Assembly (NCBI GenBank): GCA_047639455.1 | Contig: JBLINS010000002.1 | Coordinates: 226 to 64,225, forward strand | Direction: 5' to 3' | DNA: 64,000 bases | Source: Candidatus Omnitrophota bacterium | Lineage (GTDB): Bacteria > Omnitrophota > Gorgyraeia > 2-02-FULL-51-18 > JAGOUK01 | In this document: in pieces, positions 1 to 64,000 of the stretch | How the letters are laid out: each line of letters starts with the position of its first letter | Position numbering within the stretch: the stretch's first letter is position 1 | Translations under genes and position numbers: made by a program | Notes under the pieces: model-generated | What the model saw: the letters and a program-made list of their open reading frames with translations, nothing else | The model's database searches: none | What the model was told of the DNA's origin: nothing

Positions 1-2
1 TC

Positions 3-3000
3 ATGTCAGAATTAGCTGCTCTGGATTCGGAGGTATTATATTCCTTAGCAAGAACCCAAGATGAGCAATCGCTATGGTTGTTATCCGACAACCTCAAGCT
101 TTTAACCAATCTCATCGACTTCAAATTACAAAGTGAAGACTATACCCAAATCATTTCTAGAAAAGATGTTTTTGACATCACGAAGATTGCCGGGTTTATG
201 AATCAAAAAATACTAGAATTAAAAGATTATCAAGAAAAAGCCCTATTCCTAAAGAATGACTTCAAAGATATTATTAAGTCAGCGCAAAAGTTTTATGAAT
301 TAACTTTAACGAGAGATCAGGCCTTTATTCAAAATGCGATCAAGAAAATAGAGGCAGACGATAATGAAGCGTCAATAATGATAACCGGCGGGTATCATAC
401 CCCCAATTTAAAAAAACAACTCAAGGCCCAGAATATGTCATTCATATCTTTAACGCCTACAGTAACGCATGAGACCAACCGCCCACTTTACGAAGAGCTG
501 CTCCTCAATCAAAGCGTTAGAATCACATCGCCCAATAACGCTAATTCCATGTCATTACTTCCAGTCAGAATGACTAATTCTCCATTATCGTTCTCGACAC
601 TGGCCGGAGAATTAAATGTGGATGTTTTGAGTAGTTTGATTGAGAGTTCGAGAATGGCGGATTATGTGGGTGAGTTTGATGATGGGAAGACCATGAAGGC
701 CGGTACGAGGGCTTATTCTTTTGAGGGGGGCTTGGGCGAGTTAAATAAAGAGTATTGGAATATGTTGAATGAAGAGGATCAGGTTAATATACACATATTA
801 CTTTCGCAGAATGCTGCTAATGAGGAAAATAAACGTTCTTATGTTTATGAATTAATTCATCCGTTTAAGTGGAACCGGATCATGATAACGGAGGTTCAAA
901 TCAAAGGTTTTTATGTGAATCAATCCCAAACACCCGAGAGCCATGCGGGGAGGGGGAATGTTACTGCGAATCTCTTTGGTCCATCAAATCCTGATCCTGA
1001 GGGTGGACTAACACAAAAAGGCGCTGTTAATGAACATAGAATAGCAACTCAATTCTATGCCGATCACAAGCCTCTAAATGGAACTTTCTTAAAAGTGCCT
1101 TTAGGATGGGGCACATTCCCAAATATCAATTATAAAGATCAGCCCTTGGGGTTTGTCATTATGGGTACGCCTAAATTCATGACACGTCGCATGAAAGTAG
1201 AGGACATGATTTTTGGCAAGATATTAGATGGCCTATATCTCAATGGTTTGGGTTTGCGCGACCTACACAATTCAGGTATTGGACATGGATTTTATCATCC
1301 TGGGAATATGTCTTATAATTTGATAGACACTCCCAGCTCAACGGCCGATGTCAATTTGGCTGGCATTCATGATCTTGATAGTGCCTTTTGGCTTGAAGAA
1401 AAAGCGACTCAAAACAAAACCACTGTTGAGCGCATTATTATGGCGGATTTAATATATGCCTTAGTGCAGCTAGTCGATTTATCTGCCGATATAAAACGAA
1501 TGGATGAAAGCGGTTTAATTAATGCCAAAACAATAATAGATGCCTTTTTAGAAGGTTATTTTGCCTACCTTGATGACGACGAACATATAGACGAGGTAGT
1601 TAATAACTCAGCTCGAATTTTTGTAGATTATTATGATTTTCATGTGACTCAAATGAGGATCCTGAAACGTGATTCAGATAAGGTATTAGCATTCTTGCCA
1701 ACCTATCAAAAATTCATTTCTACTCAAACAGATTTACGCCTAATCAATCTCGCCGAAAAAATAATCGGCCTTTATTTGGGCGCCAGACTAAGCGCAAGAA
1801 CACCCAGCACCAATCCCATCTCAGACCAAACCATCAACCAAGCGCCCAATCCTTTTGGAGTTAGGATGGCGGAGGATGAGGACTTGAATTTGTTTGGTCA
1901 AATGGCTAAGTATTATTGGGAAGAACACTTTCCATCTTCTGTGCAATGGCATGTGGCGGGTACATTGGGAGCTTTGGCAGCTATGGATATTGATGAAATA
2001 AGGTCTATGAATATGGAAACCTTCTTGTACAAGCTAGGTGATTCTCTCAAGATAAAAGCCGTGATTTTGGACAAAGACAATAGGCGCCAAATAATGGATG
2101 CTTATGAGGCTAAATTTGGGGTGGCTTTTGAAGATATGGACACCTTGGTCAAAAATATTTACACCGATGTCACTGGGCCCGAAGAACCTAATGCGGCAGC
2201 GCTTTGGCAATTAAAGCATTATGTTCAGGCTATTCGCAGTAATATGCACGACGCCTTGAATAGCACGACTATATCCCTCGATCTCTTCGGTCATATCGAG
2301 ATTATTATGAGCATGCGCAAGTCACCTTATAAAAAAGAGCTCTTAGATTATATGCAAGGAGTGGGGGACATTCTTACTAGTCATTTTGACATACAGCCAG
2401 GGGTGGAGACTTATATTGTTTTTAATCGCGACATGATGATTCAGCAGCATATGTGGCAAAAGTCTATTGGCGTTGTTATGTTTGCTCAGCGCATCGCACA
2501 GAACTTACATGAGTTGGATGATGCTTTTGAATATCATTATCGCTTGTCAGGCCCGGAGGTGATTAAATTAGAGCTATTATTTGCTTTTGCCTTAGGCGGT
2601 CAAGAATTTGTGGAAGAAACCATTCACTTACAAAGACGCTTACACCAAAGACTTCGTCGATCTTATGACGGTAGTAACGAGACGGTGAGTTTGGAAGACG
2701 TTTTTCGATCAGCTCAGAAGGGTGAATTATTAAAGGAATTTGGTATCACGCCTTTTGTGGATGGGCGCGCTATTCAATGGTCCAATTATTGGGCTAAAGT
2801 TCAAGCGGATGATTGGGAATCCTCTCAGCGCGAAGATTGGGGGCGTGTTAAATCGTTGGCTTTAGATGTGATTAGTTCCAAAGAGGATGGCAATCCACTA
2901 CCTACGCTTGTGCTTGGTGGTAGCCGTGATCAATTTGAAGCCCTATCTTTAATGCAATCATTGCCGGATTCATCATTGGCCCATGTCATGCAAGCAAGTC

Positions 3001-6000
3001 GAGCACATGCATTGGCTCCGCAATCGGACTCAGGTAATTCGAATGGTGGCCAAATTACTTATTTAAGAGTTTCGCCAGAATTATTAACACGCCATGATTT
3101 TGAAGAGTCGAGGCCCCGCGTTGCGATTGCTTTTCAATCCATTGAACACACACCCATTGAAGAGGTATTGAGCACGCTATACCATGTGGGTGAGGATGAC
3201 TTAGAAATGCTGTGGGTAGTTGTTCCATGGGATTCAGATAATGCTTTTGAACGTCGCCAAATGATGCAGCACTTGGATGCCGATGTCGCGATAGCCCAGT
3301 TTGGCATTGATTATTTGAAAGGTGACTTAGACGACGTCGACTTTATCCAAGCATTGAATCGAATCCAGCAAGGATTAAATTCGTTTGGATTAGATGATGA
3401 GCGAGCTCAGCGCTTTGAGTCAGACATAGCGTCAATTGAGCTTGATCGCATTGAACAGGAACTCAGCGCATTACAAATTCAATTGTCAGTTTATTTGATT
3501 CCTAAGAGAGATGCTTATAGAGAACGATATAAGCCGATTACTGCTTATTCAGCGAATGCTTTTTCTGATAGGCGGGAAATACGAAAATCGTTTAGAAAGT
3601 TTGGCTTCGATGTCTCAAAAATTGAGCGTATTCAAAACGGCGACGATTCTAGTCTATTTATTGTACGAGCCAAAAAAGGCGCGGAACATAACCGTCTTTT
3701 GTATGAGGGTGATGTAGTCCAATCAGAACCGCTGACTGTACCTGACTATGCAAAACTTGTTAAGCTGCCCTCGTTTCAAATAGCAGCCCAGACTAGCCCT
3801 CCAACACTGGGGGAAAGTTCTCCTGATCCAGTTCAAGATCTTCCGCAAAAGCTTAGACGGGTGAAGTCCTTGACTATTAAAAAAGCTGATCCAATCTTAA
3901 GTGCGGACGAAGAAAGGGCTTTGCGAGGTGTGTGGCCTAATGTATTTGACGTTAACGTCAAAAATTCCAAATTAATTCAATTGTCTCAATTGGGGTTTGA
4001 GGTTTTTGTTGGAGGCAAGATTGAATTAATGAAAATGTTTTCGTCAAACTTACATAAGAATAAAATTTTTAAACAGATCAATCGTGCTGATGTGAATCGC
4101 TTAGAAAATGCGATACAAAACGTAATTGATAATTTAAGACAACATAGAGGGGACGTACCTAGAGGTCTAGAGCGAGGGCTGATTGGAGTGCGTATTGTGA
4201 ATAAAGAAGGTACCCCGTATTTACAATTCGTTTATTTGGATAATGGGCCAGGATTTGTTAATAAGGATAGCCGATCGAGAGTCCCGATATCCATAGCAGT
4301 TATTCAAGGTGAGCCTGGAGACTCACTTGGTGGCAAGGGTACAGGATTTTTGGGAGTCGGAACAACAGTCGTTGTGGGCGCAGCCGATAATATAACTTAC
4401 CGCGAGTACCACAAGAGTGAATCTTTAGAAAGCTATGAAGGATTCGAATGGAGTAAGCGCACTCAATCGGATGATGTTGTCAAAATATTTCATGATGCTG
4501 AATTACCTGTTCAAAAGAGTTTCTCAGGCGTCCAAATAATTTGGGAGGTTCAGTCTCGATTTGTTGATGGTGTGGAGCTTGAAGTTGAGGTTGATAGCGG
4601 ATCAGTTGAAGTGGCCGAGAAAAGAGTTGAAGAATTGACTGGTGGTGCAGCAGAAGCTAGCCTTCTTTCGGAAACACCCTCGCAACGTCAATCTCGACAT
4701 CAAAGATTTCGAGATAGCTTAATAAGAATGGAGATTGCTCCAGCTAAAGCTGCATTAATTGTAAATTTTATTGAGAGTGAATATATTTCGCACTTTCCTT
4801 GGTCGGTCCCATTAAAATCAATCGATTCTTTTCTGGAGCAATATATTCTCAAATTCTATTCAAATAGTTTAAGCACCTTCGTTGATGATCTGGGAGAAGT
4901 GGAGCTTCGCGAATATATTGAATCTGAAGTTGAGAAAAGTGTTTATGGAGAGGACGAGTCGGGTGACTCAATGGCTGCAAGGACGGCTGCGCCGCGTGAG
5001 GCCGAGGGCGAGAATCGGCAAGTTGTGGAGAGGGCATTGGATAGCGTGAGAAACTTGGAAGGTGTGGAAGTCATTGTCGGTGGTGTGAAGGGGGATATTG
5101 CAAGTGGGGATAAAGATGTTTTGGATATAGTCGATGAGCGTGGCTACGTTATAGAGCCTTCTCAGAAGGCAATGCAAAAGGAAGTCCATGCTCAAGGTCT
5201 TTGGCATCGTGTGGCGCATGTATATGTATTTACTCCGGACGGTCGATTGATTTTGCAAAGAAGATCTTTAGCCAAGCCTTTGTCTCCAGGCAAATTGCAA
5301 GTGTCCGCAAGTGGACGCGTGAATGCCGGAGAGTCTGCATTGGACGCTGTCCTCCGCGAAACTGAGGAAGAATTAGGCATTAACTTCTGGCCTGAAGAAT
5401 TGATTCGCATAGGCAAAGAAAATGGACTTAGACGATCGTATGATATTTCTGGTGGGGGTGCGAATAATGAATTCATCACAAGTTACGCAGTTAAACTGTC
5501 GAGTTCAGCCCAAGTAGATCAAATATCCAAAAAGTATAATTTATTAGAAACCCAAGATCTCTGGATTCTGCCTTGGGATACATTTGTGTCGACTGTAAAA
5601 AATGACAAAGACAAATCCATTTTTTCTAATAGCCTTCACGGACTTATTCACAACCCAGAATTATTGCAACAATTAACCGAGAGCCAATCGGACATGGATT
5701 CGACGAGCGGAGGGAGCTCTTTAGATGAAGATCGTGATGTTGGTGGGGTGCGGATGAGTCGGGAGGTTGAGCCGGATAGATTTTTATATCCTATGGCAGG
5801 AACATTATTTATGCAGCCAAGAGATTCAAAACGTGTGGATAAAAATTCATATGATGGTCAGTTTAGGAATGTGGGGCTAAACTTATTAGCAAACTCCGCG
5901 AATCCTATTTCAGGGTTAATTGATCAAGAGATAAAAACTAAAGGTCATATTATTGTGGCCGATATTGGAGCAGGCCGTCAATTGGCGCTAATGGAAGCCA

Positions 6001-7697
6001 AACAAGAATTTGGAGACCAGATCACGACAGTGGCAGTGGACGTGGAGAATCATTTAGAAAGGTTGCAGCCTGATTATATAAGCAATGTCGGCAAGAGGTT
6101 GGGCGTAGAATTGGACGAAACCCATCGCCCTGATTTTATACTTGCACCTTCGCGATCTGTTAAATTCAATGAACCACCAGACATCATTCTCGCTATACGG
6201 TCACTGCCATATGAAGAGGATCCGATGCTTGGATTTGAGAATCTATATAATCAATTAGCGGTTGATGGCACGTTCGTTGCCAGGTATTACCCTGATTTGC
6301 TCAAAAATTTTGATCCTTCAGGAAAAAGCAATTTTGATGAGCCTGATTGGCTATTTAAAGCGTTAACAGAATTAAAATCTAAAGGATTAATTGCCGGGGA
6401 ATTTAGAGCAGGCTTTGTTTTTATTAAAAAAATGTCAGCTAAACAAATCCGTATTAATTTGGAACGCGATGAAACGCGTATTAAAGTTCACCGAACCCAG
6501 CACAATAGCCTTGTTCGTGGAGATTATAAAATCACAGATGGCCATGAAGAGCTGGTGACTATCATTGATGATTCTAATCCACCAGGCGATGCTCCTAAAG
6601 GTGAGGCTAGGATGGCCAATCGAATTACGTCATTTTTAGATGACGAACTTGTCACGCAACATTTTGTAGATAGTTTAAAAGACTATAGTAATGCGGGCTC
6701 CGGGGATGAATTGCCAATATTCTTATATGGACTTTATTTGCAGCGGAATAAGTTCGACGGTAGGCATACGCTGCCATTAGGCTCAAGTCTCATAACACCT
6801 AAGGCGCTTCGTGATGAAAACGGAGAAATTACTTTATATTTAATGCCGGTGGGCACGCCGCTTGATCTTAGCCCGGAAGAAACCATGCTTAGCTCCATAT
6901 TCTTTGTCAAACTTAATGATGCTAGAGACCTTGTCCAAAGCTACCAGCATGATACAAAAGTTTTAGAGCAGAAATATGTACAAGGGAGTGCCGTGGCATA
7001 TCAATTAGAGCTTCGTTCAGCCCGACGAGATTTTGTTAATGATAAGCTTGGGTCAAAGGTATTTTCTTCTAAACGAACTGTGCCTAAAGCCGTTCATATT
7101 TTGGAATCCGCTTATAGTGCTGATATGGATGCCTTAGACATAGAGCAGCAACTGGATTTATTAATCCCTACATTGAAGCATATACATCAAGCGGCTCCTG
7201 AAGTGACTTTTTATTTGGACAAACGTTTTGCCCAACGCAGTTCAAGGGTTGAATACCTATTGAATAAATATAAAGTGAATGATTTTATTCACATTGGTGA
7301 CCCAATTGAATTAGCCGTGATCACGCTTGGTTCACTAGAAGCGGGTATTGGTATTCATATCGACATCAACCCAATTGAGGCTGATGAAATTCCTATGGGT
7401 TTGGCGAGCGCTCTATACCAAGGTATTGTTGAGGCAACTGCCTTAGTTGATATAGGCACACAAAAAATCGATTTTGATATAGTCGATGAAGCGGTTATTA
7501 GCGAATTAAGGCGCAGGCGCAATCAATACCTTAAAGATTCTATAGACGATAATATAACTTATTTACGTATATTAAGCGGCACGGCTCCCAAATCGTTGCG
7601 TCAAAAATTCCTATGGAGTATTGCTCAACAAATCCCCATTGAATTCATCATCCAGGCCGCGCAACGCACCATTAAATATGTGCAGAGATCTACTTAG
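3..7697 (+). CDS. Giant multidomain protein, 5'-partial (more than 2564 aa). It shares an N-terminal module with the second giant ORF and has kinase-like, GHKL-ATPase-like, NUDIX and SAM-methyltransferase-like motifs.
   Basis: Single uninterrupted ORF from the window edge to 7697. Translated motifs: HGFYHPGN...IHDLD (nt ~1290-1385), DNGPGF and GxGTGFLGVG (nt ~4238-4362), perfect Nudix box GRVNAGESALDAVLRETEEELGI (nt ~5309-5377), IVADIGAGRQ (nt ~5950-5977). aa ~125-170 are clearly homologous to aa ~485-530 of ORF 33741..41081. Confidence 0.75.
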   Translation: MSELAALDSEVLYSLARTQDEQSLWLLSDNLKLLTNLIDFKLQSEDYTQIISRKDVFDITKIAGFMNQKILELKDYQEKALFLKNDFKDIIKSAQKFYELTLTRDQAFIQNAIKKIEADDNEASIMITGGYHTPNLKKQLKAQNMSFISLTPTVTHETNRPLYEELLLNQSVRITSPNNANSMSLLPVRMTNSPLSFSTLAGELNVDVLSSLIESSRMADYVGEFDDGKTMKAGTRAYSFEGGLGELNKEYWNMLNEEDQVNIHILLSQNAANEENKRSYVYELIHPFKWNRIMITEVQIKGFYVNQSQTPESHAGRGNVTANLFGPSNPDPEGGLTQKGAVNEHRIATQFYADHKPLNGTFLKVPLGWGTFPNINYKDQPLGFVIMGTPKFMTRRMKVEDMIFGKILDGLYLNGLGLRDLHNSGIGHGFYHPGNMSYNLIDTPSSTADVNLAGIHDLDSAFWLEEKATQNKTTVERIIMADLIYALVQLVDLSADIKRMDESGLINAKTIIDAFLEGYFAYLDDDEHIDEVVNNSARIFVDYYDFHVTQMRILKRDSDKVLAFLPTYQKFISTQTDLRLINLAEKIIGLYLGARLSARTPSTNPISDQTINQAPNPFGVRMAEDEDLNLFGQMAKYYWEEHFPSSVQWHVAGTLGALAAMDIDEIRSMNMETFLYKLGDSLKIKAVILDKDNRRQIMDAYEAKFGVAFEDMDTLVKNIYTDVTGPEEPNAAALWQLKHYVQAIRSNMHDALNSTTISLDLFGHIEIIMSMRKSPYKKELLDYMQGVGDILTSHFDIQPGVETYIVFNRDMMIQQHMWQKSIGVVMFAQRIAQNLHELDDAFEYHYRLSGPEVIKLELLFAFALGGQEFVEETIHLQRRLHQRLRRSYDGSNETVSLEDVFRSAQKGELLKEFGITPFVDGRAIQWSNYWAKVQADDWESSQREDWGRVKSLALDVISSKEDGNPLPTLVLGGSRDQFEALSLMQSLPDSSLAHVMQASRAHALAPQSDSGNSNGGQITYLRVSPELLTRHDFEESRPRVAIAFQSIEHTPIEEVLSTLYHVGEDDLEMLWVVVPWDSDNAFERRQMMQHLDADVAIAQFGIDYLKGDLDDVDFIQALNRIQQGLNSFGLDDERAQRFESDIASIELDRIEQELSALQIQLSVYLIPKRDAYRERYKPITAYSANAFSDRREIRKSFRKFGFDVSKIERIQNGDDSSLFIVRAKKGAEHNRLLYEGDVVQSEPLTVPDYAKLVKLPSFQIAAQTSPPTLGESSPDPVQDLPQKLRRVKSLTIKKADPILSADEERALRGVWPNVFDVNVKNSKLIQLSQLGFEVFVGGKIELMKMFSSNLHKNKIFKQINRADVNRLENAIQNVIDNLRQHRGDVPRGLERGLIGVRIVNKEGTPYLQFVYLDNGPGFVNKDSRSRVPISIAVIQGEPGDSLGGKGTGFLGVGTTVVVGAADNITYREYHKSESLESYEGFEWSKRTQSDDVVKIFHDAELPVQKSFSGVQIIWEVQSRFVDGVELEVEVDSGSVEVAEKRVEELTGGAAEASLLSETPSQRQSRHQRFRDSLIRMEIAPAKAALIVNFIESEYISHFPWSVPLKSIDSFLEQYILKFYSNSLSTFVDDLGEVELREYIESEVEKSVYGEDESGDSMAARTAAPREAEGENRQVVERALDSVRNLEGVEVIVGGVKGDIASGDKDVLDIVDERGYVIEPSQKAMQKEVHAQGLWHRVAHVYVFTPDGRLILQRRSLAKPLSPGKLQVSASGRVNAGESALDAVLRETEEELGINFWPEELIRIGKENGLRRSYDISGGGANNEFITSYAVKLSSSAQVDQISKKYNLLETQDLWILPWDTFVSTVKNDKDKSIFSNSLHGLIHNPELLQQLTESQSDMDSTSGGSSLDEDRDVGGVRMSREVEPDRFLYPMAGTLFMQPRDSKRVDKNSYDGQFRNVGLNLLANSANPISGLIDQEIKTKGHIIVADIGAGRQLALMEAKQEFGDQITTVAVDVENHLERLQPDYISNVGKRLGVELDETHRPDFILAPSRSVKFNEPPDIILAIRSLPYEEDPMLGFENLYNQLAVDGTFVARYYPDLLKNFDPSGKSNFDEPDWLFKALTELKSKGLIAGEFRAGFVFIKKMSAKQIRINLERDETRIKVHRTQHNSLVRGDYKITDGHEELVTIIDDSNPPGDAPKGEARMANRITSFLDDELVTQHFVDSLKDYSNAGSGDELPIFLYGLYLQRNKFDGRHTLPLGSSLITPKALRDENGEITLYLMPVGTPLDLSPEETMLSSIFFVKLNDARDLVQSYQHDTKVLEQKYVQGSAVAYQLELRSARRDFVNDKLGSKVFSSKRTVPKAVHILESAYSADMDALDIEQQLDLLIPTLKHIHQAAPEVTFYLDKRFAQRSSRVEYLLNKYKVNDFIHIGDPIELAVITLGSLEAGIGIHIDINPIEADEIPMGLASALYQGIVEATALVDIGTQKIDFDIVDEAVISELRRRRNQYLKDSIDDNITYLRILSGTAPKSLRQKFLWSIAQQIPIEFIIQAAQRTIKYVQRST
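5309..5377 (+). other. Nudix box (GX5EX7REUXEEXGU) embedded in the giant ORF
   Basis: The translation GRVNAGESALDAVLRETEEELGI fits the canonical Nudix signature exactly. The upstream ...WHRVAHVYVFTPDGRLILQRR... is typical of a Nudix fold beta-strand region. Confidence 0.7.
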
Positions 7698-7976
7698 CCC
7701 TTAAGACTTAGTTTTTTTTGTTTTGGATAGCAAAATAAATACAAGTTCCGACCAGGGGGCAAAGAATCACAAATATCATCCATATGCACTTGGCCAATAA
7801 GTTCAATTTGGACTTGCCGATATATACTAGGGTGACCAAATCAATGATTATTATTAGGATTTCGAAAATTCGGAACATGAGATTTATTTGGGCTCTAATT
7901 GTCTAGATTTAGCTTGTTGTTTGCCAGTCGCGAGTTGTAGTATATCATTCTAAAGCAAGTTATACAGGGGATAAAT

Positions 7977-8240
7977 ATGAGCCAATCACATTCAAGAAGC
8001 GATAAACGTCATTTGAATCAAGTCATAGAAAAGAAAGCTACTCAAAAGCTGAATGCCATCCTTGCGGGGGCCATGGCTATTTTTGGTGCATTGATATGTT
8101 TAGTTATAGGTATTAGCCAAGGCTTTTCTATATACATTGCGCTCATAACCATTGTATTCGTTTTGGGCGGTATTTATTTAATGTATCGTGGATTTAAAAT
8201 CATAACCAAAGAAATAAAGGCCTTAAAAAATGAATCATAG
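7977..8240 (+). CDS. Small membrane protein (two predicted TM helices), hypothetical
   Basis: 87-aa ORF with two hydrophobic segments. AGGGG RBS-like sequence upstream. Confidence 0.4.
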   Translation: MSQSHSRSDKRHLNQVIEKKATQKLNAILAGAMAIFGALICLVIGISQGFSIYIALITIVFVLGGIYLMYRGFKIITKEIKALKNES

Positions 8241-8505
8241 TCAATATAGCCTAATCGTCATAGCCGTCCTTGTTTGCTCTATTTACGGGTCAAGTACAGT
8301 GCATGCCGCCGTTGTTAGCGATGAACGCACTAGTCTCATTTCTTCGGTTGTGGATATAGCTAAAGGTGCCAGTGATATTACAAAAGACGCCGTTAATTCT
8401 GCGTTTGGGCCAACGGGTAAATACCTAAATGACAGCACAACTATTAAAGATGAGTCTCTTCAGACTCGCCAAGCTCAAGTAAACAAGTCGACGACAACTT
8501 CTTGA
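8230..8505 (+). CDS. Small secreted hypothetical protein
   Basis: N-terminal signal-peptide-like segment (LIVIAVLVCSIYGSSTVHA). Confidence 0.4.
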   Translation: MNHSQYSLIVIAVLVCSIYGSSTVHAAVVSDERTSLISSVVDIAKGASDITKDAVNSAFGPTGKYLNDSTTIKDESLQTRQAQVNKSTTTS

Positions 8506-8512
8506 TGAGTGT

Positions 8513-8833
8513 ATGAAAAAAATATTGGCCTTGAGCCTGGCCTTAGCATCATTCACGATAATGACTCCCCAGGTTTGGTCAGCGGATCAAGTCGACTCTG
8601 CCGCCATAGGTTATCAATTGGGCTATAGTCAAGGTCAAGTTGAGCAAGTAGAGGGTATAGAGTCTCAAGACCCTAAAATCATACTAGACTCACCTATGTT
8701 TCAAGGAGGCTATCAACTTTTTGCAAATGAATATGGTCTCAATGATTCAGAATTTAGAGAGTCGTATACAAAAGGTTTTCACGCCGGTTATGCCGCTCAA
8801 GTTGACGCGAGTATTCCGCTGACCAATAATTAG
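8513..8833 (+). CDS. Small secreted hypothetical protein
   Basis: Signal peptide MKKILALSLALASFTIMTPQVWSA. No recognisable domain. Confidence 0.45.
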   Translation: MKKILALSLALASFTIMTPQVWSADQVDSAAIGYQLGYSQGQVEQVEGIESQDPKIILDSPMFQGGYQLFANEYGLNDSEFRESYTKGFHAGYAAQVDASIPLTNN

Positions 8834-9021
8834 GGCCCCGTAAATGAATAGCAGGTACATTTCTACCCCGATCTTCAGCCCATCTTTGTCCGGTCTTCAA
8901 TCGCTATTTCCTCAACGTACAATGGGTACGGCTCGAAAATTGTTCAATCAGATCGAACAAATTTGGACTAAATCTGAGCGCATAAATATACCGGTTATTC
9001 ATTTACGAACCCTCACAAAAC

Positions 9022-9714
9022 ATGTCTAAAAAATTAATAGCCTTCTCCACACTTATAATTAGCCTGCTTATTGGATTGGCATTGTTATTTGCATTCCACT
9101 ATAAAGAACAGTTGAGCGGGGGTGTAGAAAAACATTGGATTCAGGCATCAGCCAAAATGGGCATGGTGATTCTTGACGATAAGGGTTTATTGGCAACAGA
9201 TATATCCAAATTATTTTTATTCCAATTTGGTCAAGACAAGCGCGTTCATCGATTGGCGCGTGGTGTTATAGAGGGGCAACTGTATTATTGTTTTGATTTC
9301 ACGTCATCCAAACGCAAGTGGGGTAGCGCTACTTATCCGCAAAGTGCGACCGTGATAGCCTTTCCGCTTAAAGATGTGAATTTGCCTTTTTTTTGGCTCA
9401 AATATGGCGCTCGCAGGACATGGTATCGCAATATCTCCTTTAATGATTACCCTGCTTTTTCTGATAATTTTATTGTTTCAGGCCCTAATGAAAAGTCCAT
9501 TAAAGCTTTGTTTAATTCACATTTGAGGCGTTTATTCATCGATTTAACTAAGAGTAAATCGATGCGTAGCTTATCATTAGATAATATGCGCATGGACGGT
9601 GGTAAGGAATGGCTAATTGTTTATTCAGCCGATAAATACCTCCAATCACATGAATTGGCGCCCTGGATTAAGAGGGCCAGCCACATCAAAAAACAGCTTT
9701 TACGCTCAATTTGA
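9022..9714 (+). CDS. Membrane-anchored hypothetical protein
   Basis: 230-aa ORF with an N-terminal TM anchor (LIAFSTLIISLLIGLALLFAF). Confidence 0.45.
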   Translation: MSKKLIAFSTLIISLLIGLALLFAFHYKEQLSGGVEKHWIQASAKMGMVILDDKGLLATDISKLFLFQFGQDKRVHRLARGVIEGQLYYCFDFTSSKRKWGSATYPQSATVIAFPLKDVNLPFFWLKYGARRTWYRNISFNDYPAFSDNFIVSGPNEKSIKALFNSHLRRLFIDLTKSKSMRSLSLDNMRMDGGKEWLIVYSADKYLQSHELAPWIKRASHIKKQLLRSI

Positions 9715-9811
9715 ACCCTTTCCGACTAAGTGCTTAAAATTTGTTAAATTATTATATTTTTGTTAATATATATCTATTGAATTAACAGTGAATAACAGGT
9801 AAATTTAACTT

Positions 9812-10114
9812 ATGCACAACTATTTAATTAAGAAATTCACATTGGGCTTTATGGCACTAATAATCGCTTTGACATTATTAGTCCATGGGCCATTAAATGC
9901 TGAGGAATTAGAAGATAGTGCCGAAGTAGGTAATTCTCAATTCATCGTACAAACGGTAACGCCTCCAAATCAGGCCCTAGTGTCTATACCCATGACATCC
10001 CAAGGCGCAGTCTTTACGAGCCAAGCTAATAGGCCAGATAAGGCTTATTGGTTAGATTATTACCACCAACTCCTCGCTGACTCCCAAAAACAAGACCAAA
10101 CCACCGCAGAGTAA
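9812..10114 (+). CDS. Small secreted hypothetical protein
   Basis: 100-aa ORF with a signal-peptide-like N-terminus. Confidence 0.4.
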   Translation: MHNYLIKKFTLGFMALIIALTLLVHGPLNAEELEDSAEVGNSQFIVQTVTPPNQALVSIPMTSQGAVFTSQANRPDKAYWLDYYHQLLADSQKQDQTTAE

Positions 10115-10155
10115 TTCCTAATATCTCAAGATTAGAGTTCCATCTGTGGAGGCAT

Positions 10156-10256
10156 GCGCGTCATCATGAGCTGCGCGGAGCAAGCAGCGTAATGATCTCC
10201 CAGAGAAACCTTTTGCTGTGGGATTGTCGCGCCTGCTGCGCGGCTCACAATGACTC
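10156..10256. repeat. Dispersed short repeat (family copy 1) with an internal imperfect inverted repeat
   Basis: The core GTCATCATGAGCTGCGCGGAGCAAGCAGCGTAATGATC ... CTGCTGCGCGGCTCA closely resembles 17655-17760 and is related to the elements at 22171-22260, 33575-33630 and 59495-59630. Confidence 0.5.
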
Positions 10257-10451
10257 TAATAGACTATTAGATAGTAAATTTCTCTTAACAAATACGATTA
10301 AAAAACCAGCACTTTTCAACCTTTATGCCCAGGATGACGAACGTCACTTACTCCGCGCTTGCCACAGATTGACAAGAGTTGGTAGTGTCGGCTCTAGTGG
10401 TACAATATCTTCTGGTTTAGAGAGTATTTATATCATTGGGAGAATAGCATT

Positions 10452-10682
10452 ATGACAGAATGGCAGAAGAGTCCTTTTAAGATAGAAGTTAAAAATGGTG
10501 ACACCAAGGCTTTTTGTTTATGTGGCGCTTCACAAAACGGGCCATATTGCGATGGGTCACACCAAGGCACGGATAAAAGACCAGAAGTCATTAAATTTGA
10601 TGAAGACAAAACCATTTTTGTTTGTGGTTGCCAAAAGTCTGCCAAAGTACCATTTTGCGATGGAACACATAGTCAGTCATAA
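10452..10682 (+). CDS. CDGSH iron-sulfur domain protein (two CDGSH-type motifs)
   Basis: The translation contains CxC...CDGSH and CxC...CDGTH, the two-domain mitoNEET-like arrangement. Confidence 0.7.
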   Translation: MTEWQKSPFKIEVKNGDTKAFCLCGASQNGPYCDGSHQGTDKRPEVIKFDEDKTIFVCGCQKSAKVPFCDGTHSQS

Positions 10683-10753
10683 GCAGTCTGAATTAAGGAG
10701 TACAGAATGGGCAACGGCAATCATACCAGAAACATTAGCGCGCTAATATTCTA

Positions 10754-11389
10754 ATGGAAACCCTATCCCAAAATGCCGCCATACTTTTGATTGGCTGGGC
10801 ATCAGGTATTAACCTATACTTAACAGTGGCCTTAACAGGCATTTGTGGTCGCATGGGTTGGCTAACTTTGCCAGATAGCATGGACATTGTTCAAAGCCCT
10901 GTCATTATTGGTATAGCTATATTGCTTTATGCGGTTGAATTCTGCGCGGACAAAATCCCTGTGGTTGATTCAGCCTGGGATTCTTTGCACACCATAATTA
11001 GGCCAGCAGGTGCTTTGGTTATGGGATTTTTGGCCGGCTCAGAATATGGCCCTATAGCCCAAACGGTGATTGGTTTATCCACGGGTGCTATAGCTTTGGA
11101 AACGCATACGTTTAAAGCCACTAGTCGAGCGGCCATTAATTTGTCGCCAGAGCCGGTCACAAATATAGCCGCTTCCGTGACTGAGGACGTGGCTGTTGTG
11201 AGTGCATTTTGGTTTTTTATGCAACACCCCATCATCACTTCAATTGTTTTAATATTAACCCTAATAGGCGCTTTTTTTGTCATTATCTCCTTATGGAAAT
11301 TTGTGGCGGGATTATTTGGCGGAAAAAAAATATCCCCCGACCAATCACGGGAATTACGGGACCAGGTCCCAGAGGGACAGGTCCAGTGA
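10754..11389 (+). CDS. DUF4126-like integral membrane protein
   Basis: Multi-TM hydrophobic ORF. The stop codon lies in the loop of the 11354-11434 palindrome. Confidence 0.55.
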   Translation: METLSQNAAILLIGWASGINLYLTVALTGICGRMGWLTLPDSMDIVQSPVIIGIAILLYAVEFCADKIPVVDSAWDSLHTIIRPAGALVMGFLAGSEYGPIAQTVIGLSTGAIALETHTFKATSRAAINLSPEPVTNIAASVTEDVAVVSAFWFFMQHPIITSIVLILTLIGAFFVIISLWKFVAGLFGGKKISPDQSRELRDQVPEGQVQ

Positions 11390-11934
11390 ATTCGGAAGCA
11401 ACCGGACCTGTCCCTCTGGGACCTGGTCCCGTAAAGGCTACTTTTGGAGCAGGTTGTTTTTGGGGTGTAGAAAAAATATATGCTAAATTAAACGGTGTTC
11501 AAACCACATCCGTGGGTTATATTGGCGGCGCATCTGTTAATCCTAGTTATGAGGATATATGCACGGGCCGCACGGGACATGCTGAAGCAGTTCAAATAAC
11601 TTTTGATCCTCAAGTCATATCATATGGCGAATTGGTGAGTACTTTTTTTCAGTGGCATGACCCGACTACATTGAATCAACAGGGTCCGGACTGTGGATCA
11701 CAATACCGCTCCGCTATTTTTTATCATAATGAAGCGCAAAAAGAATATGCACATAAGGCCGTTGATTTATTAAATGCGACTAATATTTATCAAGCCCCTA
11801 TCACTACTCAAATTGAGGCGGCGCCCGAATTCTATTTAGCCGAAGACTATCACCAAGCTTATTTAGTCAAAAACCCCATGGGGTATTGCTCACATCGTTT
11901 GCAATACCCAAAAGTTGCCCAAATACTGCCTTAA
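11293..11934 (+). CDS. msrA: Peptide methionine sulfoxide reductase MsrA
   Basis: The GCFWG active-site motif and the downstream MsrA-typical sequence are present. The only in-frame start is the ATG at 11293, so the Gly/Pro-rich N-terminal extension is encoded by the palindrome. Confidence 0.8.
   Translation: MEICGGIIWRKKNIPRPITGITGPGPRGTGPVNSEATGPVPLGPGPVKATFGAGCFWGVEKIYAKLNGVQTTSVGYIGGASVNPSYEDICTGRTGHAEAVQITFDPQVISYGELVSTFFQWHDPTTLNQQGPDCGSQYRSAIFYHNEAQKEYAHKAVDLLNATNIYQAPITTQIEAAPEFYLAEDYHQAYLVKNPMGYCSHRLQYPKVAQILP
11354..11434. repeat. Perfect inverted repeat (31-bp arms, 19-nt loop) inside the overlapping coding regions
   Basis: 11354-11384 (TTACGGGACCAGGTCCCAGAGGGACAGGTCC) is the exact reverse complement of 11404-11434. 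The arms contain nested GGACC-A-GGTCC sub-palindromes. Confidence 0.85.
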
Positions 11935-12290
11935 TGCTTCGAGAAATAATCGGTTATATATCGATATTTTTTGGCGCCATTTGGCTTCTTAAGCCAGAGT
12001 GGTTGCGCGGCCGTATGGGACGCAAAGCTAATCGAAGAATCACTTGGTCTTTTTATTTATTTTTGATTTATTTATCTATGAATTATTTGGGTTTATTATT
12101 CAGGTTTGAGTCAGGCTTGATTCGCTCTGTCGGTGTTTTGGGCTTATTTGTGGTTAATGCTAACTTGCTACGCACCAAATCCAAAGCTTCTACTAAATTA
12201 ATTGAATTATTCAAGACTTGTCCACTCATCCTATTTAGATGTGTGGCAGCCCTCGGCCTATTGTCTGGCCTCTGGATGATTTACGCTTAA
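11934..12290 (+). CDS. Hypothetical membrane protein
   Basis: ORF with hydrophobic segments. ATG overlaps the msrA stop (TAATG). Convergent with the glycosyltransferase gene. Confidence 0.35.
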   Translation: MLREIIGYISIFFGAIWLLKPEWLRGRMGRKANRRITWSFYLFLIYLSMNYLGLLFRFESGLIRSVGVLGLFVVNANLLRTKSKASTKLIELFKTCPLILFRCVAALGLLSGLWMIYA

Positions 12291-13573
12291 ATCTTTCCCG
12301 GCTGAGTGCAGTCTAAGTCTCTGTAAAACATTAGTAAATCAAATGCGCTTAGATTTTGTTCAGCTTTTTCGTATTGGATGGAATTCAGTAGGGTATTGGC
12401 AACGGTTTCAATGGGCATATTGGCATAATAATGATCTCGGGCATAATGTACGTATTTCAAAACTCTGAAGCCATTGAACCATCTAAAAAAACGCGACACA
12501 AAGCGTGCTAATGAAGTTGAATTTAATTTAATTTCATTCAAGCGTTTTTCAAATCCACCAGGCTCACTTTGGCCTAAAAAATCCTGAATACTTTTTGGCA
12601 TTGAATCAATCTCTAGAGATGCGCTTGAATTAATCTCCCACAAGTGAGGTATATACTCTAGAAAAGTTTTTAAATCATTGAATATTTGAGGGTTGTAGGT
12701 GCTATAAACTTTTTGAGTGCTATCTAGCCATTGCTGAATGGCTTTGCCGGTACCAAAGGGAACTCGATGCGATGGGCGGCTCGATGGATAAATGGTTGTA
12801 GCGACGATATTCCTGAATTTGCCTAATGGGATGAGTTTGTGCAAAAAATAAAAATCTTCACCGGCTTTGCGTTTATTCATACCACCTTCAGATAAATAAC
12901 GTTTGGCAGTCACAGCCATACATGATCCTAAGGTGTGGTAAGCATGGGGATGCCCAGCATAAATTAGACCCCGAATATAATAGCGCAAAAATAATTCATA
13001 ATTAATAATGCCCACATATTCAGCTTCAGGCAAATCTCGTGTTAATGGATGTTCAAAATAAATGCTAGCGGCTTGACAGGCTTTGGACCCATTAAAACTA
13101 TGCTGAACCGCTTGAATGTAATTAGTCTGCACCTCACAGTCTGCATCCAAATTTAGGATAATTCCGTCCGGATGTTGAACAGAGCAAAGTCTTTGAGCGG
13201 CCAAATCCATGCCAATTTTTCGAGCCAAGCCGACACCAGCATCATTGACAGGCATTCGAGTCGCATCCAGACAATAGAATTTGAGTTGGTCATGCGTTTG
13301 GGCGGATGCCCACTTCAGGGCTGAGAGATAGGTATTGTGATTGTTTTTTTGAATATCAATGTTGTCGTCAACCGAATCATTAAGCACCACAAATACTTCT
13401 ACTAGTCCGCTAAAAGTTAGATTACGTGCAAGTGAGTCCAGAGTGCGAATGAGATTCACCTCATCATAACAGGGGATGATAATACATGTGTTCAGAGCTT
13501 CATCAGGGGCTTGTAATTGGGGTTCCATGCGCCGAATAAAGGTTTTTGTATTCAATATTGCCTGCGCACGCAT
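12287..13573 (-). CDS. Family-2 glycosyltransferase
   Basis: N-terminal GT-A fold signatures (IIIPCYDE..., VVLNDSVDDN, LDADCEV DxD-type motif). Confidence 0.7.
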   Translation of the reverse strand: MRAQAILNTKTFIRRMEPQLQAPDEALNTCIIIPCYDEVNLIRTLDSLARNLTFSGLVEVFVVLNDSVDDNIDIQKNNHNTYLSALKWASAQTHDQLKFYCLDATRMPVNDAGVGLARKIGMDLAAQRLCSVQHPDGIILNLDADCEVQTNYIQAVQHSFNGSKACQAASIYFEHPLTRDLPEAEYVGIINYELFLRYYIRGLIYAGHPHAYHTLGSCMAVTAKRYLSEGGMNKRKAGEDFYFLHKLIPLGKFRNIVATTIYPSSRPSHRVPFGTGKAIQQWLDSTQKVYSTYNPQIFNDLKTFLEYIPHLWEINSSASLEIDSMPKSIQDFLGQSEPGGFEKRLNEIKLNSTSLARFVSRFFRWFNGFRVLKYVHYARDHYYANMPIETVANTLLNSIQYEKAEQNLSAFDLLMFYRDLDCTQPGKI

Positions 13574-13603
13574 TATGATATAATTAACTTAGGGGTTGAG
13601 ATT

Positions 13604-13942
13604 ATGAGTTTATTTAAGGCAGTAATCCAAATTGTTTTAATCATAGTTATGAGCAGTTTAGCATATGCTGATCCACTCACAGGTAGAGATTGGCTAGCTT
13701 TGAATCCCGCAACCCAAAATCAACAGATACAGAATTTGGCTAAAGATGCACACCAAAATGGCATGCCGTTATCCAAAGATTATCGCGAATACACCCAGTT
13801 GATCCAATCGTATTTGACGGAAGACGAATTTTTGGCTGAGGACGGCTTGAACAATATATTTTTAGACGTTATTTATGAATTTGAGCCAAATTGCCGCGAT
13901 GCCATTGACCTAATACGAATGCCTACTTGGGGCAAAAGCTAA
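13604..13942 (+). CDS. Small secreted hypothetical protein
   Basis: In-frame ATG at 13604 preceded by AGGGG. Signal peptide MSLFKAVIQIVLIIVMSSLAYA. Confidence 0.4.
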   Translation: MSLFKAVIQIVLIIVMSSLAYADPLTGRDWLALNPATQNQQIQNLAKDAHQNGMPLSKDYREYTQLIQSYLTEDEFLAEDGLNNIFLDVIYEFEPNCRDAIDLIRMPTWGKS

Positions 13943-13945
13943 TCC

Positions 13946-14365
13946 ATGCACAAAATAATAATAATCGCCGTAGCTTTTATTTCAATGCTTTGTATAACTT
14001 CACTTAATACGCAAGCAAAAACCACCTTGGGAGGTAAGATTATTTCTCCCAATGACGTGGTCCAAAGCATAGAATGGACTAAAGCTGAATTAGGCCAAGA
14101 TATAGCCAAGCGAGACTTATTCATCAATAGCGTCTGCAGCCATCATATTATTCGTTTGAGCAAAAGTGAAGCGCCTCATACCCACCCCAATCGTGATTTG
14201 AGCATTATTATCCTAAGTGGTGCAGTTCATATGCATTATGGAGATAGAAAGATAGTTGCTAGACAAGGCGACGTTATCATTATTCCGCATGGTGAGGAAC
14301 ATTGGGCTGAAGTAGCAGCGAATAAAATTGCAGTTGCCTATGCTATTTTTACTCAAGCTGAATAA
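13946..14365 (+). CDS. Cupin-domain protein, secreted/periplasmic
   Basis: Signal peptide plus cupin motifs (HTHPNRDLSIIILSG ... GDVIIIPHGEEHWAE). Confidence 0.6.
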   Translation: MHKIIIIAVAFISMLCITSLNTQAKTTLGGKIISPNDVVQSIEWTKAELGQDIAKRDLFINSVCSHHIIRLSKSEAPHTHPNRDLSIIILSGAVHMHYGDRKIVARQGDVIIIPHGEEHWAEVAANKIAVAYAIFTQAE

Positions 14366-14386
14366 TATAGCTCACATTTAGCTGAA

Positions 14387-14402
14387 TGTGATCTATGTCA
14401 CA
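14387..14402. promoter_or_regulatory. CRP/FNR-type binding site TGTGA-N6-TCACA (TGTGATCTATGTCACA), ~90 bp upstream of the hemerythrin gene
   Basis: Perfect match to the CRP-family half-site consensus with 6-bp spacing. It overlaps a second inverted repeat, TCACATT-N6-AATGTGA (14372-14391). An identical 16-mer in reverse complement lies at 16164-16179. Confidence 0.6.
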
Positions 14403-14488
14403 GCATTTACTTCTCTCCTCAGGTATCATCTAATCAAGGTCATTAATACGATTTTTGAAAATGAGGCTTAGTTTGTTTAGGGGGTAGT

Positions 14489-14905
14489 ATGAAAAAAGAA
14501 ATCCATTGGAAGTTATCTTATTCAGTGGGAGTACTTGATTTAGACGTGCATCATCAAGGCTTGATTGAATATATGAATATATTAGATAATGCTGAGAATT
14601 ATAAACAGGATTTGGATGAAATGATATTGAAGACACTAAATGATTTGAGTCGCTATACTCAGTATCACTTCGATCAAGAAGAAAGTTATATGCGACGTCA
14701 TGATTACCCGGGCTTGAATGAGCATCTAGAGGAACACGCGCTTTTTAAGAATGAAATCGAGAACTTTAGTGTGGCCTACAAATTAGGGGATAAAGAAATA
14801 GCGCTTAAGGTAGCTAGTTTTTTAAAGACTTGGTTTATTAAACACATACTCACTATAGACAAGCAATACTCTGACTATTATAAGGAGCGCGGGATAAGCG
14901 TTTAG
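14489..14905 (+). CDS. Bacterial hemerythrin
   Basis: Hemerythrin iron-ligand pattern (W..SVG...DLDVHHQGL; HFDQEESYM...YPGLNEHLEEH; WFIKHILTID). Confidence 0.8.
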   Translation: MKKEIHWKLSYSVGVLDLDVHHQGLIEYMNILDNAENYKQDLDEMILKTLNDLSRYTQYHFDQEESYMRRHDYPGLNEHLEEHALFKNEIENFSVAYKLGDKEIALKVASFLKTWFIKHILTIDKQYSDYYKERGISV

Positions 14906-14908
14906 TTT

Positions 14909-15334
14909 CTAGAGAGATTTGGAATAACGGAATTTCATAAAAGCGACTCCACCTGCCAAAACGACCCGCCAAGCTAATTCTATTTTGTCATTGAATTTGG
15001 GGTCAAATTCTTTAACTGTATCGACGAGTGTATCAAGCCATATGTCATAAAACCGTGGTTCAATATTCAGTTTTTTTGCATTGTGTAAAGTAGCAATATG
15101 CTCTAATGGCTCATCTATGGCTCGCGAGGAGAAGAGATTCATCATATACAAAAGAGAAGCATGTAGCATTTTTTCTTGCCTATGCATATCAGCATCTGTG
15201 AACTTAGCTTTAATTTCGGGTGATTGAGCTATAAACTTCTTATAAAATTGACCATAAAATGCGTGGCTATCTGTGCCCTGAACGCGTTCCAAGCTATCAT
15301 TGAATATTTCGTCTAACTGCATAACTAAAACCAC
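14909..15334 (-). CDS. Single-domain bacterial globin
   Basis: Globin-fold signature stretches (FYGQFYKKFIAQSPEIKAKF..., proximal-His-containing HIATLHNAKKLNIEPRFYDIW). Convergent with the hemerythrin gene. Confidence 0.65.
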   Translation of the reverse strand: MVLVMQLDEIFNDSLERVQGTDSHAFYGQFYKKFIAQSPEIKAKFTDADMHRQEKMLHASLLYMMNLFSSRAIDEPLEHIATLHNAKKLNIEPRFYDIWLDTLVDTVKEFDPKFNDKIELAWRVVLAGGVAFMKFRYSKSL

Positions 15335-15464
15335 CTTGTCTCATCATATAGTGTTTTATTGGCCTCAAATTTAAGCATTCATGATAACACAAAGCTTCAT
15401 TGCGTAACCCCGGTTTAAGCTAACTATGCCCACGACACAGATATTGCTGTACAATGCAGGTACT

Positions 15465-16139
15465 ATGATTAACTTTGAAGATATCCATTTATTTAAGGGC
15501 GTGAACCCAAAAGCGCTCAAAGCTTTGGAAGCCAAAGCTATGCTGAGGAGTTTTGATAAGGGGCAGATTCTGTTTCGTAAAGAGGATGCTTGTAAGAGCA
15601 TATATTTCATTCAAGCCGGTGCTGTCAAAGTTTATAACTTATCCACATCTGGGCGAGAGCAAATATTGCATCAAATGGGTCCTGGAGAGTCCTGTGCTTG
15701 CCATGCTGGCTGTGGTGCGCAAACATGCTCTTCTTCTGCCGAAGCGATTGAAGATACAAAGGCTTGGCGTATATGGGCTGGCGACTACTCTGCATTTATT
15801 GCGGCCAATCCCAATAGTTTAGGCCAATTATGTGATAGTTTTGCTGAGCGCATACGTTCGTATTCCACTTTAATTGACGACTTGTCTCTTAAAGATACAC
15901 GCCAACGTCTGATTCGCTTTTTATTGGATATGACGCGTGCAGCCAAAGGCGAGACAGTCTCTGATGCAGATTTGTCGCTTGAGTTCACCCGTGAAGAAAT
16001 AGCTCAGCGTTTGGGAACTACTCGAGAGACAGTTGCGCGTAATTTGTCACTTTTAAAAAGAGAGGGCTTTATTGAAGTCAAGCCGCGCCACATTCGCATT
16101 CTTGACGTTGAAGGCCTTAAGAATATAGATCCCGCCTAA
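15465..16139 (+). CDS. Crp/Fnr-family transcriptional regulator with an internal Cys cluster (C-x-C-x3-C-x4-C)
   Basis: cNMP-binding-domain motifs (FDKGQILFRKEDA...YFIQAGAVKVY) and a C-terminal HTH (REEIAQRLGTTRETVARNLSLLKREGFI). CACHAGCGAQTC cluster in the sensory domain. Confidence 0.8.
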   Translation: MINFEDIHLFKGVNPKALKALEAKAMLRSFDKGQILFRKEDACKSIYFIQAGAVKVYNLSTSGREQILHQMGPGESCACHAGCGAQTCSSSAEAIEDTKAWRIWAGDYSAFIAANPNSLGQLCDSFAERIRSYSTLIDDLSLKDTRQRLIRFLLDMTRAAKGETVSDADLSLEFTREEIAQRLGTTRETVARNLSLLKREGFIEVKPRHIRILDVEGLKNIDPA

Positions 16140-16163
16140 ATAATCCTCGCTGCAACCAATAAC

Positions 16164-16179
16164 TGTGACATAGATCACA
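16164..16179. promoter_or_regulatory. CRP/FNR-type binding site TGTGACATAGATCACA inside a 22-bp palindrome, AACTGTGACATAGATCACAGTT
   Basis: Perfect TGTGA-N6-TCACA. The core is the exact reverse complement of the 14387-14402 site. It lies ~45 bp upstream of ORF 16225. Confidence 0.6.
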
Positions 16180-16224
16180 GTTATTCTTAGCTATATCCCG
16201 CATACTATAAACAGAGACAGAAAG

Positions 16225-16551
16225 GTGTGTGATGTTATGTGGCAAAACCCAGTTCACAAAAAGGCCTATTGGATGTGCATTGATGAGGATTTTAAGAAAA
16301 TGCTCGCTCAATTGATGGTTGCCGAAAGAGATGAAGAATCTGATTTATTTCGTTTTGAATTACATTTGAGAGACGCCGCCGAAATGGCTGTTTTTTCTGC
16401 TGAAGAACAAAAGATTATACGCGACATATACAAAGAATTAATGGTCGACACTGCGCGACATGCTAAAACCATTTATAAGATTTGTGATTTATTGAATGCA
16501 TTATATGAGCGAGAGACAGGGGGTAAGTCGTGCGAGACGAAGAAATCTTAA
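16225..16551 (+). CDS. Hypothetical protein (first half of a possible split ferritin-like pair)
   Basis: ORF directly downstream of the CRP box. Overlaps the next ORF by 22 nt in a different frame. Confidence 0.4.
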   Translation: MCDVMWQNPVHKKAYWMCIDEDFKKMLAQLMVAERDEESDLFRFELHLRDAAEMAVFSAEEQKIIRDIYKELMVDTARHAKTIYKICDLLNALYERETGGKSCETKKS

Positions 16552-16775
16552 CCTTATGGGAACACAGATTCAAACAAATAGTCAAACTTGAAGTTGAATC
16601 TAGTCAAGAATACCAGCACTTACTTAAGCGTTTTTCGCATTTATTGGATGGCACCAAGGTTAGAAAAATTATTCAAAAAATTATTCATGATGAAGACAAG
16701 CACGTCGCAATGTCAAAAAAACTTTTTGATATTGTCAAAAATGAAAAGAAACGTAGGCTTGAAAAGACGGAATAG
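16530..16775 (+). CDS. Hypothetical protein with two ExxH motifs (ferritin/rubrerythrin-like half-site)
   Basis: GTG start preceded by AGGGGG. EYQH and EDKH motifs ~35 aa apart. Confidence 0.4.
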   Translation: MRDEEILTLWEHRFKQIVKLEVESSQEYQHLLKRFSHLLDGTKVRKIIQKIIHDEDKHVAMSKKLFDIVKNEKKRRLEKTE

Positions 16776-16790
16776 AGGCAGTTTGAGAAT

Positions 16791-17318
16791 ATGAGTAATC
16801 GATACGAATATATCAATCAGCTAGAGGGTTGTGGCACAGGCATGTTGACAGCAACAGCCCAATTGAATGAATTAATATTGCAATTAGACCCTTCTAAAGA
16901 AGACGAATTCATGCGTGGCTGTTTGCTAGATATTCAGGCGAGCCTTGCGCGACTAGTCAAAGATATGACTAATCACATCAAGTTGGAAGAAAATATTTTC
17001 TTTCCTTTTGTCTCTACACATATACCTCGCTTGGATATGAGCATCCATTTACTCAAATCAGAACATGGTGATATTTTTAATGAGTTAAGCTACTTAGACG
17101 ATGCATTAATCCGCGGACTCAAGTCATCGCAAGGTTGTGTGTCAGATGTATTTGATGAATTGCACAAAATTGCTGCATGTTTAATGAATATAGTTCGCCA
17201 TCATGTCAATATTGAATCAAGATCAATGCATATGGCCATATTCGCCTATTTAAAACCGCGCGAATTGAATCTATTAAACAAAAAGTTAGACGATTATTCA
17301 TTACAAATAAAAAGTTGA
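16791..17318 (+). CDS. Hemerythrin HHE cation-binding domain protein (RIC/ScdA-like)
   Basis: Pattern H..LEENIFFP ... EHGDI typical of the HHE domain. Confidence 0.55.
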   Translation: MSNRYEYINQLEGCGTGMLTATAQLNELILQLDPSKEDEFMRGCLLDIQASLARLVKDMTNHIKLEENIFFPFVSTHIPRLDMSIHLLKSEHGDIFNELSYLDDALIRGLKSSQGCVSDVFDELHKIAACLMNIVRHHVNIESRSMHMAIFAYLKPRELNLLNKKLDDYSLQIKS

Positions 17319-17384
17319 ACCGTGCGTGTCGAGTTTTGTGCGTCTAGTATCCATAAGAACCTCACTCACTCGGCCCGCTCGTAG

Positions 17385-17765
17385 CATAGACTCTTTATTC
17401 ATCGTCCACTCACCACCACTGCTCCGAGTGCCCCAGGATGACGGTCTTCTCTAATTTATAAATTCTAGACACATAGAATTATACGCTCTCGCATGGCTTC
17501 TCTCACAAGACCAGGTGTAAGGTGTCACGATTAAGGTAGCATCACCACCCTATGACACAATCATCACAAAGTGTTGGTCCTGGGCTTGTAATTATGCGCA
17601 ATAAAATGTGCTAAGTCTTAAAAATATAAAAAAACACTACCACGTCCTCAGCATGTCATCGTGAGCTGCGCGGAGCAAGCAGCGTGACGATCCCCCAGAA
17701 AAAGCTTTTGCTGGGAGATCCTTACGTCGCTTGCTCCGCGCGACTCAGGATAACGTTGTGACCTA
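17385..17765. repeat. Cluster of dispersed repeat elements (degenerate copy A of a longer element)
   Basis: The blocks CCACTGCTCCG...CAGGATGACGGTCTTCTCTAATTTATAAATTCTAGACACATAGAATTATAC, GACACAATCATCACAAAGTGT and GTCATCGTGAGCTGCGCGGAGCAAGCAGCGTGACGATC...ACGTCGCTTGCTCCGCGCGACTCAGGATAACG all recur at 18590-19060 and 10156-10256. Confidence 0.5.
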
Positions 17766-18047
17766 AATTGTGAAATATTGCACCAGGTCTCGTAAAATGT
17801 GTTTATGTGTGAAAGAAATAATTAGATAAGTTATGATTTGAGTATTTTGTTAACTTAGTTTGTGTTAAAAAATCAAAATACGGATTTATATTATCAATTG
17901 TATTGATTTTGAATCAAATAGTGTGGTATTTTCAATCTTCTGAGGGATAAAAAGACATTTATTCAAAATCAAGCATTGAACTAGGTATATTTCAGTATAT
18001 TTTAATATATTTTAGTATTATCTAAGATTAAAGAGGGCGGTATTGTA

Positions 18048-18578
18048 ATGGAAAAAAGAGATATTGAGAGAGAAGAGCGTATGTTTCAGATGATGGAGCG
18101 AATTGCTATGTCACTCGAAAAAGTTGTTGAGGGCCAAATGGCCGTGATTGAAGCTAGTAAAGAATTAGTTGATCGTAGGGCTGGGGTTGGGAGTCGACGT
18201 GCGATTTTAGAGGATAGACGTAGTCAAAGTGCGATTGATCGCCGTGCCGCTGAAGGTTTGCCGGCATTACCGCTTCAATCTAATGGCAATGGTAATAACG
18301 AAGCCTTAGAGGACCAAACAACTACGAGCAATGGCGCTTTTGAGCACCCTAGTGTATTAACTGCGACACAAGTAGCGCGCATGCTGAATACTTCTAAAGG
18401 CACTGTATATCTTTGGGTCAATCAAAACAAAATTCCTTTTATCAAAATTGGTGGCTCCATCCGTTTTCCTGAAGATGAAATTCATAGATGGATATCTAAT
18501 GGCACAGTTTTAGAAAAACCGTCTAGTAGTGCACGCCGCATCCAGAGAAGAACTTCCGAGAGCACCAACCCAGCATAG
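18048..18578 (+). CDS. Excisionase-family (HTH_17/MerR-like) DNA-binding protein with an N-terminal coiled-coil region
   Basis: C-terminal LTATQVARMLNTSKGTVYLWVNQNKIPFIKIGGSIRFPEDEIHRWI matches the excisionase-type HTH pattern. Confidence 0.6.
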   Translation: MEKRDIEREERMFQMMERIAMSLEKVVEGQMAVIEASKELVDRRAGVGSRRAILEDRRSQSAIDRRAAEGLPALPLQSNGNGNNEALEDQTTTSNGAFEHPSVLTATQVARMLNTSKGTVYLWVNQNKIPFIKIGGSIRFPEDEIHRWISNGTVLEKPSSSARRIQRRTSESTNPA

Positions 18579-18589
18579 ATTATCTCTTT

Positions 18590-19060
18590 AGCTCACCCGT
18601 CATCCTGGACACAATACTCACAAAGTGTGGGTTTTAGTGTTGGTTTTTTAAAAGCAGGTTGTAAGAATACTTGTCAGAAAGTAAATTAAGCACGTCATTG
18701 TGAGGAGCAATTACGACGGTGAGTGCCCGACGAATAAGGAGGGCTTGCTACGAACGGGCCGATTCGGTAAGGCCCTTGTAGATCCCACAGCAAAAGGCTT
18801 TCATAGCTACGCATGGATCCTGCTTTGCGGCTTCTGGGAGATCCTCATACCACTGCTCCGCGCCTGTCTGCCGACAGGTAGATGGTTCAGGACGACAGTC
18901 TTCCCCAATTCATAAATTCCAGACACACAGAATTGCACAAGAATGCTTTTAAGTTGATCAATGTTGACCTATTAAGAGTCTCTTCTGGGGGATCCTCACG
19001 CCTGGCAAACAGCGCCAGACTCAGGATGACGGGGCGGCCTAGTTCCGAAATATCTCATGT
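18590..19060. repeat. Cluster of dispersed repeat elements (degenerate copy B)
   Basis: Shares ~80-85% identical blocks with 17385-17765 (e.g. CAGGACGACAGTCTTCCCCAATTCATAAATTCCAGACACACAGAATTGCAC; GACACAATACTCACAAAGTGT). Contains the reverse complement of the GAAACCTTTTGCTGTGGG block of 10200-10220. Confidence 0.45.
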
Positions 19061-19320
19061 TGATGCATCTCACGACCACAAGATGGACTCAGCTCTTTTG
19101 TGCTGGAACTCCAGTCACACAAAACTTGACACACTCTCCACACGTTTAAGCTCACCACCCCCCCCAATAATAGAGCTTTAGTGAAATAATTAATGTTAAG
19201 CACTTGAAAATGATAAGAATTGCATGTATATTACTATAAAAGAGTTAAAAAGTAGTAAATTAGATATAATATATAAACAAAATAGTACAAATTTGACACA
19301 TTGAACGGAGGTAGGGAATT

Positions 19321-19560
19321 ATGAGCTCAATAAATAAACTTGGGAGTGATTTGATGAAGCTTAAGGAGATATCGGCATATATACACGTACACCCAATGAC
19401 GATTTATCGGCTCTTGAATAGCAGGAAATTGCCTGGGTTTAAGGTTGGCGGACAATGGCGGACTAAAAAGATAATTTTGGACGAATGGTTGCGAGATAAT
19501 TCCGAATTTGTAGAAATTGAAATCAAGGCGAATATGCGCTCTAAGAGCGTTAAAGCCTGA
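19321..19560 (+). CDS. Excisionase-family HTH DNA-binding protein (small)
   Basis: LKEISAYIHVHPMTIYRLLNSRKLPGFKVGGQWRTKKIILDEWL matches the HTH_17 pattern. GGAGG-like RBS upstream. Confidence 0.6.
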   Translation: MSSINKLGSDLMKLKEISAYIHVHPMTIYRLLNSRKLPGFKVGGQWRTKKIILDEWLRDNSEFVEIEIKANMRSKSVKA

Positions 19561-19571
19561 AGGAGAGAGAA

Positions 19572-19790
19572 ATGGAAGAGATTGATATGGCTAGATGCGG
19601 ATATTGCTTCAGTTTATTTGATGGTAAACAAGATGCTGATGAAGACGCGCTGCAAGTATGCGACGACTGTTCATTTGATTCTGATGCGAAGCTATTGCAT
19701 TTGGTTTGTGCTGAATGTGGCGTGCAATTAGAAGGTGTATCCGAAGACTATCGCTGCTCTCACTGTGGATCCTGGACAGCTGGACATTAG
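19572..19790 (+). CDS. Small cysteine-rich zinc-ribbon protein
   Basis: Four CxxC pairs (CGYC...CDDC...CAEC...CSHC). RBS AGGAGAGAG upstream. Confidence 0.45.
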   Translation: MEEIDMARCGYCFSLFDGKQDADEDALQVCDDCSFDSDAKLLHLVCAECGVQLEGVSEDYRCSHCGSWTAGH

Positions 19791-20007
19791 CTGGGATTCT
19801 AATGCATAGTTCCAACGCCTAGTAATCAGAAGCAGCATATTTATTCAATTAACCCAGCTAGTTCGTAGAGTCTTTCTAACTCTTGAATTTATGACTACAT
19901 ATACCCTAATGCTGGTACCCTCAAATCTTCGACCTTATTTCAGATAATTTGCTATAATCAAACTTAATATTTATATTTAATGATCAGTATGGTCGGGGAG
20001 AAGAATT

Positions 20008-20577
20008 ATGAAGTATTTTGGGTATTTACTCGCGGGTATGCTTACTCTTTTTGTGCTAAGCCCTGGTGCCCACGCCAAGGAAGCAGAATTAGTGGATGGA
20101 GTTTATGAAGTCCAGGGTGATAGTAATTTGATGACGCAAAAAGCTACTCTTAAAGAGGGTGAGTTGAATGGCTCTACCAAAAGTTTTTATGAAAGCGGAG
20201 AATTAAAATCCCTTTATCAGTTTAAGAATGGCAAGTTGCATGGCATAGTCAAACAATACGCAGAAGATGGTCGCCTATTGTCCGAAAATGAATATAGAAA
20301 TGGAAAACGTTTTGGTGTTTCACGAGCCTATTATGACAATGGTAAGTTGCGTTATGAACTCAATGTACAAAATGGCGCTATGGCAGGCGCTGCCAAAATG
20401 TATTATGAAGATGGCAAATTAAAACGCAAGGCTCAATTCAAAGACAATCAATTAGATGGCGTTGAACAATGGTTTCATAAAAACGGACAATTGTGGGAAG
20501 AGCGCCAATGGTCTATGGGGCAGCGTGGTGATACATTGCGATCTTTTGATGAAAGTGGCCTAGAGATAGCGTTATGA
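20008..20577 (+). CDS. Secreted MORN-variant (YwqK-like) repeat protein
   Basis: Signal peptide and repeated G-x-x-K/E-x-Y-Y-x-N-G-K-L motifs. Confidence 0.55.
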   Translation: MKYFGYLLAGMLTLFVLSPGAHAKEAELVDGVYEVQGDSNLMTQKATLKEGELNGSTKSFYESGELKSLYQFKNGKLHGIVKQYAEDGRLLSENEYRNGKRFGVSRAYYDNGKLRYELNVQNGAMAGAAKMYYEDGKLKRKAQFKDNQLDGVEQWFHKNGQLWEERQWSMGQRGDTLRSFDESGLEIAL

Positions 20578-21482
20578 AACATAGCTGCTTATATCAATGC
20601 GCCAGTTTTTTTATAGTTGGATTAATGCTTTTGATGCCCGCATCTGCTCAAGCAACACATCGCTATGAGTATTCGCTAAAAAATGGCCAGACGCAAGAAA
20701 GAGGTAATCGTTACGCCGATAGTATTAATACAGCTCCGATATCGATACCGATTTCAAGACAAGGGCAAGTGTTAGCTTCAAAGTCCATAATCGTGCAGCC
20801 GCCCGATTTATCTACAGCATTCACCATAGTGAAGACGGATGCCGGAGTATCCAAGAGGACAACAAATTCAACCACGCCACAAATATTGACTGCCGGCCAA
20901 CCTCTGAGTGCAGGAGATCGCTTGTACCTTGCGGGTGGTTCTAGGACTATCGTGGCATTGGATAAAACATTCAAGAATCTATTAGAATTGCGGGGCCCGG
21001 CGGAAGTTGAGGTGATATCAACCAATTTGAATCAATGGTTATTGCACTCCGGAAAGATTGTCGTTATACTCGATAACCCTGACTTAAAAGCTATTGTAGA
21101 GATCTCAACGCGACATGCTTTTGCCAGGGCGCAGGAAGCTCTTTTTATGGTACAGGCGCATGCGGATGGTGCTCGTTTTGCTAACTTAAGCGGCTCACTA
21201 TTTGTGCAGGGTAGAGATTATGCAACTGGCGCATTATTGTTTGAATTCGGGGATTTGGACCCGGGTCAATCTATCGATTTTGGTGATAACCGCACTCAAT
21301 CTGAAGAAATCACAGCACTTGCTTATGCCGATGAATTATTGATTCGCGATTCAAGGCAGAGGGGTGAATTAGCGCGTGCGCCCTATGAGTTGGTTTTTGA
21401 TAGAACTGAATTCATTGAGAACACACGCCTCAAAGCTCAAGCGGACTATCAAAAATTGCAGAATACGCTTGTGAGCAAATAA
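20574..21482 (+). CDS. Secreted hypothetical protein, possibly with a FecR-like beta-sandwich domain
   Basis: Signal peptide. The FecR-like assignment is weak. Confidence 0.35.
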   Translation: MKHSCLYQCASFFIVGLMLLMPASAQATHRYEYSLKNGQTQERGNRYADSINTAPISIPISRQGQVLASKSIIVQPPDLSTAFTIVKTDAGVSKRTTNSTTPQILTAGQPLSAGDRLYLAGGSRTIVALDKTFKNLLELRGPAEVEVISTNLNQWLLHSGKIVVILDNPDLKAIVEISTRHAFARAQEALFMVQAHADGARFANLSGSLFVQGRDYATGALLFEFGDLDPGQSIDFGDNRTQSEEITALAYADELLIRDSRQRGELARAPYELVFDRTEFIENTRLKAQADYQKLQNTLVSK

Positions 21483-21533
21483 GAACAAAAATAATGATAG
21501 TCACTAAAAAAATTAATGAATTGGAGTTCAGGG

Positions 21534-22145
21534 ATGGCAACTAATCTAAGTTTTAAGGAAATTGTTGAGCAGCGCCATGCAGCCAAAGGTTTTAATGATC
21601 AAGTTATTTCGGATGCGCTTATGGCTGAATTAGTAGAAATGATTCGATTGACACCGACTTCATTTAACTTACAGCCCTGGAAAGTTAAAGTGGTTACAGA
21701 ACAGAGTGTTAAAGACCAGCTCTTACCCGCATCCTGGAAACAGCCCCAAGTGACGACTTGTTCACATTTATTGGTATTTTGCGCAAATATGCGCCTAAAC
21801 GAATTGGCCGACAAATTAGAATCTCAAATGTTGGCTGACGGTACTCCGGAAGCAACGGTTAGTTTTTTTATTGGCATGATACGTCAATGGGTATCAAGCT
21901 TAGATGCCAATGGCCAATTGGTTTGGGCTCAGAAGCAGGTTTATATCGCATTGAGTCATGCCATGAATGGAGCCAAAGCGCTTGGATTTGACTCTTGTCC
22001 GATGGAGGGTTTCGTCCCGGTAGATTATAGTCGTATATTAGAACTTCCTGATGATTTGGTCCCAACCGTTGTTTTGCCTTTGGGCTATACCGATACACCC
22101 TCTCGGACCAAGTTAAGATTCAAAACCGAGGATATGTTTTTTTAA
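21534..22145 (+). CDS. NAD(P)H nitroreductase-family protein (NfsB-like)
   Basis: N-terminal FNLQPWKVKVV and overall similarity to NfsB-type nitroreductases. GGAG RBS 7 nt upstream of the ATG at 21534. Confidence 0.75.
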   Translation: MATNLSFKEIVEQRHAAKGFNDQVISDALMAELVEMIRLTPTSFNLQPWKVKVVTEQSVKDQLLPASWKQPQVTTCSHLLVFCANMRLNELADKLESQMLADGTPEATVSFFIGMIRQWVSSLDANGQLVWAQKQVYIALSHAMNGAKALGFDSCPMEGFVPVDYSRILELPDDLVPTVVLPLGYTDTPSRTKLRFKTEDMFF

Positions 22146-22170
22146 AGTAATTTTTTATTAAGCTAGTGTG

Positions 22171-22260
22171 ACCACTCAGGTATCGTCATTGCGAGAAGCG
22201 CGTAGCAGCGCCGTGGCAATCTTAGACTTTTAAAACGAGATTACTTTGCTGACAATGACA
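22171..22260. repeat. Dispersed short repeat (family copy)
   Basis: GTCATTGCGAGAAGCGCGTAGCAGCGCCGTGGCAATCTTAG is near-identical to 33581-33622 and related to the 59600-59630 tail. Confidence 0.5.
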
Positions 22261-22313
22261 ACATCTGAATAGTTACAAGTCAATTGATGTATTAAAATAT
22301 TTATAAGATTGAT

Positions 22314-22472
22314 ATGCCAAAAAAATTTAGATTCAAGTGTCAGTTTTTGTGCCCGAAATGCCAAAAGAAATTTCCCAAAATGGGAGCATGCATACCCAAA
22401 ACATGTCCCGCCTGCGATTATTCCGGCAAGTCATTCGAGCTAATAAAGAAAATTGATCTAAGTATTAAATAA
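22314..22472 (+). CDS. Small (52 aa) zinc-ribbon protein, not in the ORF track
   Basis: ATG...TAA ORF encoding MPKKFRFKCQFLCPKCQKKFPKMGACIPKTCPACDYSGKSFELIKKIDLSIK with CxxC...CxxC pairs. Confidence 0.35.
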   Translation: MPKKFRFKCQFLCPKCQKKFPKMGACIPKTCPACDYSGKSFELIKKIDLSIK

Positions 22473-22528
22473 CCCATAAATAATTGATAAGTAACTCACG
22501 AACCTTGTCTTTATTTAAATGAATAGGT

Positions 22529-24583
22529 GTGCAAGTGAACAAGACGATTGAAGATATTCCTGAGGCAAGCCAAACCCCATTCAAACATCAATATCATAAC
22601 CAAGAGTTTGTGGATAGTTATGCCTGGCTTAAAGATAGAGATTCAGCTAATACCCGCGCTCATTTAGAAAAAGAAAATAAATATTTTGATTCAGTTATGA
22701 GTTCTGAGGATGATAATCGCCAGCGCTTATATGCTGAAATGGTGGCCAGAATCAAGGAGACGGATCAGTCTGCTCCAGAAAAAGATGGCGAATATGTCTA
22801 TTACTCACGAACTCTAAAAGGTGAGCAATATTCCATATGTTGTCGCAAGAAGACCATTGCGATGGACACTGAAGAAGTTATTTTGGATTTGAATAAGCTA
22901 GCCAAGGGCCATGATTTTTTTGACTTAGGCATTTCGGATATTAGCTCGAATCATCAGATTCTTGCCTTTTCAACCGATGTCACGGGTGATGAAATTTATA
23001 CCATACGTTTTAAAGACTTGATTAGTGGTGAATTGCTTGATGATGAGCTGACTGGCACTTGTCAGGTTTCAGAATGGGCTGAAGACAATCGTACTTTTTT
23101 CTATGGTGTTTTGGATGACTTGAAACGGCCTTATAAAATAATGCGGCATGAATTAGGAACCGAGCAAGGTCAGGACGTCGAGGTTTATGTAGAAAAGGAT
23201 GATGCCTTTTTTGTCAATATATACAAAACCAAAGATTCCAAGTATTTGATTATTGAGTCTGAAAGCAAAAATACAACCGAAGCTAGGTATGTGAACACTC
23301 AGGATACGCATGCAGAGTTTGAGGTATTCGAACCTCGTCGCGGCAATCATGAGTATTCCGTAGACCATCACGAAAATGGTTTTTATATCTTAACCAATGA
23401 TCAGGCCGAAAACTTTCGCTTGATGTCATGCCCAGACAAAGCAACGGGTATTCAACATTGGCAAGAGGTTCTTGAACATAGACCTAATACAAAATTAGAG
23501 GATATGGATATCTTCAAAGATTTTTTAGTTGTGCATGAACGCACTCAGGGCTTGATGCAAATCCGCGTGACAAACTTATCAAGCGGTCAGGTTCATTATG
23601 TAAAATTTGATGAACCGATATACACTTTGGATGAGGGCTCCAATCCAGAATATGACACCCAATTATTACGCTTTCATTATTGCTCATTAATTTCGCCGCA
23701 TACTGCCTATGATTATAATATGGGCTCTAAAGAGCGTGTCATTGTCAAAACCCAAGAGATTATGACTGGGTATGACAAAAGTCTATATATGACACAACAA
23801 GTTATGGCCCAATCCAAAGATGGAACGTTAATTCCGATTTCCCTAGTGATGCGTAAGGACAGGCCGGCGAGTGGTCCTTTGCATTTATACGGGTATGGGT
23901 CCTATGGCATCACAATAGACCCTACGTTTTCATCCATACGGCTTAGTTTATTGGATAGGGGCATTGCCTTTGCGATTGCGCATGTGCGTGGGGGTGGCTA
24001 TTTGGGCAGGCCTTGGTATATGAATGGCAAGCTAACGAGCAAACAAAATACATTCGATGATTTTATTGCATGTGCAGAACATTTGATAAATGAGAAGGTC
24101 ACAACAAAAGACCAATTAATTATTTCTGGGGGAAGTGCGGGTGGACTATTGGTGGGGGCCACGCTCAATCAAAGACCAGATTTATTTTTAGGCGCCATTA
24201 CGCATGTGCCTTTTGTTGATGTGGTGAACACAATGATGGACGAAGCATTGCCATTAACGATCACCGAATATGATGAATGGGGAGATCCACACGATAAACA
24301 AGTTTTTGATCGACTGCTCACCTATTCTCCTTATGAAAATATAAGTGCGCAACATTATCCTCATATTATGGTGACTGCAGGTTTGAATGATAGCCGTGTT
24401 CAATATTGGGAGCCAGCCAAGTGGGTGGCTAAACTGCGAACACACAAAACGGACACCAATACCTTGATTTTAAAGACACATATGCAAGCTGGGCATGCGG
24501 GCCCATCAGGTCGTTATGAATATATTCGTGAAGTTGCTCTTGATTATGCCTTTATGCTAAAAATATGGAAGATAAAGGTTTGA
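22529..24583 (+). CDS. ptrB: Oligopeptidase B / S9A prolyl-oligopeptidase-family serine protease
   Basis: Beta-propeller N-terminal region and a C-terminal alpha/beta hydrolase with GGSAGGLLVGA (the GGSxGG nucleophile motif). Confidence 0.8.
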   Translation: MQVNKTIEDIPEASQTPFKHQYHNQEFVDSYAWLKDRDSANTRAHLEKENKYFDSVMSSEDDNRQRLYAEMVARIKETDQSAPEKDGEYVYYSRTLKGEQYSICCRKKTIAMDTEEVILDLNKLAKGHDFFDLGISDISSNHQILAFSTDVTGDEIYTIRFKDLISGELLDDELTGTCQVSEWAEDNRTFFYGVLDDLKRPYKIMRHELGTEQGQDVEVYVEKDDAFFVNIYKTKDSKYLIIESESKNTTEARYVNTQDTHAEFEVFEPRRGNHEYSVDHHENGFYILTNDQAENFRLMSCPDKATGIQHWQEVLEHRPNTKLEDMDIFKDFLVVHERTQGLMQIRVTNLSSGQVHYVKFDEPIYTLDEGSNPEYDTQLLRFHYCSLISPHTAYDYNMGSKERVIVKTQEIMTGYDKSLYMTQQVMAQSKDGTLIPISLVMRKDRPASGPLHLYGYGSYGITIDPTFSSIRLSLLDRGIAFAIAHVRGGGYLGRPWYMNGKLTSKQNTFDDFIACAEHLINEKVTTKDQLIISGGSAGGLLVGATLNQRPDLFLGAITHVPFVDVVNTMMDEALPLTITEYDEWGDPHDKQVFDRLLTYSPYENISAQHYPHIMVTAGLNDSRVQYWEPAKWVAKLRTHKTDTNTLILKTHMQAGHAGPSGRYEYIREVALDYAFMLKIWKIKV

Positions 24584-25026
24584 GTAAAAAAAATAAAGTA
24601 GTTATATTTGATATTGATGGAACCTTATCAAATTGCGAACATAGGCAACATTTCTTAGAGGCTGAGCCAAAGGACTGGACTAATTTTTTCAAATCAGCTG
24701 AACACGACGAGCCTATTGAGCCAATGCACGGTTTGCTTACTTTATTAAAAGCAACTGGGGATATAGATATCGTTTTATGTACGGGCAGGGCAGAACGAAT
24801 GCGACCCTTAACATTGAAGTGGCTAGAACAGCATAAAGTAATTTTTGATGAATTGCATATGCGACCTGATTCAGATAGACGCAGTGATGCTTTGGTGAAG
24901 AAAGAAATGATACAAATCATTGGCAGAGAAAGAATTTGGTTTGTTGTGGATGATAGAAATCAGGTTGTCCAAATGTGGCGCAAAGAAGGCTTATTATGCC
25001 TGCAATGCGCCGATGGAAACTTTTAG
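24565..25026 (+). CDS. HAD-superfamily phosphatase-like protein
   Basis: N-terminal VVIFDIDGTL (HAD motif I) and a downstream WFVVDDR-type motif. Confidence 0.5.
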   Translation: MEDKGLSKKNKVVIFDIDGTLSNCEHRQHFLEAEPKDWTNFFKSAEHDEPIEPMHGLLTLLKATGDIDIVLCTGRAERMRPLTLKWLEQHKVIFDELHMRPDSDRRSDALVKKEMIQIIGRERIWFVVDDRNQVVQMWRKEGLLCLQCADGNF

Positions 25027-25038
25027 GAGAAGACTTTA

Positions 25039-25653
25039 ATGATAGGTATAATTTGTCCGAGTACTTTTGAGTTTGATCATTTGAATATCGTTAATCAAGA
25101 TGCGGATATCGATATTATTTGTTCGGGCATGGGAAAAGTTAGAGCTGCTTTGGCTTGCCATCATTTAGTGAATCGTAATACCCAATTAGATTATATACTC
25201 CTAATAGGCTTTGCTGGGGCGCTGAGCCCTACTTTGGCTATTGGCGATTTGATCGAGCCAACTAACTTCATTGAACAAGATTATAATGCTGAGCCTTTGG
25301 AATCTTTTCCAAATAGAGTTAAGCGCGCTCCATTCAAAAAGCTACATAGTGAAGCTAAGGATGCGGTTATGCTAACGCAAGACCGTTTTTTGACACATAA
25401 TCCTTATACAGACTTAGCGTCACAACCTGGGTATGAAAGCATAGCTTGCGACATGGAGTCTTATGCCGTGGCTTATTGCAGTCAAGAGCTCAAAATACCT
25501 TTTTCAGCTTTAAAATTTATCTCTGACAATGCGGATAGCGATGCAGACCATGACTTTTTGGGCAATTGCGAACGCTTGGCACCCAAATTTAATGCTACGG
25601 TTAATGAGGCTATTCAAACAATCCAACAAAGATTGGTGAATAAGGTTTCGTGA
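25039..25653 (+). CDS. MTA/SAH-nucleosidase-family protein (candidate futalosine hydrolase, MqnB-like)
   Basis: PNP_UDP_1-type pattern (IGIICPSTFE...SGMGKVRAA...IGFAGAL...CDMESYAVAYC...ISDNAD). Immediately upstream of a UbiD-family gene, with a 4-nt overlap. Confidence 0.55.
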   Translation: MIGIICPSTFEFDHLNIVNQDADIDIICSGMGKVRAALACHHLVNRNTQLDYILLIGFAGALSPTLAIGDLIEPTNFIEQDYNAEPLESFPNRVKRAPFKKLHSEAKDAVMLTQDRFLTHNPYTDLASQPGYESIACDMESYAVAYCSQELKIPFSALKFISDNADSDADHDFLGNCERLAPKFNATVNEAIQTIQQRLVNKVS

Positions 25654-27530
25654 TGGCCTATAGTAGTTTATTAGACTGTGTTAATGACTTAGAGTCCAAA
25701 AATCTACTCATTCGCATTGATGATGAGGTGGACCCCAATTTGGAAATTGCTGAGATTCAACGTCGGGCATATAAAGCTAAAGCCCCAGCCATTCTCTTGA
25801 CGCGGGTTAAAGGATCAAAATTTCGCGTACTAATCAATCTATACGGAACTGAGCAGAGGACTAATTATCTCTTTCACAAGACCTTGTCTGGCGTTCAGCA
25901 GGCGATCCGCATGAAAACAACACCTGGTGAATTACTTAGTGAAGCTTTTGGCATTGGCTCAAAACATATGCAATTAGGCAAGTTAACTGATGTGATGAAA
26001 TCAGCTCGATACACTTTACCAAAACAAGTGGCACCGCAAAAGGCGCCCGTATTTAAAAATGAAATTAGTTTAAACGAGTTGCCAATGCTTCGATCTTGGC
26101 CTCTGGACGGTGGTGCCTTTATTACTTTACCGCAAGTTTTTACGCGCGACCCAGAATCGAAGGATGTCAAACGTTCTAATATGGGTATGTATCGCATTCA
26201 ATTAGCAGGCAATGAATACGAGCCGAATCAGGAAGTAGGACTGCACTATCAAATCCACAGAGGTATAGGCATACATCATCAAAAAGCGATTTCAATGAAA
26301 AAGCCTCTCAAAGTGAGTATATTTATTGGCGGTCCGCCAGCACATGCCTTTGCAGCAGTTATGCCTTTGCCTGAATCCGTCCCAGAAATATTTTTTGCCG
26401 GCATGTTGGCCGGTAGACGTTGGCGTTATGCATTGCATGAGGATGCAGTCATTTCAGCCGATGCCGATTTTTGTATTACAGGTACATTAGTGGACGGTGT
26501 GACTAAGCCTGAGGGCCCGTTTGGCGATCACCTGGGCTATTACAGTCTTAAACATCAATTCCCTGTTATGCGTGTTGAACATGTTTATCATAGGGACGGC
26601 GCAATTTGGCCCTACACTGTTGTTGGCCGACCCCCGCAAGAGGACACGCATTTTGGTGCTTTGGTTCACAAAATAGCCGGACCCGCTTTACCAAGCCAAA
26701 TTCCAGGTGTGAGTGCCGTGAATGCTGTTGATGCAGCTGGTGTACATCCTTTATTACTAGCGATTGGTTCGGAGCGTTATATTCCTTACGAAAAACTCAT
26801 CCCACGTGAGATTTTGACTCAAGCGAATGCGATTCTGGGATTTGGACAATGCTCTTTAGCTAAGTATTTGTGGATTATTGATGGTACTGGCAGTGACGCC
26901 GTCCCGGACATTTCAGACATCAAAGCCTTTTTAATTTATGCATTGGAGCGCATTGATTTTGCTAGAGACCTGCACTTTCAAACAAGCACAACTATGGATA
27001 CATTGGATTATTCTGGCACAGCGGTGAATCAAGGCTCCAAAGTTGTTATTGCAGCAGCTGGAGCACCTATTCGTGAACTCATTACAAAATTGCCCAAAGA
27101 TCTTTCTCTACCTAAAGGCTTAAATAATCCTAAGTGGGTATTGCCTGGCGTCGTGGCTGTGAATGCCCCACCGCATAATGACTCGGAGAAGAGCATTGCT
27201 TGGCTCAAAGGTGTGAGTGAGTTTTCGGACTGGTTGAAGGGCATTGCTTTGGTTGTTTTGGTGGATGATAGTAATTTTGTCAGTGAATCTTTGGATAATT
27301 TTATATGGGTTAGCTTCACGCGTTCTAATCCATCACACGATTGCCACGGCAATCAAGCGCATATCTCAAATAAACATTGGGCCTGCGACGCGCCTTTAAT
27401 CATAGATGCGCGCATAAAAAAGCACCATGCGCCCATTCTTGAAGAAGACCCTAAAGTCACTCAGCGCATAGACGCGTTATGTGAATCGAATTCAGTGCTT
27501 AGGTCGGTCTTAAAGGTTCAAAAAGATTGA
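25650..27530 (+). CDS. UbiD-family (prenylated-FMN-dependent) decarboxylase
   Basis: N-terminal UbiD signature (LESKNLLIRIDDEVDPNLEIAEIQRR...APAILLTRVKGSKFRVLINLYGTEQR). Longer than canonical UbiD. Confidence 0.7.
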   Translation: MMAYSSLLDCVNDLESKNLLIRIDDEVDPNLEIAEIQRRAYKAKAPAILLTRVKGSKFRVLINLYGTEQRTNYLFHKTLSGVQQAIRMKTTPGELLSEAFGIGSKHMQLGKLTDVMKSARYTLPKQVAPQKAPVFKNEISLNELPMLRSWPLDGGAFITLPQVFTRDPESKDVKRSNMGMYRIQLAGNEYEPNQEVGLHYQIHRGIGIHHQKAISMKKPLKVSIFIGGPPAHAFAAVMPLPESVPEIFFAGMLAGRRWRYALHEDAVISADADFCITGTLVDGVTKPEGPFGDHLGYYSLKHQFPVMRVEHVYHRDGAIWPYTVVGRPPQEDTHFGALVHKIAGPALPSQIPGVSAVNAVDAAGVHPLLLAIGSERYIPYEKLIPREILTQANAILGFGQCSLAKYLWIIDGTGSDAVPDISDIKAFLIYALERIDFARDLHFQTSTTMDTLDYSGTAVNQGSKVVIAAAGAPIRELITKLPKDLSLPKGLNNPKWVLPGVVAVNAPPHNDSEKSIAWLKGVSEFSDWLKGIALVVLVDDSNFVSESLDNFIWVSFTRSNPSHDCHGNQAHISNKHWACDAPLIIDARIKKHHAPILEEDPKVTQRIDALCESNSVLRSVLKVQKD

Positions 27531-27602
27531 CTTTAAAAATTAACTCGAATAATAGTCCAAAAATTGTGATAATGCTGACTTTGTCAGGCGTGAGGTTTGT
27601 TG

Positions 27603-28100
27603 ATGTCAGAATATAAATGTCCTATATGCAATTCGTCCAAAAGTCCAGATGACGTCTTTTTTGGAGGCGCATCCACAACCTCAATCATTTGTTGCAAAAG
27701 TTGTTCCAAGGGATTTTTAGATGACCATTCGACTATTAACAAAAACCCCCTATTAGCAACGAGACTCGCTTTTCGGCGTGTATTGCAAGATATTAAAGGT
27801 ATCGAAATTGTTAGTGTGCAGCTTAATGACCCTGCGCGCCATGAACTCACATTCAAAAAATCTGATTTAGACGAATGGAATGAAGCTCTTAAAAAAGTAT
27901 TTGGGCCCATTGCCAAGAACATAGGCGAAGAATGTGACGCTGAGCAAAAAAAAGCTTGTCGTCCGCATGGTGGTATCAGAAAACACCAAATCCTTTATAT
28001 GAAAAAATTTGTTAGCCACACCTTAATTGCCATGATTTGGCAATGGGCTGATAGAGATTTGGCCTCATTGAAGTTAATCGTCGAGCCGCAACCCAGGTGA
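27603..28100 (+). CDS. Hypothetical protein with an N-terminal Cys-rich zinc-ribbon-like segment
   Basis: CPIC...CCKSC motif. No other recognisable domain. Confidence 0.35.
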   Translation: MSEYKCPICNSSKSPDDVFFGGASTTSIICCKSCSKGFLDDHSTINKNPLLATRLAFRRVLQDIKGIEIVSVQLNDPARHELTFKKSDLDEWNEALKKVFGPIAKNIGEECDAEQKKACRPHGGIRKHQILYMKKFVSHTLIAMIWQWADRDLASLKLIVEPQPR

Positions 28101-28125
28101 CTTGCTCTAAAAACGATTATTAAAT

Positions 28126-28854
28126 ATGAAGCTCAATAAAGATGTGGCATGGATTAAAGGCGCATTATTCATTATCATATCAAGTCTCATTTATGTAGCG
28201 GATGTGAGTGCTGCAAGTACAGCATTTGATGCCGGTACATTAGAACGTGATATTATCGCCTCATACCCCGCAACTGATTTAAGGACTTATCACTTGTCTG
28301 AATCAGTCAATTCGTATACTTTTAAATCAAATTCAACGCCTGCAATGACTTTTTATTTTAAGAATAAGTTGTTGATTAAAGGCCTGCGTGATGATCGCCA
28401 TGAAATAGTTAGGCAATATTTAAGCGAGTTTTGCGCAACTTCACTAAAACAGCAATTTAGTTTTGTTTATGATGCATTGTTCCAAATTATGGAGGCATTG
28501 CCTGATGATGTATTTTGGGAAATAACGAAGCGAGATTTTCCTATTATTTTTACAGAAATATTCTCCTCAGGTAATGCAAGTTTAGCTAATTCCTCAGCGA
28601 CACGAAGCATGCCAATGGATCCGCCTACTTTCATGAATGGGTTTTGGCTCGTGAAATTAGGGTCAAACTTAGAGGCTAGCCAAAATATTTTGGCCATAAA
28701 GGGCGTTATTGCCCATGAAATCGCACATCGATATTTGAACCATAGTCACGGGAACGGTGAATCTGGGGAGCGCGCTGCGAATCGCCTGATTCAAACATGG
28801 GGTTTGAAGGCTGAATATGTGGCGGCTAAGGCAGAGTTTGGTCATGCAAGCTAA
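28126..28854 (+). CDS. Secreted putative zinc metallopeptidase (HExxH)
   Basis: Signal peptide and the single HEIAH motif followed by ...NHSHGNGESGE. Confidence 0.45.
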   Translation: MKLNKDVAWIKGALFIIISSLIYVADVSAASTAFDAGTLERDIIASYPATDLRTYHLSESVNSYTFKSNSTPAMTFYFKNKLLIKGLRDDRHEIVRQYLSEFCATSLKQQFSFVYDALFQIMEALPDDVFWEITKRDFPIIFTEIFSSGNASLANSSATRSMPMDPPTFMNGFWLVKLGSNLEASQNILAIKGVIAHEIAHRYLNHSHGNGESGERAANRLIQTWGLKAEYVAAKAEFGHAS

Positions 28855-30073
28855 AGTTTGGCCCACTATTATTATTGGTGCAGGGGCCGCTGGTTTAATG
28901 ACCGCAATACAGCTCGGACGTTGTAAAAAAGATGTATTATTATTGGACAGCCGCAAACGAATTGGCGCCAAAATCCTTATGTCGGGTGGCACAAGATGCA
29001 ATTTAACTAATCGCCGCGTGACACATTTAGACTATGCGACCGAAAATCCATCTATATTAAGATCCATTCTAAAGCAATTCTCATCTAAAGAAGCCATTGA
29101 TTTCTTTGCTGATATTGGCGTTGATGTTGACGTAGAAGCTAGCGGCAAGTATTTTCCTAAGTCACATTCGGCCCAAACAGTATTAGATGCATTAATGGTG
29201 GAACTCGAGAATGTAGGCATTGATTTGCACACAGAAAAGCGGGTTACGCAAATAGAAAAAAAAGAGCAACTATTTTGTGTGACTGGAGAATCTTTTGAGT
29301 ACATGGCCGAGAGAATCGTTTTGGCTACTGGCGGACTTTCTTTTCCATCTACAGGCAGTGATGGCGGCGGCTTGAGTATATCCAGCGCTCTTGGACATCA
29401 AATGATTGAGACAACGCCCGCATTAGTGCCTTTACTGACAACAGACAAAATATGGAAATCCCTTTCTGGACTAACCTTGCCCGTATGTCTAACTCTTAAA
29501 ACCAAAGCTAAAAAGGCTCAATCTGTACAAGGCTCTTTTTTATTCACGCATTTTGGATTTAGCGGACCAAGTGTATTAAATATAAGTCGTTATTGGTTGC
29601 GCTTACGTGATAAACAAAACAGCACATTAACGGTTAATTTTTTACCTGAAATGAGCTATGAACGTCACGAAGAAGTGATATTAGAATTACAAAAGTCCAA
29701 ACCTACTTTAAATATGAAAAATTATTTGAAGCAATATCTGCCAGAACGACTTGCTAGCGCAGTATTAAAAAAGGCGCATATTTTGCCAAATATTTCTATG
29801 GCACATTTGAAGCGAGAGCTAAGAATTGCTTTGCTGACTCAATTACATGCAAGCCCGCTCAATATAAGCGGATCTATGGGTTATGCAAAGGCGGAGGTAA
29901 CGGCCGGCGGCGTTAGTTTGAATGAAGTATCACGTAAGTCATTGGAATCAAACAGGTTAAAAGGACTTTATTTTTGCGGAGAAATTCTTGATGTCGATGG
30001 ACATATCGGTGGATTTAATTTTCAATGGGCTTGGAGCAGTGCTACGGTAGTCGCTAAAGCACTTTGTGCGTGA
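28844..30073 (+). CDS. HI0933/BaiN-like FAD-dependent flavoprotein
   Basis: N-terminal Rossmann motif IIIGAGAAGLMTAIQL...LLLDSRKRIGAKILMSGGTRCNLTN, characteristic of HI0933-family proteins. Confidence 0.75.
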   Translation: MQAKVWPTIIIGAGAAGLMTAIQLGRCKKDVLLLDSRKRIGAKILMSGGTRCNLTNRRVTHLDYATENPSILRSILKQFSSKEAIDFFADIGVDVDVEASGKYFPKSHSAQTVLDALMVELENVGIDLHTEKRVTQIEKKEQLFCVTGESFEYMAERIVLATGGLSFPSTGSDGGGLSISSALGHQMIETTPALVPLLTTDKIWKSLSGLTLPVCLTLKTKAKKAQSVQGSFLFTHFGFSGPSVLNISRYWLRLRDKQNSTLTVNFLPEMSYERHEEVILELQKSKPTLNMKNYLKQYLPERLASAVLKKAHILPNISMAHLKRELRIALLTQLHASPLNISGSMGYAKAEVTAGGVSLNEVSRKSLESNRLKGLYFCGEILDVDGHIGGFNFQWAWSSATVVAKALCA

Positions 30074-30111
30074 ATTTGGAATTTGGTCTTTATATCGTGT
30101 AAGCTTTAGGT

Positions 30112-30420
30112 ATGATGAGACAAGCGCAATTTATTGTTGGCCAAGTTATTCACCATATAGAGTTCGAGTATCGTGGTGTTATCATTGGGATTGATTCCGA
30201 ATGCAAAGCATCTGAAGAATGGTATGCTGAAAATACGGATCAGCCAAATTGTGACCAACCTTGGTACCACATCCTAGTTCACTCAGAAACACATATGACT
30301 TATGTGCCTGAAGAATACTTAAAGCAATCCGAAAGCGAAGAAGTTGTTAAGCACCCCATGCTTATGCATTTTTTCACTAGTTATGCTAACGGCCGTTACT
30401 TCAAAGAGTCTTTAAACTAA
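30112..30420 (+). CDS. hspQ: HspQ/YccV-like hemimethylated-DNA-binding domain protein
   Basis: FIVGQVIHHIEFEYRGVIIGIDSE...PWYHILVH matches the HspQ/YccV pattern. Confidence 0.6.
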   Translation: MMRQAQFIVGQVIHHIEFEYRGVIIGIDSECKASEEWYAENTDQPNCDQPWYHILVHSETHMTYVPEEYLKQSESEEVVKHPMLMHFFTSYANGRYFKESLN

Positions 30421-30426
30421 TCTCTA

Positions 30427-30466
30427 AATTCAATTTAATTCAATTTAATTCAATTTAATTCAATTC
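30427..30466. repeat. Tandem repeat, 4 copies of the 10-bp unit AATTCAATTT
   Basis: Read directly from the sequence: AATTCAATTT x3 then AATTCAATTC, in the hspQ / FecR-like intergenic region. Confidence 0.85.
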
Positions 30467-30521
30467 ATTTGCTTTGTAATCCCAAAACTAGGATAATTTC
30501 TTGCATAAACAGGAGGAATAT

Positions 30522-31148
30522 ATGAAGAACGTTTTAACTACATTTGCAATAGTGCTAGGTTTGATATTGGCGATACCGTCGCAAGCGAGCGCTAATCGAG
30601 TTGTCGTATCGCATTTGGATGGAGAAGCGTCTATTTTTCGAGAAGATGGACACCATGCAGCCAGCGTTGGTTTGGAATGTTTGCAAAATGACATTATTGG
30701 AGTGTCTAGTGGCGGCATGCTAGATCTATCATTTAACCAAAATGCAGGTAGCCGTTTTTTGGCAAATACTCAAGCCACTTTGAATCACGTTGATCCAGAT
30801 AATGCCCGATTAACAATTTTGCAAGGTAATGTTATTCTCAATGTCGATAAACTGAAACCCGGCCAAAGTTTCGCTATGGAGACACCAATGGCGACAGTTT
30901 GGGCGAGCGGGGCTAAGTTTTGGGGCCGCGTATTGCCGCCTAGCGCCTTAGAAAATGGCATTGTGGCAACGGTTGCTGTTCTAGAAGGTGCTGTGCGAAT
31001 ACAACCTATAGGTTCTGACCAAATGGTGGACCTTAAAGCAGGTCAGGCGGTGGACATATCGAAAAAGGGTATACCAACGATTAGACCGGCTTTACAGGCT
31101 GAGCTTGATGCTATGGCCATGGCTAACGAAATCGCCATTTCGGTATAA
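30522..31148 (+). CDS. Secreted FecR-like domain protein
   Basis: AGGAGG RBS 5 nt upstream of the ATG at 30522. Signal peptide. FecR-like pattern (VSHLDGEASIF ... TILQGNVILNV ... LEGAVRIQP). Confidence 0.45.
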   Translation: MKNVLTTFAIVLGLILAIPSQASANRVVVSHLDGEASIFREDGHHAASVGLECLQNDIIGVSSGGMLDLSFNQNAGSRFLANTQATLNHVDPDNARLTILQGNVILNVDKLKPGQSFAMETPMATVWASGAKFWGRVLPPSALENGIVATVAVLEGAVRIQPIGSDQMVDLKAGQAVDISKKGIPTIRPALQAELDAMAMANEIAISV

Positions 31149-31917
31149 GTTAATTAAAAAATTTAGCACCACAATCCCTATAATCTTCTTCGGAGTTATT
31201 TTTTACGGCATGTTTGCCGTGCAAAATGCTTGGGCGGTCACTTACTCGTCCGCCAATGCCCCTCAATTATCTTTAGTCGAGTTATATACGTCTGAGGGGT
31301 GTAGCAGCTGCCCTCCTGCTGATAAAAAAATGTCGGACTTTACAAGAGATAAGGGATTGTGGGATAGCTTTGTTCCGATAGCCTTTCATGTTGATTATTG
31401 GGATCGCCTAGGTTGGAAAGATAAATACGCCAATAGCAGCTTTGCTGATCGACAAAGAGAATATGCTAATCTTTGGCAATCAAAATACACTTATACACCT
31501 GGGTTTGTGGTGAGTGGCCTTGAATGGGATCGATGGCGAAATCAGGCGCGGCCCAAAAAAACATCTATGAATAAGGGCGTATTGACAGCTACAGATATTG
31601 GCCCTTACGAATTCAATGTGTCTTATGACCAGCCTTTGGAGCAAGGTCATTCTTGGAAGGCGCATGCGGTACTTATGGGATTCAATTATGATTCTCCTAT
31701 ACGTGCGGGTGAAAATCGCGGTAAAAAATTAAGGCATGATTTTGTTGCCCTTGATTTAAAACACAAAATAATGCTTAAAAAAAATTCGTACTTTGAGGCA
31801 CGGTTCAAATTAAACGTACCACCAAATTTAGAGACAGATAAATACGCAGTTGTTTTTTGGATTGAGTCATCGGAATTACAAAAGCCAATTCAAGTCACGG
31901 GTGGATACTATGGTTAG
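31105..31917 (+). CDS. DUF1223 thioredoxin-like protein (secreted)
   Basis: The motif ELYTSEGCSSCPPAD is typical of the DUF1223 family. An N-terminal hydrophobic segment is present. The exact start is uncertain because the ORF overlaps the upstream gene. Confidence 0.6.
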   Translation: MMLWPWLTKSPFRYKLIKKFSTTIPIIFFGVIFYGMFAVQNAWAVTYSSANAPQLSLVELYTSEGCSSCPPADKKMSDFTRDKGLWDSFVPIAFHVDYWDRLGWKDKYANSSFADRQREYANLWQSKYTYTPGFVVSGLEWDRWRNQARPKKTSMNKGVLTATDIGPYEFNVSYDQPLEQGHSWKAHAVLMGFNYDSPIRAGENRGKKLRHDFVALDLKHKIMLKKNSYFEARFKLNVPPNLETDKYAVVFWIESSELQKPIQVTGGYYG

Positions 31918-31937
31918 TGCGAGGTTAAAAAAATAAT

Positions 31938-32606
31938 ATGCATGTATATGCGCACCGCGGTGCACGTCTTGAAGCTACTGAAAATAGTTTAGAAGCATTT
32001 CGACTAGCTGCAGAATTAGGGGTGGATGGAATTGAGACGGATGTCCAAAGAACGGTCGATGGCGCATGGGTATTAATGCATGATGATTACGTATTAATTA
32101 ATGAAAGTTATGTATATGTACGTCAATTAACATTGAGTGAACTTAAGAAAAGCGTCGCTGCCGACGTAGTTCTTTTGGACGAATTGTTAGATGACGTTGG
32201 TCAAGGCCTGCCCATATTGCTTGATATTAAGCAAAATGATATTGCCTATGATTTGGCAAAAAAAATATTTATAGAGAATAAATTTGAGCATATTGAGATA
32301 TCTTCGTTTAGACATGAAGATATTAAATTGATAACCCAACATTACACCCAAATCAAAACATCCATCATCGTTGCGTCCATGCCATTGCGTCCAGAGATTT
32401 GTGTGCAAGCTGTTGGTGCCAAAGGCATTAGCTTGGTCCGCACGGCACTAACTCAAAGAGGTATTGATAGCTTGCAAAAAGCAAAGATAGACATCAAAAT
32501 TTATACGGTTAATGATATTAATGAAGCCCAAATGTTCAAAGATATGAATATTAATGCGGTTATTACCGACGACCCCAGACGAATTATGAACGTCTCAAAA
32601 AAGTAG
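31938..32606 (+). CDS. Glycerophosphodiester phosphodiesterase-family protein
   Basis: N-terminal HRGARLEATENSLEAFRLAAELGVDGIETDVQRTVDGAWVLMHD (GDPD catalytic motif). Confidence 0.75.
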   Translation: MHVYAHRGARLEATENSLEAFRLAAELGVDGIETDVQRTVDGAWVLMHDDYVLINESYVYVRQLTLSELKKSVAADVVLLDELLDDVGQGLPILLDIKQNDIAYDLAKKIFIENKFEHIEISSFRHEDIKLITQHYTQIKTSIIVASMPLRPEICVQAVGAKGISLVRTALTQRGIDSLQKAKIDIKIYTVNDINEAQMFKDMNINAVITDDPRRIMNVSKK

Positions 32607-32769
32607 CATCGAGCAGGAACGCTGTTATTACTTGATATATTCAGGATCCATGTTTACAATGTGTTTATAGTTAGCAAGTCATTGTTAGCTAACTTAAATG
32701 CGAGTTAGAAATAATAAAGCAGTCGACACAATAGAAGCGGTAGAAATATTAAAAACGGAGATACTAAAT

Positions 32770-33048
32770 ATGTCAATGGGTAAAGGTGATTTAACAGAAG
32801 CAATTGCAAAAAAAGCAGAGATTTCAAAAGCTCAGGCCGCCGAAATTTTGAACATAACAATCGATACAATTCAAGGATCATTGAAAAAGGGTAAGAAAGT
32901 TTCTATTACTGGTTTTGGTACTTTTGTAGTACGCAAACGCAAAGCTCGCACTGGTCGCAATCCACAAACTGGCAAAGCCATTAAAATTGCTGCTAAAAAA
33001 GTTGCTGCTTTTAAAGCCGGAGCTACATTAAAAAGCGCAGTTAATTAA
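32770..33048 (+). CDS. HU/IHF-family DNA-binding protein
   Basis: The ATG at 32770 has a GGAG RBS. GDLTEAIAKKAEISKAQAAEILN...ITGFGTFVVRKRKARTGRNPQTGKAI is the canonical HU fold signature. Confidence 0.85.
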   Translation: MSMGKGDLTEAIAKKAEISKAQAAEILNITIDTIQGSLKKGKKVSITGFGTFVVRKRKARTGRNPQTGKAIKIAAKKVAAFKAGATLKSAVN

Positions 33049-33072
33049 GTTATAAATTCAAAAATAAAAAAA

Positions 33073-33104
33073 CGCCGTAGAGACTCTCTACGGCGTTTTT
33101 TTTA
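33073..33104 (+). terminator. Rho-independent terminator downstream of the HU gene
   Basis: 10-bp perfect stem CGCCGTAGAG / CTCTACGGCG with a 3-nt loop, followed by TTTTTTTTT. An A-run precedes it, so it may work in both directions. Confidence 0.8.
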
Positions 33105-33264
33105 TTTGGTACCGCTTACTATTGAGGGGAAGTAGTCGGCGCCATGTTCATCTCACTCACGAGAAGAGTAGTTCTAACTAAGTATTAAGCCAATACCATT
33201 GAGAAAACAACATCCGTTTGATAATTGCCACTAGGTTGATCAACTGGGATGAGCTCACTCGCGC

Positions 33265-33411
33265 TTACATCACCAATGCGTCAACAACCGCAGCGCTTAT
33301 TGGTATTACTGGGCTATTTGCCCCATGATTACCCCCACCCATAGCAAAAGCCATGGCCGTGATCATTAATGCCATTGTAAGCGTGAGTCCGACAGTGAGT
33401 GAGCGTTTCAT
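33265..33411 (-). CDS. Small (48 aa) hydrophobic peptide ORF with a strong RBS, not in the ORF track
   Basis: Minus-strand ATG preceded by AGGAGG at 7-nt spacing. It encodes MKRSLTVGLTLTMALMITAMAFAMGGGNHGANSPVIPISAAVVDALVM. Confidence 0.3.
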   Translation of the reverse strand: MKRSLTVGLTLTMALMITAMAFAMGGGNHGANSPVIPISAAVVDALVM

Positions 33412-33574
33412 GAATTAACCTCCTAAGGTTAAATAAATAACTTTCAAAAGATCTTATGAAAATAGTTTATCATGTTTAGTGGGCTTGTCAACATAAATAA
33501 ATTTATTTGTTAAGTTTCATATCATTCTCCCAATACATCCATGCACGCGCGCATATACTGAGGACGTTTACTAA

Positions 33575-33630
33575 TTAACGTCATTGCGAGAAGCGCGCAG
33601 CAAGCGACGTGGCAATCTAGGGTTATGCTG
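33575..33630. repeat. Dispersed short repeat (family copy) upstream of the giant ORF
   Basis: ACGTCATTGCGAGAAGCGCGCAGCAAGCGACGTGGCAATCTAGGG, near-identical to 22187-22225. Confidence 0.5.
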
Positions 33631-33740
33631 ATATCACTAAACTCAATCTAATTTACTATTACAAGTTATTCCTTGCACGACTTGCTTGAGTGTAAATCGA
33701 GCAAAAAAAACCCCCGAGACCCTTTAAAACGCCCATTCTA

Positions 33741-36700
33741 TTGGGTATACTTCCTTATATGTTTATATATACGAATTCTATATATACAGTATCCCGAATA
33801 ATTAAATCTATTAGTCTATTAATCATCTTTTTGATGACTGTGGAACAATTATGCTTTGCTGCTCCCGTGGGCCAATTAGGGTCATCCTTGACACAATTAA
33901 TAGGGTCTCAGAACAAGCCTCAAACGCTCCTTTCTTTAGTGGATTTGGTTCAAAACCCAGTTAACATTAAGCCCACCTTTAAATACGCCCATGTTCAGAA
34001 TATTCATCAAGGTACGAATGGAAAATTAATCATTCATATTCAGGATGCGCATGCAAACTTTTCTGGTCAAATGAATTTGGCCAAAACTATAGATGACTTA
34101 ATGACCAAATATGGAATTAAATTGGTATTGGCAGAAGGTGGCGAAGGAGACGCTTCACTTTCAACTTTACGATCAAAAATGACCACAAGAGATATGGATG
34201 CAGCAGCTAATCGTCTACTTATGGATGGCATGATAGCTGGTCATGAATATTTGGATTTGACATCCAAACACAAAATGAAATTAGTCGGCATAGAAAATAA
34301 AGAATTGTATTTGAGCAATTTAAAGGCCTATAGCGAATTAACCCAAACAAGAAAAAAAATCACGGCTCACTTGCACAAAATAAAAGTGGCCATTCAACGC
34401 TTGAAGAACAAACTTTATTCCAAAGATATATTGGAGTTAGAGTCCATAGAGGAATTCAATAAACAATTTGAGGCTTTGCTCCAATTAAATGATGGGCGCA
34501 TTCAATTAAGCACATACCCACAAATGCAATTATTAAAGAATCTTAAATCAGAAGAAAAGCTAATTGACTTCGATAGACTTAATCTCGAAAGAGAAGCTCT
34601 TTTTGACCTATTGTCCGCAAAAGGTCAAAGCGAAGCTTTGAGGAAATTAGTCCAAGACATGAGGCAAGGCCAGTCTTCTCAAATCACACAGTCCTTTAAT
34701 ATGCGCAAGCTATTTGAATTAGCTCATCAGAATCAAATCCAAATGCAAAGATTCTACAATCTCCAAAAATACAATGATTATCTAAAAGAATTTGTCCAAT
34801 TGGATTTTAATCATCTGTTGGAAGAAGTCGATGAATTTCAAACCCTGCTCTACCAGAACTTATTCCAAGGAGAGAAAGACCCATCTATCTTGAGGGCAAT
34901 AGACGTGTATAAAGATCTTTTAGATAAAGCCACCCAAATTCAAATGACGTCACGAGAGTTTCAAACCTTTATGGCGAATGAAGAGAAATTCGACGAAGAA
35001 GCCTGGCAAGCCTTTTTGAACCAAAAGCTATTAGACTTAGAATATTACGACAATCTCATCCCTTTTAAAGAAGAACTCACCGAATTCAAGCAAAAACTAA
35101 AGAATTTTTACCGACTAGTGAACCAAAGGGATGAAGCCTTTATCCAAAATATAAGCAAAGTCCTAAACCAAGAAGATGAACAAGCGGCCTTCTTAGTAAC
35201 TGGAGGTTACCATACCCAAAACCTCACCAAGCTTGTGCAAGCAGAGGGCTACTCATTCATCACCCTAAGCCCCAAAGTCACTTCAGAAACAAATCACCAA
35301 CAATACGAATCTCTTCTACTCAAAGAATTGAACCAATCAATCTCTAGTGGCGCTCAAACAAAGTCACCCATGCAAGTCATAACCACAACCCTAGTCCAAA
35401 CCCTATCCCGCATGTCTCAAGTTCGCATCCCCGAATACGCTAGAAGATTCTCTAATGAAAGATTTGGTCAAGTTGCTCAAATGATTGTGGACCCACGAAG
35501 TGCTTCCAGGATGACTAATTATCCAAACAAGCATATATTTAATGATTACGCTTCTATGATTCAGTGGCTTAAGATTGAGTTGGGAATGGACGATGAGCAA
35601 ATTGGCGTTGTGATCGTAGATGGTCCTGCTGCTTCTGGAAAGAAAGCTGTAGCGAAACACTTGTCGGATAATGGTGAGGTTGCTCATTTCAAAATGGATG
35701 GTTTTGCGTCTCAAGCTATGAGAAACGCACTGGCTCTGGCATTAGGTTTCTTTATAGGCCCTCTCTTATTGGGTCGTTTTTTGGATCGATTCATATTGAG
35801 GTTTTTTCATGACCATGAGGCTATCTTAGATCTTAAGCAACAAATAGCACATGCTATAAAACAAGTGGAAGAATCGAATGCCGAATCCGTAGAGGTTTCT
35901 CCACAGTATGGATTCAAAAATCTGGATCCAGAGTCTGCTATCAAAGCAATGCAGGATTCAAAGCAAACTGTAAAGAAGAGCTCCACAATTATTGTTTCTG
36001 GTCTTAGGGGAAAAGAGCTTCTTGGGACGGGCATGCCTCAGCAGCAATCCATATTGGTCACAACCGATTGGAACACCACATACAATCGTTACCAGGATCG
36101 ACAGACACAAGGAAATTCAAAACAATTTTGGCCATGGGCTTTAATACGTCAATTCACTGCTAGTTTTAAGTGGGAAGAGTCTTTCTTTGCCCGACGTCAA
36201 AACGAATATGATTTTGTAATCGACTCAACCAACATCGACCGCCCTACCGTGATTGATCAAAGAAACCTAACGACTGACTCAACGAGAATGAGCCCTAACT
36301 CAGTACCATTTGAAGGTAGAGCGCGAATGTCGAATCCGAACAATGATTCTTTACCTTTACCAGCTGGTGTTGATGGATATATTGTTGATCCTGGTGCAGA
36401 GGGGTCAGGCCGTGACTTGCCGATAAGTAAAAGTGGAGCGCGGATGACGAGTTCTTCCACTGAGCATGTAGCTGAAGAGGTGCCCGACCCTTTGGCTACA
36501 GGCGAGGATGGCGCAAGCTTAGCGGAAAAAAAGAAAGTTACGGGCAAGCGACCTGGCAGGGTTAGGCAAGTAGGTCACGTACCACTTGAATCTAAGAATT
36601 TTAATTTGATTATGGAATTTATTAAGAGATATCGCAAGATTGATTCCGACACCATTGAATATTCTACTTATTTAAGGGGAATCAATCCTCTCTTAGAAAC

Positions 36701-39700
36701 ATTACGACAAGAACCCAGGGCTCGAAGAAAGGAAACCAGAGCTCTCTTAGCCTTAACAGAAGGTTTTATCCAAAAGAAAAGCCATATTCAACCCACGCTA
36801 GATGAAATCATGGCCGTTGCCGTAGCTTCTTTTTCTATACCTTTAAATTCGCACCTCTTGGTGATTTATGCTTTAACATTAAAAATGCTTGATATGACAG
36901 GCAAAGATTTACTGAATGCCCAACAAATCAGTCAATTTGAAAAAGAATTACACGCATTAGTAGATCTTTATTCTTCCAAACATCCTCAGGAGAAAAATAT
37001 TAACTTAGCAACAATCATCAGACAAATTCTCTCAATACAAATGAAGGATAGTAAATCAAACTTATTATCACAGTCGCAATGGCACTTCTCTTCTGCCCTC
37101 CAAAGCGAGTTAGCCAAAATTGAATTACAAGAAATGGGTCAAGCATTACGACACGACCCTTCTGAATCTATTGGGCGAATTCAAACCTCTCATCACGCTT
37201 TAAAATTGGGAGCTCAAAATAATCAAATTGCCAATGTCGTTGATTGGACTCATGGATTAATGAGTCAGGATCATCGGGTTCGCAGAATGATTCGATCTCA
37301 TGAAGCATCCGAAATTCCTGCTAAATCCTCAATACAAAATGCGCTTCAACCAACAGTTAATGCAGTTAATGATAATTTGGACACATTGATTTTATGGACT
37401 CTAGAAGCCCTTAAAAAAGATGACTCAAATAATCAAACACGTGATAAGAAAAAACCCTTAATCGCTCAAACTGGTGTATCTCGATATGGACTGTCCTGCA
37501 AATCTGGCTCCGCTTGCAATCAAGCTGCGGCTCGGTGGAATGATGAACACACCCTCGATGACATTCTCGAATCAAGGGAATTGTTAGAAGAATTTAGTAT
37601 GCATATTGGTCAAACAAATCAAAGCCACGCCTCATTTACGCTTAACTACGGTCAAATATACGAACATACATTGCAACGCTTAATATACTTAAGAGCTGCG
37701 GACTTTCCATTCGATGCCTCGGATTCCGATGCCGAAAGCATTTCTGCGAATCTGGATCAGATCAAGTCGTTATTGCCGAAAGAATATTTCAAGATTTATA
37801 AACTCATCGTTTCAGGTACTGCAAGCAATTCACTAAAGGCGATCCAATTAATGGAGGCTAGTCAGTGGCTGAACGAATCATTGTTAGCAGAACTGTATCA
37901 ATATATTTCCAGAGATTTATTAAGCAAGGTTTTTGTTCACCAAGATGAAGCTTCTATTGAGGAAATAAAAATAATTTCTAAAGACAATAATGATGGAATC
38001 ATAGTGAACGTTAATCCAAACGGTTTGGCCGAAGTCTTCATTGACAATAGACAATATTTTGATAATCCTCGGATGATCACGATACCATTGCCCGATCACG
38101 CTGGTTCACAAGTGAGACTAAGAGCTCAGCGCGATTCAAGATCATTCTTATGGCTACACGCATTTTCTGTGAGTGAGGACTTATTCTTAGGCCAATTCTT
38201 TTACGACTCGGAAAGGCGTGAAATGTTACATGAAAAAAAACACTTTAAGTCCAGAGTCCTCAAAGGTCATGAGGGAGTTCCTGATATGCCCGACTCGGTA
38301 CCCGTAACTATGCAGAAAAATGAAATGGGTAATTATTTTGCATTTAAATATGAGGACAAAACCTATAACCTTTCACGCCCCTATGAGGCTCGTTATAAAG
38401 GTATACGCGATGATGCTGATCTGCAAACAATTCATATACGAATCATCCGTCAGCAAAACAAGGACTATGTTTATGGCTTCTTAAATCCGGACGACGAATT
38501 AGCCTCGGATGCTTTTGCCAAATGGTTATGGGTACCCAGCAAGGACGGTGGCCGTCATCGATTTGAAGCTGAATACTTTTATGTTCCTGGAACTAAATTA
38601 TGGTTTTACCATTTACTCCGCAATAATATCACTACCTCTAGAATCTACCAGGCTAGGATTGATTTAGATGACAAAGGACAAGCTATTATTCACAAAGAAT
38701 TAAAATTACGCTTAGGGGATATGTTTAAAGGTGGGGGCCAGAATATGCCTTCAGAAGCCCTTATGACAAACACATTAGCTGACCCATCGCGCGTGGATAT
38801 TTATGATGCACCTGAATCTGAGGACAAAAAAGAAAGAGGCAGTTTTGATCCGCGTCAAATGAGATTCATTGCTAGTAAATATTATTCTAAACCTCGCAGC
38901 ATGTTCCAGCGGGATTGGCAAATCGTAACGCAAAGACATAATGAATTTCTATCAGACTCCAATCTCATAGTTCCTAACCCTGACCCCGTTGTGGTTAGAA
39001 TGCCCATTGGTGTTGATACTAGAGCCAAAACCGGTCACCCCAAGCATATTATTGATACACCCACAGGCAAGCCCATTACATTCGAAAAAACCGAACATGT
39101 TGATGAGCTTGTTATGATTCGCTTTAATCAATTCAAAATGAATGGAAGAATACAGCGTGGCATTGAGCTCATCGCGCTGTCAGAAGACTTTGTACCCAAG
39201 TTTTTGATAAGACGCGGTTATTATCACGCACCGGGTGATGAATTTAAATGGCAAAGCCCTCGCAGGAGAAAATCTTATACCATTGAAGAAAGATATCAAA
39301 TTGAAGAAGTCCTGATTCATACAGGTTATCTAGGATCCTTCGTTCATCATATGACAATCAAAGCGGATTATCTGACTCGCGAATTTGTTCAAATGGTGAA
39401 TAATGAATTGCAATTAGCTCAAATAGATGTAGAAAAAGTACTTGATGAATACAATCATGTCTTAACTGAATTGGACAAAATTAAGGCATTCCTACTCAAG
39501 CAAAATTGGGAATCTTCAGAAATGGATAAACACTTTGGCCGAATCAGTGATGTCATTAGCCCCGTTTATCGTCAAGCCATCGATCAAGTTCAAAGGAATC
39601 AGCAAACTTATCCCATTGGAACACGTGTCAGGTTTAGGCATCGCAAAGCGACTGTGGAGGGTTATCAATCAATAGAGGGTGGAGTAATTCTTATTACCCT

Positions 39701-41081
39701 AAAAATGGATGACATGAAAAGAAAGCCAAATCTTGAGGACCGCCTCGAAACCTATTCCCTAAGCTCCATAGTCGAGGAATTGCAATTTCTTCCCATTCAA
39801 CAGCACCCAACCCAATCAGACACCACCACTCACCCGCCCTCGAATGATGACCACGCAAGATTAGCCGCACCGCAGTTAACTTCATCTGAGGATTCAGGCC
39901 CCAACTTGGCTACATTTGATAGCAGAGCAACAAGATTAGCTGGTTCTAATAGCATTTCTAAGAAATCAATTGTTGGAGAGGATATCTTTAAGCAAATATT
40001 ATTAGCTGTGGATTTGGATTTACCGGTGAGGGGGGCTTTGGTGCCGGAATTGAAGTCTTTGTTTGTGCGGTGGTTTGGCCGGGCACGTGTAGAAGAGGAT
40101 GTTTATGCGATTGGTCATTCTGGTAATCGCTTTTCTCGGGTGAGGATATATTCTTTGGGAGCTAAAGGCTACCATGTATTGGATGAGGTGACGGGTGAGC
40201 GTCTTAATATTTCTTTGGAAGAAATAGCGGCTTATAGATTGGATTTGAAGAAGAATGGTTCACAACCAGAGTCAATTATGCAAAGACTAGGAGATGCCGA
40301 CTTTAGTTATAATGCCTTGGAATTGAAGTCTAGTATTAAACGGTCTCTAGCTCTTCTTAGACAAGGCATTGGGGTTGTGGCCGCATTACCTAAAAAGCTA
40401 GTGCGTTTTAAGATGGTGACTGATTTTGCGAGCATTAAATCTGCTATTGGGCAGAATATGGAATATTTGTATGTGATGAGTGAGGATAGGCGTTTTAGTC
40501 AAAGAGCGTCACATGTCTTTATTGGAACCGTTGAGGACCAATTGGCATTGGATGCGTATAGAGAGAACTTGGATGGAGATGCGGACTTCTTAGGCTTTGT
40601 GAATCAAATTCAAATTGTGGGTTTGGCGGATATTCTACGTAATTATGATGTCAATTCTAGTCCTCGAATTGTCTTTGCGAGCACACCCAAAAGTTTTGAA
40701 CGGGCTTATGCTTCGAATAAGGACTTTAGACGCTTAGTGGACGTGGATTTGGTTTCAATAGCGCCTACCAGCGCGGCAGCGAATAATGAGCTATTGGATA
40801 TGCTGAATTTATTGAATACAGCTGATATATTGGCTCATTGGGCACAATTATCACAAGAAGAGCAAGCTGAGCATCAAGTGCATATTGGACGCTATCTGAA
40901 ACGTGCTTATCAAATTGATGGGTCTAGAGAGCATATTGATTCCCTAAGCTATGCTTCAGGCTTTGAGGAAGACACACACTGGTATCAACGGATTAGCTTG
41001 CCACCCTTAGGGCGCTATGTGGATGCTATATTTCATAGCTTTATTCCCACGATTCGCAATGCTGTATTGGCCTCAGCTTAG
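33741..41081 (+). CDS. Giant protein (2446 aa) with an N-terminal signal/TM segment, a module shared with the first giant ORF, and a Walker-A-like motif
   Basis: Uninterrupted 7.3-kb ORF with a hydrophobic N-terminus (IIKSISLLIIFLMTVEQLCFAAPVG). aa ~440-530 are homologous to the start of ORF 3..7697 (FLVTGGYHTQNL...FITLSPKVTSETNHQQYESLLL). GPAASGKK at nt 35622-35645. Confidence 0.8.
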   Translation: MGILPYMFIYTNSIYTVSRIIKSISLLIIFLMTVEQLCFAAPVGQLGSSLTQLIGSQNKPQTLLSLVDLVQNPVNIKPTFKYAHVQNIHQGTNGKLIIHIQDAHANFSGQMNLAKTIDDLMTKYGIKLVLAEGGEGDASLSTLRSKMTTRDMDAAANRLLMDGMIAGHEYLDLTSKHKMKLVGIENKELYLSNLKAYSELTQTRKKITAHLHKIKVAIQRLKNKLYSKDILELESIEEFNKQFEALLQLNDGRIQLSTYPQMQLLKNLKSEEKLIDFDRLNLEREALFDLLSAKGQSEALRKLVQDMRQGQSSQITQSFNMRKLFELAHQNQIQMQRFYNLQKYNDYLKEFVQLDFNHLLEEVDEFQTLLYQNLFQGEKDPSILRAIDVYKDLLDKATQIQMTSREFQTFMANEEKFDEEAWQAFLNQKLLDLEYYDNLIPFKEELTEFKQKLKNFYRLVNQRDEAFIQNISKVLNQEDEQAAFLVTGGYHTQNLTKLVQAEGYSFITLSPKVTSETNHQQYESLLLKELNQSISSGAQTKSPMQVITTTLVQTLSRMSQVRIPEYARRFSNERFGQVAQMIVDPRSASRMTNYPNKHIFNDYASMIQWLKIELGMDDEQIGVVIVDGPAASGKKAVAKHLSDNGEVAHFKMDGFASQAMRNALALALGFFIGPLLLGRFLDRFILRFFHDHEAILDLKQQIAHAIKQVEESNAESVEVSPQYGFKNLDPESAIKAMQDSKQTVKKSSTIIVSGLRGKELLGTGMPQQQSILVTTDWNTTYNRYQDRQTQGNSKQFWPWALIRQFTASFKWEESFFARRQNEYDFVIDSTNIDRPTVIDQRNLTTDSTRMSPNSVPFEGRARMSNPNNDSLPLPAGVDGYIVDPGAEGSGRDLPISKSGARMTSSSTEHVAEEVPDPLATGEDGASLAEKKKVTGKRPGRVRQVGHVPLESKNFNLIMEFIKRYRKIDSDTIEYSTYLRGINPLLETLRQEPRARRKETRALLALTEGFIQKKSHIQPTLDEIMAVAVASFSIPLNSHLLVIYALTLKMLDMTGKDLLNAQQISQFEKELHALVDLYSSKHPQEKNINLATIIRQILSIQMKDSKSNLLSQSQWHFSSALQSELAKIELQEMGQALRHDPSESIGRIQTSHHALKLGAQNNQIANVVDWTHGLMSQDHRVRRMIRSHEASEIPAKSSIQNALQPTVNAVNDNLDTLILWTLEALKKDDSNNQTRDKKKPLIAQTGVSRYGLSCKSGSACNQAAARWNDEHTLDDILESRELLEEFSMHIGQTNQSHASFTLNYGQIYEHTLQRLIYLRAADFPFDASDSDAESISANLDQIKSLLPKEYFKIYKLIVSGTASNSLKAIQLMEASQWLNESLLAELYQYISRDLLSKVFVHQDEASIEEIKIISKDNNDGIIVNVNPNGLAEVFIDNRQYFDNPRMITIPLPDHAGSQVRLRAQRDSRSFLWLHAFSVSEDLFLGQFFYDSERREMLHEKKHFKSRVLKGHEGVPDMPDSVPVTMQKNEMGNYFAFKYEDKTYNLSRPYEARYKGIRDDADLQTIHIRIIRQQNKDYVYGFLNPDDELASDAFAKWLWVPSKDGGRHRFEAEYFYVPGTKLWFYHLLRNNITTSRIYQARIDLDDKGQAIIHKELKLRLGDMFKGGGQNMPSEALMTNTLADPSRVDIYDAPESEDKKERGSFDPRQMRFIASKYYSKPRSMFQRDWQIVTQRHNEFLSDSNLIVPNPDPVVVRMPIGVDTRAKTGHPKHIIDTPTGKPITFEKTEHVDELVMIRFNQFKMNGRIQRGIELIALSEDFVPKFLIRRGYYHAPGDEFKWQSPRRRKSYTIEERYQIEEVLIHTGYLGSFVHHMTIKADYLTREFVQMVNNELQLAQIDVEKVLDEYNHVLTELDKIKAFLLKQNWESSEMDKHFGRISDVISPVYRQAIDQVQRNQQTYPIGTRVRFRHRKATVEGYQSIEGGVILITLKMDDMKRKPNLEDRLETYSLSSIVEELQFLPIQQHPTQSDTTTHPPSNDDHARLAAPQLTSSEDSGPNLATFDSRATRLAGSNSISKKSIVGEDIFKQILLAVDLDLPVRGALVPELKSLFVRWFGRARVEEDVYAIGHSGNRFSRVRIYSLGAKGYHVLDEVTGERLNISLEEIAAYRLDLKKNGSQPESIMQRLGDADFSYNALELKSSIKRSLALLRQGIGVVAALPKKLVRFKMVTDFASIKSAIGQNMEYLYVMSEDRRFSQRASHVFIGTVEDQLALDAYRENLDGDADFLGFVNQIQIVGLADILRNYDVNSSPRIVFASTPKSFERAYASNKDFRRLVDVDLVSIAPTSAAANNELLDMLNLLNTADILAHWAQLSQEEQAEHQVHIGRYLKRAYQIDGSREHIDSLSYASGFEEDTHWYQRISLPPLGRYVDAIFHSFIPTIRNAVLASA

Positions 41082-41174
41082 CCTACCCTAGCCCAACCAT
41101 TTTAACACCCCAGGGGTGTTAAAATGGTTGGGGTTTGAGCGAATAAATGTTGTAAATGTTGTACAATAGCCATC

Positions 41175-42056
41175 ATGAAAAAAATGACAATTACTTTCAC
41201 CTTAATACTGCATGCTATTTGTTTCCTAGGGCCTTTAGATGCCCACGCCTCGAGTAAAGGCGTCTTAGCCAAATCATCCATTTCAAGAATTGAGTCTGTG
41301 GATGCTGTTGCAATGGCGGCACAGGAATTACGTCAAAAAAAATTAGACTATGGAATCCAAAGCATTGAGGCAGTTGATGCCATGGCTGATTTAGCCCAAG
41401 TTTATGAAGATGCGGGTCGAAATTCCCAGGCAGAACTTTTTTATGCGCGCTCATTGTTGATGTATCAAAAGATTTATGGTCATTCGGATGTCAGAACAGC
41501 CAGAATTATGTATCGCGTGGCTTCGAGCTATTTGCACATGGGCACACCCCAAGAAGCGCTTAAGTTATATAGGAGGTCTCTGGTTATTACGGAGGCTGAG
41601 TATGGACCAACAGACATAAGGGTAACCGCGTCACTTGGTGGATTAGCCGAAACATATAAAGCCTTAGGTATGTATACAGAATCGCTTGAAGCATTCCAGC
41701 GTGTATTGGATTTGTTGGACATAAAGAATGCCGATTACCGTGCCGGCGTGATATCGTCTTATACACACATAGCTGATATTTATTTAAAGCAAGGTGAGTT
41801 TGAAAAATCAGAGCTAACCCATTACTCCTTAATCCATACTTTAGAATTAGAATTTGGTAAACAGCATTGGCAAATAGCACCCTTATTTAATAATTTGGGG
41901 AATTTGTATAAACAATGGAAAAAGGCTGATCAGGCTGTAGTCGCCTATGAAGAATCCTTGAATATATTATTAAAACACTTTTCTCCCGATCACCCCGAAG
42001 TGCAATTGGTTATGACTAATTTAGATCAATTGTTTGTTGCCAAAGAGTCCTTTTAA
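41175..42056 (+). CDS. Secreted tetratricopeptide-repeat protein
   Basis: Signal peptide plus several TPR-like 34-residue repeats (A..Y...G....A...Y..sL pattern). Confidence 0.65.
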   Translation: MKKMTITFTLILHAICFLGPLDAHASSKGVLAKSSISRIESVDAVAMAAQELRQKKLDYGIQSIEAVDAMADLAQVYEDAGRNSQAELFYARSLLMYQKIYGHSDVRTARIMYRVASSYLHMGTPQEALKLYRRSLVITEAEYGPTDIRVTASLGGLAETYKALGMYTESLEAFQRVLDLLDIKNADYRAGVISSYTHIADIYLKQGEFEKSELTHYSLIHTLELEFGKQHWQIAPLFNNLGNLYKQWKKADQAVVAYEESLNILLKHFSPDHPEVQLVMTNLDQLFVAKESF

Positions 42057-42059
42057 TTC

Positions 42060-43271
42060 ATGAGCTCAACTCCAGAGCTGTTTACTTTATTCGGCGTATA
42101 TTTCATTGGCTTAGGCTTGAACTTGACGCCATGTGTATACCCCATGCTCTCCGTTACCGCTTCAATCTTTGCTAGACGCACAGACACTCAATTAAGTTTG
42201 GCTTTTTTCAAAGCTCTAGTTTATGTATTAGGCATTGTATGCATGTACACCATACTGGGTGTTTTGGCAGCCTTGGGCGGTGGTGTGTTTGGAGAGTGGT
42301 TGCAGAATAAGTGGGTTTTAATACTAATAGCCACATGCATATTTATTTTTGCTTTAGCCATGTTTGGAGTCTGGCGTATTGAAGCGCCTGGTTGGCTAAT
42401 TAATAAATTAGGCAGCAAATCAACACTGGGTTGGTTGGGGCTATTTTTATCAGGGTTATTTGTGGGTATTATTGCCGCGCCTTGCATCGGGCCACCAGTG
42501 GCGGCTTTATTAACACATGTAGCATCAAAGGCCGACCCTGTTTATGGATCCAAAATCTTTTTTGTTATGGCTATGGGTTTGGGCACGCCTTATTTAATTT
42601 TAGGAACCTTTTCACATTTATTAAGCCGATTGCCTAAGTCAGGCGCATGGATGATATGGGTTGAGCGAGTCTTTGGGTGTATTTTGCTCACAATTTCAGC
42701 CTATTATTACCTCGTGGCTTTGTATCCGAAGGGCATACATTATTTATTACCCATAGCTACTTTGGTCAGCTCTGTGTATTTGGGATTCTTTCAGCGCTCA
42801 GGTGATGAGAAGCGGTTTTTTTATTTACTGAAACGAATAGCAGCTGTTGTGATTATTATAGTGATGGTGCCTCTGTACAGGCCAACTGGCGCAACTCAGG
42901 TAGAGTGGCAGAATTACACTCCCCCAACCTTTGAGTCCGCTTTAAGCAATGGCAAGCCTATGCTTTTGGATTTTTATGCGGATTGGTGTATACCTTGTCA
43001 CGAAATGGACCAAACCACCTACAGGAACTCAGAAGTCATTCAATTACTCAATGGTTTTGATCGCATTAAGGTGGATTTGACGGACGGCGATGATGTTGCC
43101 ACCAAGGCTATGGCTAGGAAATACCTCATTATAGGCATGCCTACGACTGTATTCATTGACTCAGAGGGCAAGGAGATCAAGGATGCACGCGCTATTGGCT
43201 ATGTATCCGCGTCAAATATGATTCAAATTTTGACTTCTATAAAGTCAAATTCTTATAAAGAAAATCAATAG
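42060..43271 (+). CDS. dsbD: DsbD/CcdA-type thiol:disulfide interchange membrane protein with a C-terminal thioredoxin domain
   Basis: Multi-TM core with conserved Cys-containing helices (LTPCVYPML; IAAPCIGP). C-terminal DFYADWCIPCHEMD (CxxC thioredoxin motif). Confidence 0.75.
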   Translation: MSSTPELFTLFGVYFIGLGLNLTPCVYPMLSVTASIFARRTDTQLSLAFFKALVYVLGIVCMYTILGVLAALGGGVFGEWLQNKWVLILIATCIFIFALAMFGVWRIEAPGWLINKLGSKSTLGWLGLFLSGLFVGIIAAPCIGPPVAALLTHVASKADPVYGSKIFFVMAMGLGTPYLILGTFSHLLSRLPKSGAWMIWVERVFGCILLTISAYYYLVALYPKGIHYLLPIATLVSSVYLGFFQRSGDEKRFFYLLKRIAAVVIIIVMVPLYRPTGATQVEWQNYTPPTFESALSNGKPMLLDFYADWCIPCHEMDQTTYRNSEVIQLLNGFDRIKVDLTDGDDVATKAMARKYLIIGMPTTVFIDSEGKEIKDARAIGYVSASNMIQILTSIKSNSYKENQ

Positions 43272-43437
43272 TTATTAACTATAATTAACTATACTTACAC
43301 CAAAAAGCCCACTTTTTCTTCACCACTCATTTCATGTCCCAAAATCCCTAAAAGGGTTAAATTTAATATTCACACTTGGCGTTTTATCTGATAGACTGTG
43401 GGGCTCTAGTCAGGTAATTACGTTCGATTGTGGGGTT

Positions 43438-44706
43438 ATGTTGGAAGCTAAAGAATCCATTGCTTGTGTTGTTTTAGCCGCGGGAGCGGGAACACGAATG
43501 AAGAGCAAGACTCCCAAAGTCCTTCAACTCATGTGTGGATTGCCGGTACTAGGACATATACTCAATACCTTGGATGAATTAGGTATTGAGAAAGTAACGA
43601 CTGTTGTTGGTCATCAAAAAGAATTGGTGACAGAGTTCGTTAGCGAAAGGGCCGAGGTGGTCGAACAAATACCACCTCGCGGAACAGGCCACGCTCTTTT
43701 ACAAGCCAAGACTCCTTTGGGAGATTTTATTGGCACTATAATTGTTGTTTGCGGTGATGCACCGCTCATTACTGCGCAATCCTTGCGTCAGTTAGTCCAA
43801 AAAAGAATTCAACATCAAGCTGCTTGTGTCGTATTGACCTTTGATGCGCCCTCACCAAAAGGTTATGGTCGTATTATTAAGGACGAGCAAGAGCAAATTA
43901 TTGGCATTATTGAAGAAGCGAATGCAAATACTGACCAAAAATTAATTACTGAAGTGAATTCAGGCGCTTATTGCTTTGATGCGCAAAAATTATTTAATGT
44001 ATTAGATCAGCTCAAACCTGATCCGATAAAGAACGAAATTTATTTAACAGATGCTGTCGCCATTATGGCTAAAGAATCCAAAGTTGTGGCAGTTAAGACG
44101 GATGATTATCGCGAGACCTTAGGGATTAATTCGCAAAAGGATTTAGCAACGGTGACAAAAATTAAGAAACAACAAGTTTTGGATGGCTTAATGGCTCAAG
44201 GCGTTAAGATTGTGGATGAGGCGACTACCTATATATCAGTGGATGTTCAAATAGGCCAAGATACGGTGATTCACCCTAATACGGTTATTGAAGGCCCTGT
44301 TAAGATTGGCGAGAATTGTCAAATTGGACCATTTGCACGTATTCGTCCAGGCGTCGTTATTGAAGATGGGGCAGTTATAGGAAACTTCGTAGAAATTAAT
44401 CGCAGTCATATTGGAAAAAATAGTTTAGTTAAACATTTGTCATATTTGGGTGATGCCAAAATAGGCGCTGATGTGAATATAGGCGCTGGCACAATTACAG
44501 CCAATTTTGATGGCCAGAACAAATATGAAACCATTATTGAAGACGGTGCATCTATTGGCAGCGGCACAGTTTTGATAGCACCAGTACATGCTGAGCCGGG
44601 AGCCGTTACTGGAGCCGGAGCCGTAGTGACAAAGAATACCAAAATTAAATCTAAACAAACTTTTGTTGGCATGCCAGCTAAAGTAGTCAAGAAGAAGGAG
44701 AAATAA
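43438..44706 (+). CDS. glmU: Bifunctional UDP-N-acetylglucosamine pyrophosphorylase / glucosamine-1-phosphate N-acetyltransferase
   Basis: N-terminal nucleotidyltransferase motif (VVLAAGAGTRMKSKTPKVL) and C-terminal left-handed beta-helix hexapeptide repeats. Confidence 0.85.
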   Translation: MLEAKESIACVVLAAGAGTRMKSKTPKVLQLMCGLPVLGHILNTLDELGIEKVTTVVGHQKELVTEFVSERAEVVEQIPPRGTGHALLQAKTPLGDFIGTIIVVCGDAPLITAQSLRQLVQKRIQHQAACVVLTFDAPSPKGYGRIIKDEQEQIIGIIEEANANTDQKLITEVNSGAYCFDAQKLFNVLDQLKPDPIKNEIYLTDAVAIMAKESKVVAVKTDDYRETLGINSQKDLATVTKIKKQQVLDGLMAQGVKIVDEATTYISVDVQIGQDTVIHPNTVIEGPVKIGENCQIGPFARIRPGVVIEDGAVIGNFVEINRSHIGKNSLVKHLSYLGDAKIGADVNIGAGTITANFDGQNKYETIIEDGASIGSGTVLIAPVHAEPGAVTGAGAVVTKNTKIKSKQTFVGMPAKVVKKKEK

Positions 44707-44709
44707 TTC

Positions 44710-45666
44710 ATGAGCATGGGAAGTAAATTAATTTTACTTAGCGGGAATGCAAATCGTTCTTTAGCGCAAGAAATTGCTGAATATTTATCGATTCCATTAT
44801 CTGATGCAATTGTGAGTTCTTTTTCTGAGGGCGAAAGTCGTGTCCAAATTCTGGATGATGTGCGTGGAGCTGATGTTTTTGTCATTCAGCCAACAAGCCC
44901 ACCAGTGAATCAGAATTTGATGGAATTATTAATTATGATGGATGCTCTAAAGAGAGCTTCGGCAGATCGAATCACTTGTGTGCTGCCATATTACGGGTAT
45001 GCACGACAAGATCGCAAAGATAGGCCTCGCGTCCCGATTTCAGCCAAATTAGTAGCCAATTTATTAACTTCCGCTGGGGCTAGCCGCGTCTTAACTATGG
45101 ACTTGCATGCCGGCCAAATCCAGGGATTCTTTGACATACCCCTAGACCATTTGTATGCGGTGAACGTATTCATGGATCACTTTGAACGCTTGAATATTGA
45201 AGATAAAGTTGTTGTGTCACCCGATGTTGGCGGTATCAAAATGGCCCGAGCTTATGCTAAAAAATTCAATGCTGATTTGGCCATTGTGGACAAGCGCCGT
45301 GCAGAAGATGGTGATACAGAGGTGATGAATATCTTAGGTACTGTCAAAGATAAAAATGTCATTATGGTTGATGATATTTGCGCAACAGCAGGCTCATTGT
45401 GTAATGCGGCTGAGGCGGTCAAATTAGCGGGTGCTAAAAAGATTTATGCAGCGATTTCGCATCCCATTCTTTCGGGTCCAGCATATGAGAGAATTGAAAA
45501 AGCGCCTATAGATCAATTGTGTGTGACTAATTCAATTCCGATACCGGAAGATAGACCTTGTGGCAAGATTAAAGTTTTGAGCATAGCGCCCTTATTGGGT
45601 GAAGCAATTCGTAGAATTTATCATTCTGAATCTGTAAGCGGCCTATTTGGTTCGCATATTATCTAG
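44710..45666 (+). CDS. prs: Ribose-phosphate pyrophosphokinase
   Basis: Full-length PRPP synthetase signature (LLSGNANRSLAQEIA...; the DLHAGQIQGFFDIPLDHLYA motif; PRPP-binding loop VDDICATAGSL). Confidence 0.9.
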   Translation: MSMGSKLILLSGNANRSLAQEIAEYLSIPLSDAIVSSFSEGESRVQILDDVRGADVFVIQPTSPPVNQNLMELLIMMDALKRASADRITCVLPYYGYARQDRKDRPRVPISAKLVANLLTSAGASRVLTMDLHAGQIQGFFDIPLDHLYAVNVFMDHFERLNIEDKVVVSPDVGGIKMARAYAKKFNADLAIVDKRRAEDGDTEVMNILGTVKDKNVIMVDDICATAGSLCNAAEAVKLAGAKKIYAAISHPILSGPAYERIEKAPIDQLCVTNSIPIPEDRPCGKIKVLSIAPLLGEAIRRIYHSESVSGLFGSHII

Positions 45667-45692
45667 TTTTTAGTTTAAAAGAGGAGAAAGTA

Positions 45693-46361
45693 ATGGAAAG
45701 AGTTTTAATGGCAGTAAAGGAACGTGCAGTTAGCGGAAAGAGTCCTAATCGCACTATGAGGAATGAAGGCATTGTACCCGGAATTGTGTATCACAAACAT
45801 GAGCCTTCCGTGGCCATCGCATTGAATATAAAAGAATTAACTAAGAACTTAAGAACTGAAGCGGGACGTAATATATTAATCGATTTAAATATTAATGAAT
45901 CGACCGCTAAAGACAATAAGACCGTTGTGGTAAAAGAAATTCAATACCATCCAGTTAGCGGACATATGATTCATGTCGACTTTCATCAAATATCATTAGT
46001 AGACAAAATTAAAGTAGTCGTAGCTGTTTTTGTTACGGGTACTCCAGACGGAGTTAAAAACGAGGGTGGTGTTGTAGAATTGCACGCTCGTGAGCTCGAA
46101 GTCGAATGTTTGCCTACAAGTATGCCAGATCGTATTGAGGTTAAAGTGGATCACTTAAAGCTAAATGAATCTTTGCATGCTAGCGATATAGTGCTACCAG
46201 AGGGTGTGTCTATATTATCTGAGGCCGAAACAGTCATTGCTCAGGTTGTGCTGCCGCATGTTGAAGAAGCAGCAGCGACTGAAGAAGGTGAAGACGCTGC
46301 TCAGCCTGAAGTTATCGGCGCTAAGCCAGATGAAGCTGAGGCTGGAGAAGCTAAGAAATAA
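45693..46361 (+). CDS. rplY: Ribosomal protein L25 (Ctc-form, long)
   Basis: L25/Ctc N-terminal pattern (R...GKSPNRTMRNEGIVPGIVY) and an acidic C-terminal extension. Conserved prs-rplY-pth synteny. Confidence 0.8.
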   Translation: MERVLMAVKERAVSGKSPNRTMRNEGIVPGIVYHKHEPSVAIALNIKELTKNLRTEAGRNILIDLNINESTAKDNKTVVVKEIQYHPVSGHMIHVDFHQISLVDKIKVVVAVFVTGTPDGVKNEGGVVELHARELEVECLPTSMPDRIEVKVDHLKLNESLHASDIVLPEGVSILSEAETVIAQVVLPHVEEAAATEEGEDAAQPEVIGAKPDEAEAGEAKK

Positions 46362-46372
46362 GAATATAGATT

Positions 46373-46993
46373 GTGAAACTAATTGTTGGATTAGGGAATC
46401 CTGGGAAGAAATACTCAGGAACTCGGCATAATGTTGGATTCGAGGTGCTCGATTTTTTTTGCGACACTTTAGACAAGCGACGAATAGTAAAAGCGCAAAA
46501 AATAAAAACAGTGACTCAGGATGGAAATCGCGTACGATTTTCTATTCAAGAATTTGAGTCCAAGGATGGTTTGGATTCGATTGTGGTCATTAAACCCGAA
46601 AATTATATGAATCTTTCGGGCTGGACAGTCAAATTCTGTGTTAATGAATATTTATTAGATGCAGATGACTTTATTATTGTTGCAGATGACATTGCATTGC
46701 CAATTGGCAAAATTAGATTTAGGGAAAAGGGTTCCTCGGGTGGCCAGAAAGGCATCCAATCGATAATTGATGAATTAGGAACTCAGAACTTTAGTCGTTT
46801 GCGAATTGGAATACAGTCTGAAGAGAATGTGGGTGATTTGGCTGATTTTGTTCTAAAGCCTTTTATGCTTAGTGAACATAAGCAAATTAATCAGGTGGTT
46901 GAGACCGCAGCCCTTAGTTTGAATACATGGATTGATCGCGGGATGCCCGCTGCCATGAATGATTTTAATGGGAATATTAACGATAAGGAGTAG
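46373..46993 (+). CDS. pth: Peptidyl-tRNA hydrolase
   Basis: GTG start. N-terminal KLIVGLGNPGKKYSGTRHNVGF is the Pth signature. Confidence 0.85.
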   Translation: MKLIVGLGNPGKKYSGTRHNVGFEVLDFFCDTLDKRRIVKAQKIKTVTQDGNRVRFSIQEFESKDGLDSIVVIKPENYMNLSGWTVKFCVNEYLLDADDFIIVADDIALPIGKIRFREKGSSGGQKGIQSIIDELGTQNFSRLRIGIQSEENVGDLADFVLKPFMLSEHKQINQVVETAALSLNTWIDRGMPAAMNDFNGNINDKE

Positions 46994-46995
46994 AA

Positions 46996-47466
46996 ATGAA
47001 TAAGTATGAGGCAATGTTTGTATTTGTTGGGTCTGCGAGCGCTGACGCTTTAACTAAACAAATGCAAACAGTTCAAACAACTATCACTGAATGTGGTGGA
47101 AAAATAACACAAGTTGATGAATGGGGTAAGAGAAAATTAGCTTACTTAGTTAATAAGGTTGCAGAAGGCCATTACTTACTAGTTTATTTTGAAAGCGAAC
47201 CAAGCGCTATTGATGAAATGAATAAAAAGTATAAGTTCAATACAGACATTATTAAATGCATGATTCTTTCGTATGATCCTCTGCAGGATAAACAAAAAGA
47301 AATCAAGGCTGCAAAAGAAGCTAGAGCTAAGTTTGAAGAAGATGAGCGTGCTGTATCTGAATCTACACCTGCTGCTGCACCTGTTGCTGCTGCATCTGAA
47401 GCCACGCCTGTTGCTGCTGCGTCTGAAGCTACGCCTGAAGCTGCACCTGAAGCGGTTTCGGAGTAA
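46996..47466 (+). CDS. rpsF: Ribosomal protein S6 with a repetitive Ala/Glu/Pro-rich C-terminal tail
   Basis: S6 N-terminal fold sequence (YEAMFVFVGSAS...GGKITQVDEWGKRKLAY). The tail PVAAASEATPVAAASEATPEAAPEA is encoded by a near-perfect DNA tandem repeat (47365-47440). Confidence 0.85.
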   Translation: MNKYEAMFVFVGSASADALTKQMQTVQTTITECGGKITQVDEWGKRKLAYLVNKVAEGHYLLVYFESEPSAIDEMNKKYKFNTDIIKCMILSYDPLQDKQKEIKAAKEARAKFEEDERAVSESTPAAAPVAAASEATPVAAASEATPEAAPEAVSE

Positions 47467-47504
47467 TTTTGAATTTAAATATACTCAACTCATGGAGGTG
47501 ACAC

Positions 47505-47987
47505 ATGGCATCATTTAATAGAGTATTTTTAATGGGTAACTTAACAAGAGACCCAGAATTAAAATACATCCCTAGTGGCAGTGCAGTGGCGACATTTAGT
47601 TTAGCGATTAATAGAGTGTATCGCTTACAAACAGGCGAAAAAAAAGAAGAAACTACTTTTTTACGAATTGTCGTTTGGGGAAAAATGGGTGAAAACTGTG
47701 CGCAATATCTCAAAAAAGGTAGTGCTGCATTTGTTGAGGGGCGAGTTGTAGCTCGTAATTGGGATGCTCCGGATGGTAGTAAACGAACCACCACTGAAGT
47801 CATTGCGACCGCAGTTCAATTTTTAAATAGCAAAACAGGTGTTGCTGTTAGCGAAGAGGGCTATGGTCAATCATCAGCACCATCCCAATCAGCACCAAAA
47901 AAAGAACCGTTAGAAGAAATTTCATTAGACATGCCATCCGAACCGCCTACAGGCAAAGGTGATGGTAGTGATGTGGTTCCATTTTAA
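47505..47987 (+). CDS. ssb: Single-stranded DNA-binding protein
   Basis: OB-fold N-terminus (NRVFLMGNLTRDPELKYIPSGSAVATFSLAINR), a Gly/Ser/Pro-rich linker and a C-terminal ...DVVPF tail. Confidence 0.85.
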   Translation: MASFNRVFLMGNLTRDPELKYIPSGSAVATFSLAINRVYRLQTGEKKEETTFLRIVVWGKMGENCAQYLKKGSAAFVEGRVVARNWDAPDGSKRTTTEVIATAVQFLNSKTGVAVSEEGYGQSSAPSQSAPKKEPLEEISLDMPSEPPTGKGDGSDVVPF

Positions 47988-48017
47988 GTTTGATTAGTTA
48001 ATTACAAGGAGAAGATA

Positions 48018-48281
48018 ATGGCAGTTTTTGCTGGAAAAAAGAAAACAGATTTAAAAGGTAAGCGTAAGAAAAAAGTCTTTCGCAAAAAAGTTTGTAAATT
48101 ATGCGCTGATCGCATAGTTCACATAGATTACAAGGATGCATCTCGCCTTCAGCGTTATATCACTGAAAAAGGCAAGATCATTAGCAGCAAAATTAATGGT
48201 AATTGCGCTAAATGTCAGCGTCGATTAGCGACCGCTATTAAGCGTGCACGTCAAATCGCTTTATTGCCATATTCTGGCTAA
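48018..48281 (+). CDS. rpsR: Ribosomal protein S18
   Basis: [50 protein letters not shown] is the S18 signature. Confidence 0.9.
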
Positions 48282-48365
48282 TATTTACTATTTCAATAGT
48301 CACGTTAGTTGTAATACTTAATAATAGTTCTTAATCTTGAATAATTATTTGTAAAGAGGTGAGAT

Positions 48366-48974
48366 ATGAAGATTGTATTAAATAAAAATATAGAAAACGT
48401 CGGTTCAGTTGGTGACGTTGTTGCTGTTAAGGACGGTTTTGCCAGAAATTTTTTAATTCCTGAGGGATCGGCTGTATTGGCAACACCTGGTAATATCAAA
48501 GTAATCGAACAAGAGAAATCGCAAGAAATTGCCGTTGAGAAAAAAAATCGTGTTGAAGCCGAAAAAATAGCCGAAAAAATTCGCACATTAACATTAAGTC
48601 ATGAAGTTAGTGTGGGTGAAGAGGGTAAGTTGTTTGGCGCTGTTACAGCTATTGATATCGTACAATTATTAGGAGCTGCTGGCGTTGAAGTGGATAAGAA
48701 AAATATCCGTATGGCTAAGTCTATCCGTAAAATTGGTGAATATGATATCGAAGTACGCTGCTATAACAGTGTTAAGGCGATATTTAAATTTTGGGTTTTA
48801 GACAAAGATAAAGATGCTAAAGAAGCTAAGGCAGAAGCTGTAGCATTAGCTGCTAAAGAAGCTGCAGAAATTGCTAAAAAGGCTGCTGAAGCCGAGGCTG
48901 CTGCTAATCCAGAATCTACCGAAGTTGAAGCAGAAGCATCTACGGAAACTGTTGATAAAGCAGAATCTAAATAA
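48366..48974 (+). CDS. rplI: Ribosomal protein L9 with a ~55-aa Ala/Lys/Glu-rich C-terminal extension
   Basis: L9 N- and C-domains are recognisable (MKIVLNKNIENVGSVGDVVAVKDGFARNFLIP...). They are followed by KDKDAKEAKAEAVALAAKEAAEIAKKAAEAEAAANPESTEVEAEAS. Confidence 0.85.
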   Translation: MKIVLNKNIENVGSVGDVVAVKDGFARNFLIPEGSAVLATPGNIKVIEQEKSQEIAVEKKNRVEAEKIAEKIRTLTLSHEVSVGEEGKLFGAVTAIDIVQLLGAAGVEVDKKNIRMAKSIRKIGEYDIEVRCYNSVKAIFKFWVLDKDKDAKEAKAEAVALAAKEAAEIAKKAAEAEAAANPESTEVEAEASTETVDKAESK

Positions 48975-48988
48975 GGACAACTAATTCC

Positions 48989-50368
48989 ATGGATATGGAG
49001 ACTATAGATCCTCCTGTTGTTGGCGGTAAGGTGCCTCCTCAAAATGTGGAAGCTGAATCAGCTGTCTTAGGTTCAGCCTTGCTGGATGATGCTGTTATAC
49101 CACTTATTATTGAGCGCCTTTCAGCTGACGCTTTTTACCACCCGCCTCATCGAAAAATATTCGAAGTCATGGTGAGCTTGTTTGAAGACAATCTCGCTAT
49201 TGACTACATCACTCTCACGGAGCGCTTGTCTAAAGGCGGCTTTGTTGAGCAGGTGGGTGGCGCGGCTTATTTGACGGAATTATCTTCAGCAGTACCTACA
49301 AGTGCTAATGTTGAATATTACATTCAAATCGTGCACGAAAAATCTATCCTCAGACGCTTAATCGCCACTTCTACCAAAATAGCGACTGGTTGTTATGAAA
49401 CAGGCACTAATCCCAGTGAATTATTAGATAGTGCTGAGAAATCGATATTTGAAATAGCCGGCGAGCGCTTTGGCAGTGAAGCTATGGTGCTTAAAGATAT
49501 TGTTCATAATTGCATCGAAAATATTGATCGCCTATATCAGCGCAAAGAAAACATTACTGGTATACCAACAGGCTTTCATCAATTTGATGTACAAACGGCT
49601 GGATTACAGCCTTCAGATTTAATCATTATTGCCGCACGTCCAGCTATGGGTAAGAGTTCTTTCGTAGTTAATATTGCCGAACATGTCGGTATTATAGAGC
49701 AAGTGCCGACAGCTATTTTTAGTTTAGAAATGTCAAAAGAGCAATTAACACAACGTATGCTATGCTCGCAAGCGCGCATTAACGCCCACAAGGTACGCAC
49801 AGGCTTCTTAGCTCAATCTGATTGGCCCAAGTTGACTGAAGCTGCAAATAAATTATCTAAAGCCCCCATCTATATCGACGACTCACCGGGTATATCCGTT
49901 TTGGAACTTAGAGCCAAAGCTAGACGTCTTAAAGCTCAGTTTGATATCCAATTAATTATTTTGGACTATATGCAATTAATGGGTTCAGAAGGGCGCACTG
50001 AGAATCGCCAACAAGAAATTTCGACGATTAGCCGCTCCATGAAGGCATTGGCTAGGGAATTGCACGTGCCTGTAGTTGTGATTAGTCAATTATCTCGAGC
50101 AGTTGAAAGTCGGACTGATCATCGTCCACAATTATCGGATTTGCGTGAATCAGGTTCTATTGAGCAAGATGCAGATGTGGTGATTATGCTGACGCGTGAG
50201 GAATACTATAAACCAACTGAAGAAAATCGCGGTCAGGCCGATGTAATCATAGCTAAACAGCGCAATGGGCCAGTTGGCGATATTAAACTCGCATTCATTA
50301 AAGAGCTCACTCGATTCGAAAATTTGGCTGTGCCAAGATACGATTCAGCTATGCCGAATGAGGTATAG
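48989..50368 (+). CDS. dnaB: Replicative DNA helicase DnaB
   Basis: N-terminal DnaB domain (PPQNVEAESAVLGSALLD) and a RecA-like C-terminus with Walker A (AARPAMGKSSF) and Walker B (LIILDYMQLM). Confidence 0.9.
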   Translation: MDMETIDPPVVGGKVPPQNVEAESAVLGSALLDDAVIPLIIERLSADAFYHPPHRKIFEVMVSLFEDNLAIDYITLTERLSKGGFVEQVGGAAYLTELSSAVPTSANVEYYIQIVHEKSILRRLIATSTKIATGCYETGTNPSELLDSAEKSIFEIAGERFGSEAMVLKDIVHNCIENIDRLYQRKENITGIPTGFHQFDVQTAGLQPSDLIIIAARPAMGKSSFVVNIAEHVGIIEQVPTAIFSLEMSKEQLTQRMLCSQARINAHKVRTGFLAQSDWPKLTEAANKLSKAPIYIDDSPGISVLELRAKARRLKAQFDIQLIILDYMQLMGSEGRTENRQQEISTISRSMKALARELHVPVVVISQLSRAVESRTDHRPQLSDLRESGSIEQDADVVIMLTREEYYKPTEENRGQADVIIAKQRNGPVGDIKLAFIKELTRFENLAVPRYDSAMPNEV

Positions 50369-50485
50369 AATCATCTCGCAACAGACTATGTGGTGTGATA
50401 TATTATTTTACTTAAATAGCACCATACGCGATGCCTAAAACATTAGAATAACTAACGGCAAAGACCCCAGGGAAAAAAATCAGCA

Positions 50486-52798
50486 ATGACCAAAAATAAA
50501 ACCGTATTAACGACTTTACTCATTACAATGTGTTTGACGTTAGGATTTACGCACTCAGCCTTAGCTGAGGACGTCAAGGTTGTTTCAGCTATCGAAATAG
50601 AAGGAAATGACACAGTTGCTCAACAAACTATATTGAGCCAAATTCGGACTGTGCCTGGTCGACCCTTAAATCAATCTTTATTAAGCGAAGACTTGAAGCG
50701 TTTGTATAGCTTGGGTTTTTTTCGCGATGTACAAATTCGTCAAGTCGATGATGCAAGTAGTCAAATTATATTACGCTTTTTAGTTAAAGAAAAAGCGATT
50801 CTCGGCAAAATCACTATTGCTGGTAATAGTCAGATTAAAGAAAGGGCCATTCGTGATGTATTGCGAGCTAAAACGGGTGACTTTTTTGACGAACAAACCA
50901 TACGACGGGATATAGACTCGGTTAAAAAGATATATGAGGCCAAAGGTTTTTATGATATCAATGTAACGCATGAATTAGAGTTTGATGACATTAATAATCA
51001 AGCCGAACTTATTATCCGCGTTGATGAAGGTGTTAAGGTCGTGATCAAAAGCATCACTTTTGAGGGCATGAATTGGTTTAAGCCCGCCAAGATTCTTAAA
51101 AGCATAGAAACCAAATCTCGTGGTTGGTATGGCCTTATTAGCGGCTTACTCAAAGAGGATGCGCTTGATATTGACATTCAGCGAATTCGCTCCATGTATG
51201 ACGAAGAAGGTTTTAGTGATGCCAAGATTGGACACCGACTTGATGCAACTGATGAACCTGGCCAGGTTAATTTGATTTTTGAAATTAATGAGGGCCGCCA
51301 ATACCTAGTCGGAACCATTGATTTTCAGGGCAATCAACTATTTTCCAATACTGCCTTAATTTCCGCTTCGGCCACTAAACCTGACTCACCTTTTTCTAGA
51401 CGTGGTTTGCGTCAAAACGTTTCTGATATCCAAGACTTGTATTTTGAAAAAGGGTATATGAATGCGCGCATCATCTTTGATTCGTCCTTTAATGATGAAA
51501 CTGGACGGGTTGATTCGATTTATAAAATAACTGAGAATAGCATCACTTATGTGAATCGCATTAAAATAATGGGTAATACCAAAACAAAGGATATAGTCAT
51601 ACGACGTGAGTTGCGCGTTTATCCAGGTGAGCCGTTTAACGGCGCTTCGCTAAAGCGATCTAAGGAGAGATTGTTTAATTTGGGTTACTTTGAAGAAGTT
51701 CAATTTGACACAGAAGACACGGAGAAAAAAGATCACAAGAACTTAATCGTGTCGATTAAAGAGCAGAAGACCGGCGAATTTAGTTTTGGCGGTGGTTTTA
51801 GTTCTATAGACAAAGCGTTAGGGTTTGTTCAAATACGCCAACGTAATTTTGATCATGGTAATTACCCATCGTTCACAGGTGCTGGAGAAGATTTGTCCGT
51901 TAGATTGCAACTAGGTACTGTTCGGTCACAGGGCGAATTATCCTGGACTGATCCATGGTTTATGGGGCATCCTTTTTCGCTTGGATTTGATTTATTCAAA
52001 CGCGAGTCTTCTCGAACCCGTAGTTCTGGACTTTTCTTTGATGAAGATAGGCAGGGTGGAAGACTGCGCATTGGTAAAGAATTAAGTGATTTTGATATTG
52101 TGAACGCATCGTATGCATATGAACAGGTTGATATTTCTGATGTGCCTGATGACGCATCTGCGGATTTGCAAGCTGAAGAAGGTGAAACTAATGTTTCTAG
52201 ATTGGCGCTGAACCTGACACGCGATAAACGTGACAATCGCTTTGTGCCAACAAATGGATACCTTCTATCAGGTAGCAGCGAGCTTGCTGGTGGTTTTTTG
52301 GCTGGTGATCGTGATTTTTGGAAGATGAGCGGATTAGCTGCTGGTTATTGGCCGCATAGAGGCGATAATGTCATTGAGCTCAAACTACGCGGCGGAATTT
52401 CTGACGCTTATGATGATTCCGAAAAAGTGCCGATATTTGAAAGATATTATGCTGGTGGTGCCAATACAATACGTGGTTACAAAGAGCGCCGGGTTGGCCC
52501 TAGAGACACTGGCACGGGAGATCCAATTGGTGGCGAAGCTTATTGGGTGGCCAATGCTGAATACACATTTCCAATTGTAGAAGGCGTGCTTAAGGCTGCT
52601 GCATTTTATGATATTGGTGCAGTTGATGCCACAATTGATGACTTTGGAGCAGGGGACATAGCACAGGGCATAGGTATGGGCGTGCGCATCAAAACTCCTA
52701 TTGGCCCTGTCAAAATTGATGCTGGGTTTCCGATAAATGACGTTGAGGGTGAGGATAAAGAAGTGCGTTTCTATTTTAATATGAGCCGTGGTTTTTAG
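50486..52798 (+). CDS. bamA: Outer-membrane protein assembly factor BamA
   Basis: Signal peptide, POTRA-like repeats and a C-terminal beta-barrel ending in an aromatic residue (…FYFNMSRGF). Confidence 0.85.
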   Translation: MTKNKTVLTTLLITMCLTLGFTHSALAEDVKVVSAIEIEGNDTVAQQTILSQIRTVPGRPLNQSLLSEDLKRLYSLGFFRDVQIRQVDDASSQIILRFLVKEKAILGKITIAGNSQIKERAIRDVLRAKTGDFFDEQTIRRDIDSVKKIYEAKGFYDINVTHELEFDDINNQAELIIRVDEGVKVVIKSITFEGMNWFKPAKILKSIETKSRGWYGLISGLLKEDALDIDIQRIRSMYDEEGFSDAKIGHRLDATDEPGQVNLIFEINEGRQYLVGTIDFQGNQLFSNTALISASATKPDSPFSRRGLRQNVSDIQDLYFEKGYMNARIIFDSSFNDETGRVDSIYKITENSITYVNRIKIMGNTKTKDIVIRRELRVYPGEPFNGASLKRSKERLFNLGYFEEVQFDTEDTEKKDHKNLIVSIKEQKTGEFSFGGGFSSIDKALGFVQIRQRNFDHGNYPSFTGAGEDLSVRLQLGTVRSQGELSWTDPWFMGHPFSLGFDLFKRESSRTRSSGLFFDEDRQGGRLRIGKELSDFDIVNASYAYEQVDISDVPDDASADLQAEEGETNVSRLALNLTRDKRDNRFVPTNGYLLSGSSELAGGFLAGDRDFWKMSGLAAGYWPHRGDNVIELKLRGGISDAYDDSEKVPIFERYYAGGANTIRGYKERRVGPRDTGTGDPIGGEAYWVANAEYTFPIVEGVLKAAAFYDIGAVDATIDDFGAGDIAQGIGMGVRIKTPIGPVKIDAGFPINDVEGEDKEVRFYFNMSRGF

Positions 52799-52848
52799 TA
52801 TTTGTAATTTTAATTGTTTAGTCAATCTGTACGTAAAAGGAGAACAAA

Positions 52849-53346
52849 ATGAAAACAAAGAGTATATTTTTAGTATTTGCAATCACGATTAGTATAGCAT
52901 TCGCCATGAATTCATCAGCCGCAGCACAAACGGTGGGCTATGTGAATTTATCAAAAGTATTTGACGCATATAATAAAACAAAAGAATTCGACGCTAATTT
53001 ACAAACGGAAGCTGAAGCAAAGCGTGGCGAAAGAGACGCTATTGTTGAGGGTATTAAGAGTTTGAGAGACGACTTGGAATTATTAAGCGCTGACGGCCGT
53101 GCCGAGAAGCAAGGTGAAGTTGATGCACGCGTACAAGAGCTGCAAGCCTTTGATAATGACAGTCGTTTGGAATTAAGGCGCAAAAGAGATACTATGATTC
53201 GCGATATCCTTAAAGAAATTGATGATATCATTCAAGAGTACGGCAAAGAAAATGGATATGATTACATCTATAACGACCGTATTCTTTTATACAAAACCGA
53301 TCAAAGCGATTTGACTGAGACCATTACCGAAATTCTAAATGGCTAA
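52849..53346 (+). CDS. skp: Periplasmic chaperone Skp (OmpH)
   Basis: Signal peptide and the OmpH-like N-terminus VGYVNLSKVFDAYNKTKEFDANLQTEAEAK. Position between bamA and lpxD. Confidence 0.7.
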   Translation: MKTKSIFLVFAITISIAFAMNSSAAAQTVGYVNLSKVFDAYNKTKEFDANLQTEAEAKRGERDAIVEGIKSLRDDLELLSADGRAEKQGEVDARVQELQAFDNDSRLELRRKRDTMIRDILKEIDDIIQEYGKENGYDYIYNDRILLYKTDQSDLTETITEILNG

Positions 53347-54385
53347 TTCCAGTTCCACTGCCTCAATCATATCGATTTCTTTAGCAGAAATTAATCAAAT
53401 GGTTGGCGGCGAATCCGCCGACTTTGAAGCCATTCATATCACCGGAGCATGCAGTCTTCAAGACGCAGGCTCCGGTGATATTGCTTATGCCAGTGGCAAG
53501 GCTCAAAATGCTTTATTAAAGCGAACTCAGGCCAGTGCCGTCATCGTTGCATTGGATTCGGAGTATTCAGCCAAACCAGTCATACGAGTCGCTAACCCAG
53601 CCAAAGCTTTTTTAGCCATCTTACGTTTGTGGCATACAGGCACAGAAAAATTAGCAAAAGAGGGCATCCATAAGAGCGCCGTTGTTGATGAAACCGCCAA
53701 AATTGGTCAGCGCGTATTTTTGGGTCCCGGTGTGATTGTCGATGAGAATGCTCAGATTGGCGATGGTTGCACGATATTAGCCAATACCTATATTGGTGCT
53801 AACGTTACGCTAAAAAATGATGTTCTAATATTTGAAAATGTCACTATAAGTGAAGACACAATCATTGATCAATTAGTAACCATACATGCAGGCGTCGTTA
53901 TTGGTTCGGATGGATTCGGCTATGAGAGAATTGATGATGTTTATATTAAAGTACCTCAGCGTGGTAATGTGTTGATTGAACAAAATGTTGAAATAGGTGC
54001 TAATACCTGCATAGATCGTGCCCGTTTTGGAACGACACGCATTAAGCAGGGGACCAAAATCGATAACTTGGTCCAAATAGGTCATAATGTTACCATTGGC
54101 GAAAGATGTCTTTTGGTATCCCAAGTCGGCATTGCTGGTTCGTCCGAACTGGGCGATGACGTAGCACTTGGCGGACAAGTCGGTGTTTCGGGTCATATTA
54201 AAATTGGCCCGCGCACTCAAATAGCGGCTCAGAGCGGCGCTTATACCAATATCGGGTCTGATCAAATCTTATTAGGTAGCCCGCCAAGGCCTTTTCGTAA
54301 AGAAAAAGAAATCATTGTTTATACATCTCGCCTACCGCAGTTATTCAAAGAAGTGCGTGAAATTAAAAAAAAGCTTTCTGAGTAA
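53339..54385 (+). CDS. lpxD: UDP-3-O-acylglucosamine N-acyltransferase
   Basis: LpxD N-terminal domain followed by extended hexapeptide repeats. Synteny skp-lpxD. Confidence 0.85.
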   Translation: MANSSSTASIISISLAEINQMVGGESADFEAIHITGACSLQDAGSGDIAYASGKAQNALLKRTQASAVIVALDSEYSAKPVIRVANPAKAFLAILRLWHTGTEKLAKEGIHKSAVVDETAKIGQRVFLGPGVIVDENAQIGDGCTILANTYIGANVTLKNDVLIFENVTISEDTIIDQLVTIHAGVVIGSDGFGYERIDDVYIKVPQRGNVLIEQNVEIGANTCIDRARFGTTRIKQGTKIDNLVQIGHNVTIGERCLLVSQVGIAGSSELGDDVALGGQVGVSGHIKIGPRTQIAAQSGAYTNIGSDQILLGSPPRPFRKEKEIIVYTSRLPQLFKEVREIKKKLSE

Positions 54386-54388
54386 TAA

Positions 54389-55243
54389 ATGCGACTTCAA
54401 CGTACAATTCGGGAATCGGGTCAAATATTAGGTTTAGGCGTTCATTCGGGTGAAGAGTGTTGTCTTAAGTTTAAGCCGCTACCAGAAAATTCGGGCATTG
54501 TTTTTTGTCGCAAAGATTTGGCAGAAGAAATGACTTGGGTCGTTGGTCAGCCGGGATTTGAGACTCCATTAAATGGAGATCTTCGTCAGACTACCCTTGG
54601 TTCCGATACAGGTTCTATTAAAACTATTGAACATTTGATGGCCGCACTCTGGGCTTTGGGTATATGTAATCTATCTATAGAGGTAATGGGTGGCGAAATA
54701 CCTATCCTGGACGGTAGCAGCCTTGATTTTATTAATGCGTTCAATGATATGGGAATAATAGATCAGACTGTAACTAAGCCGGAGTTCGTCTTAAAAGAAC
54801 CTTTATTTGTGTCTGGAAAGCAGTCTGCAATATTGGCCTTACCGAGCGCCGGGTTTAGCATTACCTATACACTAGATTACCCGCACCCACAATTAAAGGC
54901 GATGACATTAGCTATCAATATAAATCCTGAAGAATTTATTGAAAAAATCGCGCCAGCTAGGACATTTTGTACAAAAGATGAGGCCCAGCAACTTTTGGAT
55001 TTAGGCTATGGTAAGGGTGCGAATACTAACAATACATTAGTCCTGGCTGAAGATGGTCCAATTGAGAATGTGTTGCGGTTTGACAATGAGCCGGTGCGTC
55101 ACAAGATATTGGATTTGGTAGGCGATTTAAGCCTATTAGGGTATGATTTTAAAGCCCAAATTATTGCGATACGAAGTGGCCATGCATTGAATCATGCATT
55201 GCGAGCAAAAATACTTAAAACGAGTCAACTACAAGCTAATTGA
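54389..55243 (+). CDS. lpxC: UDP-3-O-acyl-N-acetylglucosamine deacetylase
   Basis: LpxC signatures (RQTTLGSDTGSIKTIEHLMAAL; KILDLVGDLSLLGYDFKAQIIAIRSGHALNH). Confidence 0.85.
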   Translation: MRLQRTIRESGQILGLGVHSGEECCLKFKPLPENSGIVFCRKDLAEEMTWVVGQPGFETPLNGDLRQTTLGSDTGSIKTIEHLMAALWALGICNLSIEVMGGEIPILDGSSLDFINAFNDMGIIDQTVTKPEFVLKEPLFVSGKQSAILALPSAGFSITYTLDYPHPQLKAMTLAININPEEFIEKIAPARTFCTKDEAQQLLDLGYGKGANTNNTLVLAEDGPIENVLRFDNEPVRHKILDLVGDLSLLGYDFKAQIIAIRSGHALNHALRAKILKTSQLQAN

Positions 55244-55275
55244 AATTTGATAAATTTATTTTAAGGGAGTGAACA

Positions 55276-55737
55276 ATGGCTGAGAGTACATTATTTGATC
55301 CATATCAAATGCCCATGGATCAAGAAGGTATAAAAAAAATAATTCCGCATCGCGACCCTTTTCTTTTGGTTGATCGAATCACTTCTTTAACTGAAGATAG
55401 CGTGATTGGTGAAAAAACATTAAGCGGTGAAGAGGATTTTTTTAGAGGCCATTTTCCAAGCAAGCCAGTCATGCCGGGCGTCTTAATGATTGAGGCATTG
55501 GCGCAAGTTACAGGCGTTATGATTTGTTCACGGCCTGATTTTCGTAATCGCATGGGATTTTTTGCATCCATTAATAAAGTTAAGTTCAGAGAAATGGTTA
55601 GTCCTGGCAGCACTTTGCGCCTCGAATCTATTAAAGTTCGTGAGAAGAAAATGTTTTATATTGCGCAAGCAAGGGCAATGTTGGGCGACAAAATGGCATG
55701 TGAAGCTGAAATTATGCTGTATATGGATGTACAATGA
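55276..55737 (+). CDS. fabZ: 3-hydroxyacyl-ACP dehydratase FabZ
   Basis: Hot-dog-fold signature (ILPHRDPFLLVDRI...; HFPSKPVMPGVLMIEALAQV). Confidence 0.9.
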   Translation: MAESTLFDPYQMPMDQEGIKKIIPHRDPFLLVDRITSLTEDSVIGEKTLSGEEDFFRGHFPSKPVMPGVLMIEALAQVTGVMICSRPDFRNRMGFFASINKVKFREMVSPGSTLRLESIKVREKKMFYIAQARAMLGDKMACEAEIMLYMDVQ

Positions 55738-56531
55738 TTGCTCACTCTACCGCGATTATTTCTCCCAAAGCACGTATTGATGATGATGTTGAGGTAGGTC
55801 CTTTTTGCATTATTGGTGATGACGCCGTTATTGGTTCTGGAACCAAAATCGAGTCCCACGCGGTTATAGAGGGGCATACTACCATTGGTAAAAATAACAT
55901 TTTGGGCGTTGGTTCTGTTATTGGCGGTTTGCCGCAAACAAAATCTTATGATGGTGAAGAATCTTATGTGAAGATTGGTGATTCTAATCATATCCGCGAA
56001 TATGTCACTATTCATCGCGGTAGCCACGGCACTCGTACCACAAAAATAGGTGATTCAAATTATCTTATGGCTTACTCTCATTTAGGACATGATGTTCAAG
56101 TGGGTAATCACGCAGTTGTAGCTAATGGTGCGATGATGGGCGGCCATGTAACAATTGGGGATAACGCCATTGTTGGCGGGCTTGTGGGCGTGCATCAATT
56201 TCAGCGCATTGGACGGTTTGCTATGGTTGGAGCGATGAGTCGTATTAGTTTTGATGTGCCACCTTTCTCGATTGTTGACGGTAATCCGAATGCCTTAGGT
56301 GGTGTTAACACAACTGGACTAAAGCGTGCAAATTTTTCGGTGGATGACATTCGCCAAATTCGAAATAGTTTTAAGCAACTATTTTTTTCTGACAAATTAT
56401 TCAAAGATGCGGTTGCTGAGGCCAAAATCAAGCAAGCTGATTGTGTGTATATGAAGGAATTATTGGATTTTATTAAGGATACCAAGAGATCAGTGATTAC
56501 ACGTAGAAAATCTAGTTCACATGCTGCATAA
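55734..56531 (+). CDS. lpxA: Acyl-ACP--UDP-GlcNAc O-acyltransferase
   Basis: N-terminal IHSTAIISPKARIDDDVEVGPFCIIG, hexapeptide repeats and a C-terminal helical domain. Confidence 0.9.
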   Translation: MIAHSTAIISPKARIDDDVEVGPFCIIGDDAVIGSGTKIESHAVIEGHTTIGKNNILGVGSVIGGLPQTKSYDGEESYVKIGDSNHIREYVTIHRGSHGTRTTKIGDSNYLMAYSHLGHDVQVGNHAVVANGAMMGGHVTIGDNAIVGGLVGVHQFQRIGRFAMVGAMSRISFDVPPFSIVDGNPNALGGVNTTGLKRANFSVDDIRQIRNSFKQLFFSDKLFKDAVAEAKIKQADCVYMKELLDFIKDTKRSVITRRKSSSHAA

Positions 56532-57378
56532 TTTATTTAAATTCAAATTAAGCGCTTTACCGAATCCCAAAAAACATTGCTTGGGTGTCGTCGCAGCTTC
56601 AGGAAAATTGCCTATCCAAATTCTGGAAAATGCGAAGTCCCAGGGATATAGACTAATTGTATTGGGTGTTGAATTAAAGGATGATCGAGTTGAGGCGCTG
56701 GCAGATGAATATCTAGCGGTTAAAATGACTGAGGGTCAAAAGGCTTTGGATTATTTGGTCACCGCTGGCGTCAAACACTTAGTTTTATGCGGCAAATTTC
56801 CAAAAACGGATTTTGCTAGTCATTATAAGCCGGATTCTTTGATTGCTGGTACATTGAAAAAAACTCTGAACGGCAAAGGTGATGATGGTATTTTAAAAGC
56901 AATATCAGGCTTATTGCGATTAAAGGGCATAAAGGTTTTGCCAATACTACCTTTTTTAATCCATGCTGCTGCACCTAAGGGTGTTTTGACCAAAACAAAA
57001 CCAACCCAAGCGCAATTCACTGATTTGGCATTTGGTTTTCGTATGGCCAAAAAGATTGGTCGATTAGATATTGGTCAAACGGTGGTGATTAAAAATGAAG
57101 TTGTTTTGGCGGTAGAAGCTATTGAGGGCACCGATGCTACCATTAGGCGCATTAATGAATTTAACTCAGAAGGTGCAGCGGTTGTAAAAGTCTCTAAGCC
57201 ACAACAAGAATTAAGATTTGATATGCCCGTGATTGGCTTGAGCACTATAGAAAGTTTGATTGCAGCCAAATGTGCTTGCATTGGTATTGAGGCTGGTAAG
57301 ACGTTATTAGTGGATCAAAGCGACGTTATTGAATTGGCTGACAAAAATCAAATTTGTGTAGTAGGGATTACGCAATGA
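56521..57378 (+). CDS. lpxI: LpxI-type UDP-2,3-diacylglucosamine hydrolase (DUF1009)
   Basis: N-terminal LGVVAASGKLPIQIL and LVLCGKFPKTDF resemble the LpxI/DUF1009 motifs. Located directly after lpxA. Confidence 0.6.
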   Translation: MLHNLFKFKLSALPNPKKHCLGVVAASGKLPIQILENAKSQGYRLIVLGVELKDDRVEALADEYLAVKMTEGQKALDYLVTAGVKHLVLCGKFPKTDFASHYKPDSLIAGTLKKTLNGKGDDGILKAISGLLRLKGIKVLPILPFLIHAAAPKGVLTKTKPTQAQFTDLAFGFRMAKKIGRLDIGQTVVIKNEVVLAVEAIEGTDATIRRINEFNSEGAAVVKVSKPQQELRFDMPVIGLSTIESLIAAKCACIGIEAGKTLLVDQSDVIELADKNQICVVGITQ

Positions 57379-58067
57379 CAGGCAGAGTATTAATTATTGG
57401 GCCCAAAGATGCAGATATGGATGCATTATTGGAATACGTAAAAAAGGAATCGCATTTTATACCTCGGCTTGTTGATTTATCAGACATCAATGAGGAAGCG
57501 ATATTAGCCTTTAAGCCGGACATCATTATTTTTAATGCAGGCGCAAGTCCTGAGACGGCAATTAAATTCTTTGATCGCTTTATGAAACTTGATTCCCTTA
57601 AAGACTTGCCCTGTCTAATTGCAGTGGAAGAAGATAAAATTATTTCGGCATCCAATTCATTGCCCATGGGTGTAGCTGATATTGTTGCTAAGCCAATACG
57701 ACCTTTTGAAGTTGTTGCCAAGATGCAATTGCTATATCGCAAGACACATAGAATATCAGACACATCTATAATTCGCTCTGCTGAATTAGAAATTGATATA
57801 TCTAAATACGAAGTTAGGGTGAGTGGCAAAAAAGTTGATTTAACATATACGGAGTATGAATTATTAAAATTCTTGGCTAGTAATCCAGGCCAGGTGTTTG
57901 GGCGGGACCTATTATTGAATAAGGTTTGGGGCTATGATTATTTTGGTGGCGCCAGAACTGTTGATGTTCATGTTAGGCGCTTGAGATCAAAGTTAGAAAC
58001 TAATACTGGCAGATATATTGAAACTATTCGACATATCGGATATAAATTTGTGCATGAAGAAGAGTGA
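57375..58067 (+). CDS. Atypical OmpR-family response regulator (receiver domain with Asn at the phospho-acceptor position)
   Basis: C-terminal winged-helix (LTYTEYELLKFLASNPGQVFGRDLLLNKVWG...RTVDVHVRRLRSKLE). The N-terminal receiver-like domain keeps the K-P motif (AKPIRPFE) but has ...PDIIIFNAG where the phosphorylatable Asp normally sits. Its ATG overlaps the lpxI stop (ATGA). Confidence 0.75.
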   Translation: MTGRVLIIGPKDADMDALLEYVKKESHFIPRLVDLSDINEEAILAFKPDIIIFNAGASPETAIKFFDRFMKLDSLKDLPCLIAVEEDKIISASNSLPMGVADIVAKPIRPFEVVAKMQLLYRKTHRISDTSIIRSAELEIDISKYEVRVSGKKVDLTYTEYELLKFLASNPGQVFGRDLLLNKVWGYDYFGGARTVDVHVRRLRSKLETNTGRYIETIRHIGYKFVHEEE

Positions 58068-58082
58068 GTAGCGGAGTGAATC

Positions 58083-59471
58083 ATGGGTAAGAAAATAATA
58101 AAAGCAACGAATAAAAAAAGTAATCTCAAACTTAAAGAAGATGCTATTAGATTTTTGGTTAACAAAGCACGTCAAGGTGATGTCAAATTCATACGCATTT
58201 GGTTCACTGACATACTTGGGGCGTTAAAGAGTTTTGCGATCACAATAGACGTATTAGAAAATTCTTTAATGGATGGTATTGGCATTGATGGATCAGCCAT
58301 AGAGAGTTTTGCAAGATCTGAAGAACACGATATGGTTGCGATTCCGGATATAAGTACCTTTGAAATTCTGCCGTGGAGACCTAGTGAAAACGCGGTTGCG
58401 CGTATGTTTGCTGATATTCATTATGTGAACAAAAAACCTTTTGAGGGTGACCCGCGTCATTGCCTAAAAAATCAATTGAAGTTGGCTAAGAGTCTAGGTT
58501 ATACATTTTATGTTGCTCCAGAGATTGAGTATTTTTATTTCAAATCTTCAACTAACCCTGAGCCTGTTGATAATGGAGGTTATTTTGATTTAACACCGCT
58601 CGATACGGGCAGTGATTTGAGGCGGCAGACGGTTTTGATGCTCGAAGCTATGGGTATAAGCGTGCACTCTAGTCATCATGAAGTTGCTCCTAGCCAACAC
58701 GAAATTGGCTTAAGACATATGGATGCCATGACTATGGCGGATAATGTCATGACCTATCGACTCGTAGTGAAAGAAATTGCTTTAAAACACGGTTTGCATG
58801 CCACATTTATGCCTAAACCTATTGAAAAGCAAAATGGTAATGGCATGCATATTCACCAGTCGCTATTTGGTGTTTCGAGTAAGGGTGAACACAATGCTTT
58901 CTATGACGCTAAAGATAAATACAGCTTATCAAAAGTCGGACGCAGTTACGTAGCCGGCCTTCTCAAGCATGCCCGCGAAATGGCAATAGTCACAAATCAA
59001 TGGGCTAATTCATACAAACGTCTTGTGAGTGGATATGAGGCTCCAACTAATATACTTTGGGGCCAAAGAAACCGCTCGGCATTAGTTCGCATTCCTATGT
59101 ACCAAAAGGGCAAAGAAAATTCCATGCGCGCAGAGTTTCGTTCCCCTGACCCAGCCTGTAACCCATACCTCGTTTTTAGCGTTATGTTAGCAGCGGGTCT
59201 AAGAGGTATCCAAAAGTCCTATAAATTGGAAGATGCCTTAGAAGAAGACGTAACTCAATGGTCAGCGGATAAGAAGAAACGAACAGGAGTGACGGAGTTG
59301 CCAACTAATTTGGGCGAAGCAATTCGCGTGGCTGAAGATTCTGCTTTTTTACGTGAGGCTTTGGGCGAACACATCACAACCAGCTTAATTGCCAATAAAA
59401 AAATTGAGTGGGACCAATACTGCCGCCATATCTCCCAATACGAAATTCAAAAAGACTTACCTAACCTATAA
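58083..59471 (+). CDS. glnA: Glutamine synthetase
   Basis: GS signatures (GIDGSAIESFAR...; KPIEKQNGNGMHIHQSLF; the downstream ATP/glutamate-binding regions). Confidence 0.85.
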   Translation: MGKKIIKATNKKSNLKLKEDAIRFLVNKARQGDVKFIRIWFTDILGALKSFAITIDVLENSLMDGIGIDGSAIESFARSEEHDMVAIPDISTFEILPWRPSENAVARMFADIHYVNKKPFEGDPRHCLKNQLKLAKSLGYTFYVAPEIEYFYFKSSTNPEPVDNGGYFDLTPLDTGSDLRRQTVLMLEAMGISVHSSHHEVAPSQHEIGLRHMDAMTMADNVMTYRLVVKEIALKHGLHATFMPKPIEKQNGNGMHIHQSLFGVSSKGEHNAFYDAKDKYSLSKVGRSYVAGLLKHAREMAIVTNQWANSYKRLVSGYEAPTNILWGQRNRSALVRIPMYQKGKENSMRAEFRSPDPACNPYLVFSVMLAAGLRGIQKSYKLEDALEEDVTQWSADKKKRTGVTELPTNLGEAIRVAEDSAFLREALGEHITTSLIANKKIEWDQYCRHISQYEIQKDLPNL

Positions 59472-59494
59472 CGCGATTCAAAAGACATTTAGAC

Positions 59495-59630
59495 TACGTC
59501 ACAACAATTCGTCACCGCCTGCCGGCAGGCGAGGCGCGCGTAGGCCGGTTACACTCTAGTTCCACCGGCATTAGGTGTCTCGCTGTGAGGCTCGCACCGT
59601 CACAGCAACGCGGCAATCTAAGCTAAATAT
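59495..59630. repeat. Dispersed repeat-related element with internal palindrome CGCCTGCCGGCAGGCG, between convergent glnA and lpxB
   Basis: The tail GTCACAGCAACGCGGCAATCTAAG resembles the ...GCAGCGCCGTGGCAATCTTAG tails at 22207-22225 and 33603-33620. Palindrome at 59517-59532. Confidence 0.4.
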
Positions 59631-60727
59631 GTAAGTATTTCGTCCGCCGCACGATCACAAGCGCCAACTTCCCCTAGCAACAACACGGAGGCTTTTAAAT
59701 CAGATTTAACAGCCTCATACTTAGTGCCATCCTCAAGCCAATCATTAACGATGGAAGTTATATTGGGTGTAGTGAAGTTTTCTTGAACTAATTCAGGTAC
59801 GATTTCTTTATTAGCTAATATGTTAGGAAGGCCGATGTATTTAGTTTTGATGAGCGGACGCATGATTAAGGAATCAAAAGAGCGCATTTTGTAAACTATA
59901 ACAATAGGTAAGTGATGTACGGCGCATTCTAATGTGACCGTTCCGGAGCTAGCAATACCTATATGTGACTGTTGAATATGATCTGCAGCCCGACCTTCGA
60001 CTAATTCTATGCCATTGGAGACAAAATCCTTATATAGAGCTGCTTTGAGGGCCGGCGCTTTGAGGACTTTGAATATAAGCTCAGGGTGTTTATTTCTAAG
60101 TGCATTAACTGTTTCAATTAAAGTTGCTTGATGGATATGTAATTCATTAGTTCGAGATCCGGGTAGGATTAAGATTTGTTTTACATTAGTGATTGGCTTA
60201 GTATCAGGTATAGCCACTTGATGTTCGGGCATGTCCTTAATCGGATGACCTACAAAGGTGGCGGGGCAATTATGTTTTTTATAAAACTCTTCTTCAAATT
60301 TGAATATAACTAAACATTTTTTAAAAAGTCGACGCATTAAATGAATACGTTTTTGCTTCCAAGCCCAAACTTGGGGACAAATATAATAAATCATGGGAAT
60401 ATTTAATTTGCTAAATTTTTTTGCTAAGCGTAGGTTGAATCCGGGATTATCAATAAAAATAATTAAATCAGGCTTCACTTCCGCCACCTGTCGTTCCACG
60501 TCTTTAAACAATTTAAGGAATTGCGGCAATAGTTTAAGCACAGGCACTATTCCAGTGGCATGCACATGACCTACATCGATAAAAGTTTTGGGGTGGCATG
60601 CTTTGAGGTTGTCACTACCCATGGCATGAATTTCTAATTCGGGCTGCACTTTTTGTAACGCTAAAAATAAATTAGCACCATGGATATCGCCTGAAGATTC
60701 CCCAGTGATGATGAATATTTTTTTCAT
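59618..60727 (-). CDS. lpxB: Lipid-A-disaccharide synthase
   Basis: N-terminal KIFIITGESSGDIHGANL and overall LpxB pattern. Confidence 0.85.
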   Translation of the reverse strand: MKKIFIITGESSGDIHGANLFLALQKVQPELEIHAMGSDNLKACHPKTFIDVGHVHATGIVPVLKLLPQFLKLFKDVERQVAEVKPDLIIFIDNPGFNLRLAKKFSKLNIPMIYYICPQVWAWKQKRIHLMRRLFKKCLVIFKFEEEFYKKHNCPATFVGHPIKDMPEHQVAIPDTKPITNVKQILILPGSRTNELHIHQATLIETVNALRNKHPELIFKVLKAPALKAALYKDFVSNGIELVEGRAADHIQQSHIGIASSGTVTLECAVHHLPIVIVYKMRSFDSLIMRPLIKTKYIGLPNILANKEIVPELVQENFTTPNITSIVNDWLEDGTKYEAVKSDLKASVLLLGEVGACDRAADEILTYLA

Positions 60728-60768
60728 AAGTAATTATAAACTATTAGAACCTCAAGCTGTATATAGCT

Positions 60769-61710
60769 TTATACGAGCGATCCAGTTTTGGACTGAATTT
60801 GATCAAGAATTTGTAGGGCTACGGCTAATGCGGCACGGCCATCACGGCCATCAACTTGTGGTTTGATATTATTGTGAATTGCATGCGTGAATGCTTTGAT
60901 TTCCTCTTCAAGAGGGTTGGTTTTGCGAATATCAACAGGCATATACACAGACTCACTAATTTGTGCGCTTTCTTTGGTAAAAGTTTGCGCTTCTTGCCGG
61001 TAGTAATCGAGTGAAATATAACGCCGCTCTTCAAATATCCTTATTTTCCTAAGCCTTTTTTGAGCCATGCGACTAGCCGTCAAATTTCCTACAGCGCCAC
61101 TCTCGAATAATATTCTCGCATTGGCAAAGTCTTCGCTATCAGAAATAACAGTCATACCCATGGCATGTATTTCTTTAACAGGTGAGTCGGCAAAGTAGAG
61201 CAAGATATCGATATCATGAATCATCAAATCTAATATGACGCCGACATCGCTAATACGGGGGTCGTAAAAACCAATGCGATCACACTCAATATAAATAGGT
61301 TTTTTGACTATTTTTTTGACAGCACTTATTGCGCCATTAAATCGCTCTATATGACCTGTTTGTAAGACTAAGTTCTGTTTTTGAGCAATGTCGATTAAAT
61401 CATCCGCATCTTCAAGTTTGGCGGTTATGGGCTTTTCGATTAATAAGTGGATACCAGCTTCTAATAGGGGCACAGCTACTTTGTGGTGATGAATTGCGGG
61501 TGTGCACACACTTGCGGCATCAACCGCTTTTTTCATGGCTTCTGGGGTTTCAAAAGCTATAACACCTAGGTTATCAGCTAGCTGCTTAGCCTTGTCTGGC
61601 TGAGTATCATAAACTCCCACAAGATTGACATCCGGAATTCGATTATAGATTTCAGCATGACGAGTGCCTAAGACACCACAGCCAATAACGCCTACATTGA
61701 AATTTTTCAT
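60769..61710 (-). CDS. Gfo/Idh/MocA-family NAD(P)-dependent oxidoreductase
   Basis: N-terminal Rossmann motif (VGVIGCGVLGTRHAE...) and the EKP motif (LIEKPIT) typical of this family. Co-directional with and adjacent to lpxB. Confidence 0.75.
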   Translation of the reverse strand: MKNFNVGVIGCGVLGTRHAEIYNRIPDVNLVGVYDTQPDKAKQLADNLGVIAFETPEAMKKAVDAASVCTPAIHHHKVAVPLLEAGIHLLIEKPITAKLEDADDLIDIAQKQNLVLQTGHIERFNGAISAVKKIVKKPIYIECDRIGFYDPRISDVGVILDLMIHDIDILLYFADSPVKEIHAMGMTVISDSEDFANARILFESGAVGNLTASRMAQKRLRKIRIFEERRYISLDYYRQEAQTFTKESAQISESVYMPVDIRKTNPLEEEIKAFTHAIHNNIKPQVDGRDGRAALAVALQILDQIQSKTGSLV

Positions 61711-61788
61711 GGGCGAATTATAACATATAGATCTCTCAAGTACGAGAGCAGGCTATTACTGTGGGACCCGCATGCTATAATATCGGAC

Positions 61789-63609
61789 ATGAAAAACTAC
61801 TTAAGACTTATTAGCTTTGTGAGACCGCATATCAAGATATTGGGCTTAGCTGCTGTATGTATGTTCACGACCACTTTATTCAAGAATTCACCGATAGCCT
61901 TAATCATACCTGTATTTGATCGCATATTTGCCAATAAGCCCATTATTGTCCCTGATCGTCAAAGGTTGCCCCAATTTCTATTAGATGTGATTGACCGTCT
62001 GAATGCTATGGACCCACTAACTTTACTGGGGGCTATTGTGGTGATTTCTGTTGTCATGACTACGGTGTTTGCCATATCACGTTATTTGCAAACTATTTTA
62101 ATGAATGAGGTGGGCCATAGAGTCACTCGTGACATACGTTTACAGCTTTATGCCAAAATGATTCACTTGCCTTTGAGATTCTTCGGCAAACAAAGGGCGG
62201 GGGATTTGGTTTCGCGGATCACTTATGACACGGGTGTGGTGCGAGATGCAATTGCCGAAGGTCTATTGGACGTGATTTTGCAACCCATGGAATTGATTGC
62301 CAATATTGTTATGCTCTTAAGTATACGCTGGGCATTTGGCATACCTTGGTCTTTGGTTTTGATCATAACCGTTGTTTTGCCTTTGGTGGCATATCCTATA
62401 ATTCGGATTGGCAAAGCCCTAAAAAAAATTAGTACCACAGCCCAGAAATCCATGGCCGACATCAACTCGTCTTTATTCGAATCCGTTAGCGGAGTGAGGG
62501 TGGTTAAGGCTTTTGGGATGGAAAGCTATGAAGAAAAACGATTTGCAAAATCGAACCACCATTATTACGCGAGCATGATGAAATTAATTAAACGCAATCA
62601 ATTGATTCAACCTTTGACAGATATAGTGAACGTGATTTGTGGGGCCACGATATTGTGGTTGGGCGGTCGGCTGGTTTTGTCTTCGCAAATGTCGCCGGGT
62701 GCGTTCTTTGCTTTTTCAGCCGCTTTATTTTCTATTTTTCGCCCATTCAAGCGTTTGAGCCGACTCTACGGGATAAATCAAATGGCGCTGGCTGCAGGTG
62801 AGCGCGTATTTGCGATTATGGATGAGCATAATGAGATTCAAGAAATAGAAAAGCCTATTTACTTGCCTGGCATTAAAAAATCTATTCAATATTCTAATGT
62901 AGATTTTGAATATGAAAAGGACCAACCCATACTCAAGAAAATTAACTTTGAATTAAAAGCTGGTCAAATATTGGCCGTTGTAGGATCCAGCGGATCTGGC
63001 AAATCTACGCTATTGAATCTATTACCTCGATTTTATGACCCCATATCTGGAGAAGTGCGCATAGATGGCGTGGCAGTCAATCAAGTCGCCAAACAAAGCT
63101 TGATGAACTTGATTGGTATTGTGACACAAGAAACAATTCTTTTTAATGACACTGTTGCCGCAAATATCGCTTACGGTCAAAGTCATATAGATCAGGCCAA
63201 AATAGAAGAAGCTGCGCGCATAGCTAATGCTAGCGATTTCATTCAAGCTCTCCCCAATGGATATCAAACACGCGTGGGCGATCGAGGCTTTAAGTTATCT
63301 GGAGGCGAAAAACAAAGGATAGCTATAGCGCGTGCCATTTTAAAAAACCCACCCATACTTATGCTAGATGAAGCCACAAGCTCTTTAGATGCAGAGAGTG
63401 AGCAATTGGTCCAAAAGGCCATTCATGAGCTCATGCAAGGTCGTACGGTCTTGGTTATAGCACATCGCTTATCTACTATTAAAGATGCGGATAGAATTCT
63501 TGTTCTAAAAGACGGGTGCATAGTCCAAGAAGGTCAGCATGATGAATTATTGAGTGAAGCGGGCGACTATAAAAAACTTTATGACTTGCAATTCGCTTCG
63601 ACTCAATAG
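61789..63609 (+). CDS. msbA: ABC transporter permease/ATPase of the MsbA (lipid A flippase) type
   Basis: Six-TM N-terminal domain plus NBD with Walker A (GSSGSGKST), the ABC signature (LSGGEKQRIAIARA) and Walker B (ILMLDEATS). Confidence 0.8.
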   Translation: MKNYLRLISFVRPHIKILGLAAVCMFTTTLFKNSPIALIIPVFDRIFANKPIIVPDRQRLPQFLLDVIDRLNAMDPLTLLGAIVVISVVMTTVFAISRYLQTILMNEVGHRVTRDIRLQLYAKMIHLPLRFFGKQRAGDLVSRITYDTGVVRDAIAEGLLDVILQPMELIANIVMLLSIRWAFGIPWSLVLIITVVLPLVAYPIIRIGKALKKISTTAQKSMADINSSLFESVSGVRVVKAFGMESYEEKRFAKSNHHYYASMMKLIKRNQLIQPLTDIVNVICGATILWLGGRLVLSSQMSPGAFFAFSAALFSIFRPFKRLSRLYGINQMALAAGERVFAIMDEHNEIQEIEKPIYLPGIKKSIQYSNVDFEYEKDQPILKKINFELKAGQILAVVGSSGSGKSTLLNLLPRFYDPISGEVRIDGVAVNQVAKQSLMNLIGIVTQETILFNDTVAANIAYGQSHIDQAKIEEAARIANASDFIQALPNGYQTRVGDRGFKLSGGEKQRIAIARAILKNPPILMLDEATSSLDAESEQLVQKAIHELMQGRTVLVIAHRLSTIKDADRILVLKDGCIVQEGQHDELLSEAGDYKKLYDLQFASTQ

Positions 63610-63949
63610 TTGAGTTTATGTGCATTTATATTTAGCTAGCAATAGTTAACAATAACTATCAAAAAAAACATAAGCAACCGAATCAATACCTCAATTTTTT
63701 TTAAACACTTAATATTGAAAAGTTGTTCAATTGAGGTGATTCAAATAGCCATTTTAACTTGTAAATAAGGACTTGCCCTAAGCTAACCAACCCAGTATAA
63801 TACGGCAACTTAGAGCCTACCCCTATAATTATAGATGCTACTCATACGGCCTAAGAATCTATTGGTTTAAACCGATAAAATGTCTTTGTTAATATTCAAT
63901 CAATTTTTTGTGCATTGAGGCTTAAGCCTTGCATGATAAGGAGGAAACT

Positions 63950-64000
63950 TTGTCTCAAGAACTAGCAGATCAATTATTAGAAGCTGGCGTTCATTTTGGA
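63950..64000 (+). CDS. rpsB: Ribosomal protein S2, 5' end only
   Basis: AGGAGG RBS then a TTG start. The translation SQELADQLLEAGVHFG matches the conserved S2 N-terminus. Truncated by the window edge. Confidence 0.65.
   Translation, partial: MSQELADQLLEAGVHFG

Follow-up and report, generated by a model that had tools for sequence, protein, structure and literature searches.

Giant multi-enzyme proteins of the Omnitrophota are a recognised puzzle. Cutting of such proteins has been suspected, and cleavage sites have so far been lacking: West-Roberts et al. suspected that the Omnitrophota giants are cleaved, with 'no information about cleavage points' (bioRxiv 10.1101/2023.11.21.568195). Processing of large arrays is described for MARTX and clostridial glucosylating toxins, in which a protease within the toxin itself cleaves the inter-unit linkers at a simple site, hydrophobic and then small, and the processing sites are Leu residues within unstructured inter-effector segments, for instance EGAL/GED (PMC2900308). 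A second group of relevance is the TIKI superfamily (Tiki1/2, RRSP, TraB/PrgY/GumN, EreA-C, BcR135/136, ChaN, HopBA1 and PMT C1/C2), the members of which are typically extracytoplasmic or secreted and include several site-specific endopeptidases. Tiki1 is said to cut Wnt3a between Leu and Ala. TIKI1 takes eight N-terminal residues off Wnt3a (PMC8191133), and the site-specific endopeptidase RRSP uses a 2His/2Glu site in which H3902 and E3930 are spaced by 28 residues, as are H85 and E113 of BcR135 (PMC6254334).

The stretch of DNA analysed here (hereafter, the window) comprises 64,000 nucleotides from a Candidatus Omnitrophota bacterium and carries two giant genes, ORF1 and ORF2. The two are paralogues and belong to an unannotated family of very large size, whose signature has three parts: a Sec-type signal peptide with a TIKI-like module, a series of motif-separated units, and a C-terminal tail. 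Like the MARTX and clostridial toxins, these proteins are arrays of unrelated units several thousand residues long that are predicted to be secreted. Unlike in MARTX, the proposed protease is TIKI-like and N-terminal instead of a C80 cysteine protease, a Sec signal peptide and a distinct C-terminal tail replace the RTX repeats and type I secretion signal, the units look metabolic or regulatory and not cytotoxic, and cleavage is a proposed step. No Pfam match to a C80 cysteine protease, RTX repeats or a type I secretion signal was returned for ORF1, ORF2 or the relatives scanned. As in viral polyproteins with a cis-encoded protease, one ORF would give several proteins through a short conserved junction, which we propose is read by the protease; the family differs in being chromosomal in a cellular organism, in its many paralogues and secretion signal, and in the fold of the proposed protease.

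The 'multi-enzyme metabolic cluster' class of Omnitrophota giants shares with the present family its phylum and a signal peptide or membrane association. Along the polypeptides of that class lie NUDIX, HATPase_c, methyltransferase, PGM/PMM, starch-synthase and kinase domains, an arrangement that the present family may share. The giants reach at least 10–30 kaa in those studies, whereas this family spans 0.4–7.5 kaa as sampled. ORF1 (>2639 aa), ORF2 (2446 aa) and the longest sampled member (7482 aa) all fall short of the at least 10,000 aa that define class 1 of Nielsen & Lui 2026 (bioRxiv 10.64898/2026.06.07.730766). The TIKI-like module, the junction motif and the tail go unmentioned in both that work and West-Roberts et al. 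2023.

The two giant genes and their N-terminal module

The two genes exist as the original prediction had placed them, on the + strand and with the peptides it had quoted. The genes and the features of their N-terminal regions are as follows.

3..7697, + strand: ORF1, giant family member with its 5' end cut by the contig edge, 2564 aa in the window
3..518, + strand: C-terminal third of the ORF1 module (aa 1–172), with TGGYHT at nt 384–401 (BLASTP, alignment)
33741..41081, + strand: ORF2, complete giant family member, 2446 aa from the first possible start
33759..33860, + strand: probable true start of ORF2 (ATG 33759) and Sec-type signal peptide (family alignment, h-region statistics, by eye)
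33918..35360, + strand: predicted TIKI-superfamily module of ORF2 (aa ~60–540)
34032..34058, + strand: putative first catalytic motif of ORF2, IHIQDAHAN, with family-invariant D102 and H104
34128..34142, + strand: LAEGG motif of ORF2, with invariant E132, 28 residues past H104
34287..34301, + strand: GIENK motif of ORF2, with invariant G183 and E185
34299–35174, + strand: helical insertion of ~290 aa (aa 187–478) that splits the alpha/beta core of the ORF2 module
35199..35216, + strand: putative second catalytic motif of ORF2, TGGYHT, with invariant G488, G489 and H491

ORF1 corresponds to P0021 (2639 aa, deposited as 'partial'), which extends only 75 residues beyond the part of ORF1 in the window, on a contig of 64,993 bp. 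The N-terminus of ORF1 is missing, as had been proposed, with the alignment indicating ~360 absent residues relative to the window (~285 relative to the contig). Its name, 'isopentenyl-diphosphate isomerase', is in our reading a mis-annotation. ORF2 corresponds to P0028 (2415 aa as deposited), and both entries are deposited as 'Candidatus Omnitrophota bacterium'. The deposited start of ORF2, at 33834, would remove the signal peptide, which comprises a basic n-region, an h-region of ~12 aa (SISLLIIFLMTV) and a C-F-A/A-P cleavage-type site, an assignment made by eye and from the length of the h-region alone.

By BLASTP, ORF1 aa 33–172 align with ORF2 aa 393–534 (38% identity over 143 aa, E = 2e-24), and every other aligned pair scores no better than E of about 1. 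The shared block of 100–150 aa that the original prediction had described is therefore real, but it is no more than the C-terminal end, the part in view, of a module ~480 aa long. The accompanying view that the two proteins are otherwise unrelated holds for alignable sequence; it does not extend to the junction motif, which recurs in both, or to the C-terminal tail, which fits the family pattern clearly in ORF2 and loosely in ORF1.

Two histidine-containing motifs (HIQDAHANF, ORF2 aa 99–107, and TGGYHT, aa 487–492) had led to a guess at kinship with the Tiki/TraB/GumN/ChaN superfamily, and conservation across the family lends weight to it. Both motif histidines, together with D102, E132 and E185, are 100% invariant among 168–172 representatives with mutual identity of <=50%, and the 28-residue spacing of H104 and E132 equals that in BcR135 and RRSP. 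The equivalence of active-site residues between module and superfamily was judged by the order and spacing of motifs. AF2 models of the module (pLDDT 84 and 82) predict a central parallel beta-sheet with helices packed around it that is superposable on known members, with the 2His/2-acid constellation on equivalent strands. The catalytic residues follow the 2His/2Glu pattern save that the first acid is Asp, giving D-x-H where the superfamily has E-x-H. Further departures from the superfamily include the extra invariant E185, the helical insertion within the core, and a position at the head of multi-kilo-residue proteins.

Foldseek comparison with the PDB returned no significant match (best E 0.13), with Ere, ChaN and HopBA1 among the weak matches only. 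Unlike superfamily members, the module matched no family in Pfam (E<=0.1), including PF01963 (TraB_PrgY_gumN), PF04187 (ChaN) and PF05139 (erythromycin esterase), nor any in NCBIfam, and a sequence-profile search of the PDB matched no TIKI superfamily member. The predicted fold is moderately similar to TIKI; the link is drawn from comparison of folds and not from sequence profiles. Overall, the module has the appearance of a conserved enzyme that follows a cleavable signal peptide, and it also occurs as a stand-alone protein of ~500 aa. As the superfamily contains esterases (Ere) and the haem-binding ChaN, a protease function is just one option.

The expectation of a constant module joined to very different payloads is borne out by the wider family. 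The module has 9,386 cluster representatives at E<=1e-3; among the best 150 of these matches it is N-terminal in all 150, starting within ~80 residues of the N-terminus, in proteins of 383–7,482 aa. Related loci come mostly from Omnitrophota-labelled MAGs, with others labelled 'uncultured Planctomycetia' or 'Ca. Eisenbacteria', and the same architecture was found in 319 genome stretches. Several paralogues occur per genome, at times in tandem. Apparent pairs of a module-only gene with a module-less payload gene (L021, L068 and L080) were rejected as single genes broken by masked N runs.

Payload units, C-terminal tails and the junction motif

Downstream of the module, the two proteins contain the following features.

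4089..4358, + strand: weak HATPase_c-like stretch of ORF1 (aa 1363–1452; Pfam E 0.009–0.09, below threshold)
5205..5477, + strand: NUDIX hydrolase domain of ORF1 (aa 1735–1825; Pfam E 3e-10 to 1e-11)
5955..5981, + strand: glycine-rich VADIGAGRQ of ORF1, similar to SAM-methyltransferase motif I on visual inspection alone (Pfam negative)
7590..7694, + strand: C-terminal tail of ORF1, last 35 aa, ...IAQQIPIEFIIQAAQRTIKYVQRST; loose fit, ending ST and not [AS]A
35622..35645, + strand: Walker-A-like GPAASGKK of ORF2, in a 254-aa unit between junctions
40974..41078, + strand: C-terminal tail of ORF2, ...ISLPPLGRYVDAIFHSFIPTIRNAVLASA-COOH; fits the family with A(-6) V(-5) x x S(-2) A(-1)

The NUDIX domain is the sole significant Pfam domain in either payload, whereas the relatives scanned have four distinct enzyme Pfam domains each. 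A Pfam search at E<=1 on the motif-delimited segments of the window added weak HATPase_c and P-loop hints only, and the 254-aa unit of ORF2 has weak NMP-kinase/AAA_18-like similarity (E 0.003–0.1, below threshold). In a word-indexed search the payloads of ORF1 and ORF2 were orphans save for the end of ORF2, where the last 365 aa match P0048 with 55% identity; no other part of the ORF2 payload was matched. Units in relatives include PEPCK, adenylate kinase, CsrA, RelA/SpoT and UDPGP. The C-terminal tail of the family is amphipathic and ends in [A/S]-A-COOH, and part of the junction motif recurs in its C-terminal helix as A(-12) R(-11) L(-10).

In 441,879 aa the motif itself, GAR[LM][AST], was counted 515 times, where 4.5 copies are expected and permuted controls give 1–8, and the 40 commonest 5-mers downstream of the module are all variants of the GAR[LM]A type. 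The first copy lies at a median position of aa 576, just past the module, and copies are spaced by a median of 254 aa, which is the size of a domain. Module-bearing ORFs contain 1.71 motifs per 1000 aa, versus 0.04 for 367 complete non-module ORFs of the same loci, and each of the 12 motif-rich ORFs without a module is cut by a locus edge or by N runs. Outside module-bearing proteins, the sampled loci are all but free of the motif. None of ten Pfam domains checked in four relatives contains the motif internally, and the segments it delimits match free-standing enzymes in size (CsrA 94 aa, adenylate kinase 254, PEPCK 596 and UDPGP 481). In P0132, the CsrA unit starts exactly at the motif (GAR/LALVLARK...). 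The junction sites of the window are listed below.

561..575, + strand: PVRMT, ORF1 aa 187–191
645..659, + strand: SSRMA, ORF1 aa 215–219
1779..1793, + strand: GARLS, ORF1 aa 593–597, canonical family form
1857..1871, + strand: GVRMA, ORF1 aa 619–623
5745..5759, + strand: GVRMS, ORF1 aa 1915–1919
6603..6617, + strand: EARMA, ORF1 aa 2201–2205
35403..35417, + strand: LSRMS, ORF2 aa 555–559, first past the module
35502..35516, + strand: ASRMT, ORF2 aa 588–592
36279..36293, + strand: STRMS, ORF2 aa 847–851
36318..36332, + strand: RARMS, ORF2 aa 860–864
36435..36449, + strand: GARMT, ORF2 aa 899–903, canonical form
39852..39866, + strand: HARLA, ORF2 aa 2038–2042
39927..39941, + strand: ATRLA, ORF2 aa 2063–2067

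The window sites mostly take the form x-[AVST]-R-M-[AST], of which ORF1 and ORF2 have five copies each (0.15–0.18 expected), a number reached in none of 500 shuffles. They sit in linkers rich in P, S, T, N and G; hydrophobic residues are just mildly depleted in the motif flanks. Canonical motifs number 0–1 in about 20% of the long members, where variants (AGSRA or GAKLA, for example) may take their place. A literature search on GARLA/GARMA returned nothing relevant.

Proposed polyprotein processing and competing explanations

By analogy with MARTX, proteins of the ORF1/ORF2 type may be Sec-exported polyproteins that are cut at their junctions by their own TIKI-like head, and we put the probability of this reading at about 0.4. 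The giant protein would leave the cytoplasm through Sec as a polyprotein. The TIKI-like endopeptidase at its N-terminus would then cut at the junction motifs, or a copy from a paralogue or a stand-alone protein would do so in trans, and the individual units would be released. Three elements of this scheme are ones that we infer, namely export of the family proteins, hydrolytic activity of the module and, above all, use of the junction motif as the cleavage site that the module reads. If the signal peptide is real, units dependent on ATP, UTP or SAM would come to lie outside the cytoplasm, which calls for a further explanation such as delivery to a host or prey.

It is conceivable, though on balance doubtful, that the proteins instead work uncut, as exported or membrane-tethered multi-enzyme scaffolds. 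The G-A-R-[L/M]-A motif would then serve as a hinge, or as a docking motif for another protein, the N-terminal module or the cell envelope, and the head could act as an esterase or peptidase on an external substrate (prey envelope) or bind a ligand as ChaN does. Consistent with this, the ~500-aa modules that stand alone lack a motif-bearing payload, published readings of the Omnitrophota giants favour surface-attached effectors, the A-R-L in the C-terminal helix suits recognition more than cutting, and the gene directly after ORF2 encodes a TPR protein, a type that binds peptide motifs. Yet CsrA, adenylate kinase and PEPCK are normally free and often oligomeric, the motif frames units at their native termini, and a pure hinge needs no five specific residues conserved among members less than 50% identical. 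A different protease of bacterial, host or prey origin, such as an Arg-specific serine protease, might also cut at the motif while the head does an unrelated job. A site made up of an invariant Arg, a hydrophobic residue and a small residue, in that order, would suit many endopeptidases, and no clear column of the module covaries with the choice of L or M at the motif. Nor does the motif dock in the AF2 model of the module with the first 100 linker residues, where its pLDDT of 45–63 makes the model uninformative on docking. In other Omnitrophota giants, West-Roberts et al. draw attention to peptidase domains of the C39 and S8 types; neither type was found in ORF1, ORF2 or the relatives scanned. 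Against a separate protease stand the near-restriction of the motif to module-bearing ORFs in the sampled loci, the position of the first site directly after the module, and the invariance of the module's predicted active-site residues, and we consider it unlikely.

The original prediction had favoured a delivery or anchoring module of the kind found in polymorphic toxin and effector systems, in which a constant N-terminal trafficking or anchoring domain precedes interchangeable C-terminal toxins. A constant head with hypervariable and often orphan payloads, the presence of multiple paralogues per genome, some in tandem, and the thought that Omnitrophota are host-dependent or predatory all fit such a system. 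The head, however, looks like an enzyme with a predicted active site and a cleavable signal peptide, and it exists as a stand-alone protein; the payloads are multi-unit strings and not a single C-terminal toxin, and those that can be identified are metabolic or regulatory enzymes. No toxin Pfam domain was found in ORF1 or ORF2, which end instead in the tail conserved across the family, a feature that toxin architecture does not predict. Immunity-like partner genes are not evident among the housekeeping neighbours: neither the TPR protein nor DsbD downstream of ORF2 belongs to a recognisable immunity family, and the same applies to the small membrane or secreted ORFs downstream of ORF1. Taken together, a toxin system appears quite improbable. 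Still less can be said for translation starting internally at the R-M sites, where a G-rich stretch runs into ATG, so that the giant ORF would be read as several proteins. Several window sites do read GGAG...AGGATG, and NGG Arg codons before ATG are somewhat over-represented (5 of 10, versus 21% overall). But Leu occupies 74% of family sites and Phe some of them; in P0022 the motif codons include TTA, CTA, CTC and CTT for Leu and, at one site, TTT for Phe, none of which can start translation, and internal starts were rejected on these codons. Gly, Ala and Arg codons also vary freely, and every position of the motif shows synonymous variation, which places the selection at the level of the peptide. 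Next to no weight attaches to the long ORFs being artefacts of assembly or annotation. ORF1 touches the contig end and several related loci contain N runs, but the frames stay open across 7 kb, and their start and end signatures are conserved. Recurrence of the architecture in thousands of independent assemblies, and in the 319 genome stretches, excludes an assembly artefact.

Implications for Omnitrophota giant proteins

Extending the polyprotein reading to the phylum, we tentatively suggest that Omnitrophota may encode a new class of bacterial polyproteins. These would be Sec-exported strings of proteins of housekeeping type, both enzymatic and regulatory (PEPCK, adenylate kinase, FBPase, CsrA, RelA/SpoT, UDPGP and NUDIX among them), with a TIKI-like head that would cut at a universal G-A-R-[L/M]-A code. 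The released units might go to the periplasm or to a host or prey cell, rewiring its metabolism, and the C-terminal [A/S]-A tail would, if this is true, represent a second recognition signal.

Three things are new here. A pentapeptide brackets units the size of enzymes, at more than 100 times its compositional expectation; in the sampled loci it is tied to a predicted and invariant TIKI-type active site at the N-terminus; and the family, with its more than 9,000 sequence clusters, has no Pfam or NCBIfam model. In combination, these turn the puzzle of the giant proteins into a directly testable hypothesis. The motif also supplies a rule for splitting such proteins into units for structure prediction and annotation, and flags mis-annotations like that of ORF1. 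If cutting by the TIKI-like head is true, Omnitrophota giant proteins would have their first cleavage code in the motif, and the TIKI fold would gain a new proteolytic role.

Two long ORFs and their surroundings

Both of the giant ORFs named in the original prediction are present on the forward strand, and the peptides quoted from them were found. They are listed here with the genes that follow each of them:

3..7697, + strand: ORF1, 2564 codons, deposited as P0021
7977-8833: three small unannotated ORFs (87, 91 and 106 aa) directly downstream of ORF1, with hydrophobic or signal-like N-termini
33741..41081, + strand: ORF2, 2446 codons, deposited as P0028
41175-43271: a 293-aa TPR protein (TPR_12/TPR_10) starting 94 nt past ORF2, then a DsbD-thioredoxin fusion

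BLASTP aligns aa 33-172 of ORF1 with aa 393-534 of ORF2 (38% identity over 143 aa, E=2e-24), which bears out the proposed homologous block; no second significant alignment was returned between the two, the rest being noise. The description of the proteins as otherwise unrelated is correct in that the block is their sole significant alignment, but needs qualifying because they also have a head, a junction motif and, partly, a tail in common. By alignment to ORF2, the window copy of ORF1 is without ~360 N-terminal residues. P0021, which is 100% identical to ORF1 and lies on a 64,993-bp contig, supplies 75 further N-terminal residues from upstream but is itself flagged partial. Both P0021 and P0028 carry the NCBI label 'Candidatus Omnitrophota bacterium'.

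The neighbouring genes are of ordinary chromosomal kinds for a diderm bacterium (GlmU, Prs, L25, Pth, S6, SSB, L9 and DnaB; BamA, Skp, LpxD/C/A/I/B, FabZ, GlnA and MsbA; UbiD, a prolyl oligopeptidase and a Crp-type regulator), and therefore neither ORF lies in an obvious island. Seven of the 47 ORFs of at least 150 aa in the window are on the minus strand, several of them overlapping plus-strand genes, and the others are on the plus strand. Cumulative GC skew climbs monotonically across 1-64000, and the window looks like a single replichore with strongly co-oriented genes. Strand composition differs markedly between the paralogues: GC skew is strongly positive in ORF1 (up to 0.24 at 2001-6000) and negative in ORF2 (-0.02 to -0.03 at 34001-40000), where AT skew is strongly positive (0.09-0.14); ORF2 is also unlike the rest of the window.

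The N-terminal module

The common block is the end of an N-terminal module of ~480 aa. Homologues can be aligned along the entire stretch of ORF2 aa 1-560, many of them stand-alone, predicted secreted proteins of ~480-500 aa and others extended, for example by a protein kinase. Searching 1.84 billion cluster representatives with a family profile returned 9,386 proteins at E<=1e-3, and a threshold of E<=1e-30 left 5,896; in all of the best 150 of the 9,386 matches the module starts no more than ~80 residues from the N-terminus, and these 150 are 383 to 7,482 aa long (median near 2,200). The search of other genomes for the module with different payloads, proposed at the outset, confirmed 319 module-bearing stretches among species-representative genomes. 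They belong to MAGs labelled Omnitrophota/Omnitrophica, to coarsely labelled 'uncultured Planctomycetia' and to one 'Ca. Eisenbacteria'. There are several copies per MAG, and tandem arrays in some genomes. Neither Pfam nor NCBIfam has a model for the module.

Two family genes of ~2,490 aa stand side by side in one related locus (L001 9995-25752) and three in tandem in another (L080 2-21456), each complete with signal peptide, module, motifs and an AA/SA tail. At L002 10001-12706 a stand-alone module gene (P0010, 507 aa) precedes a 384-aa signal-peptide protein, which has no Pfam match, contains an HELYE stretch and may serve the stand-alone module as a partner or substrate.

The ORF2 module was modelled by AF2 with pLDDT of 84 (aa 1-560) and 82 (aa 60-640). 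The model is an alpha/beta core, split by a ~290-aa helical insertion, whose strands bear IHIQDAH, LAEGG, GIE and, far later, FLVTGGYHT.

Fold comparison of the module (structure; first value; second value)
BcR135 (2rad); 10.0; 8.3
EreC; 9.5; 7.8
HopBA1; 9.5; 8.4
TraB family protein; 9.2; 8.4
BcR136 (2qgm); 9.1; 8.1
ChaN; 8.7; 8.9
RRSP; 7.4; 8.0
PMT; 7.3; not listed

The TIKI superfamily is defined by a core of parallel sheet and a 2His/2Glu site, represented by E3900-x-H3902, E3930 and H4030 in RRSP and by the His-Glu pair H85/E113 in BcR135 (PMC6254334). Residues D102, H104, E132, E185, G488, G489 and H491 of the module (ORF2 numbering) are invariant among 168-172 representatives of at most 50% identity to each other, and H104 and E132 are 28 residues apart, exactly the His-to-Glu distance of BcR135 and RRSP. 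The guess of a Tiki/TraB/GumN/ChaN relationship is therefore supported for fold and active site. A Foldseek search with the model gave nothing significant, and sequence-profile searches of Pfam and the PDB did not link the module to any known superfamily member. The superfamily comprises esterases and a haem-binding protein besides proteases, which limits what the fold says about the module.

Family N-termini consist of a basic n-region, an uncharged run of median 12 residues (IQR 11-13) and a small-x-small site ([S/G/C/A]-F-A↓A-P in long members, S-Y-A↓E in stand-alone ones), a pattern that, judged by eye, points to a Sec signal that is cleaved off and not to a membrane anchor. To include this signal segment, ORF2 has to be translated from the ATG at 33759 or from further upstream. 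With the deposited start (ATG at 33834, giving the 2415 aa of P0028) the hydrophobic segment kept by all homologues is lost; the ATG at 33759 and the TTG at 33741 are likelier candidates.

Payload units, junction motif and tail

The ORF1 payload has one significant domain, a NUDIX at aa 1735-1825, together with a sub-threshold HATPase_c stretch and a glycine motif that appears by eye to be methyltransferase-like. Its 'isopentenyl-diphosphate isomerase' match reaches 44 bits where the cut-off is 127; the deposited name of P0021, 'isopentenyldiphosphate isomerase, partial', stems from this sub-threshold NUDIX-type match and misdescribes a many-unit protein of >2,600 aa. In ORF2 the single hint is a weak P-loop, NMP-kinase-like unit flanked by two junctions. 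A word-indexed search left both payloads as orphans, except for the last 365 aa of ORF2, which are 55% identical to P0048. Relatives carry UDPGP, PGM/PMM, starch synthase, LOG, PEPCK, adenylate kinase, FBPase, CsrA, RelA/SpoT, HD, histidine phosphatase and protein kinase domains. One polypeptide, P0132 (4731 aa), combines adenylate kinase, PEP carboxykinase, class V FBPase and CsrA, a 60-aa RNA-binding regulator; another, P0130 (4870 aa), combines HATPase_c, histidine phosphatase, RelA/SpoT and an HD domain. GARLA sites frame each unit in both.

Linkers of the relative P0022 contain GARLA or GARLS eleven times. Across 172 family proteins (441,879 aa), GAR[LM][AST] occurs 515 times versus 4.5 expected and 1-8 in permuted-order controls, and the 40 commonest 5-mers downstream of the module are all variants of this motif (GARLA, n=274; GARMA, n=122). 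The first site lies directly past the module (median aa 576) and spacing is 254 aa at the median (interquartile range 113-423); stand-alone modules have no copies. In the window and 1.2 Mb of related loci, motif density per 1000 aa is 1.71 in module ORFs versus 0.04 in 367 complete non-module ORFs, and all 12 motif-rich ORFs without a module are cut by a locus edge or continue across masked N runs. In four relatives with Pfam enzymes, none of 10 Pfam domains contains the motif and the segments that it delimits are the size of free-standing proteins. In P0132 it marks the exact beginning of the CsrA unit (...SGAR↓LALVLARK...).

Motif-delimited segments in relatives (unit; protein; length)
CsrA; P0132; 94 aa
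Adenylate kinase; P0132; 254 aa
PEPCK; P0132; 596 aa
His_Phos_1; P0130; 280 aa
UDPGP; P0022; 481 aa

The window ORFs carry an M-rich variant, within P/S/T/N/G-rich stretches: PVRMT, SSRMA, GARLS, GVRMA, GVRMS and EARMA in ORF1; LSRMS, ASRMT, STRMS, RARMS, GARMT, HARLA and ATRLA in ORF2. Each has five copies of [AVST]RM[AST] versus 0.15-0.18 expected, a number reached in none of 500 shuffles; the other 41 window ORFs (12,456 aa) have it at chance levels only. Individual proteins use almost exclusively either Leu or Met at position 4 (21 L against 0 M in P0105; 0 L against 10 M in P0164), with Met predominating in both window ORFs. Roughly one in five long members has no more than one canonical motif (among them P0023, P0024, P0025, P0040, P0042, P0045, P0051 and P0059); AGSRA, GSRV and GAKLA/AAKLA are weakly enriched there, a sign that the junction code may differ between lineages.

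A C-terminally anchored tail, L(-15)..A(-12)R(-11)[L/M](-10)..L(-8)[R/Q/K](-7)A(-6)[V/I](-5)[G/A](-4)x[A/S](-2)A(-1), completes the family signature. The final residue is Ala in 107 of 131 long proteins (AA in 57, SA in 38). In the genome loci, an [AS]A ending is seen in 16 of the 22 module ORFs that have a real stop, in 7 of 8 motif-rich ORFs cut at the N-terminus and in 9 of 354 other ORFs. ORF2 (...IRNAVLASA) matches the tail and ORF1 (...IKYVQRST) matches it loosely. Short peptide motifs and C-terminal tails are ligands of TPR domains, and the TPR protein after ORF2 could be a partner of the junction motif or tail.

Proposed processing and alternatives

We propose that these proteins are secreted polyproteins that would be cut at the junctions by their own head or by paralogous heads. 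Self-processing is the most economical reading because the head has an invariant hydrolase active site, because the motif is, in the loci sampled, restricted to head-bearing proteins, and because the sites begin directly past the head and frame protein-sized units at native termini. The probability is put at about 0.4, since cleavage is inferred. Neither of two in-silico probes added support: AF2 confidence on the linker was too low to be informative, and no clear module-motif covariation was found. The closest functional analogues are MARTX and clostridial toxins, in which a built-in protease cuts between effector units, at Leu in unstructured linkers (e.g. EGAL↓GED; PMC2900308); RRSP (PMC6254334) and Tiki1 (PMC8191133) are site-specific endopeptidases of TIKI fold.

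The same sites could instead serve as hinges or docking elements of a scaffold that stays uncut, which we consider a less probable reading, and cleavage by some other protease is rather unlikely. The interpretation of the shared block as an anchoring module of polymorphic toxins was only partly right, and a polymorphic-toxin system is improbable. Internal translation starts at the motif sites are more doubtful again: synonymous codons vary at every motif position, Leu being encoded by TTA, TTG, CTA, CTC and CTT, so the peptide is the conserved entity and internal starts are ruled out as a general explanation. Least credible is an assembly artefact.

The known kinds involved are TIKI-fold enzymes, autoprocessing multi-effector proteins and Omnitrophota giant proteins; what is new is an undescribed, very large family signature. 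The domain repertoire of the relatives matches that published for Omnitrophota giants of the 'multi-enzyme metabolic cluster' class. The papers on these giants (West-Roberts et al. 2023; Nielsen & Lui 2026) cover proteins of 10 kaa or more, beyond the range of the best 150 matches, and make no mention of module, motif or tail. Export, if real, would place nucleotide-dependent enzymes outside the cytoplasm under every reading, which, speculatively, would point to delivery into host or prey cells, consistent with the lifestyle proposed for the phylum. The junction motif offers a concrete candidate for the cleavage code that Omnitrophota giants have so far lacked.

What the first reader, a model, noticed from the sequence alone, without database searches (positions are those of the whole stretch)
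1230..4400. Giant ORF 1 carries a degenerate kinase-like catalytic-loop motif and a GHKL-type ATPase module.
At nt ~1262-1385 the translation reads LRDLHNSGIGHGFYHPGNMSYN...AGIHDLDSAF. The H-G-x-x-H-P-G-N arrangement followed ~25 residues later by I-H-D-L-D mirrors the catalytic loop (HGDxHPGN) and metal-binding (IDxE/D) motifs of the APH/choline-kinase/RdoA protein-kinase-like fold. The position of the catalytic Asp is occupied by Phe, which suggests a pseudokinase or a non-canonical mechanism. Further on, at nt ~4130-4362, ...NAIQNVIDNLRQH... / YLDNGPGF / GEPGDSLGGKGTGFLGVG matches the N, G1 (DxGxG) and G2 (GxGxG) boxes of the Bergerat/GHKL ATPase fold found in histidine kinases, Hsp90, MutL, gyrase B and MORC. 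A kinase-like plus GHKL combination inside a multi-kb ORF is unusual.
Basis: partly seen in the sequence, partly recalled or inferred. Interest (0 to 1): 0.65.

Follow-up and report, generated by a model that had tools for sequence, protein, structure and literature searches.

The report
Pseudokinase and GHKL modules, Omnitrophota protein
A very long gene from an uncultured Omnitrophota bacterium does contain a kinase-shaped domain that lacks the usual catalytic aspartate and a divergent histidine-kinase-type ATP-binding domain, but such strings of enzyme domains are already known to be typical of this phylum's long proteins.

Summary

**Context.** The window is chromosome from a Candidatus Omnitrophota MAG. 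ORF1 (3..7697) is the 5'-truncated end of a roughly 2.9-3.0 kaa multi-domain protein.

**Kinase-like domain (aa 277-533).**
- It belongs to a five-member family among 1.84 billion representative proteins.
- A profile of that family matches PDB protein kinases almost exclusively, in catalytic-loop/DFG register (best E 1e-4).
- The top 50 Foldseek hits of an AlphaFold model are all kinase-fold proteins (YdiU/SelO, Bud32, WaaP, SidJ).
- Lys301, Glu344, His432, Asp457 and Asp482 are invariant.
- The HRD-Asp position is never Asp (Phe430 here), so it is a pseudokinase by definition.

**GHKL module (aa 1300-1520).**
- Pfam HATPase_c scores below its threshold.
- hhalign against a profile of ten E. 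coli sensor-kinase ATP-binding domains gives probability 85% and E 6e-6, about 12 sd above shuffled controls.
- No DHp/H-box precedes it, so it is not a classical sensor kinase.

**Limits.**
- Specific APH/choline-kinase membership is not supported.
- The combination is not unusual: HATPase_c, kinase, NUDIX and methyltransferase domains recur in Omnitrophota long proteins.
- Function is inferred only: nucleotide binding without canonical phosphotransfer.

The parts
3..7697 (+). ORF1: the 3' 2564 codons of a long multi-domain gene, cut at its 5' end by the window and contig edge. The estimated full length is about 2.9-3.0 kaa.
   Evidence: ORF list and translation. It is 100% identical to P0001 (2639 aa, 'partial', Candidatus Omnitrophota MAG). 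The offset to the leader module is 360 aa against ORF2 and 428 aa against P0002. No competing ORF of 80 aa or more lies in 1230-4400, and there are no tandem repeats.
3..515 (+). C-terminal part (aa 1-171, with the motif TGGYHTPN) of a conserved N-terminal leader module. In complete homologues the module starts with a signal-peptide-like segment and an IQDAH motif.
   Evidence: BLASTP against P0002 gives 40% identity (E 6e-38), against P0003 E 8e-15, and against ORF2 of this window 38% identity (E 2e-24). N-termini of ORF2 and of P0002-P0006, P0008 and P0010 were read. No Pfam family matches.
831..1601 (+). Core of the protein-kinase-like domain (aa 277-533). Proposed assignments are beta3 Lys301 (nt 903-905), alphaC Glu344 (nt 1032-1034) and alphaF Asp482 (nt 1446-1448).
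   Evidence: Five-member family alignment A1 with invariant residues R278, K301, G302, E344, H422, H432, D457, D482 and Y519. Profile against PDB kinases. AlphaFold model and Foldseek.
1266..1310 (+). Catalytic-loop equivalent, aa 422-436 (HNSGIGHGFYHPGNM). Phe430 (nt 1290-1292) sits where the HRD/HGD catalytic Asp would be. His432 and Asn435 are retained.
   Evidence: Register taken from the HMMER alignment to LmaMPK10 'HRDLHPGNIL' and to PknA. Position 430 is F/W/Y/Y in four members and T or P in P0016.
1365..1379 (+). DFG-equivalent strand, aa 455-459 (IHDLD). Asp457 is the invariant metal-binding Asp candidate.
   Evidence: Asp457 is invariant in A1 and aligns with the DFG Asp of PDB kinases.
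1965..3677 (+). Conserved middle domain or domains of unknown function (aa 655-1225), lying between the two modules of the finding.
   Evidence: phmmer hits to P0007 (E 1e-71), P0008 (1.5e-49) and P0009 (5e-25). A sub-domain at aa 798-921 is shared with P0011-P0015 and P0017. There is no Pfam or PDB match.
3900..4562 (+). Divergent GHKL (Bergerat-fold) ATP-binding module, aa 1300-1520. The N box is at nt 4107-4145 (Asn1377), G1 (DNGPG) at nt 4233-4256 (Asp1413), and G2 at nt 4308-4361.
   Evidence: Pfam HATPase_c covers aa 1363-1452 below threshold. The one homologue is P0010 (E 3e-20). hhalign against ten E. coli sensor-kinase ATP-binding domains gives probability 85%, E 6e-6 and z of about 12 over shuffles. 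Foldseek hits are mostly GHKL ATPases.
5205..5477 (+). NUDIX hydrolase domain (aa 1735-1825) with an intact Nudix box, G1771-x5-E-x7-REtxEExGI (nt 5313-5381).
   Evidence: Pfam NUDIX E 3e-10, above its threshold. NCBIfam YfcD and IDI models match only below their cut-offs. PHROG NUDIX families match. The box was read directly from the translation.

Best explanation
ORF1 is the contig-truncated body of a roughly 3,000-residue protein from an Omnitrophota bacterium. It belongs to the class of long proteins in this phylum that begin with an export or anchor leader module and then string together many enzyme-like domains.

**Shown**
- aa 277-533 is a protein-kinase-like domain from a very rare family (five members found).
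- That family keeps the candidate nucleotide- and metal-binding residues: Lys301, Glu344, Asn435 (in four of five members), Asp457, and the alphaF Asp482.
- It always has a non-acidic, mostly aromatic residue (Phe430 here) where the catalytic base Asp of kinases sits.
- aa 1300-1520 is a divergent GHKL ATP-binding module of the histidine-kinase catalytic-domain type, with the N-box Asn, the DxGxG box and a glycine-rich lid.
- No DHp/H-box domain precedes it.
- An intact NUDIX domain follows.

**Inferred**
- The kinase-like domain binds ATP or another nucleotide with Mg2+ but cannot do base-assisted phosphotransfer in the canonical way.
- It therefore acts either as a nucleotide-dependent switch or scaffold, or as a transferase with different chemistry, as in SelO/YdiU or SidJ.
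- The GHKL module binds and probably hydrolyses ATP, or phosphorylates a Ser/Thr partner as anti-sigma-factor kinases do, rather than autophosphorylating a histidine.
- The whole polypeptide is exported. Complete relatives, including ORF2 in this window, start with a signal-peptide-like segment, and the 2564 visible residues contain no further membrane-spanning segment.
For: **Organism and class**
- ORF1 is 100% identical to an NCBI Candidatus Omnitrophota MAG protein.
- Neighbouring genes are bacterial housekeeping genes (BamA, DnaB, GlnA, UbiD, GlmU).
- The leader module is shared with ORF2 and with P0002-P0006, P0008 and P0010.
- Literature describes the domain content of such proteins.

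**Kinase fold**
- Homologues were found by exhaustive phmmer.
- The family profile hits PDB kinases, 59 of 60 listed, with best E 1e-4 and the correct register.
- A control profile gives no such enrichment.
- Pfam Pkinase gives a weak hit on the same stretch of P0018.
- The AlphaFold model has pTM 0.62, with per-block pLDDT mostly 70-85 between model residues 11 and 190 (some blocks lower), and the strand/helix order expected of a kinase.
- All 50 top Foldseek hits are kinase-fold proteins, best E 2e-4.
- The spacing from the HRD position to the DFG Asp is the canonical 18 in P0018 and P0019.

**GHKL**
- No DHp/H-box was found.

**Other**
- NUDIX.
- No TM-like segment in the visible protein.
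- SelO is a precedent for an active enzyme lacking the canonical catalytic Asp (PMC12409994).
Against: - Neither module reaches a curated Pfam threshold in ORF1. There is no kinase family hit at E <= 10, and HATPase_c scores 13.7-17.7 bits against a cut-off of 26.4.
- Both structure models are shallow-alignment predictions. The kinase model used 5 sequences (pLDDT 57). The GHKL model used 2 sequences (pLDDT 44.7). TM-scores are low at 0.2-0.5.
- The N-lobe assignments (Lys301, Glu344) rest on invariance and predicted secondary structure, not on an inspected superposition.
- The GHKL homologue P0010 alone scores weakly against the sensor-kinase profile (26.0, probability 12%) and has no Pfam hit.
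- The GHKL profile finds nothing among PDB sequences.
- The true N-terminus of ORF1 is not in the data, so export is inferred from relatives.
- ATP-dependent domains outside the cytoplasm would be paradoxical.
- No functional data exist for any family member.
Confidence: 0.7

Rival explanations
1. The kinase-like domain is a catalytically active transferase with non-canonical chemistry, for example AMPylation or UMPylation with a flipped nucleotide as in SelO/YdiU, or adenylation-dependent ligation as in SidJ. On this reading it is not an inert nucleotide-binding scaffold.
For: - Only the catalytic-base position has changed. Lys301, Glu344, Asp457 and Asp482 are invariant, and Asn435 is kept in 4 of 5 members, across a family with only 25-32% identity. 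That pattern suggests selection on an active site.
- The best structural matches are YdiU, SelO and SidJ.
- SelO lacks the canonical Asp yet is active (PMC12409994).
Against: - Foldseek ranking on a model with pLDDT 57 cannot discriminate between kinase subfamilies.
- There is no Pfam SelO hit.
- No relocated acidic residue was identified.
- Most pseudokinases are regulators or scaffolds.
Confidence: 0.3
2. The GHKL-like boxes are a chance resemblance, and aa 1300-1520 adopts some other alpha/beta fold that does not bind ATP.
For: - Pfam HATPase_c is below its threshold.
- Homologue P0010 has no Pfam hit.
- The profile finds nothing among PDB sequences.
- The AlphaFold model has pLDDT 44.7 and lacks the helix expected after G2.
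- hhalign against a single HATPase_c_2 sequence gives probability of only 3%.
Against: - hhalign against a ten-sequence sensor-kinase profile scores 42.1 (probability 85%, E 6e-6) with the three boxes in order. The maximum over 100 column-shuffles was 21.3, and unrelated domains or the reversed sequence scored 14-16.
- The top 14 Foldseek hits are all GHKL proteins.
- The N-box Asn, DNGPGF and the lid glycines are conserved between ORF1 and P0010 at 30% overall identity.
Confidence: 0.12
3. The kinase-like motif similarity is convergent or accidental, and aa 277-533 is not a kinase-fold domain.
For: - No Pfam or NCBIfam kinase model hits ORF1 at E <= 10.
- TM-scores to kinases are only 0.3-0.5.
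- The significant sequence alignment covers only about 55-80 residues.
Against: - 59 of 60 PDB profile hits are kinase-fold proteins, all in one register.
- All 50 top Foldseek hits are kinase-fold proteins.
- Pfam Pkinase independently hits the same stretch of P0018.
- The order of conserved Lys, Glu, Asn, Asp and Asp, and the 18-residue spacing, fit the fold.
Confidence: 0.06
4. The GHKL module is the catalytic domain of a genuine two-component sensor histidine kinase embedded in the long protein.
For: The best profile match is to sensor-kinase catalytic (CA) domains, including a DNGPGF G1 box typical of histidine kinases.
Against: - A profile that includes the DHp/H-box region aligns only over the CA part.
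- No HisKA, HAMP, PAS or receiver domain is detected in ORF1.
- The conserved His1351, about 26 residues before the N-box Asn, is far too close to be an H-box His. The usual distance is about 100 residues (my knowledge).
Confidence: 0.05

Closest known systems
SelO/YdiU (AMPylating/UMPylating pseudokinase) and SidJ (Legionella glutamylase with a kinase fold)
   Same: All have a kinase-like bilobal fold. They are the top Foldseek matches (9jyn, 9jym, 6iii, 6eac, 6oqq). SelO also lacks the canonical HRD catalytic Asp while keeping the Lys, Asn and Asp nucleotide and metal ligands (PMC12409994).
   Different: There is no sequence-family match (no Pfam SelO hit). The ORF1 domain is much smaller, about 260-330 aa against about 480. 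No relocated catalytic Asp was identified, and no activity data exist.
Minimal kinases Bud32/PRPK and WaaP (Kdo/WaaP family)
   Same: They give the best target-normalised structural fits (TMt 0.45-0.52). They are also compact kinase folds of about 230-260 residues without a long activation segment.
   Different: Bud32 and WaaP keep the catalytic Asp. ORF1 has no Pfam Kdo or RIO hit. ORF1 also has a long insert between the proposed beta3 strand and the alphaC helix (aa 303-337).
Bacterial GLW pseudokinases (PMC12599244)
   Same: In both, the HRD motif is replaced by a hydrophobic or aromatic triplet. P0020 reads G-L-Y and ORF1 reads H-G-F at those positions.
   Different: GLW proteins also lose the beta3 Lys (a poly-Leu/Trp motif) and are predicted not to bind ATP. 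The ORF1 family keeps an invariant Lys-Gly and Glu. GLW proteins have a C-terminal TM segment and are mostly proteobacterial.
Eukaryotic-type Ser/Thr kinases with an HRDLHPGN loop (e.g. Leishmania LmaMPK10, PDB 3pg1/3uib; PknA)
   Same: They give the best sequence-profile matches, running from the alphaE helix through the catalytic loop to the DFG motif (E 1e-4 to 0.02).
   Different: They have the catalytic Asp, a Gly-rich loop and an activation segment. ORF1 fails the Pfam Pkinase threshold.
HATPase_c catalytic domains of sensor histidine kinases, and HATPase_c_2 anti-sigma-factor Ser kinases (SpoIIAB/RsbW)
   Same: The N box, G1 (DNGPG) and G2 lid occur in the same order and with compatible spacing. 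The small anti-sigma kinases give the best target-normalised Foldseek fits (8ih8, 8jzt, 1tid). Like them, the ORF1 module has no DHp domain.
   Different: The module is below the Pfam threshold, has only one homologue, has no detectable F box, and has a conserved 65-residue N-terminal extension of unknown fold. The GHKL subclass is unresolved, because Foldseek ranks Hsp90/TRAP1 and MutL first.
Omnitrophota long multi-enzyme proteins ('Archaeovorins', West-Roberts et al. 2023; class 1 'multi-enzyme metabolic clusters', Nielsen & Lui 2026)
   Same: They share the phylum and the architecture: many unrelated enzyme domains on one polypeptide. The recurring domains include HATPase_c, methyltransferase, NUDIX and kinases. 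Most carry a signal peptide or TM segment.
   Different: ORF1 is about 3 kaa, far below the size cut-offs of those surveys (10 kaa or more in Nielsen & Lui). No HEAT or TPR scaffolds or glycosyltransferases were detected in it.

Membership tests
Protein-kinase-like (PKL) superfamily | Bilobal fold: an N-lobe beta-sheet plus alphaC helix, and a helical C-lobe with a catalytic loop and a DFG strand | tested here: met
   The AlphaFold model (pTM 0.62; per-block pLDDT mostly 70-85 between model residues 11 and 190, with some blocks lower) has the expected order of elements. All 50 top Foldseek PDB hits are kinase-fold proteins, best E 2e-4. Model quality is moderate and TM-scores are 0.3-0.5.
Protein-kinase-like (PKL) superfamily | Catalytic-loop Asn and DFG-type metal-binding Asp in register | tested here: met
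   N435 and D457 align with the (K/H)PxN Asn and the DFG Asp of PDB kinases. D457 is invariant and N435 is present in 4 of 5 members.
Protein-kinase-like (PKL) superfamily | beta3 Lys and alphaC Glu ion pair | tested here: inconclusive
   K301 and E344 are invariant. They fall at the end of a predicted strand and inside the predicted alphaC helix respectively. No sequence alignment to kinases covers the N-lobe, and no superposition was inspected.
Catalytically canonical protein kinases | Catalytic base Asp of the HRD/HGD motif | tested here: not met
   The position is F430 in ORF1, W, Y and Y in three homologues, and T or P in P0016. It is never Asp. By the definition in PMC12599244 this makes the family pseudokinases.
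APH / choline kinase / RdoA (Pfam PF01636, PF01633) | Match to the family profile at or above the curated threshold | tested here: not met
   There is no APH or Choline_kinase hit at E <= 10 for ORF1 or its fragments, or at E <= 1 for the homologues. None of these proteins appears among the top 50 Foldseek hits or the 60 PDB profile hits.
Pfam Pkinase (PF00069) | Score at or above the gathering threshold (31.7 bits) | tested here: not met
   ORF1 gives no hit. Homologue P0018 scores 17.5 bits (E 0.0028) over the catalytic-loop region only.
GHKL / Bergerat-fold ATPases | N box (Mg-binding Asn), G1 DxGxG and G2 glycine-rich lid, in order and with compatible spacing | tested here: met
   N1377, D1413-N-G-P-G and G1443-K-G-T-G-F-L-G-V-G are conserved with P0010. 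They align in register with ten E. coli sensor-kinase ATP-binding domains: hhalign probability 85%, E 6e-6, score 42.1 against 13.4 +/- 2.4 for shuffles.
GHKL / Bergerat-fold ATPases | Pfam HATPase_c (PF02518) score at or above the gathering threshold (26.4 bits) | tested here: not met
   The whole protein scores 13.7 bits (E 0.089) and the fragment 17.7 bits (E 0.0049). P0010 gives no hit.
GHKL / Bergerat-fold ATPases | Three-dimensional Bergerat fold | tested here: inconclusive
   The model has pLDDT 44.7. Even so, the top 14 Foldseek hits, and most of the top 50, are Hsp90/TRAP1, MutL/PMS2, Topo II, SpoIIAB-type or histidine-kinase chains. E-values are only 1e-3 to 0.3.
Two-component sensor histidine kinases | DHp dimerisation domain with an H-box His immediately upstream of the catalytic domain | tested here: not met
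   hhalign with a DHp+CA profile aligns only the CA part. There is no HisKA-type Pfam hit.
NUDIX hydrolases (PF00293) | Family profile above threshold and a Nudix box GX5EX7REUXEEXGU | tested here: met
   Pfam scores 40.6 bits against a cut-off of 21.1. The box at aa 1771-1793 was read from the translation.
Isopentenyl-diphosphate isomerase type 1 (the NCBI name of P0001) | NCBIfam/TIGRFAM IDI equivalog score above its cut-off | tested here: not met
   PRK03759 scores 44 bits against 127, and TIGR02150 scores 22.5 against 105.8. The best match is YfcD at 54 bits against 152.
Omnitrophota long multi-enzyme proteins | Omnitrophota origin, and a single polypeptide with several unrelated enzyme domains behind a signal or anchor | tested here: met
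   Origin is shown, and the domains. The leader with a signal-like N-terminus is seen in paralogue ORF2 and in homologues. ORF1's own N-terminus is missing.
Omnitrophota long multi-enzyme proteins | Size at or above the survey cut-off (10 kaa or more in Nielsen & Lui) | tested here: not met
   The estimated full length is about 2.9-3.0 kaa.

The most novel reading that the evidence does not exclude
The kinase-like domain may found a new, extremely rare family of exported kinase-fold enzymes. Five members were found among 1.84 billion representative proteins, and two stand-alone members have signal-peptide-like N-termini. On this reading the family has swapped the catalytic Asp for an aromatic residue and uses bound nucleotide for a non-phosphoryl transfer such as AMPylation, UMPylation or ligation. 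In ORF1 it would work with the orphan GHKL ATPase and the NUDIX hydrolase as a nucleotide-handling effector delivered to the host or prey cell of an episymbiotic Omnitrophota bacterium.
Probability: 0.1. Interest if true: 0.7.

Novelty: new member of a known kind. Interest (0 to 1): 0.38.

Why it matters
The result assigns folds to two stretches of 'dark' sequence in a long Omnitrophota protein. That protein is currently named in NCBI only after its NUDIX domain, as 'isopentenyldiphosphate isomerase, partial'.

It also defines a small, previously unrecognised kinase-fold family with a consistent loss of the catalytic Asp. The other ATP-site residues are retained, which is the pattern that led to new chemistry in SelO and SidJ.

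For the biology of Omnitrophota, which are proposed predators or episymbionts, it adds a concrete and testable set of nucleotide-binding modules in an apparently exported protein.

The finding does not change how kinases or GHKL ATPases are understood. The domain combination is expected for this phylum.

Tried and rejected
**Hypotheses rejected**
- **Phage origin.** This was suggested by the one-strand gene order and two giant ORFs. It was rejected: there is no phage DNA match, and the window carries BamA, DnaB, GlnA, UbiD and GlmU.
- **Direct family assignment.** Pfam, NCBIfam and PHROGs on the whole ORF and on seven fragments gave only NUDIX above threshold.
- **Single-sequence phmmer against PDB.** Nothing was found for either module.
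- **Gene-fusion link.** The 512-aa neighbour of stand-alone homologue P0019 has no similarity to ORF1.
- **Bridging through other giants.** Profiles A1 and A3 find no further copies in P0002-P0020 or ORF2.
- **Methyltransferase reading.** Neither aa ~1960-2130 (VADIGAGRQ) nor aa ~965-1080 has any Pfam or PDB support.
- **TraB/TIKI-like reading of the leader module.** There is no Pfam support. It remains a recollection only.
- **Histidine-kinase reading of the GHKL module.** No DHp/H-box was found.

**Searches that found nothing or could not be run**
- Enlarging the families failed:
  - The search for homologous proteins with alignment A1 returned nothing, not even P0001.
  - The same tool with P0019 returned only P0019 itself.
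  - The genome-contig scan found only a near-identical fragment of P0010.
  - Two metagenome scans found nothing.

Full report
**What the window is.** The one-strand gene order and two giant ORFs first suggested a phage. However, the window has no phage DNA match. It encodes BamA, DnaB, glutamine synthetase, UbiD, GlmU, prolyl oligopeptidase and an ABC exporter. ORF1 (nt 3..7697, + strand, 2564 codons) is 100% identical to P0001. P0001 is a 2639-aa NCBI protein from a Candidatus Omnitrophota MAG, named 'isopentenyldiphosphate isomerase, partial'. It continues 75 aa upstream of the window and is itself cut by the contig end.

**The leader module.**
- The first 171 residues of ORF1 are the end of a conserved module with the motif TGG(Y/F)H.
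- The same module occurs at residues ~393-534 of the window's second giant ORF (33741..41081), and at ~430-600 of other 2.5-4 kaa Omnitrophota-type proteins.
- In those proteins the module begins with a signal-peptide-like hydrophobic segment and an IQDAH motif.
- ORF1 is therefore missing about 360-430 N-terminal residues. Its full length is about 2.9-3.0 kaa.
- No TM-like segment occurs in the visible 2564 residues.
- No antisense ORF of 80 aa or more and no tandem repeat lies inside the finding's range.

**Checking the observation.** Every quoted peptide is present within about 25 nt of the stated positions.
- HGFYHPGN: aa 428-435, nt 1284-1307.
- IHDLDSAF: aa 455-462, nt 1365-1388.
- NAIQNVIDNLRQH: aa 1369-1381, nt 4107-4145.
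- YLDNGPGF: aa 1411-1418, nt 4233-4256.
- GEPGDSLGGKGTGFLGVG: aa 1436-1453, nt 4308-4361.

**The kinase-like domain: family.**
- Direct searches with Pfam, NCBIfam and PDB sequences find nothing for this stretch.
- An exhaustive phmmer search of 1.84 billion representative proteins found four relatives of aa ~324-520. These are P0016 (439 aa), P0018 (459 aa), P0019 (475 aa) and P0020 (915 aa).
- The five sequences share 25-32% identity and align over about 260 residues.
- The invariant residues are R278, K301-G302, G318, P332, G334, E344, G370, G383, G388, L418, H422, G425, H432, D457, D482 and Y519.

**The kinase-like domain: homology to kinases.**
- A profile of this alignment searched against all PDB sequences returns 60 listed hits. 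Of these, 59 are kinase-fold proteins (MAP kinases, PknA, twitchin, PDK1, CHK2, ULK1/2 and the PAN3 pseudokinase).
- All 59 align over the alphaE-catalytic loop-DFG region, with best E 1e-4.
- In that register, family consensus 'GllhlylHpgNil...ihDl' pairs with 'GVVHRDLHPGNIL...ICDF'. H428-G-F430 therefore replaces H-R-D. H432-P-G-N435 matches the loop ending in the metal-binding Asn, and D457 is the DFG-type Asp.
- A control profile of the neighbouring middle domain returns only unrelated proteins at E > 0.2.
- Pfam Pkinase independently hits the same stretch of P0018, below threshold (E 0.0028).

**The kinase-like domain: structure.**
- An AlphaFold2 model of aa 240-620 was built with the five-sequence alignment. 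It is of moderate quality: mean pLDDT 57 and pTM 0.62, with per-block pLDDT mostly 70-85 between model residues 11 and 190 (some blocks lower).
- It shows a beta-hairpin ending at K301, a helix containing E344, two further strands ending in the GFVIMG 'hinge', a long helix, and then the loop region.
- All 50 top Foldseek hits in the PDB are kinase-fold proteins. These are YdiU/SelO (E 2e-4), Bud32/PRPK, WaaP, SidJ, ROP2 and receptor kinases.
- TM-scores are low (0.3 by query length, up to 0.52 by target length for Bud32).
- The position of the catalytic Asp is F, W, Y, Y and T/P in the five members. It is never Asp.
- The distance from that position to the DFG-type Asp is 18 residues in P0018 and P0019. 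That equals the D166-D184 distance in PKA (my knowledge). It is 27 in ORF1 because of a 9-residue insertion.
- By the usual definition, the family are pseudokinases (loss of the beta3 Lys, the HRD Asp or the DFG Asp; PMC12599244).
- The assignment of K301 and E344 as the beta3 Lys and alphaC Glu is inferred from invariance and predicted secondary structure only.

**The GHKL module: sequence evidence.**
- Pfam HATPase_c covers aa 1363-1452 (profile positions 2-80 of 111) but scores below the 26.4-bit threshold. The whole protein scores 13.7 bits (E 0.089) and the fragment 17.7 bits (E 0.0049).
- One homologue exists: P0010 aa 1127-1321 (E 3e-20). P0010 is another leader-bearing long protein. 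The only related genome locus found is a near-identical fragment from an Omnitrophota MAG.
- ORF1 and P0010 share DNLRQHRG, LDNGPGFVN, FLG(V/I)G, REYH and (Y/F)EW at 30% overall identity.
- The two-sequence profile finds nothing among PDB sequences. P0010 alone has no Pfam hit.

**The GHKL module: structure and profile comparison.**
- The AlphaFold model is poor (pLDDT 44.7).
- Even so, its top 14 Foldseek hits, and most of the top 50, are GHKL proteins. They include HtpG, TRAP1, MLH1/PMS2, Topo II, SpoIIAB-type anti-sigma kinases and a histidine kinase, at E 1e-3 to 0.3.
- For a cleaner test I extracted ten sensor kinases from E. coli K-12 (EnvZ, PhoR, PhoQ, CpxA, BaeS, RstB, QseC, BasS, NtrB and CreC). 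I aligned their last 175 residues and compared that profile with the ORF1+P0010 profile using hhalign.
- The result is probability 85.2%, E 6e-6 and score 42.1 over 84 columns, with the N box, G1 and G2 aligned in order.
- Controls:

| Query against the sensor-kinase profile | hhalign score |
|---|---|
| ORF1 + P0010 profile | 42.1 (probability 85.2%) |
| ORF1 alone | 38.5 (probability 78%) |
| P0010 alone | 26.0 (probability 12%) |
| 100 column-shuffles of the query | mean 13.4, sd 2.4, maximum 21.3 |
| Reversed query | 13.9 |
| Kinase-like profile (A1) | 15.6 |
| Middle-domain profile (A5) | 14.0 |

- When the sensor-kinase profile is extended to include the DHp/H-box region, only the catalytic part aligns. 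No HisKA-type domain is detected by Pfam.
- The module is therefore a GHKL ATP-binding domain without the histidine-phosphotransfer partner. Its subclass (histidine-kinase-like, anti-sigma-kinase-like or Hsp90/MutL-like) is unresolved.

**The rest of the protein.**
- aa 655-1225 is a conserved domain of unknown function. It is shared with P0007-P0009, with a sub-domain shared with P0011-P0015 and P0017.
- aa 1735-1825 is a NUDIX domain above the Pfam threshold, with an intact Nudix box.
- No IDI equivalog threshold is met, so the NCBI product name over-reaches.
- The last ~700 residues have no match.

**How it most likely works.**

Shown:
- Two nucleotide-binding folds and a NUDIX hydrolase lie on one long polypeptide.
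- That polypeptide belongs to a leader-bearing Omnitrophota protein class.

Inferred:
- The kinase-like domain keeps the residues that hold ATP and Mg in kinases but lacks the base. It probably binds nucleotide without canonical phosphotransfer.
- It would then act either as a switch or scaffold, or with alternative chemistry. SelO is the precedent: it lacks the canonical Asp, binds ATP flipped, and AMPylates its substrates (PMC12409994).
- The retention of every other active-site residue at ~30% identity leans towards a functional pocket. I cannot decide between the two readings.
- GLW pseudokinases also have a hydrophobic triplet in place of HRD. They additionally lose the beta3 Lys, which this family does not.
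- The GHKL module probably binds and hydrolyses ATP.
- Export is inferred from relatives. ATP-using domains outside the cytoplasm would make sense only if the protein acts inside another cell. That is speculation, in line with the proposed predatory or episymbiotic lifestyle of the phylum.

**Comparison with what is known, and novelty.**
- West-Roberts et al. (bioRxiv 10.1101/2023.11.21.568195) list HATPase_c, NUDIX and SAM-dependent methylases among recurrent domains of giant Omnitrophota proteins.
- Nielsen & Lui (bioRxiv 10.64898/2026.06.07.730766) report a 'signal-transduction/regulatory' domain module built around a methyltransferase domain (PF08241, 137 proteins) and PF02518 (136 proteins). 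Of their 916 long proteins, 779 have at least one Pfam hit. They also describe 'multi-enzyme' architectures with kinase and NUDIX content.
- A kinase-like plus GHKL combination in a multi-kb ORF is therefore expected here, not unusual.
- Two things are new. One is the recognition of a tiny kinase-fold family with a consistent loss of the Asp. The other is an orphan GHKL module. Both are absent from Pfam.
- I rate this as a new member of known kinds, of moderate interest.

**What led nowhere.**
- All attempts to enlarge either family failed.
- The neighbour gene of P0019 is unrelated to ORF1.
- The methyltransferase-like and TraB/TIKI-like readings of other segments have no profile support.

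Noticed in passing
window 33741-41081 (+): A second giant ORF (2446 aa) has no Pfam hit at all. It starts with a signal-peptide-like segment, an IHIQDAH motif and the same TGGYHT leader module as ORF1 (38% identity over about 140 aa). The rest of it is unrelated to ORF1. One chromosome segment therefore carries two paralogous 'leader plus variable body' proteins.
   Followed up: partly
window 3-515; ORF2 aa 1-534; P0002-P0006, P0008, P0010 N-termini: The conserved ~550-aa leader has three parts: a signal-like segment, IQDAH...AEG, and TGG(F/Y)H. It matches no Pfam family. Its motif pattern reminds me of TraB/PrgY/GumN/TIKI-type domains (GTxH...E...GxxH). That is a recollection and was not tested.
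   Followed up: partly
window 5205-5477 (ORF1 aa 1735-1825): The NCBI product name of this 2639-aa protein ('isopentenyldiphosphate isomerase, partial') rests only on the ~130-aa NUDIX domain. The IDI equivalog models score far below their cut-offs (44 bits against 127), and YfcD is the better match.
   Followed up: yes
window 1965-3677 (ORF1 aa 655-1225): A large conserved domain is shared with P0007-P0009 (E down to 1e-71). Its second half (LVLGGS...PRVAIAFQSIEHTP...MLWVVVP) looks by eye like a degenerate class I methyltransferase Rossmann fold. No Pfam or PDB profile supports this.
   Followed up: partly
window ~5880-6390 (ORF1 aa ~1960-2130): A second methyltransferase-like motif set (IIVADIGAGRQ ... 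VAVDVE ... PDIILAIRSLPY ... DGTFVARY) has no HMM or PDB sequence support at E <= 10.
   Followed up: partly
P0016, P0019 (stand-alone homologues of the kinase-like domain); L002 3537-7377: Two of the stand-alone kinase-like proteins begin with signal-peptide-like hydrophobic N-termini, which hints that the domain works outside the cytoplasm. P0019 is followed by two same-strand ORFs (512 and 284 aa) with no Pfam hit. The 512-aa one was compared with ORF1 and has no similarity to it.
   Followed up: partly
P0020 aa 1-52; P0010 aa 652-754: GNAT acetyltransferase domains accompany both the kinase-like domain (P0020) and the GHKL module (P0010) in relatives. None is detected in ORF1.
   Followed up: no
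P0011 aa ~2840-2990; P0005 aa ~3050-3170: Other long proteins recovered here carry additional GHKL modules. P0011 has a bona fide HATPase_c_2 (RsbW/SpoIIAB type, Pfam E 4.5e-7). P0005 has an Hsp90/sacsin-like 'IREGIQNARD ... GLFGIGNY' stretch, seen by eye only.
   Followed up: partly
window 1-64000: Forty-one of the 47 ORFs of 150 aa or more are on the + strand, and cumulative GC skew rises monotonically across the window. The whole window therefore appears to lie on one leading-strand replichore.
   Followed up: no
tool behaviour: the search for homologous proteins with alignment A1 reported no hit at E <= 0.01, although P0001 contains the first sequence of the alignment exactly. Negative results from that call should not be trusted.
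   Followed up: no

Follow-up and report, generated by a model that had tools for sequence, protein, structure and literature searches.

A modular giant protein of Omnitrophota carrying Nudix and methyltransferase modules in a fixed frame with a motif at module borders

Introduction

Giant proteins of Omnitrophota, which combine unrelated enzyme domains on one polypeptide, have been described as Archaeovorin-type proteins (West-Roberts et al., 2023, bioRxiv 10.1101/2023.11.21.568195) and as a class of multi-enzyme metabolic clusters (Nielsen and Lui, 2026, bioRxiv 10.64898/2026.06.07.730766). NUDIX, methyltransferase, and HATPase_c domains have been published for such giants in these two studies. 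A signal peptide or transmembrane helices are present in 94% of the long Omnitrophota proteins (Nielsen and Lui, 2026), and it is the lack of known cleavage points that blocks structure prediction and functional dissection of the giants (West-Roberts et al., 2023).

Here we analyse the giant ORF G1, which lies at the beginning of a window, i.e., the whole stretch of 64,000 nucleotides studied. A previous sequence-only reading had proposed G1 as a candidate for a multi-enzyme polyprotein, a view that fits well with the published Omnitrophota giants and with the modular frame described below. Among the published multi-enzyme giants of Omnitrophota, G1 is a small representative and, with respect to the presence of Nudix and methyltransferase domains in them, one further example of what is already on record. 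The family frame and the short motif at the module borders have apparently not been described so far.

The giant ORF G1 and its host

G1 is encoded in frame 3 of the + strand, which from nt 3 onwards contains no stop codon before that at nt 7695–7697 (Table 1). The full-length protein (P0078) consists of 2,901 aa, residue n of the window being residue n + 337 of the full-length sequence, and begins with a signal peptide followed by the IQDAH module; the signal peptide and the I-Q-D-A-H/Glu half of the N-terminal module (N-module) are encoded upstream of the window. An independent Logan assembly yields the full 2,901-aa protein, with 2,638 of 2,639 residues identical, and in the metagenome-assembled genome (MAG) ACI9CF the gene is split into two pieces on two contigs, which are 99.9% identical to P0078. 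P0001 (NCBI MFT7636318.1) from a Candidatus Omnitrophota bacterium MAG is 100% identical to G1. The G1 copies in other MAGs, considered as possible orthologues, were discarded as such, since their identity of 99.9% indicates the same population and they carry no evolutionary information.

Orthologues of G1 at intermediate divergence were not encountered in the databases searched, and scans of genome contigs and metagenome contigs provided no relatives of G1 segments. Searches of 80 loci with phmmer and hmmsearch gave no match for the cargo of G1 or of its paralogue G2, for the methyltransferase profile, or for the profile of the C-terminal module (C-module). PDB sequence searches with aa 1–1666 and aa 1924–2564 did not produce any significant match either. 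A phage origin, tested first as the window is almost entirely + stranded and contains two giant ORFs, was rejected because none of 50,697 phage records matched at the nucleotide level and protein matches were limited to two weak ones to Nudix, and because the neighbouring genes in the window code for BamA, DnaB, GlnA, UbiD, and a prolyl oligopeptidase.

Table 1. Positions of G1, its modules and motifs, and the paralogue G2 in the window.
Feature	Nucleotides	Strand	Residues (window)	Remarks
Giant ORF G1	3..7697	+		2,564 codons in window; 5' end truncated by contig end
N-module, C-terminal third	3..557	+		Invariant Arg in TRDQAF, nt 309-326; GGYH, nt 387-398
Linker PVRMT	561..575	+	187-191	Directly past end of N-module homology (aa ~182)
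Linker SSRMA	645..659	+	215-219	
Kinase-like module	660..1778	+		HGFYHPGN, nt 1284-1307; IHDLDS, nt 1365-1382; motifs read by eye
Linker GARLS	1779..1793	+	593-597	
Linker GVRMA	1857..1871	+	619-623	
GHKL-like stretch	4089..4358	+		N-box ENAIQNVIDN, G1 box DNGPGF, G2 box GGKGTGFLG, read by eye
Possible degenerate linker AARTA	4974..4988	+	1658-1662	Inferred; acidic low-complexity stretch before Nudix module
Nudix module	4989..5744	+	1663-1914	Pfam NUDIX match aa 1735-1825 (nt 5205-5477)
Nudix box GRVNAGESALDAVLRETEEELGI	5313-5381	+	1771-1793	G1771, E1777, R1785, E1786, E1789, E1790, G1792
Linker GVRMS	5745..5759	+	1915-1919	5 residues ahead of methyltransferase-module homology
Class I SAM-methyltransferase module	5760..6602	+	1920-2200	HMMER relatives, family profile
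Motif I VADIGAGRQ	5955-5981	+		
Beta2 acidic residue in AVDVEN	6024-6050	+		
Motif IV PPDIILAIRS	6174-6203	+		
LAVDGTFV	6255-6278	+		
Linker EARMA	6603..6617	+	2201-2205	Past methyltransferase homology (to aa 2188), ahead of C-module homology (from aa ~2226)
C-module, ~340 aa	6678..7694	+		Conserved; by homology
Giant ORF G2, paralogue of G1	33741..41081	+		2,446 aa; signal peptide and complete N-module
N-module of G2	33918-35420	+		IQDAH, nt 34038-34052; GGYH, nt 35202-35213

The Nudix module

The sequence-only reading had placed a Nudix box matching the consensus at every position in G1, at nt 5309–5377. A Nudix domain is indeed detected by Pfam (PF00293; 40.6 bits, E 3e-10, gathering cut-off 21.1), PDB and NCBIfam comparisons agree, and the box is present 4 nt downstream of the position given. 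It fits GX5EX7REUXEEXGU except for the first U, a bulky aliphatic residue in the consensus, which is Thr1787 in G1; a small residue at this position is shared with YfcD, where it is Ala. The box is closed by G1792-I1793 and preceded by GLWHRVAHVYVFTPDGRLILQRRS (aa 1732–1755).

The best solved relative of the segment is YfcD from E. coli (2fkb; E 2.5e-11), followed by type-1 isopentenyl-diphosphate isomerase (IDI) and DR0079 from D. radiodurans, and the YfcD model also ranks first among NCBIfam models; PHROGs labels the segment as a MutT/NUDIX hydrolase (E 6e-6). The best sequence match is the YfcD/COG1443 clade, to which type-1 IDI and DR0079 belong as well. An N-terminal extension, a conserved His before strand 1, an LxxRR strand, and the Nudix box are common to the G1 module and YfcD. 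Unlike YfcD, the module is set within a giant exported protein, and with 54.3 bits against a cut-off of 152 for the YfcD equivalog model (NF011922), this is its closest family, at a level below equivalog.

By homology, the segment is a real enzyme module of the YfcD/IDI-like clade. With its intact hydrolase box REX2EE (R-E-x-x-E-E) it would hydrolyse a nucleoside-diphosphate-X substrate, and its closest relatives, YfcD, DR0079, and IDI, do not point to ADP-ribose, NAD, or cap, the substrates suggested by the sequence-only reading. A word-indexed search for homologues of the region spanning the Nudix and methyltransferase modules returned a single plant Nudix protein, and a search for the Nudix-box pattern in all sequences collected revealed no further Nudix module. 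A single-sequence AlphaFold2 model of both modules (aa 1700–2195) has a mean pLDDT of 33.5 and is too poor to be used.

The methyltransferase module

A stretch resembling motif I of class I methyltransferases had been noted at nt 5950–5977. The motif exists, its coordinates being slightly different (HIIVADIGAGRQ, aa 1982–1993, nt 5946–5981), and transitive as well as profile homology bear out the assignment. Direct Pfam searches with the segment match no model. HMMER searches of a library of 1.84 billion proteins identify 24 relatives that cover this segment only (E 1e-13 to 1e-4), and among ten short relatives scanned, nine match Pfam Methyltransf_11, _12, or _23 at E<=0.001, eight of them reaching the curated gathering cut-off. 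VADIGAGRQ, AVDVEN, and PPDIILAI of G1 align, in this order, to the same motifs of the Pfam-verified relatives. Invariant in the family alignment (A2) are the central Gly of motif I (G68), the Asp of beta2 (D90), and the Asp of motif IV (D137), and the profile derived from this alignment matches solved class I methyltransferases, i.e., BioC (8x8i, E 7e-6), Tam (2p35), 1y8c, and others.

As in class I enzymes, motif I (D-x-G-x-G), an acidic residue closing beta2, motif IV (D-h-h), and an L-x-x-D-G strand are present in the G1 module with their customary order and spacing; the module differs from these enzymes in escaping direct detection by Pfam and in having Gln at the position of the third Gly of motif I. 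Judging from these homologies, the segment is a real class I SAM-dependent methyltransferase module, which presumably binds SAM. It belongs to a divergent and unnamed family known only from metagenomes, whose members have a conserved N-terminal extension and occur as stand-alone proteins of 260–330 aa as well as modules of giants.

Kinase-like and GHKL-like stretches

Kinase-like and GHKL modules had also been proposed for G1, and these fared less well. Motifs of both can be read by eye, but the kinase-like module has no database support and carries Phe in place of the expected catalytic Asp, and Pfam HATPase_c reaches 13.7 bits on the GHKL-like stretch, below the cut-off of 26.4.

A family frame with exchangeable cargo

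G1 belongs to a family of proteins of 2.4–7 kaa consisting of a signal peptide, the N-module, and a series of unrelated modules that varies between members; some members, G1 among them, have a conserved C-module as well. The C-module forms the very C-terminus of other giants with an N-module (2.9–7.0 kaa), and relatives built on this frame attain a length of up to 7,011 aa. Five full-length giants have the C-module in common with G1, and all of them possess the N-module, as do two with which G1 shares the methyltransferase module. PDB sequence searches with the profiles of the N-module and of the C-module returned nothing significant. The second giant ORF of the window, G2, carries a cargo unrelated to that of G1.

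The N-module comprises about 500 aa, and its structure model (pLDDT 91.9) displays the core fold of the TIKI/TraB/Ere/ChaN/RRSP superfamily. Invariant in 35 sequences are D43-x-H45 (D43-A-H45), E73, R404, and G-G-x-H432, comparable with the catalytic set E3900/H3902/E3930/R4001/H4030 of RRSP, which is among the top structural matches; distances are 28 residues from His to Glu in both, and 28 (N-module) or 29 (RRSP) from Arg to His. Unlike members of the superfamily (TIKI, TraB, PrgY, erythromycin esterase, ChaN, RRSP), the N-module has a helical insertion of about 290 residues between Glu and Arg. No Pfam model exists for it, marginal ChaN matches being the only ones obtained, and Foldseek against the PDB gives no significant match (EreC with a probability of only 0.33). 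The N-module is predicted to be a hydrolase core of the TIKI/TraB/erythromycin-esterase/RRSP type with a preserved active-site set of acid-x-His, Glu, Arg, and His. As esterases and haem binders also belong to the superfamily, this assignment does not imply that the module is a protease. In GTDB genomes, 446 relatives of the N-module occur, nearly all of the 80 listed being from Omnitrophota; it is present in several copies per genome and almost entirely confined to this phylum, and about one quarter of the N-modules are stand-alone proteins devoid of cargo.

A linker motif at module borders

Module borders defined by homology are marked by a short motif, [S/A/T]-G-A-R-[L/M]-[A/S/T], which in this genome is relaxed to x-R-M/L-[A/S/T]. 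Five sites are observed in G1 versus 0.47 expected, and four versus 0.44 in G2, where the motifs ASRMT, STRMS, RARMS, GARMT, HARLA, and ATRLA can be recognized. At 16 related loci, 132 sites are located in 51.8 kaa of module-bearing ORFs versus 5 in 41.8 kaa of neighbouring ORFs, a 21-fold enrichment, and none is located within N-modules. The motif brackets the homologous methyltransferase modules of P0042, P0054, and P0052 and precedes the C-module in G1 and five other giants. Sites are often paired at a distance of 20–50 residues, their flanks show no conservation and contain few hydrophobic residues, and lineage-specific variants exist. All synonymous codons for Gly, Arg, and Leu are used at the sites, including CTA and CTT, and selection therefore operates on the protein level. 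The motif was also considered as a DNA repeat or as an internal start site, and both ideas were rejected, as the codons vary and CTA and CTT are not start codons.

Discussion

We consider it likely that the Nudix and methyltransferase segments form part of the cargo of an exported modular protein of 2,901 aa, which is encoded by an Omnitrophota bacterium and has a fixed frame and a border motif. According to this interpretation, the Nudix (aa ~1663–1914) and methyltransferase (aa ~1920–2200) segments would fold separately as enzyme modules, and G1 would be exported by means of its Sec-type signal peptide. What counts against it is that neither a SAM-dependent enzyme nor a nucleotide hydrolase would have an obvious substrate once exported to the periplasm.

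One might hypothesize that cleavage occurs at the linker motifs, possibly performed by the N-module of the same protein, and that cutting frees the enzymes outside the cytoplasm or inside a prey or host cell. We regard this role of the motifs as possible, at a rather low level of confidence. It is slightly more doubtful still that G-A-R-L/M-A and its lineage-specific equivalents (RDTAMQMP, RGDSATGEMP) are processing sites of Omnitrophota giant proteins in general, cut by their own TIKI/RRSP-like N-module or in trans by stand-alone copies of it, which would make the giants true polyproteins with a MARTX-like release outside the cell or into prey.

Alternatively, G1 might stay uncut as a tethered multi-enzyme scaffold, with Nudix and methyltransferase modules acting side by side on one polypeptide and with the motif serving as a signature of flexible linkers, as a docking or modification site, or as folding punctuation. 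To this alternative we assign a substantial probability, somewhat short of even. The same domain evidence fits it, published work leaves the cleavage of these giants undecided, TIKI-fold proteins include non-proteases, and stand-alone N-modules occur. However, a linker that is merely flexible would not require a five-residue motif with unconserved flanks that is placed at borders, is often paired, and has lineage variants, and the N-module retains a complete catalytic set.

It seems unlikely that the hydrophobic segment at the N-terminus remains uncleaved as an anchor and that the cargo stays in the cytoplasm as a membrane-tethered metabolic cluster acting on metabolites of the cell itself. 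In favour of this view, the cytoplasm is where SAM, ATP, and nucleotide substrates are located, and some predicted extracellular placements have been called implausible-looking (West-Roberts et al., 2023). Against a cytoplasmic cargo stands the N-terminus itself, in which positive residues and a hydrophobic core are followed by an A-x-A-like site (FFSEQLAVAAPGP), i.e., the pattern of an exported signal peptide, which is kept across the family. A second convincing transmembrane segment is not found in G1, and the frequency of signal peptides or transmembrane helices in long Omnitrophota proteins (Nielsen and Lui, 2026) points in the same direction.

The names given by NCBI and IMG would make the Nudix segment a type-1 isopentenyl-diphosphate isomerase, which is very improbable. 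IDI does rank second among the solved relatives (E ~3e-7) and among NCBIfam models (44 bits), but these scores are far below the cut-offs (44 versus 127 for NF002995; 22.5 versus 105.8 for TIGR02150). In type-1 IDI (E. coli numbering), Cys67 and Glu116 are catalytic, the metal is bound by His25, His32, His69, and Glu114, and the REX2EE box is degenerate. In the alignment of the G1 module to IDI, Ser takes the place of Cys67, Arg that of the metal ligand His69, and Asn that of Glu114; Glu116 and His32 are retained, and REX2EE is intact. We infer that the module is of the hydrolase type and not an isomerase, because Cys67 and His69 of IDI are missing, and the NCBI name 'isopentenyldiphosphate isomerase' for the whole protein is probably wrong; the analysis thus corrects a database name. 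That the Nudix and methyltransferase motifs arose by chance, or that the long ORF is an artefact of assembly or gene fusion, has a negligible probability: only the Nudix domain of G1 exceeds a Pfam threshold, but both matches are statistically significant, the Logan assembly and the ACI9CF pieces reproduce the ORF, 8.7 kb are free of stop codons, and other genomes contain the same succession of N-module, cargo, and C-module.

The wider pattern consists of mid-sized giants with a fixed frame, interchangeable cargo, and a short motif marking the module borders. The linker motif provides concrete candidate cut points for these giants, which can be checked in existing proteomes and used to divide the giants into modules that are then modelled or expressed.

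Comparison with known systems

G1 and the published giants share their origin from Omnitrophota, a signal peptide at the N-terminus, and a single chain combining unrelated enzyme domains, in P0078 the TIKI-like, Nudix, methyltransferase, and possibly GHKL modules. Among the domains combined in this way are NUDIX, SAM methyltransferase, phosphoglucomutase, starch synthase, and HATPase_c, the last being a candidate in G1, and in both cases sequence divergence is extreme and much of the protein is without a Pfam match. G1 is smaller, with 2,901 aa as compared to at least 30,000 aa (West-Roberts et al., 2023) or at least 10,000 aa (Nielsen and Lui, 2026), and lies below the published thresholds for size (a gene of >90 kb; at least 10,000 aa). 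In contrast to the many transmembrane helices of the published giants, G1 has one hydrophobic segment, and its N-terminal module is TIKI/TraB-like, whereas C39 or S8 peptidase domains are reported for the giants. The linker motif and the C-module are mentioned neither by West-Roberts et al. (2023) nor by Nielsen and Lui (2026).

MARTX toxins combine several effector domains per polypeptide, which are freed by an internal protease that cuts the inter-effector linkers; the protease cuts after Leu. Unrelated enzyme modules on one exported polypeptide and short Leu-bearing sites in unstructured inter-module linkers are common to G1 and MARTX, and one of the MARTX effectors, the TIKI-fold endopeptidase RRSP, is among the top structural matches of the N-module. 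In contrast to MARTX, the candidate protease of G1 has another fold and an N-terminal position, its delivery into other cells is hypothetical for G1, and neither RTX repeats nor the inositol-hexakisphosphate-activated cysteine protease (CPD) are detected in G1 by Pfam. The likeness therefore concerns a possible way of working and not membership. If the linker motifs are processing sites, G1 and its relatives would be bacterial polyproteins with a changeable set of enzymes, i.e., a MARTX-like strategy assembled from different parts.

The giant open reading frame and its setting

G1, the first giant ORF of the window, is open in frame 3 of the + strand up to its stop codon (nt 7695-7697) and runs off the contig at its 5' end. 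NCBI protein MFT7636318.1 (P0001; 2,639 aa, labeled "partial"), whose source record is a MAG of a Candidatus Omnitrophota bacterium, is 100% identical to G1. The complete protein (P0078, from an independent Logan assembly) has 2,901 aa and is identical at 2,638 of 2,639 positions; further public copies of the gene are 99.9% identical. Window residue n, as used here, corresponds to full-length residue n+337.

A phage origin of the window is rejected, as BamA, DnaB, GlnA, UbiD, prolyl oligopeptidase, and other housekeeping genes are encoded. Over nt 1-64000, nearly all long ORFs lie on the + strand, 29 of 32 2-kb bins have a positive GC skew, and the cumulative curve climbs steadily; therefore, the whole stretch is probably part of a single replichore whose genes point in the direction of replication. 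Negative GC skew is confined to the interior (34-40 kb) of the second giant ORF, G2, where AT skew is high, too. The DUF4126 and MsrA ORFs as listed overlap by 180 nt; as the MsrA domain begins only at residue 76 of its TTG-initiated ORF, the true MsrA start is probably further downstream.

Features of G1, G2, and related giant proteins (residues of G1 in window numbering; motif sites by start residue)
Feature	Protein	Residues	Window nt (strand)
Giant ORF, 5' end cut	G1		3-7697 (+)
Motif PVRMT	G1	187
Motif SSRMA	G1	215
Kinase-like motif pair	G1	428-460	1284-1382 (+)
Motif GARLS	G1	593
Motif GVRMA	G1	619
GHKL-type boxes	G1	1367-1451	4101-4355 (+)
GLWHRVAHVYVFTPDGRLILQRRS, N-terminal to Nudix box	G1	1732-1755
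GRVNAGESALDAVLRETEEELGI, Nudix box	G1	1771-1793	5313-5381
Motif GVRMS	G1	1915
Methyltransferase module	G1	1924-2188
HIIVADIGAGRQ, motif I region	G1	1982-1993	5946-5981
Motif EARMA	G1	2201
C-module	G1	~2226-2564
Giant ORF, 2,446 aa	G2		33741-41081 (+)
Internal hydrophobic segments	G2	~663, ~1023
DUF4126 ORF			10754-11389 (+)
MsrA ORF			11209-11934 (+)
GSRLS / methyltransferase module / GARLA	P0042	96 / 116-379 / 411
GARMA / methyltransferase module / GARMA	P0054	935 / 961-1172 / 1206
(V/A)RDTAMQMP, 5-6 copies	L052 giant ORF	853-2829
xRGDSATGEMP, 7 copies	L033 giant ORF	788-2164
DASGAAPQ, 4 copies	L036 giant ORF	1149-2576

Nudix and methyltransferase modules

A reading from sequence only had placed a Nudix box and a methyltransferase motif I in G1; both peptides are present in the ORF, although about 4 nt away from the positions it gave. 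The Nudix domain is borne out by Pfam (NUDIX, 40.6 bits, E 3e-10, cut-off 21.1), by a concurring PHROGs search, by solved relatives, i.e., E. coli YfcD (E 2.5e-11), type-1 isopentenyl-diphosphate isomerase (IDI; ~3e-7), and DR0079 in this order, and by NCBIfam, which ranks YfcD (54 bits) before IDI (44 bits), both far under their equivalog cut-offs. The box was said to fit the consensus at every position, but its first "U" is Thr (Ala there in YfcD); it fits elsewhere. In the alignment with IDI, catalytic Cys67, His69, and Glu114 are replaced by Ser, Arg, and Asn, and the hydrolase signature R-E-x-x-E-E, which is absent from IDI, is complete. On the strength of this ranking, these replacements, and the complete signature, the module is predicted to be a hydrolase-type member of a YfcD/IDI-like clade, and the NCBI/IMG name "isopentenyldiphosphate isomerase" for G1 is very probably a misnomer.

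The methyltransferase segment obtained no direct match in Pfam or PDB sequence searches. With HMMER against 1.84 billion representatives, residues 1924-2564 divide into two independent modules, the first of which matches 24 proteins. Its nearest relative is the Omnitrophica protein P0042 (45% identity), and many others, metagenomic singletons of 260-330 aa, are of stand-alone size; the first reading had proposed looking for stand-alone versions. Nine of ten short relatives match Pfam Methyltransf_23, _11, or _12 (E<=0.001), eight of them at the curated cut-off. VADIGAGRQ aligns as motif I, AVDVEN contains the β2 acidic residue and PPDIILAI is motif IV; neither Asp varies across the alignment, nor does the middle glycine of motif I, and Gln replaces the third. 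The family profile matches solved class I methyltransferases, BioC (E 7e-6) followed by Tam, 1y8c, and others. Because of these Pfam matches, aligned motifs, and solved relatives, the methyltransferase assignment was right.

A single-sequence model of residues 1700-2195, built without an alignment of homologs, reached a pLDDT of 33.5. A homolog search with the joint Nudix and methyltransferase region returned nothing usable for an alignment, and no relatives of it were found in GTDB genomes or JGI metagenomes. Judged by sequence comparison, the predicted Nudix hydrolase and methyltransferase are two genuine enzyme modules.

Other motifs were read in G1 by eye. The GHKL-type boxes (N-box ENAIQNVIDN, G1 box DNGPGF, G2 box GGKGTGFLG) lie in a stretch scoring 13.7 bits with Pfam HATPase_c (cut-off 26.4). 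The kinase-like pair consists of HGFYHPGN and IHDLDS; as Phe occupies the place of the catalytic Asp of HGDLHPGN-type kinases, this stretch may be a pseudokinase, and no database match supports a kinase fold there.

A conserved frame around variable cargo

In a first search, the N-terminal ~170 residues were the sole part of G1 common to other proteins, i.e., giants of 2.5-4 kaa carrying UDP-glucose pyrophosphorylase, phosphoglucomutase, or starch-synthase domains. These residues belong to a ~500-aa TIKI/TraB/Ere/ChaN/RRSP-like module (N-module), for which Pfam has no model. Its invariant residues, I-Q-D-A-H, a Glu 28 residues further on, an Arg, and G-G-x-H 28 residues past this Arg, match the essential residues of RRSP (Glu3900, His3902, Glu3930, Arg4001, and His4030; PMC6254334) in both pattern and spacing. 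The N-module is hydrolase-like and possesses a complete catalytic set. Its AlphaFold2 model from a 35-sequence alignment (pLDDT 91.9, pTM 0.87) found no significant match with Foldseek, a result probably due to a helical insertion (~290 residues) that dominates the structure.

Scanning GTDB species genomes identified 446 N-module relatives; of the 80 listed, almost every one is from an Omnitrophota MAG, and genomes carry several copies each. About 20 of these 80 are stand-alone proteins of 480-620 aa and the others head ORFs of 1.5 to >3.9 kaa. Many records (L001, L003, L004, L006, L007, and others) bear the title "uncultured Planctomycetia bacterium" and one that of Candidatus Auribacterota; either the depositing pipeline mislabeled them, or the N-module reaches beyond Omnitrophota.

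G2 begins with a signal peptide and a complete N-module, to which its paralogy with G1 is confined; the Met at codon 7 is a more probable start than the listed TTG. It has no Pfam match, and its cargo shows no kinship to G1 or any of 80 related loci. The ~340-aa C-terminal module of G1 (C-module), without match in Pfam and PDB searches, is conserved at the very C-terminal end of other giants, 2.9-7.0 kaa in size. All full-length C-module giants carry the N-module as well, as do two giants holding the methyltransferase module, and G2 lacks the C-module. The conserved frame therefore opens with a signal peptide and the N-module, continues with cargo that varies, and closes in some members with the C-module. 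Taken together, the domain and frame statements are likely to hold.

G1 has a signal-peptide-like N-terminus and no second convincing hydrophobic segment. Family signal peptides (P0078 aa 1-30; N-termini of P0043-P0051 and G2) share a hydrophobic core followed by an unusual, conserved end, (E/Q)Q-x-x-(Y/V/F)-A-A-P, suggesting that export or processing follows a shared route. The giant ORF at L016:9869-21592 (>3.9 kaa, signal peptide, 16 GARL) contains an HTH_3/Xre-type domain (aa 3617-3673, 69.9 bits), an odd location for DNA binding if the protein is exported.

A punctuation motif at module borders

GARLA is the most frequent 5-mer of protein P0002 (9 copies), and GARL, ARLA, or ARMA is the top 4-mer of the giants nearest to G1, reaching 16 copies in 3.9 kaa. 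The consensus from a logo of 145 sites is [S/A/T]-G-A-R-[L>M]-[A>S>T]. Conservation does not extend into the flanks, which contain few hydrophobic residues and an excess of Ser, Thr, Pro, and Gln. The version in this genome is looser, x-R-M/L-[A/S/T]. Enrichment tests count 5 sites in G1 versus 0.47 expected (P 0.0005) and 4 versus 0.44 in G2, which has six sites in all; the remaining ORFs of the window contain 3 in 13.4 kaa. At 16 related loci, module-bearing ORFs hold 132 sites in 51.8 kaa and neighboring ORFs 5 in 41.8 kaa, and 9.2 kaa of N-modules are free of them. Since every synonymous codon occurs at the sites, it is the peptide that is under selection.

Motif sites coincide with module borders set independently by homology. 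In G1, they occur directly past the N-module, 5 residues ahead of the methyltransferase homology, and between methyltransferase and C-module; a motif also precedes the C-module in five further proteins. Motif sites likewise flank the homologous methyltransferase module on both sides in the giants P0042 and P0054. Some stand-alone N-modules have a motif-like end ~50 residues past GGxH (TVRMA in L013, 544 aa; GSRMF in L041, 519 aa), the place occupied by the first linker motif of giants. More distant N-module clades are devoid of GARLA and have their own recurring motifs at domain-sized spacing, suggesting lineage-specific punctuation.

Discussion

Omnitrophota "Archaeovorin" giants contain glycosyltransferases, methyltransferases, NUDIX hydrolases, HATPase_c, and phosphoglucomutase domains (West-Roberts et al. 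2023), and a "multi-enzyme metabolic cluster" class has methyltransferase, HATPase_c, and NUDIX content (Nielsen & Lui 2026). The Nudix and methyltransferase pair is thus ordinary among such giants, which, with two enzyme modules and a conserved frame, supports the initial view of G1 as a multi-enzyme giant. Neither paper mentions the TIKI/TraB-like module, the linker motif, or a G1-type C-module, and a literature search nowhere linked Omnitrophota with "polyprotein"; as far as checked, frame and punctuation motif are previously undescribed. C39 or S8 domains have been suspected of processing these giants proteolytically, with cleavage points stated to be unknown (West-Roberts et al. 2023); frame and motif make cleavage a testable question.

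Signal peptides or transmembrane helices occur in 94% of long proteins (Nielsen & Lui 2026), and the G1 protein is probably exported. The motif could mark where the chain is processed, with the TIKI-like module doing the cutting, in cis or in trans; we consider this step rather unlikely. Its main rival, under which the protein stays uncut as a tethered scaffold and the motif serves another role, has a somewhat less than even chance. If processing did occur, the freed Nudix hydrolase and methyltransferase would act where nucleotides and SAM exist, a need suggesting a prey or host cell, and the proposed analogy is with MARTX effectors, enzymes released to act in such cells. As both papers describe Omnitrophota giants with NUDIX, methyltransferase, and HATPase_c domains, G1 is one more case, of smaller size, within a known kind.
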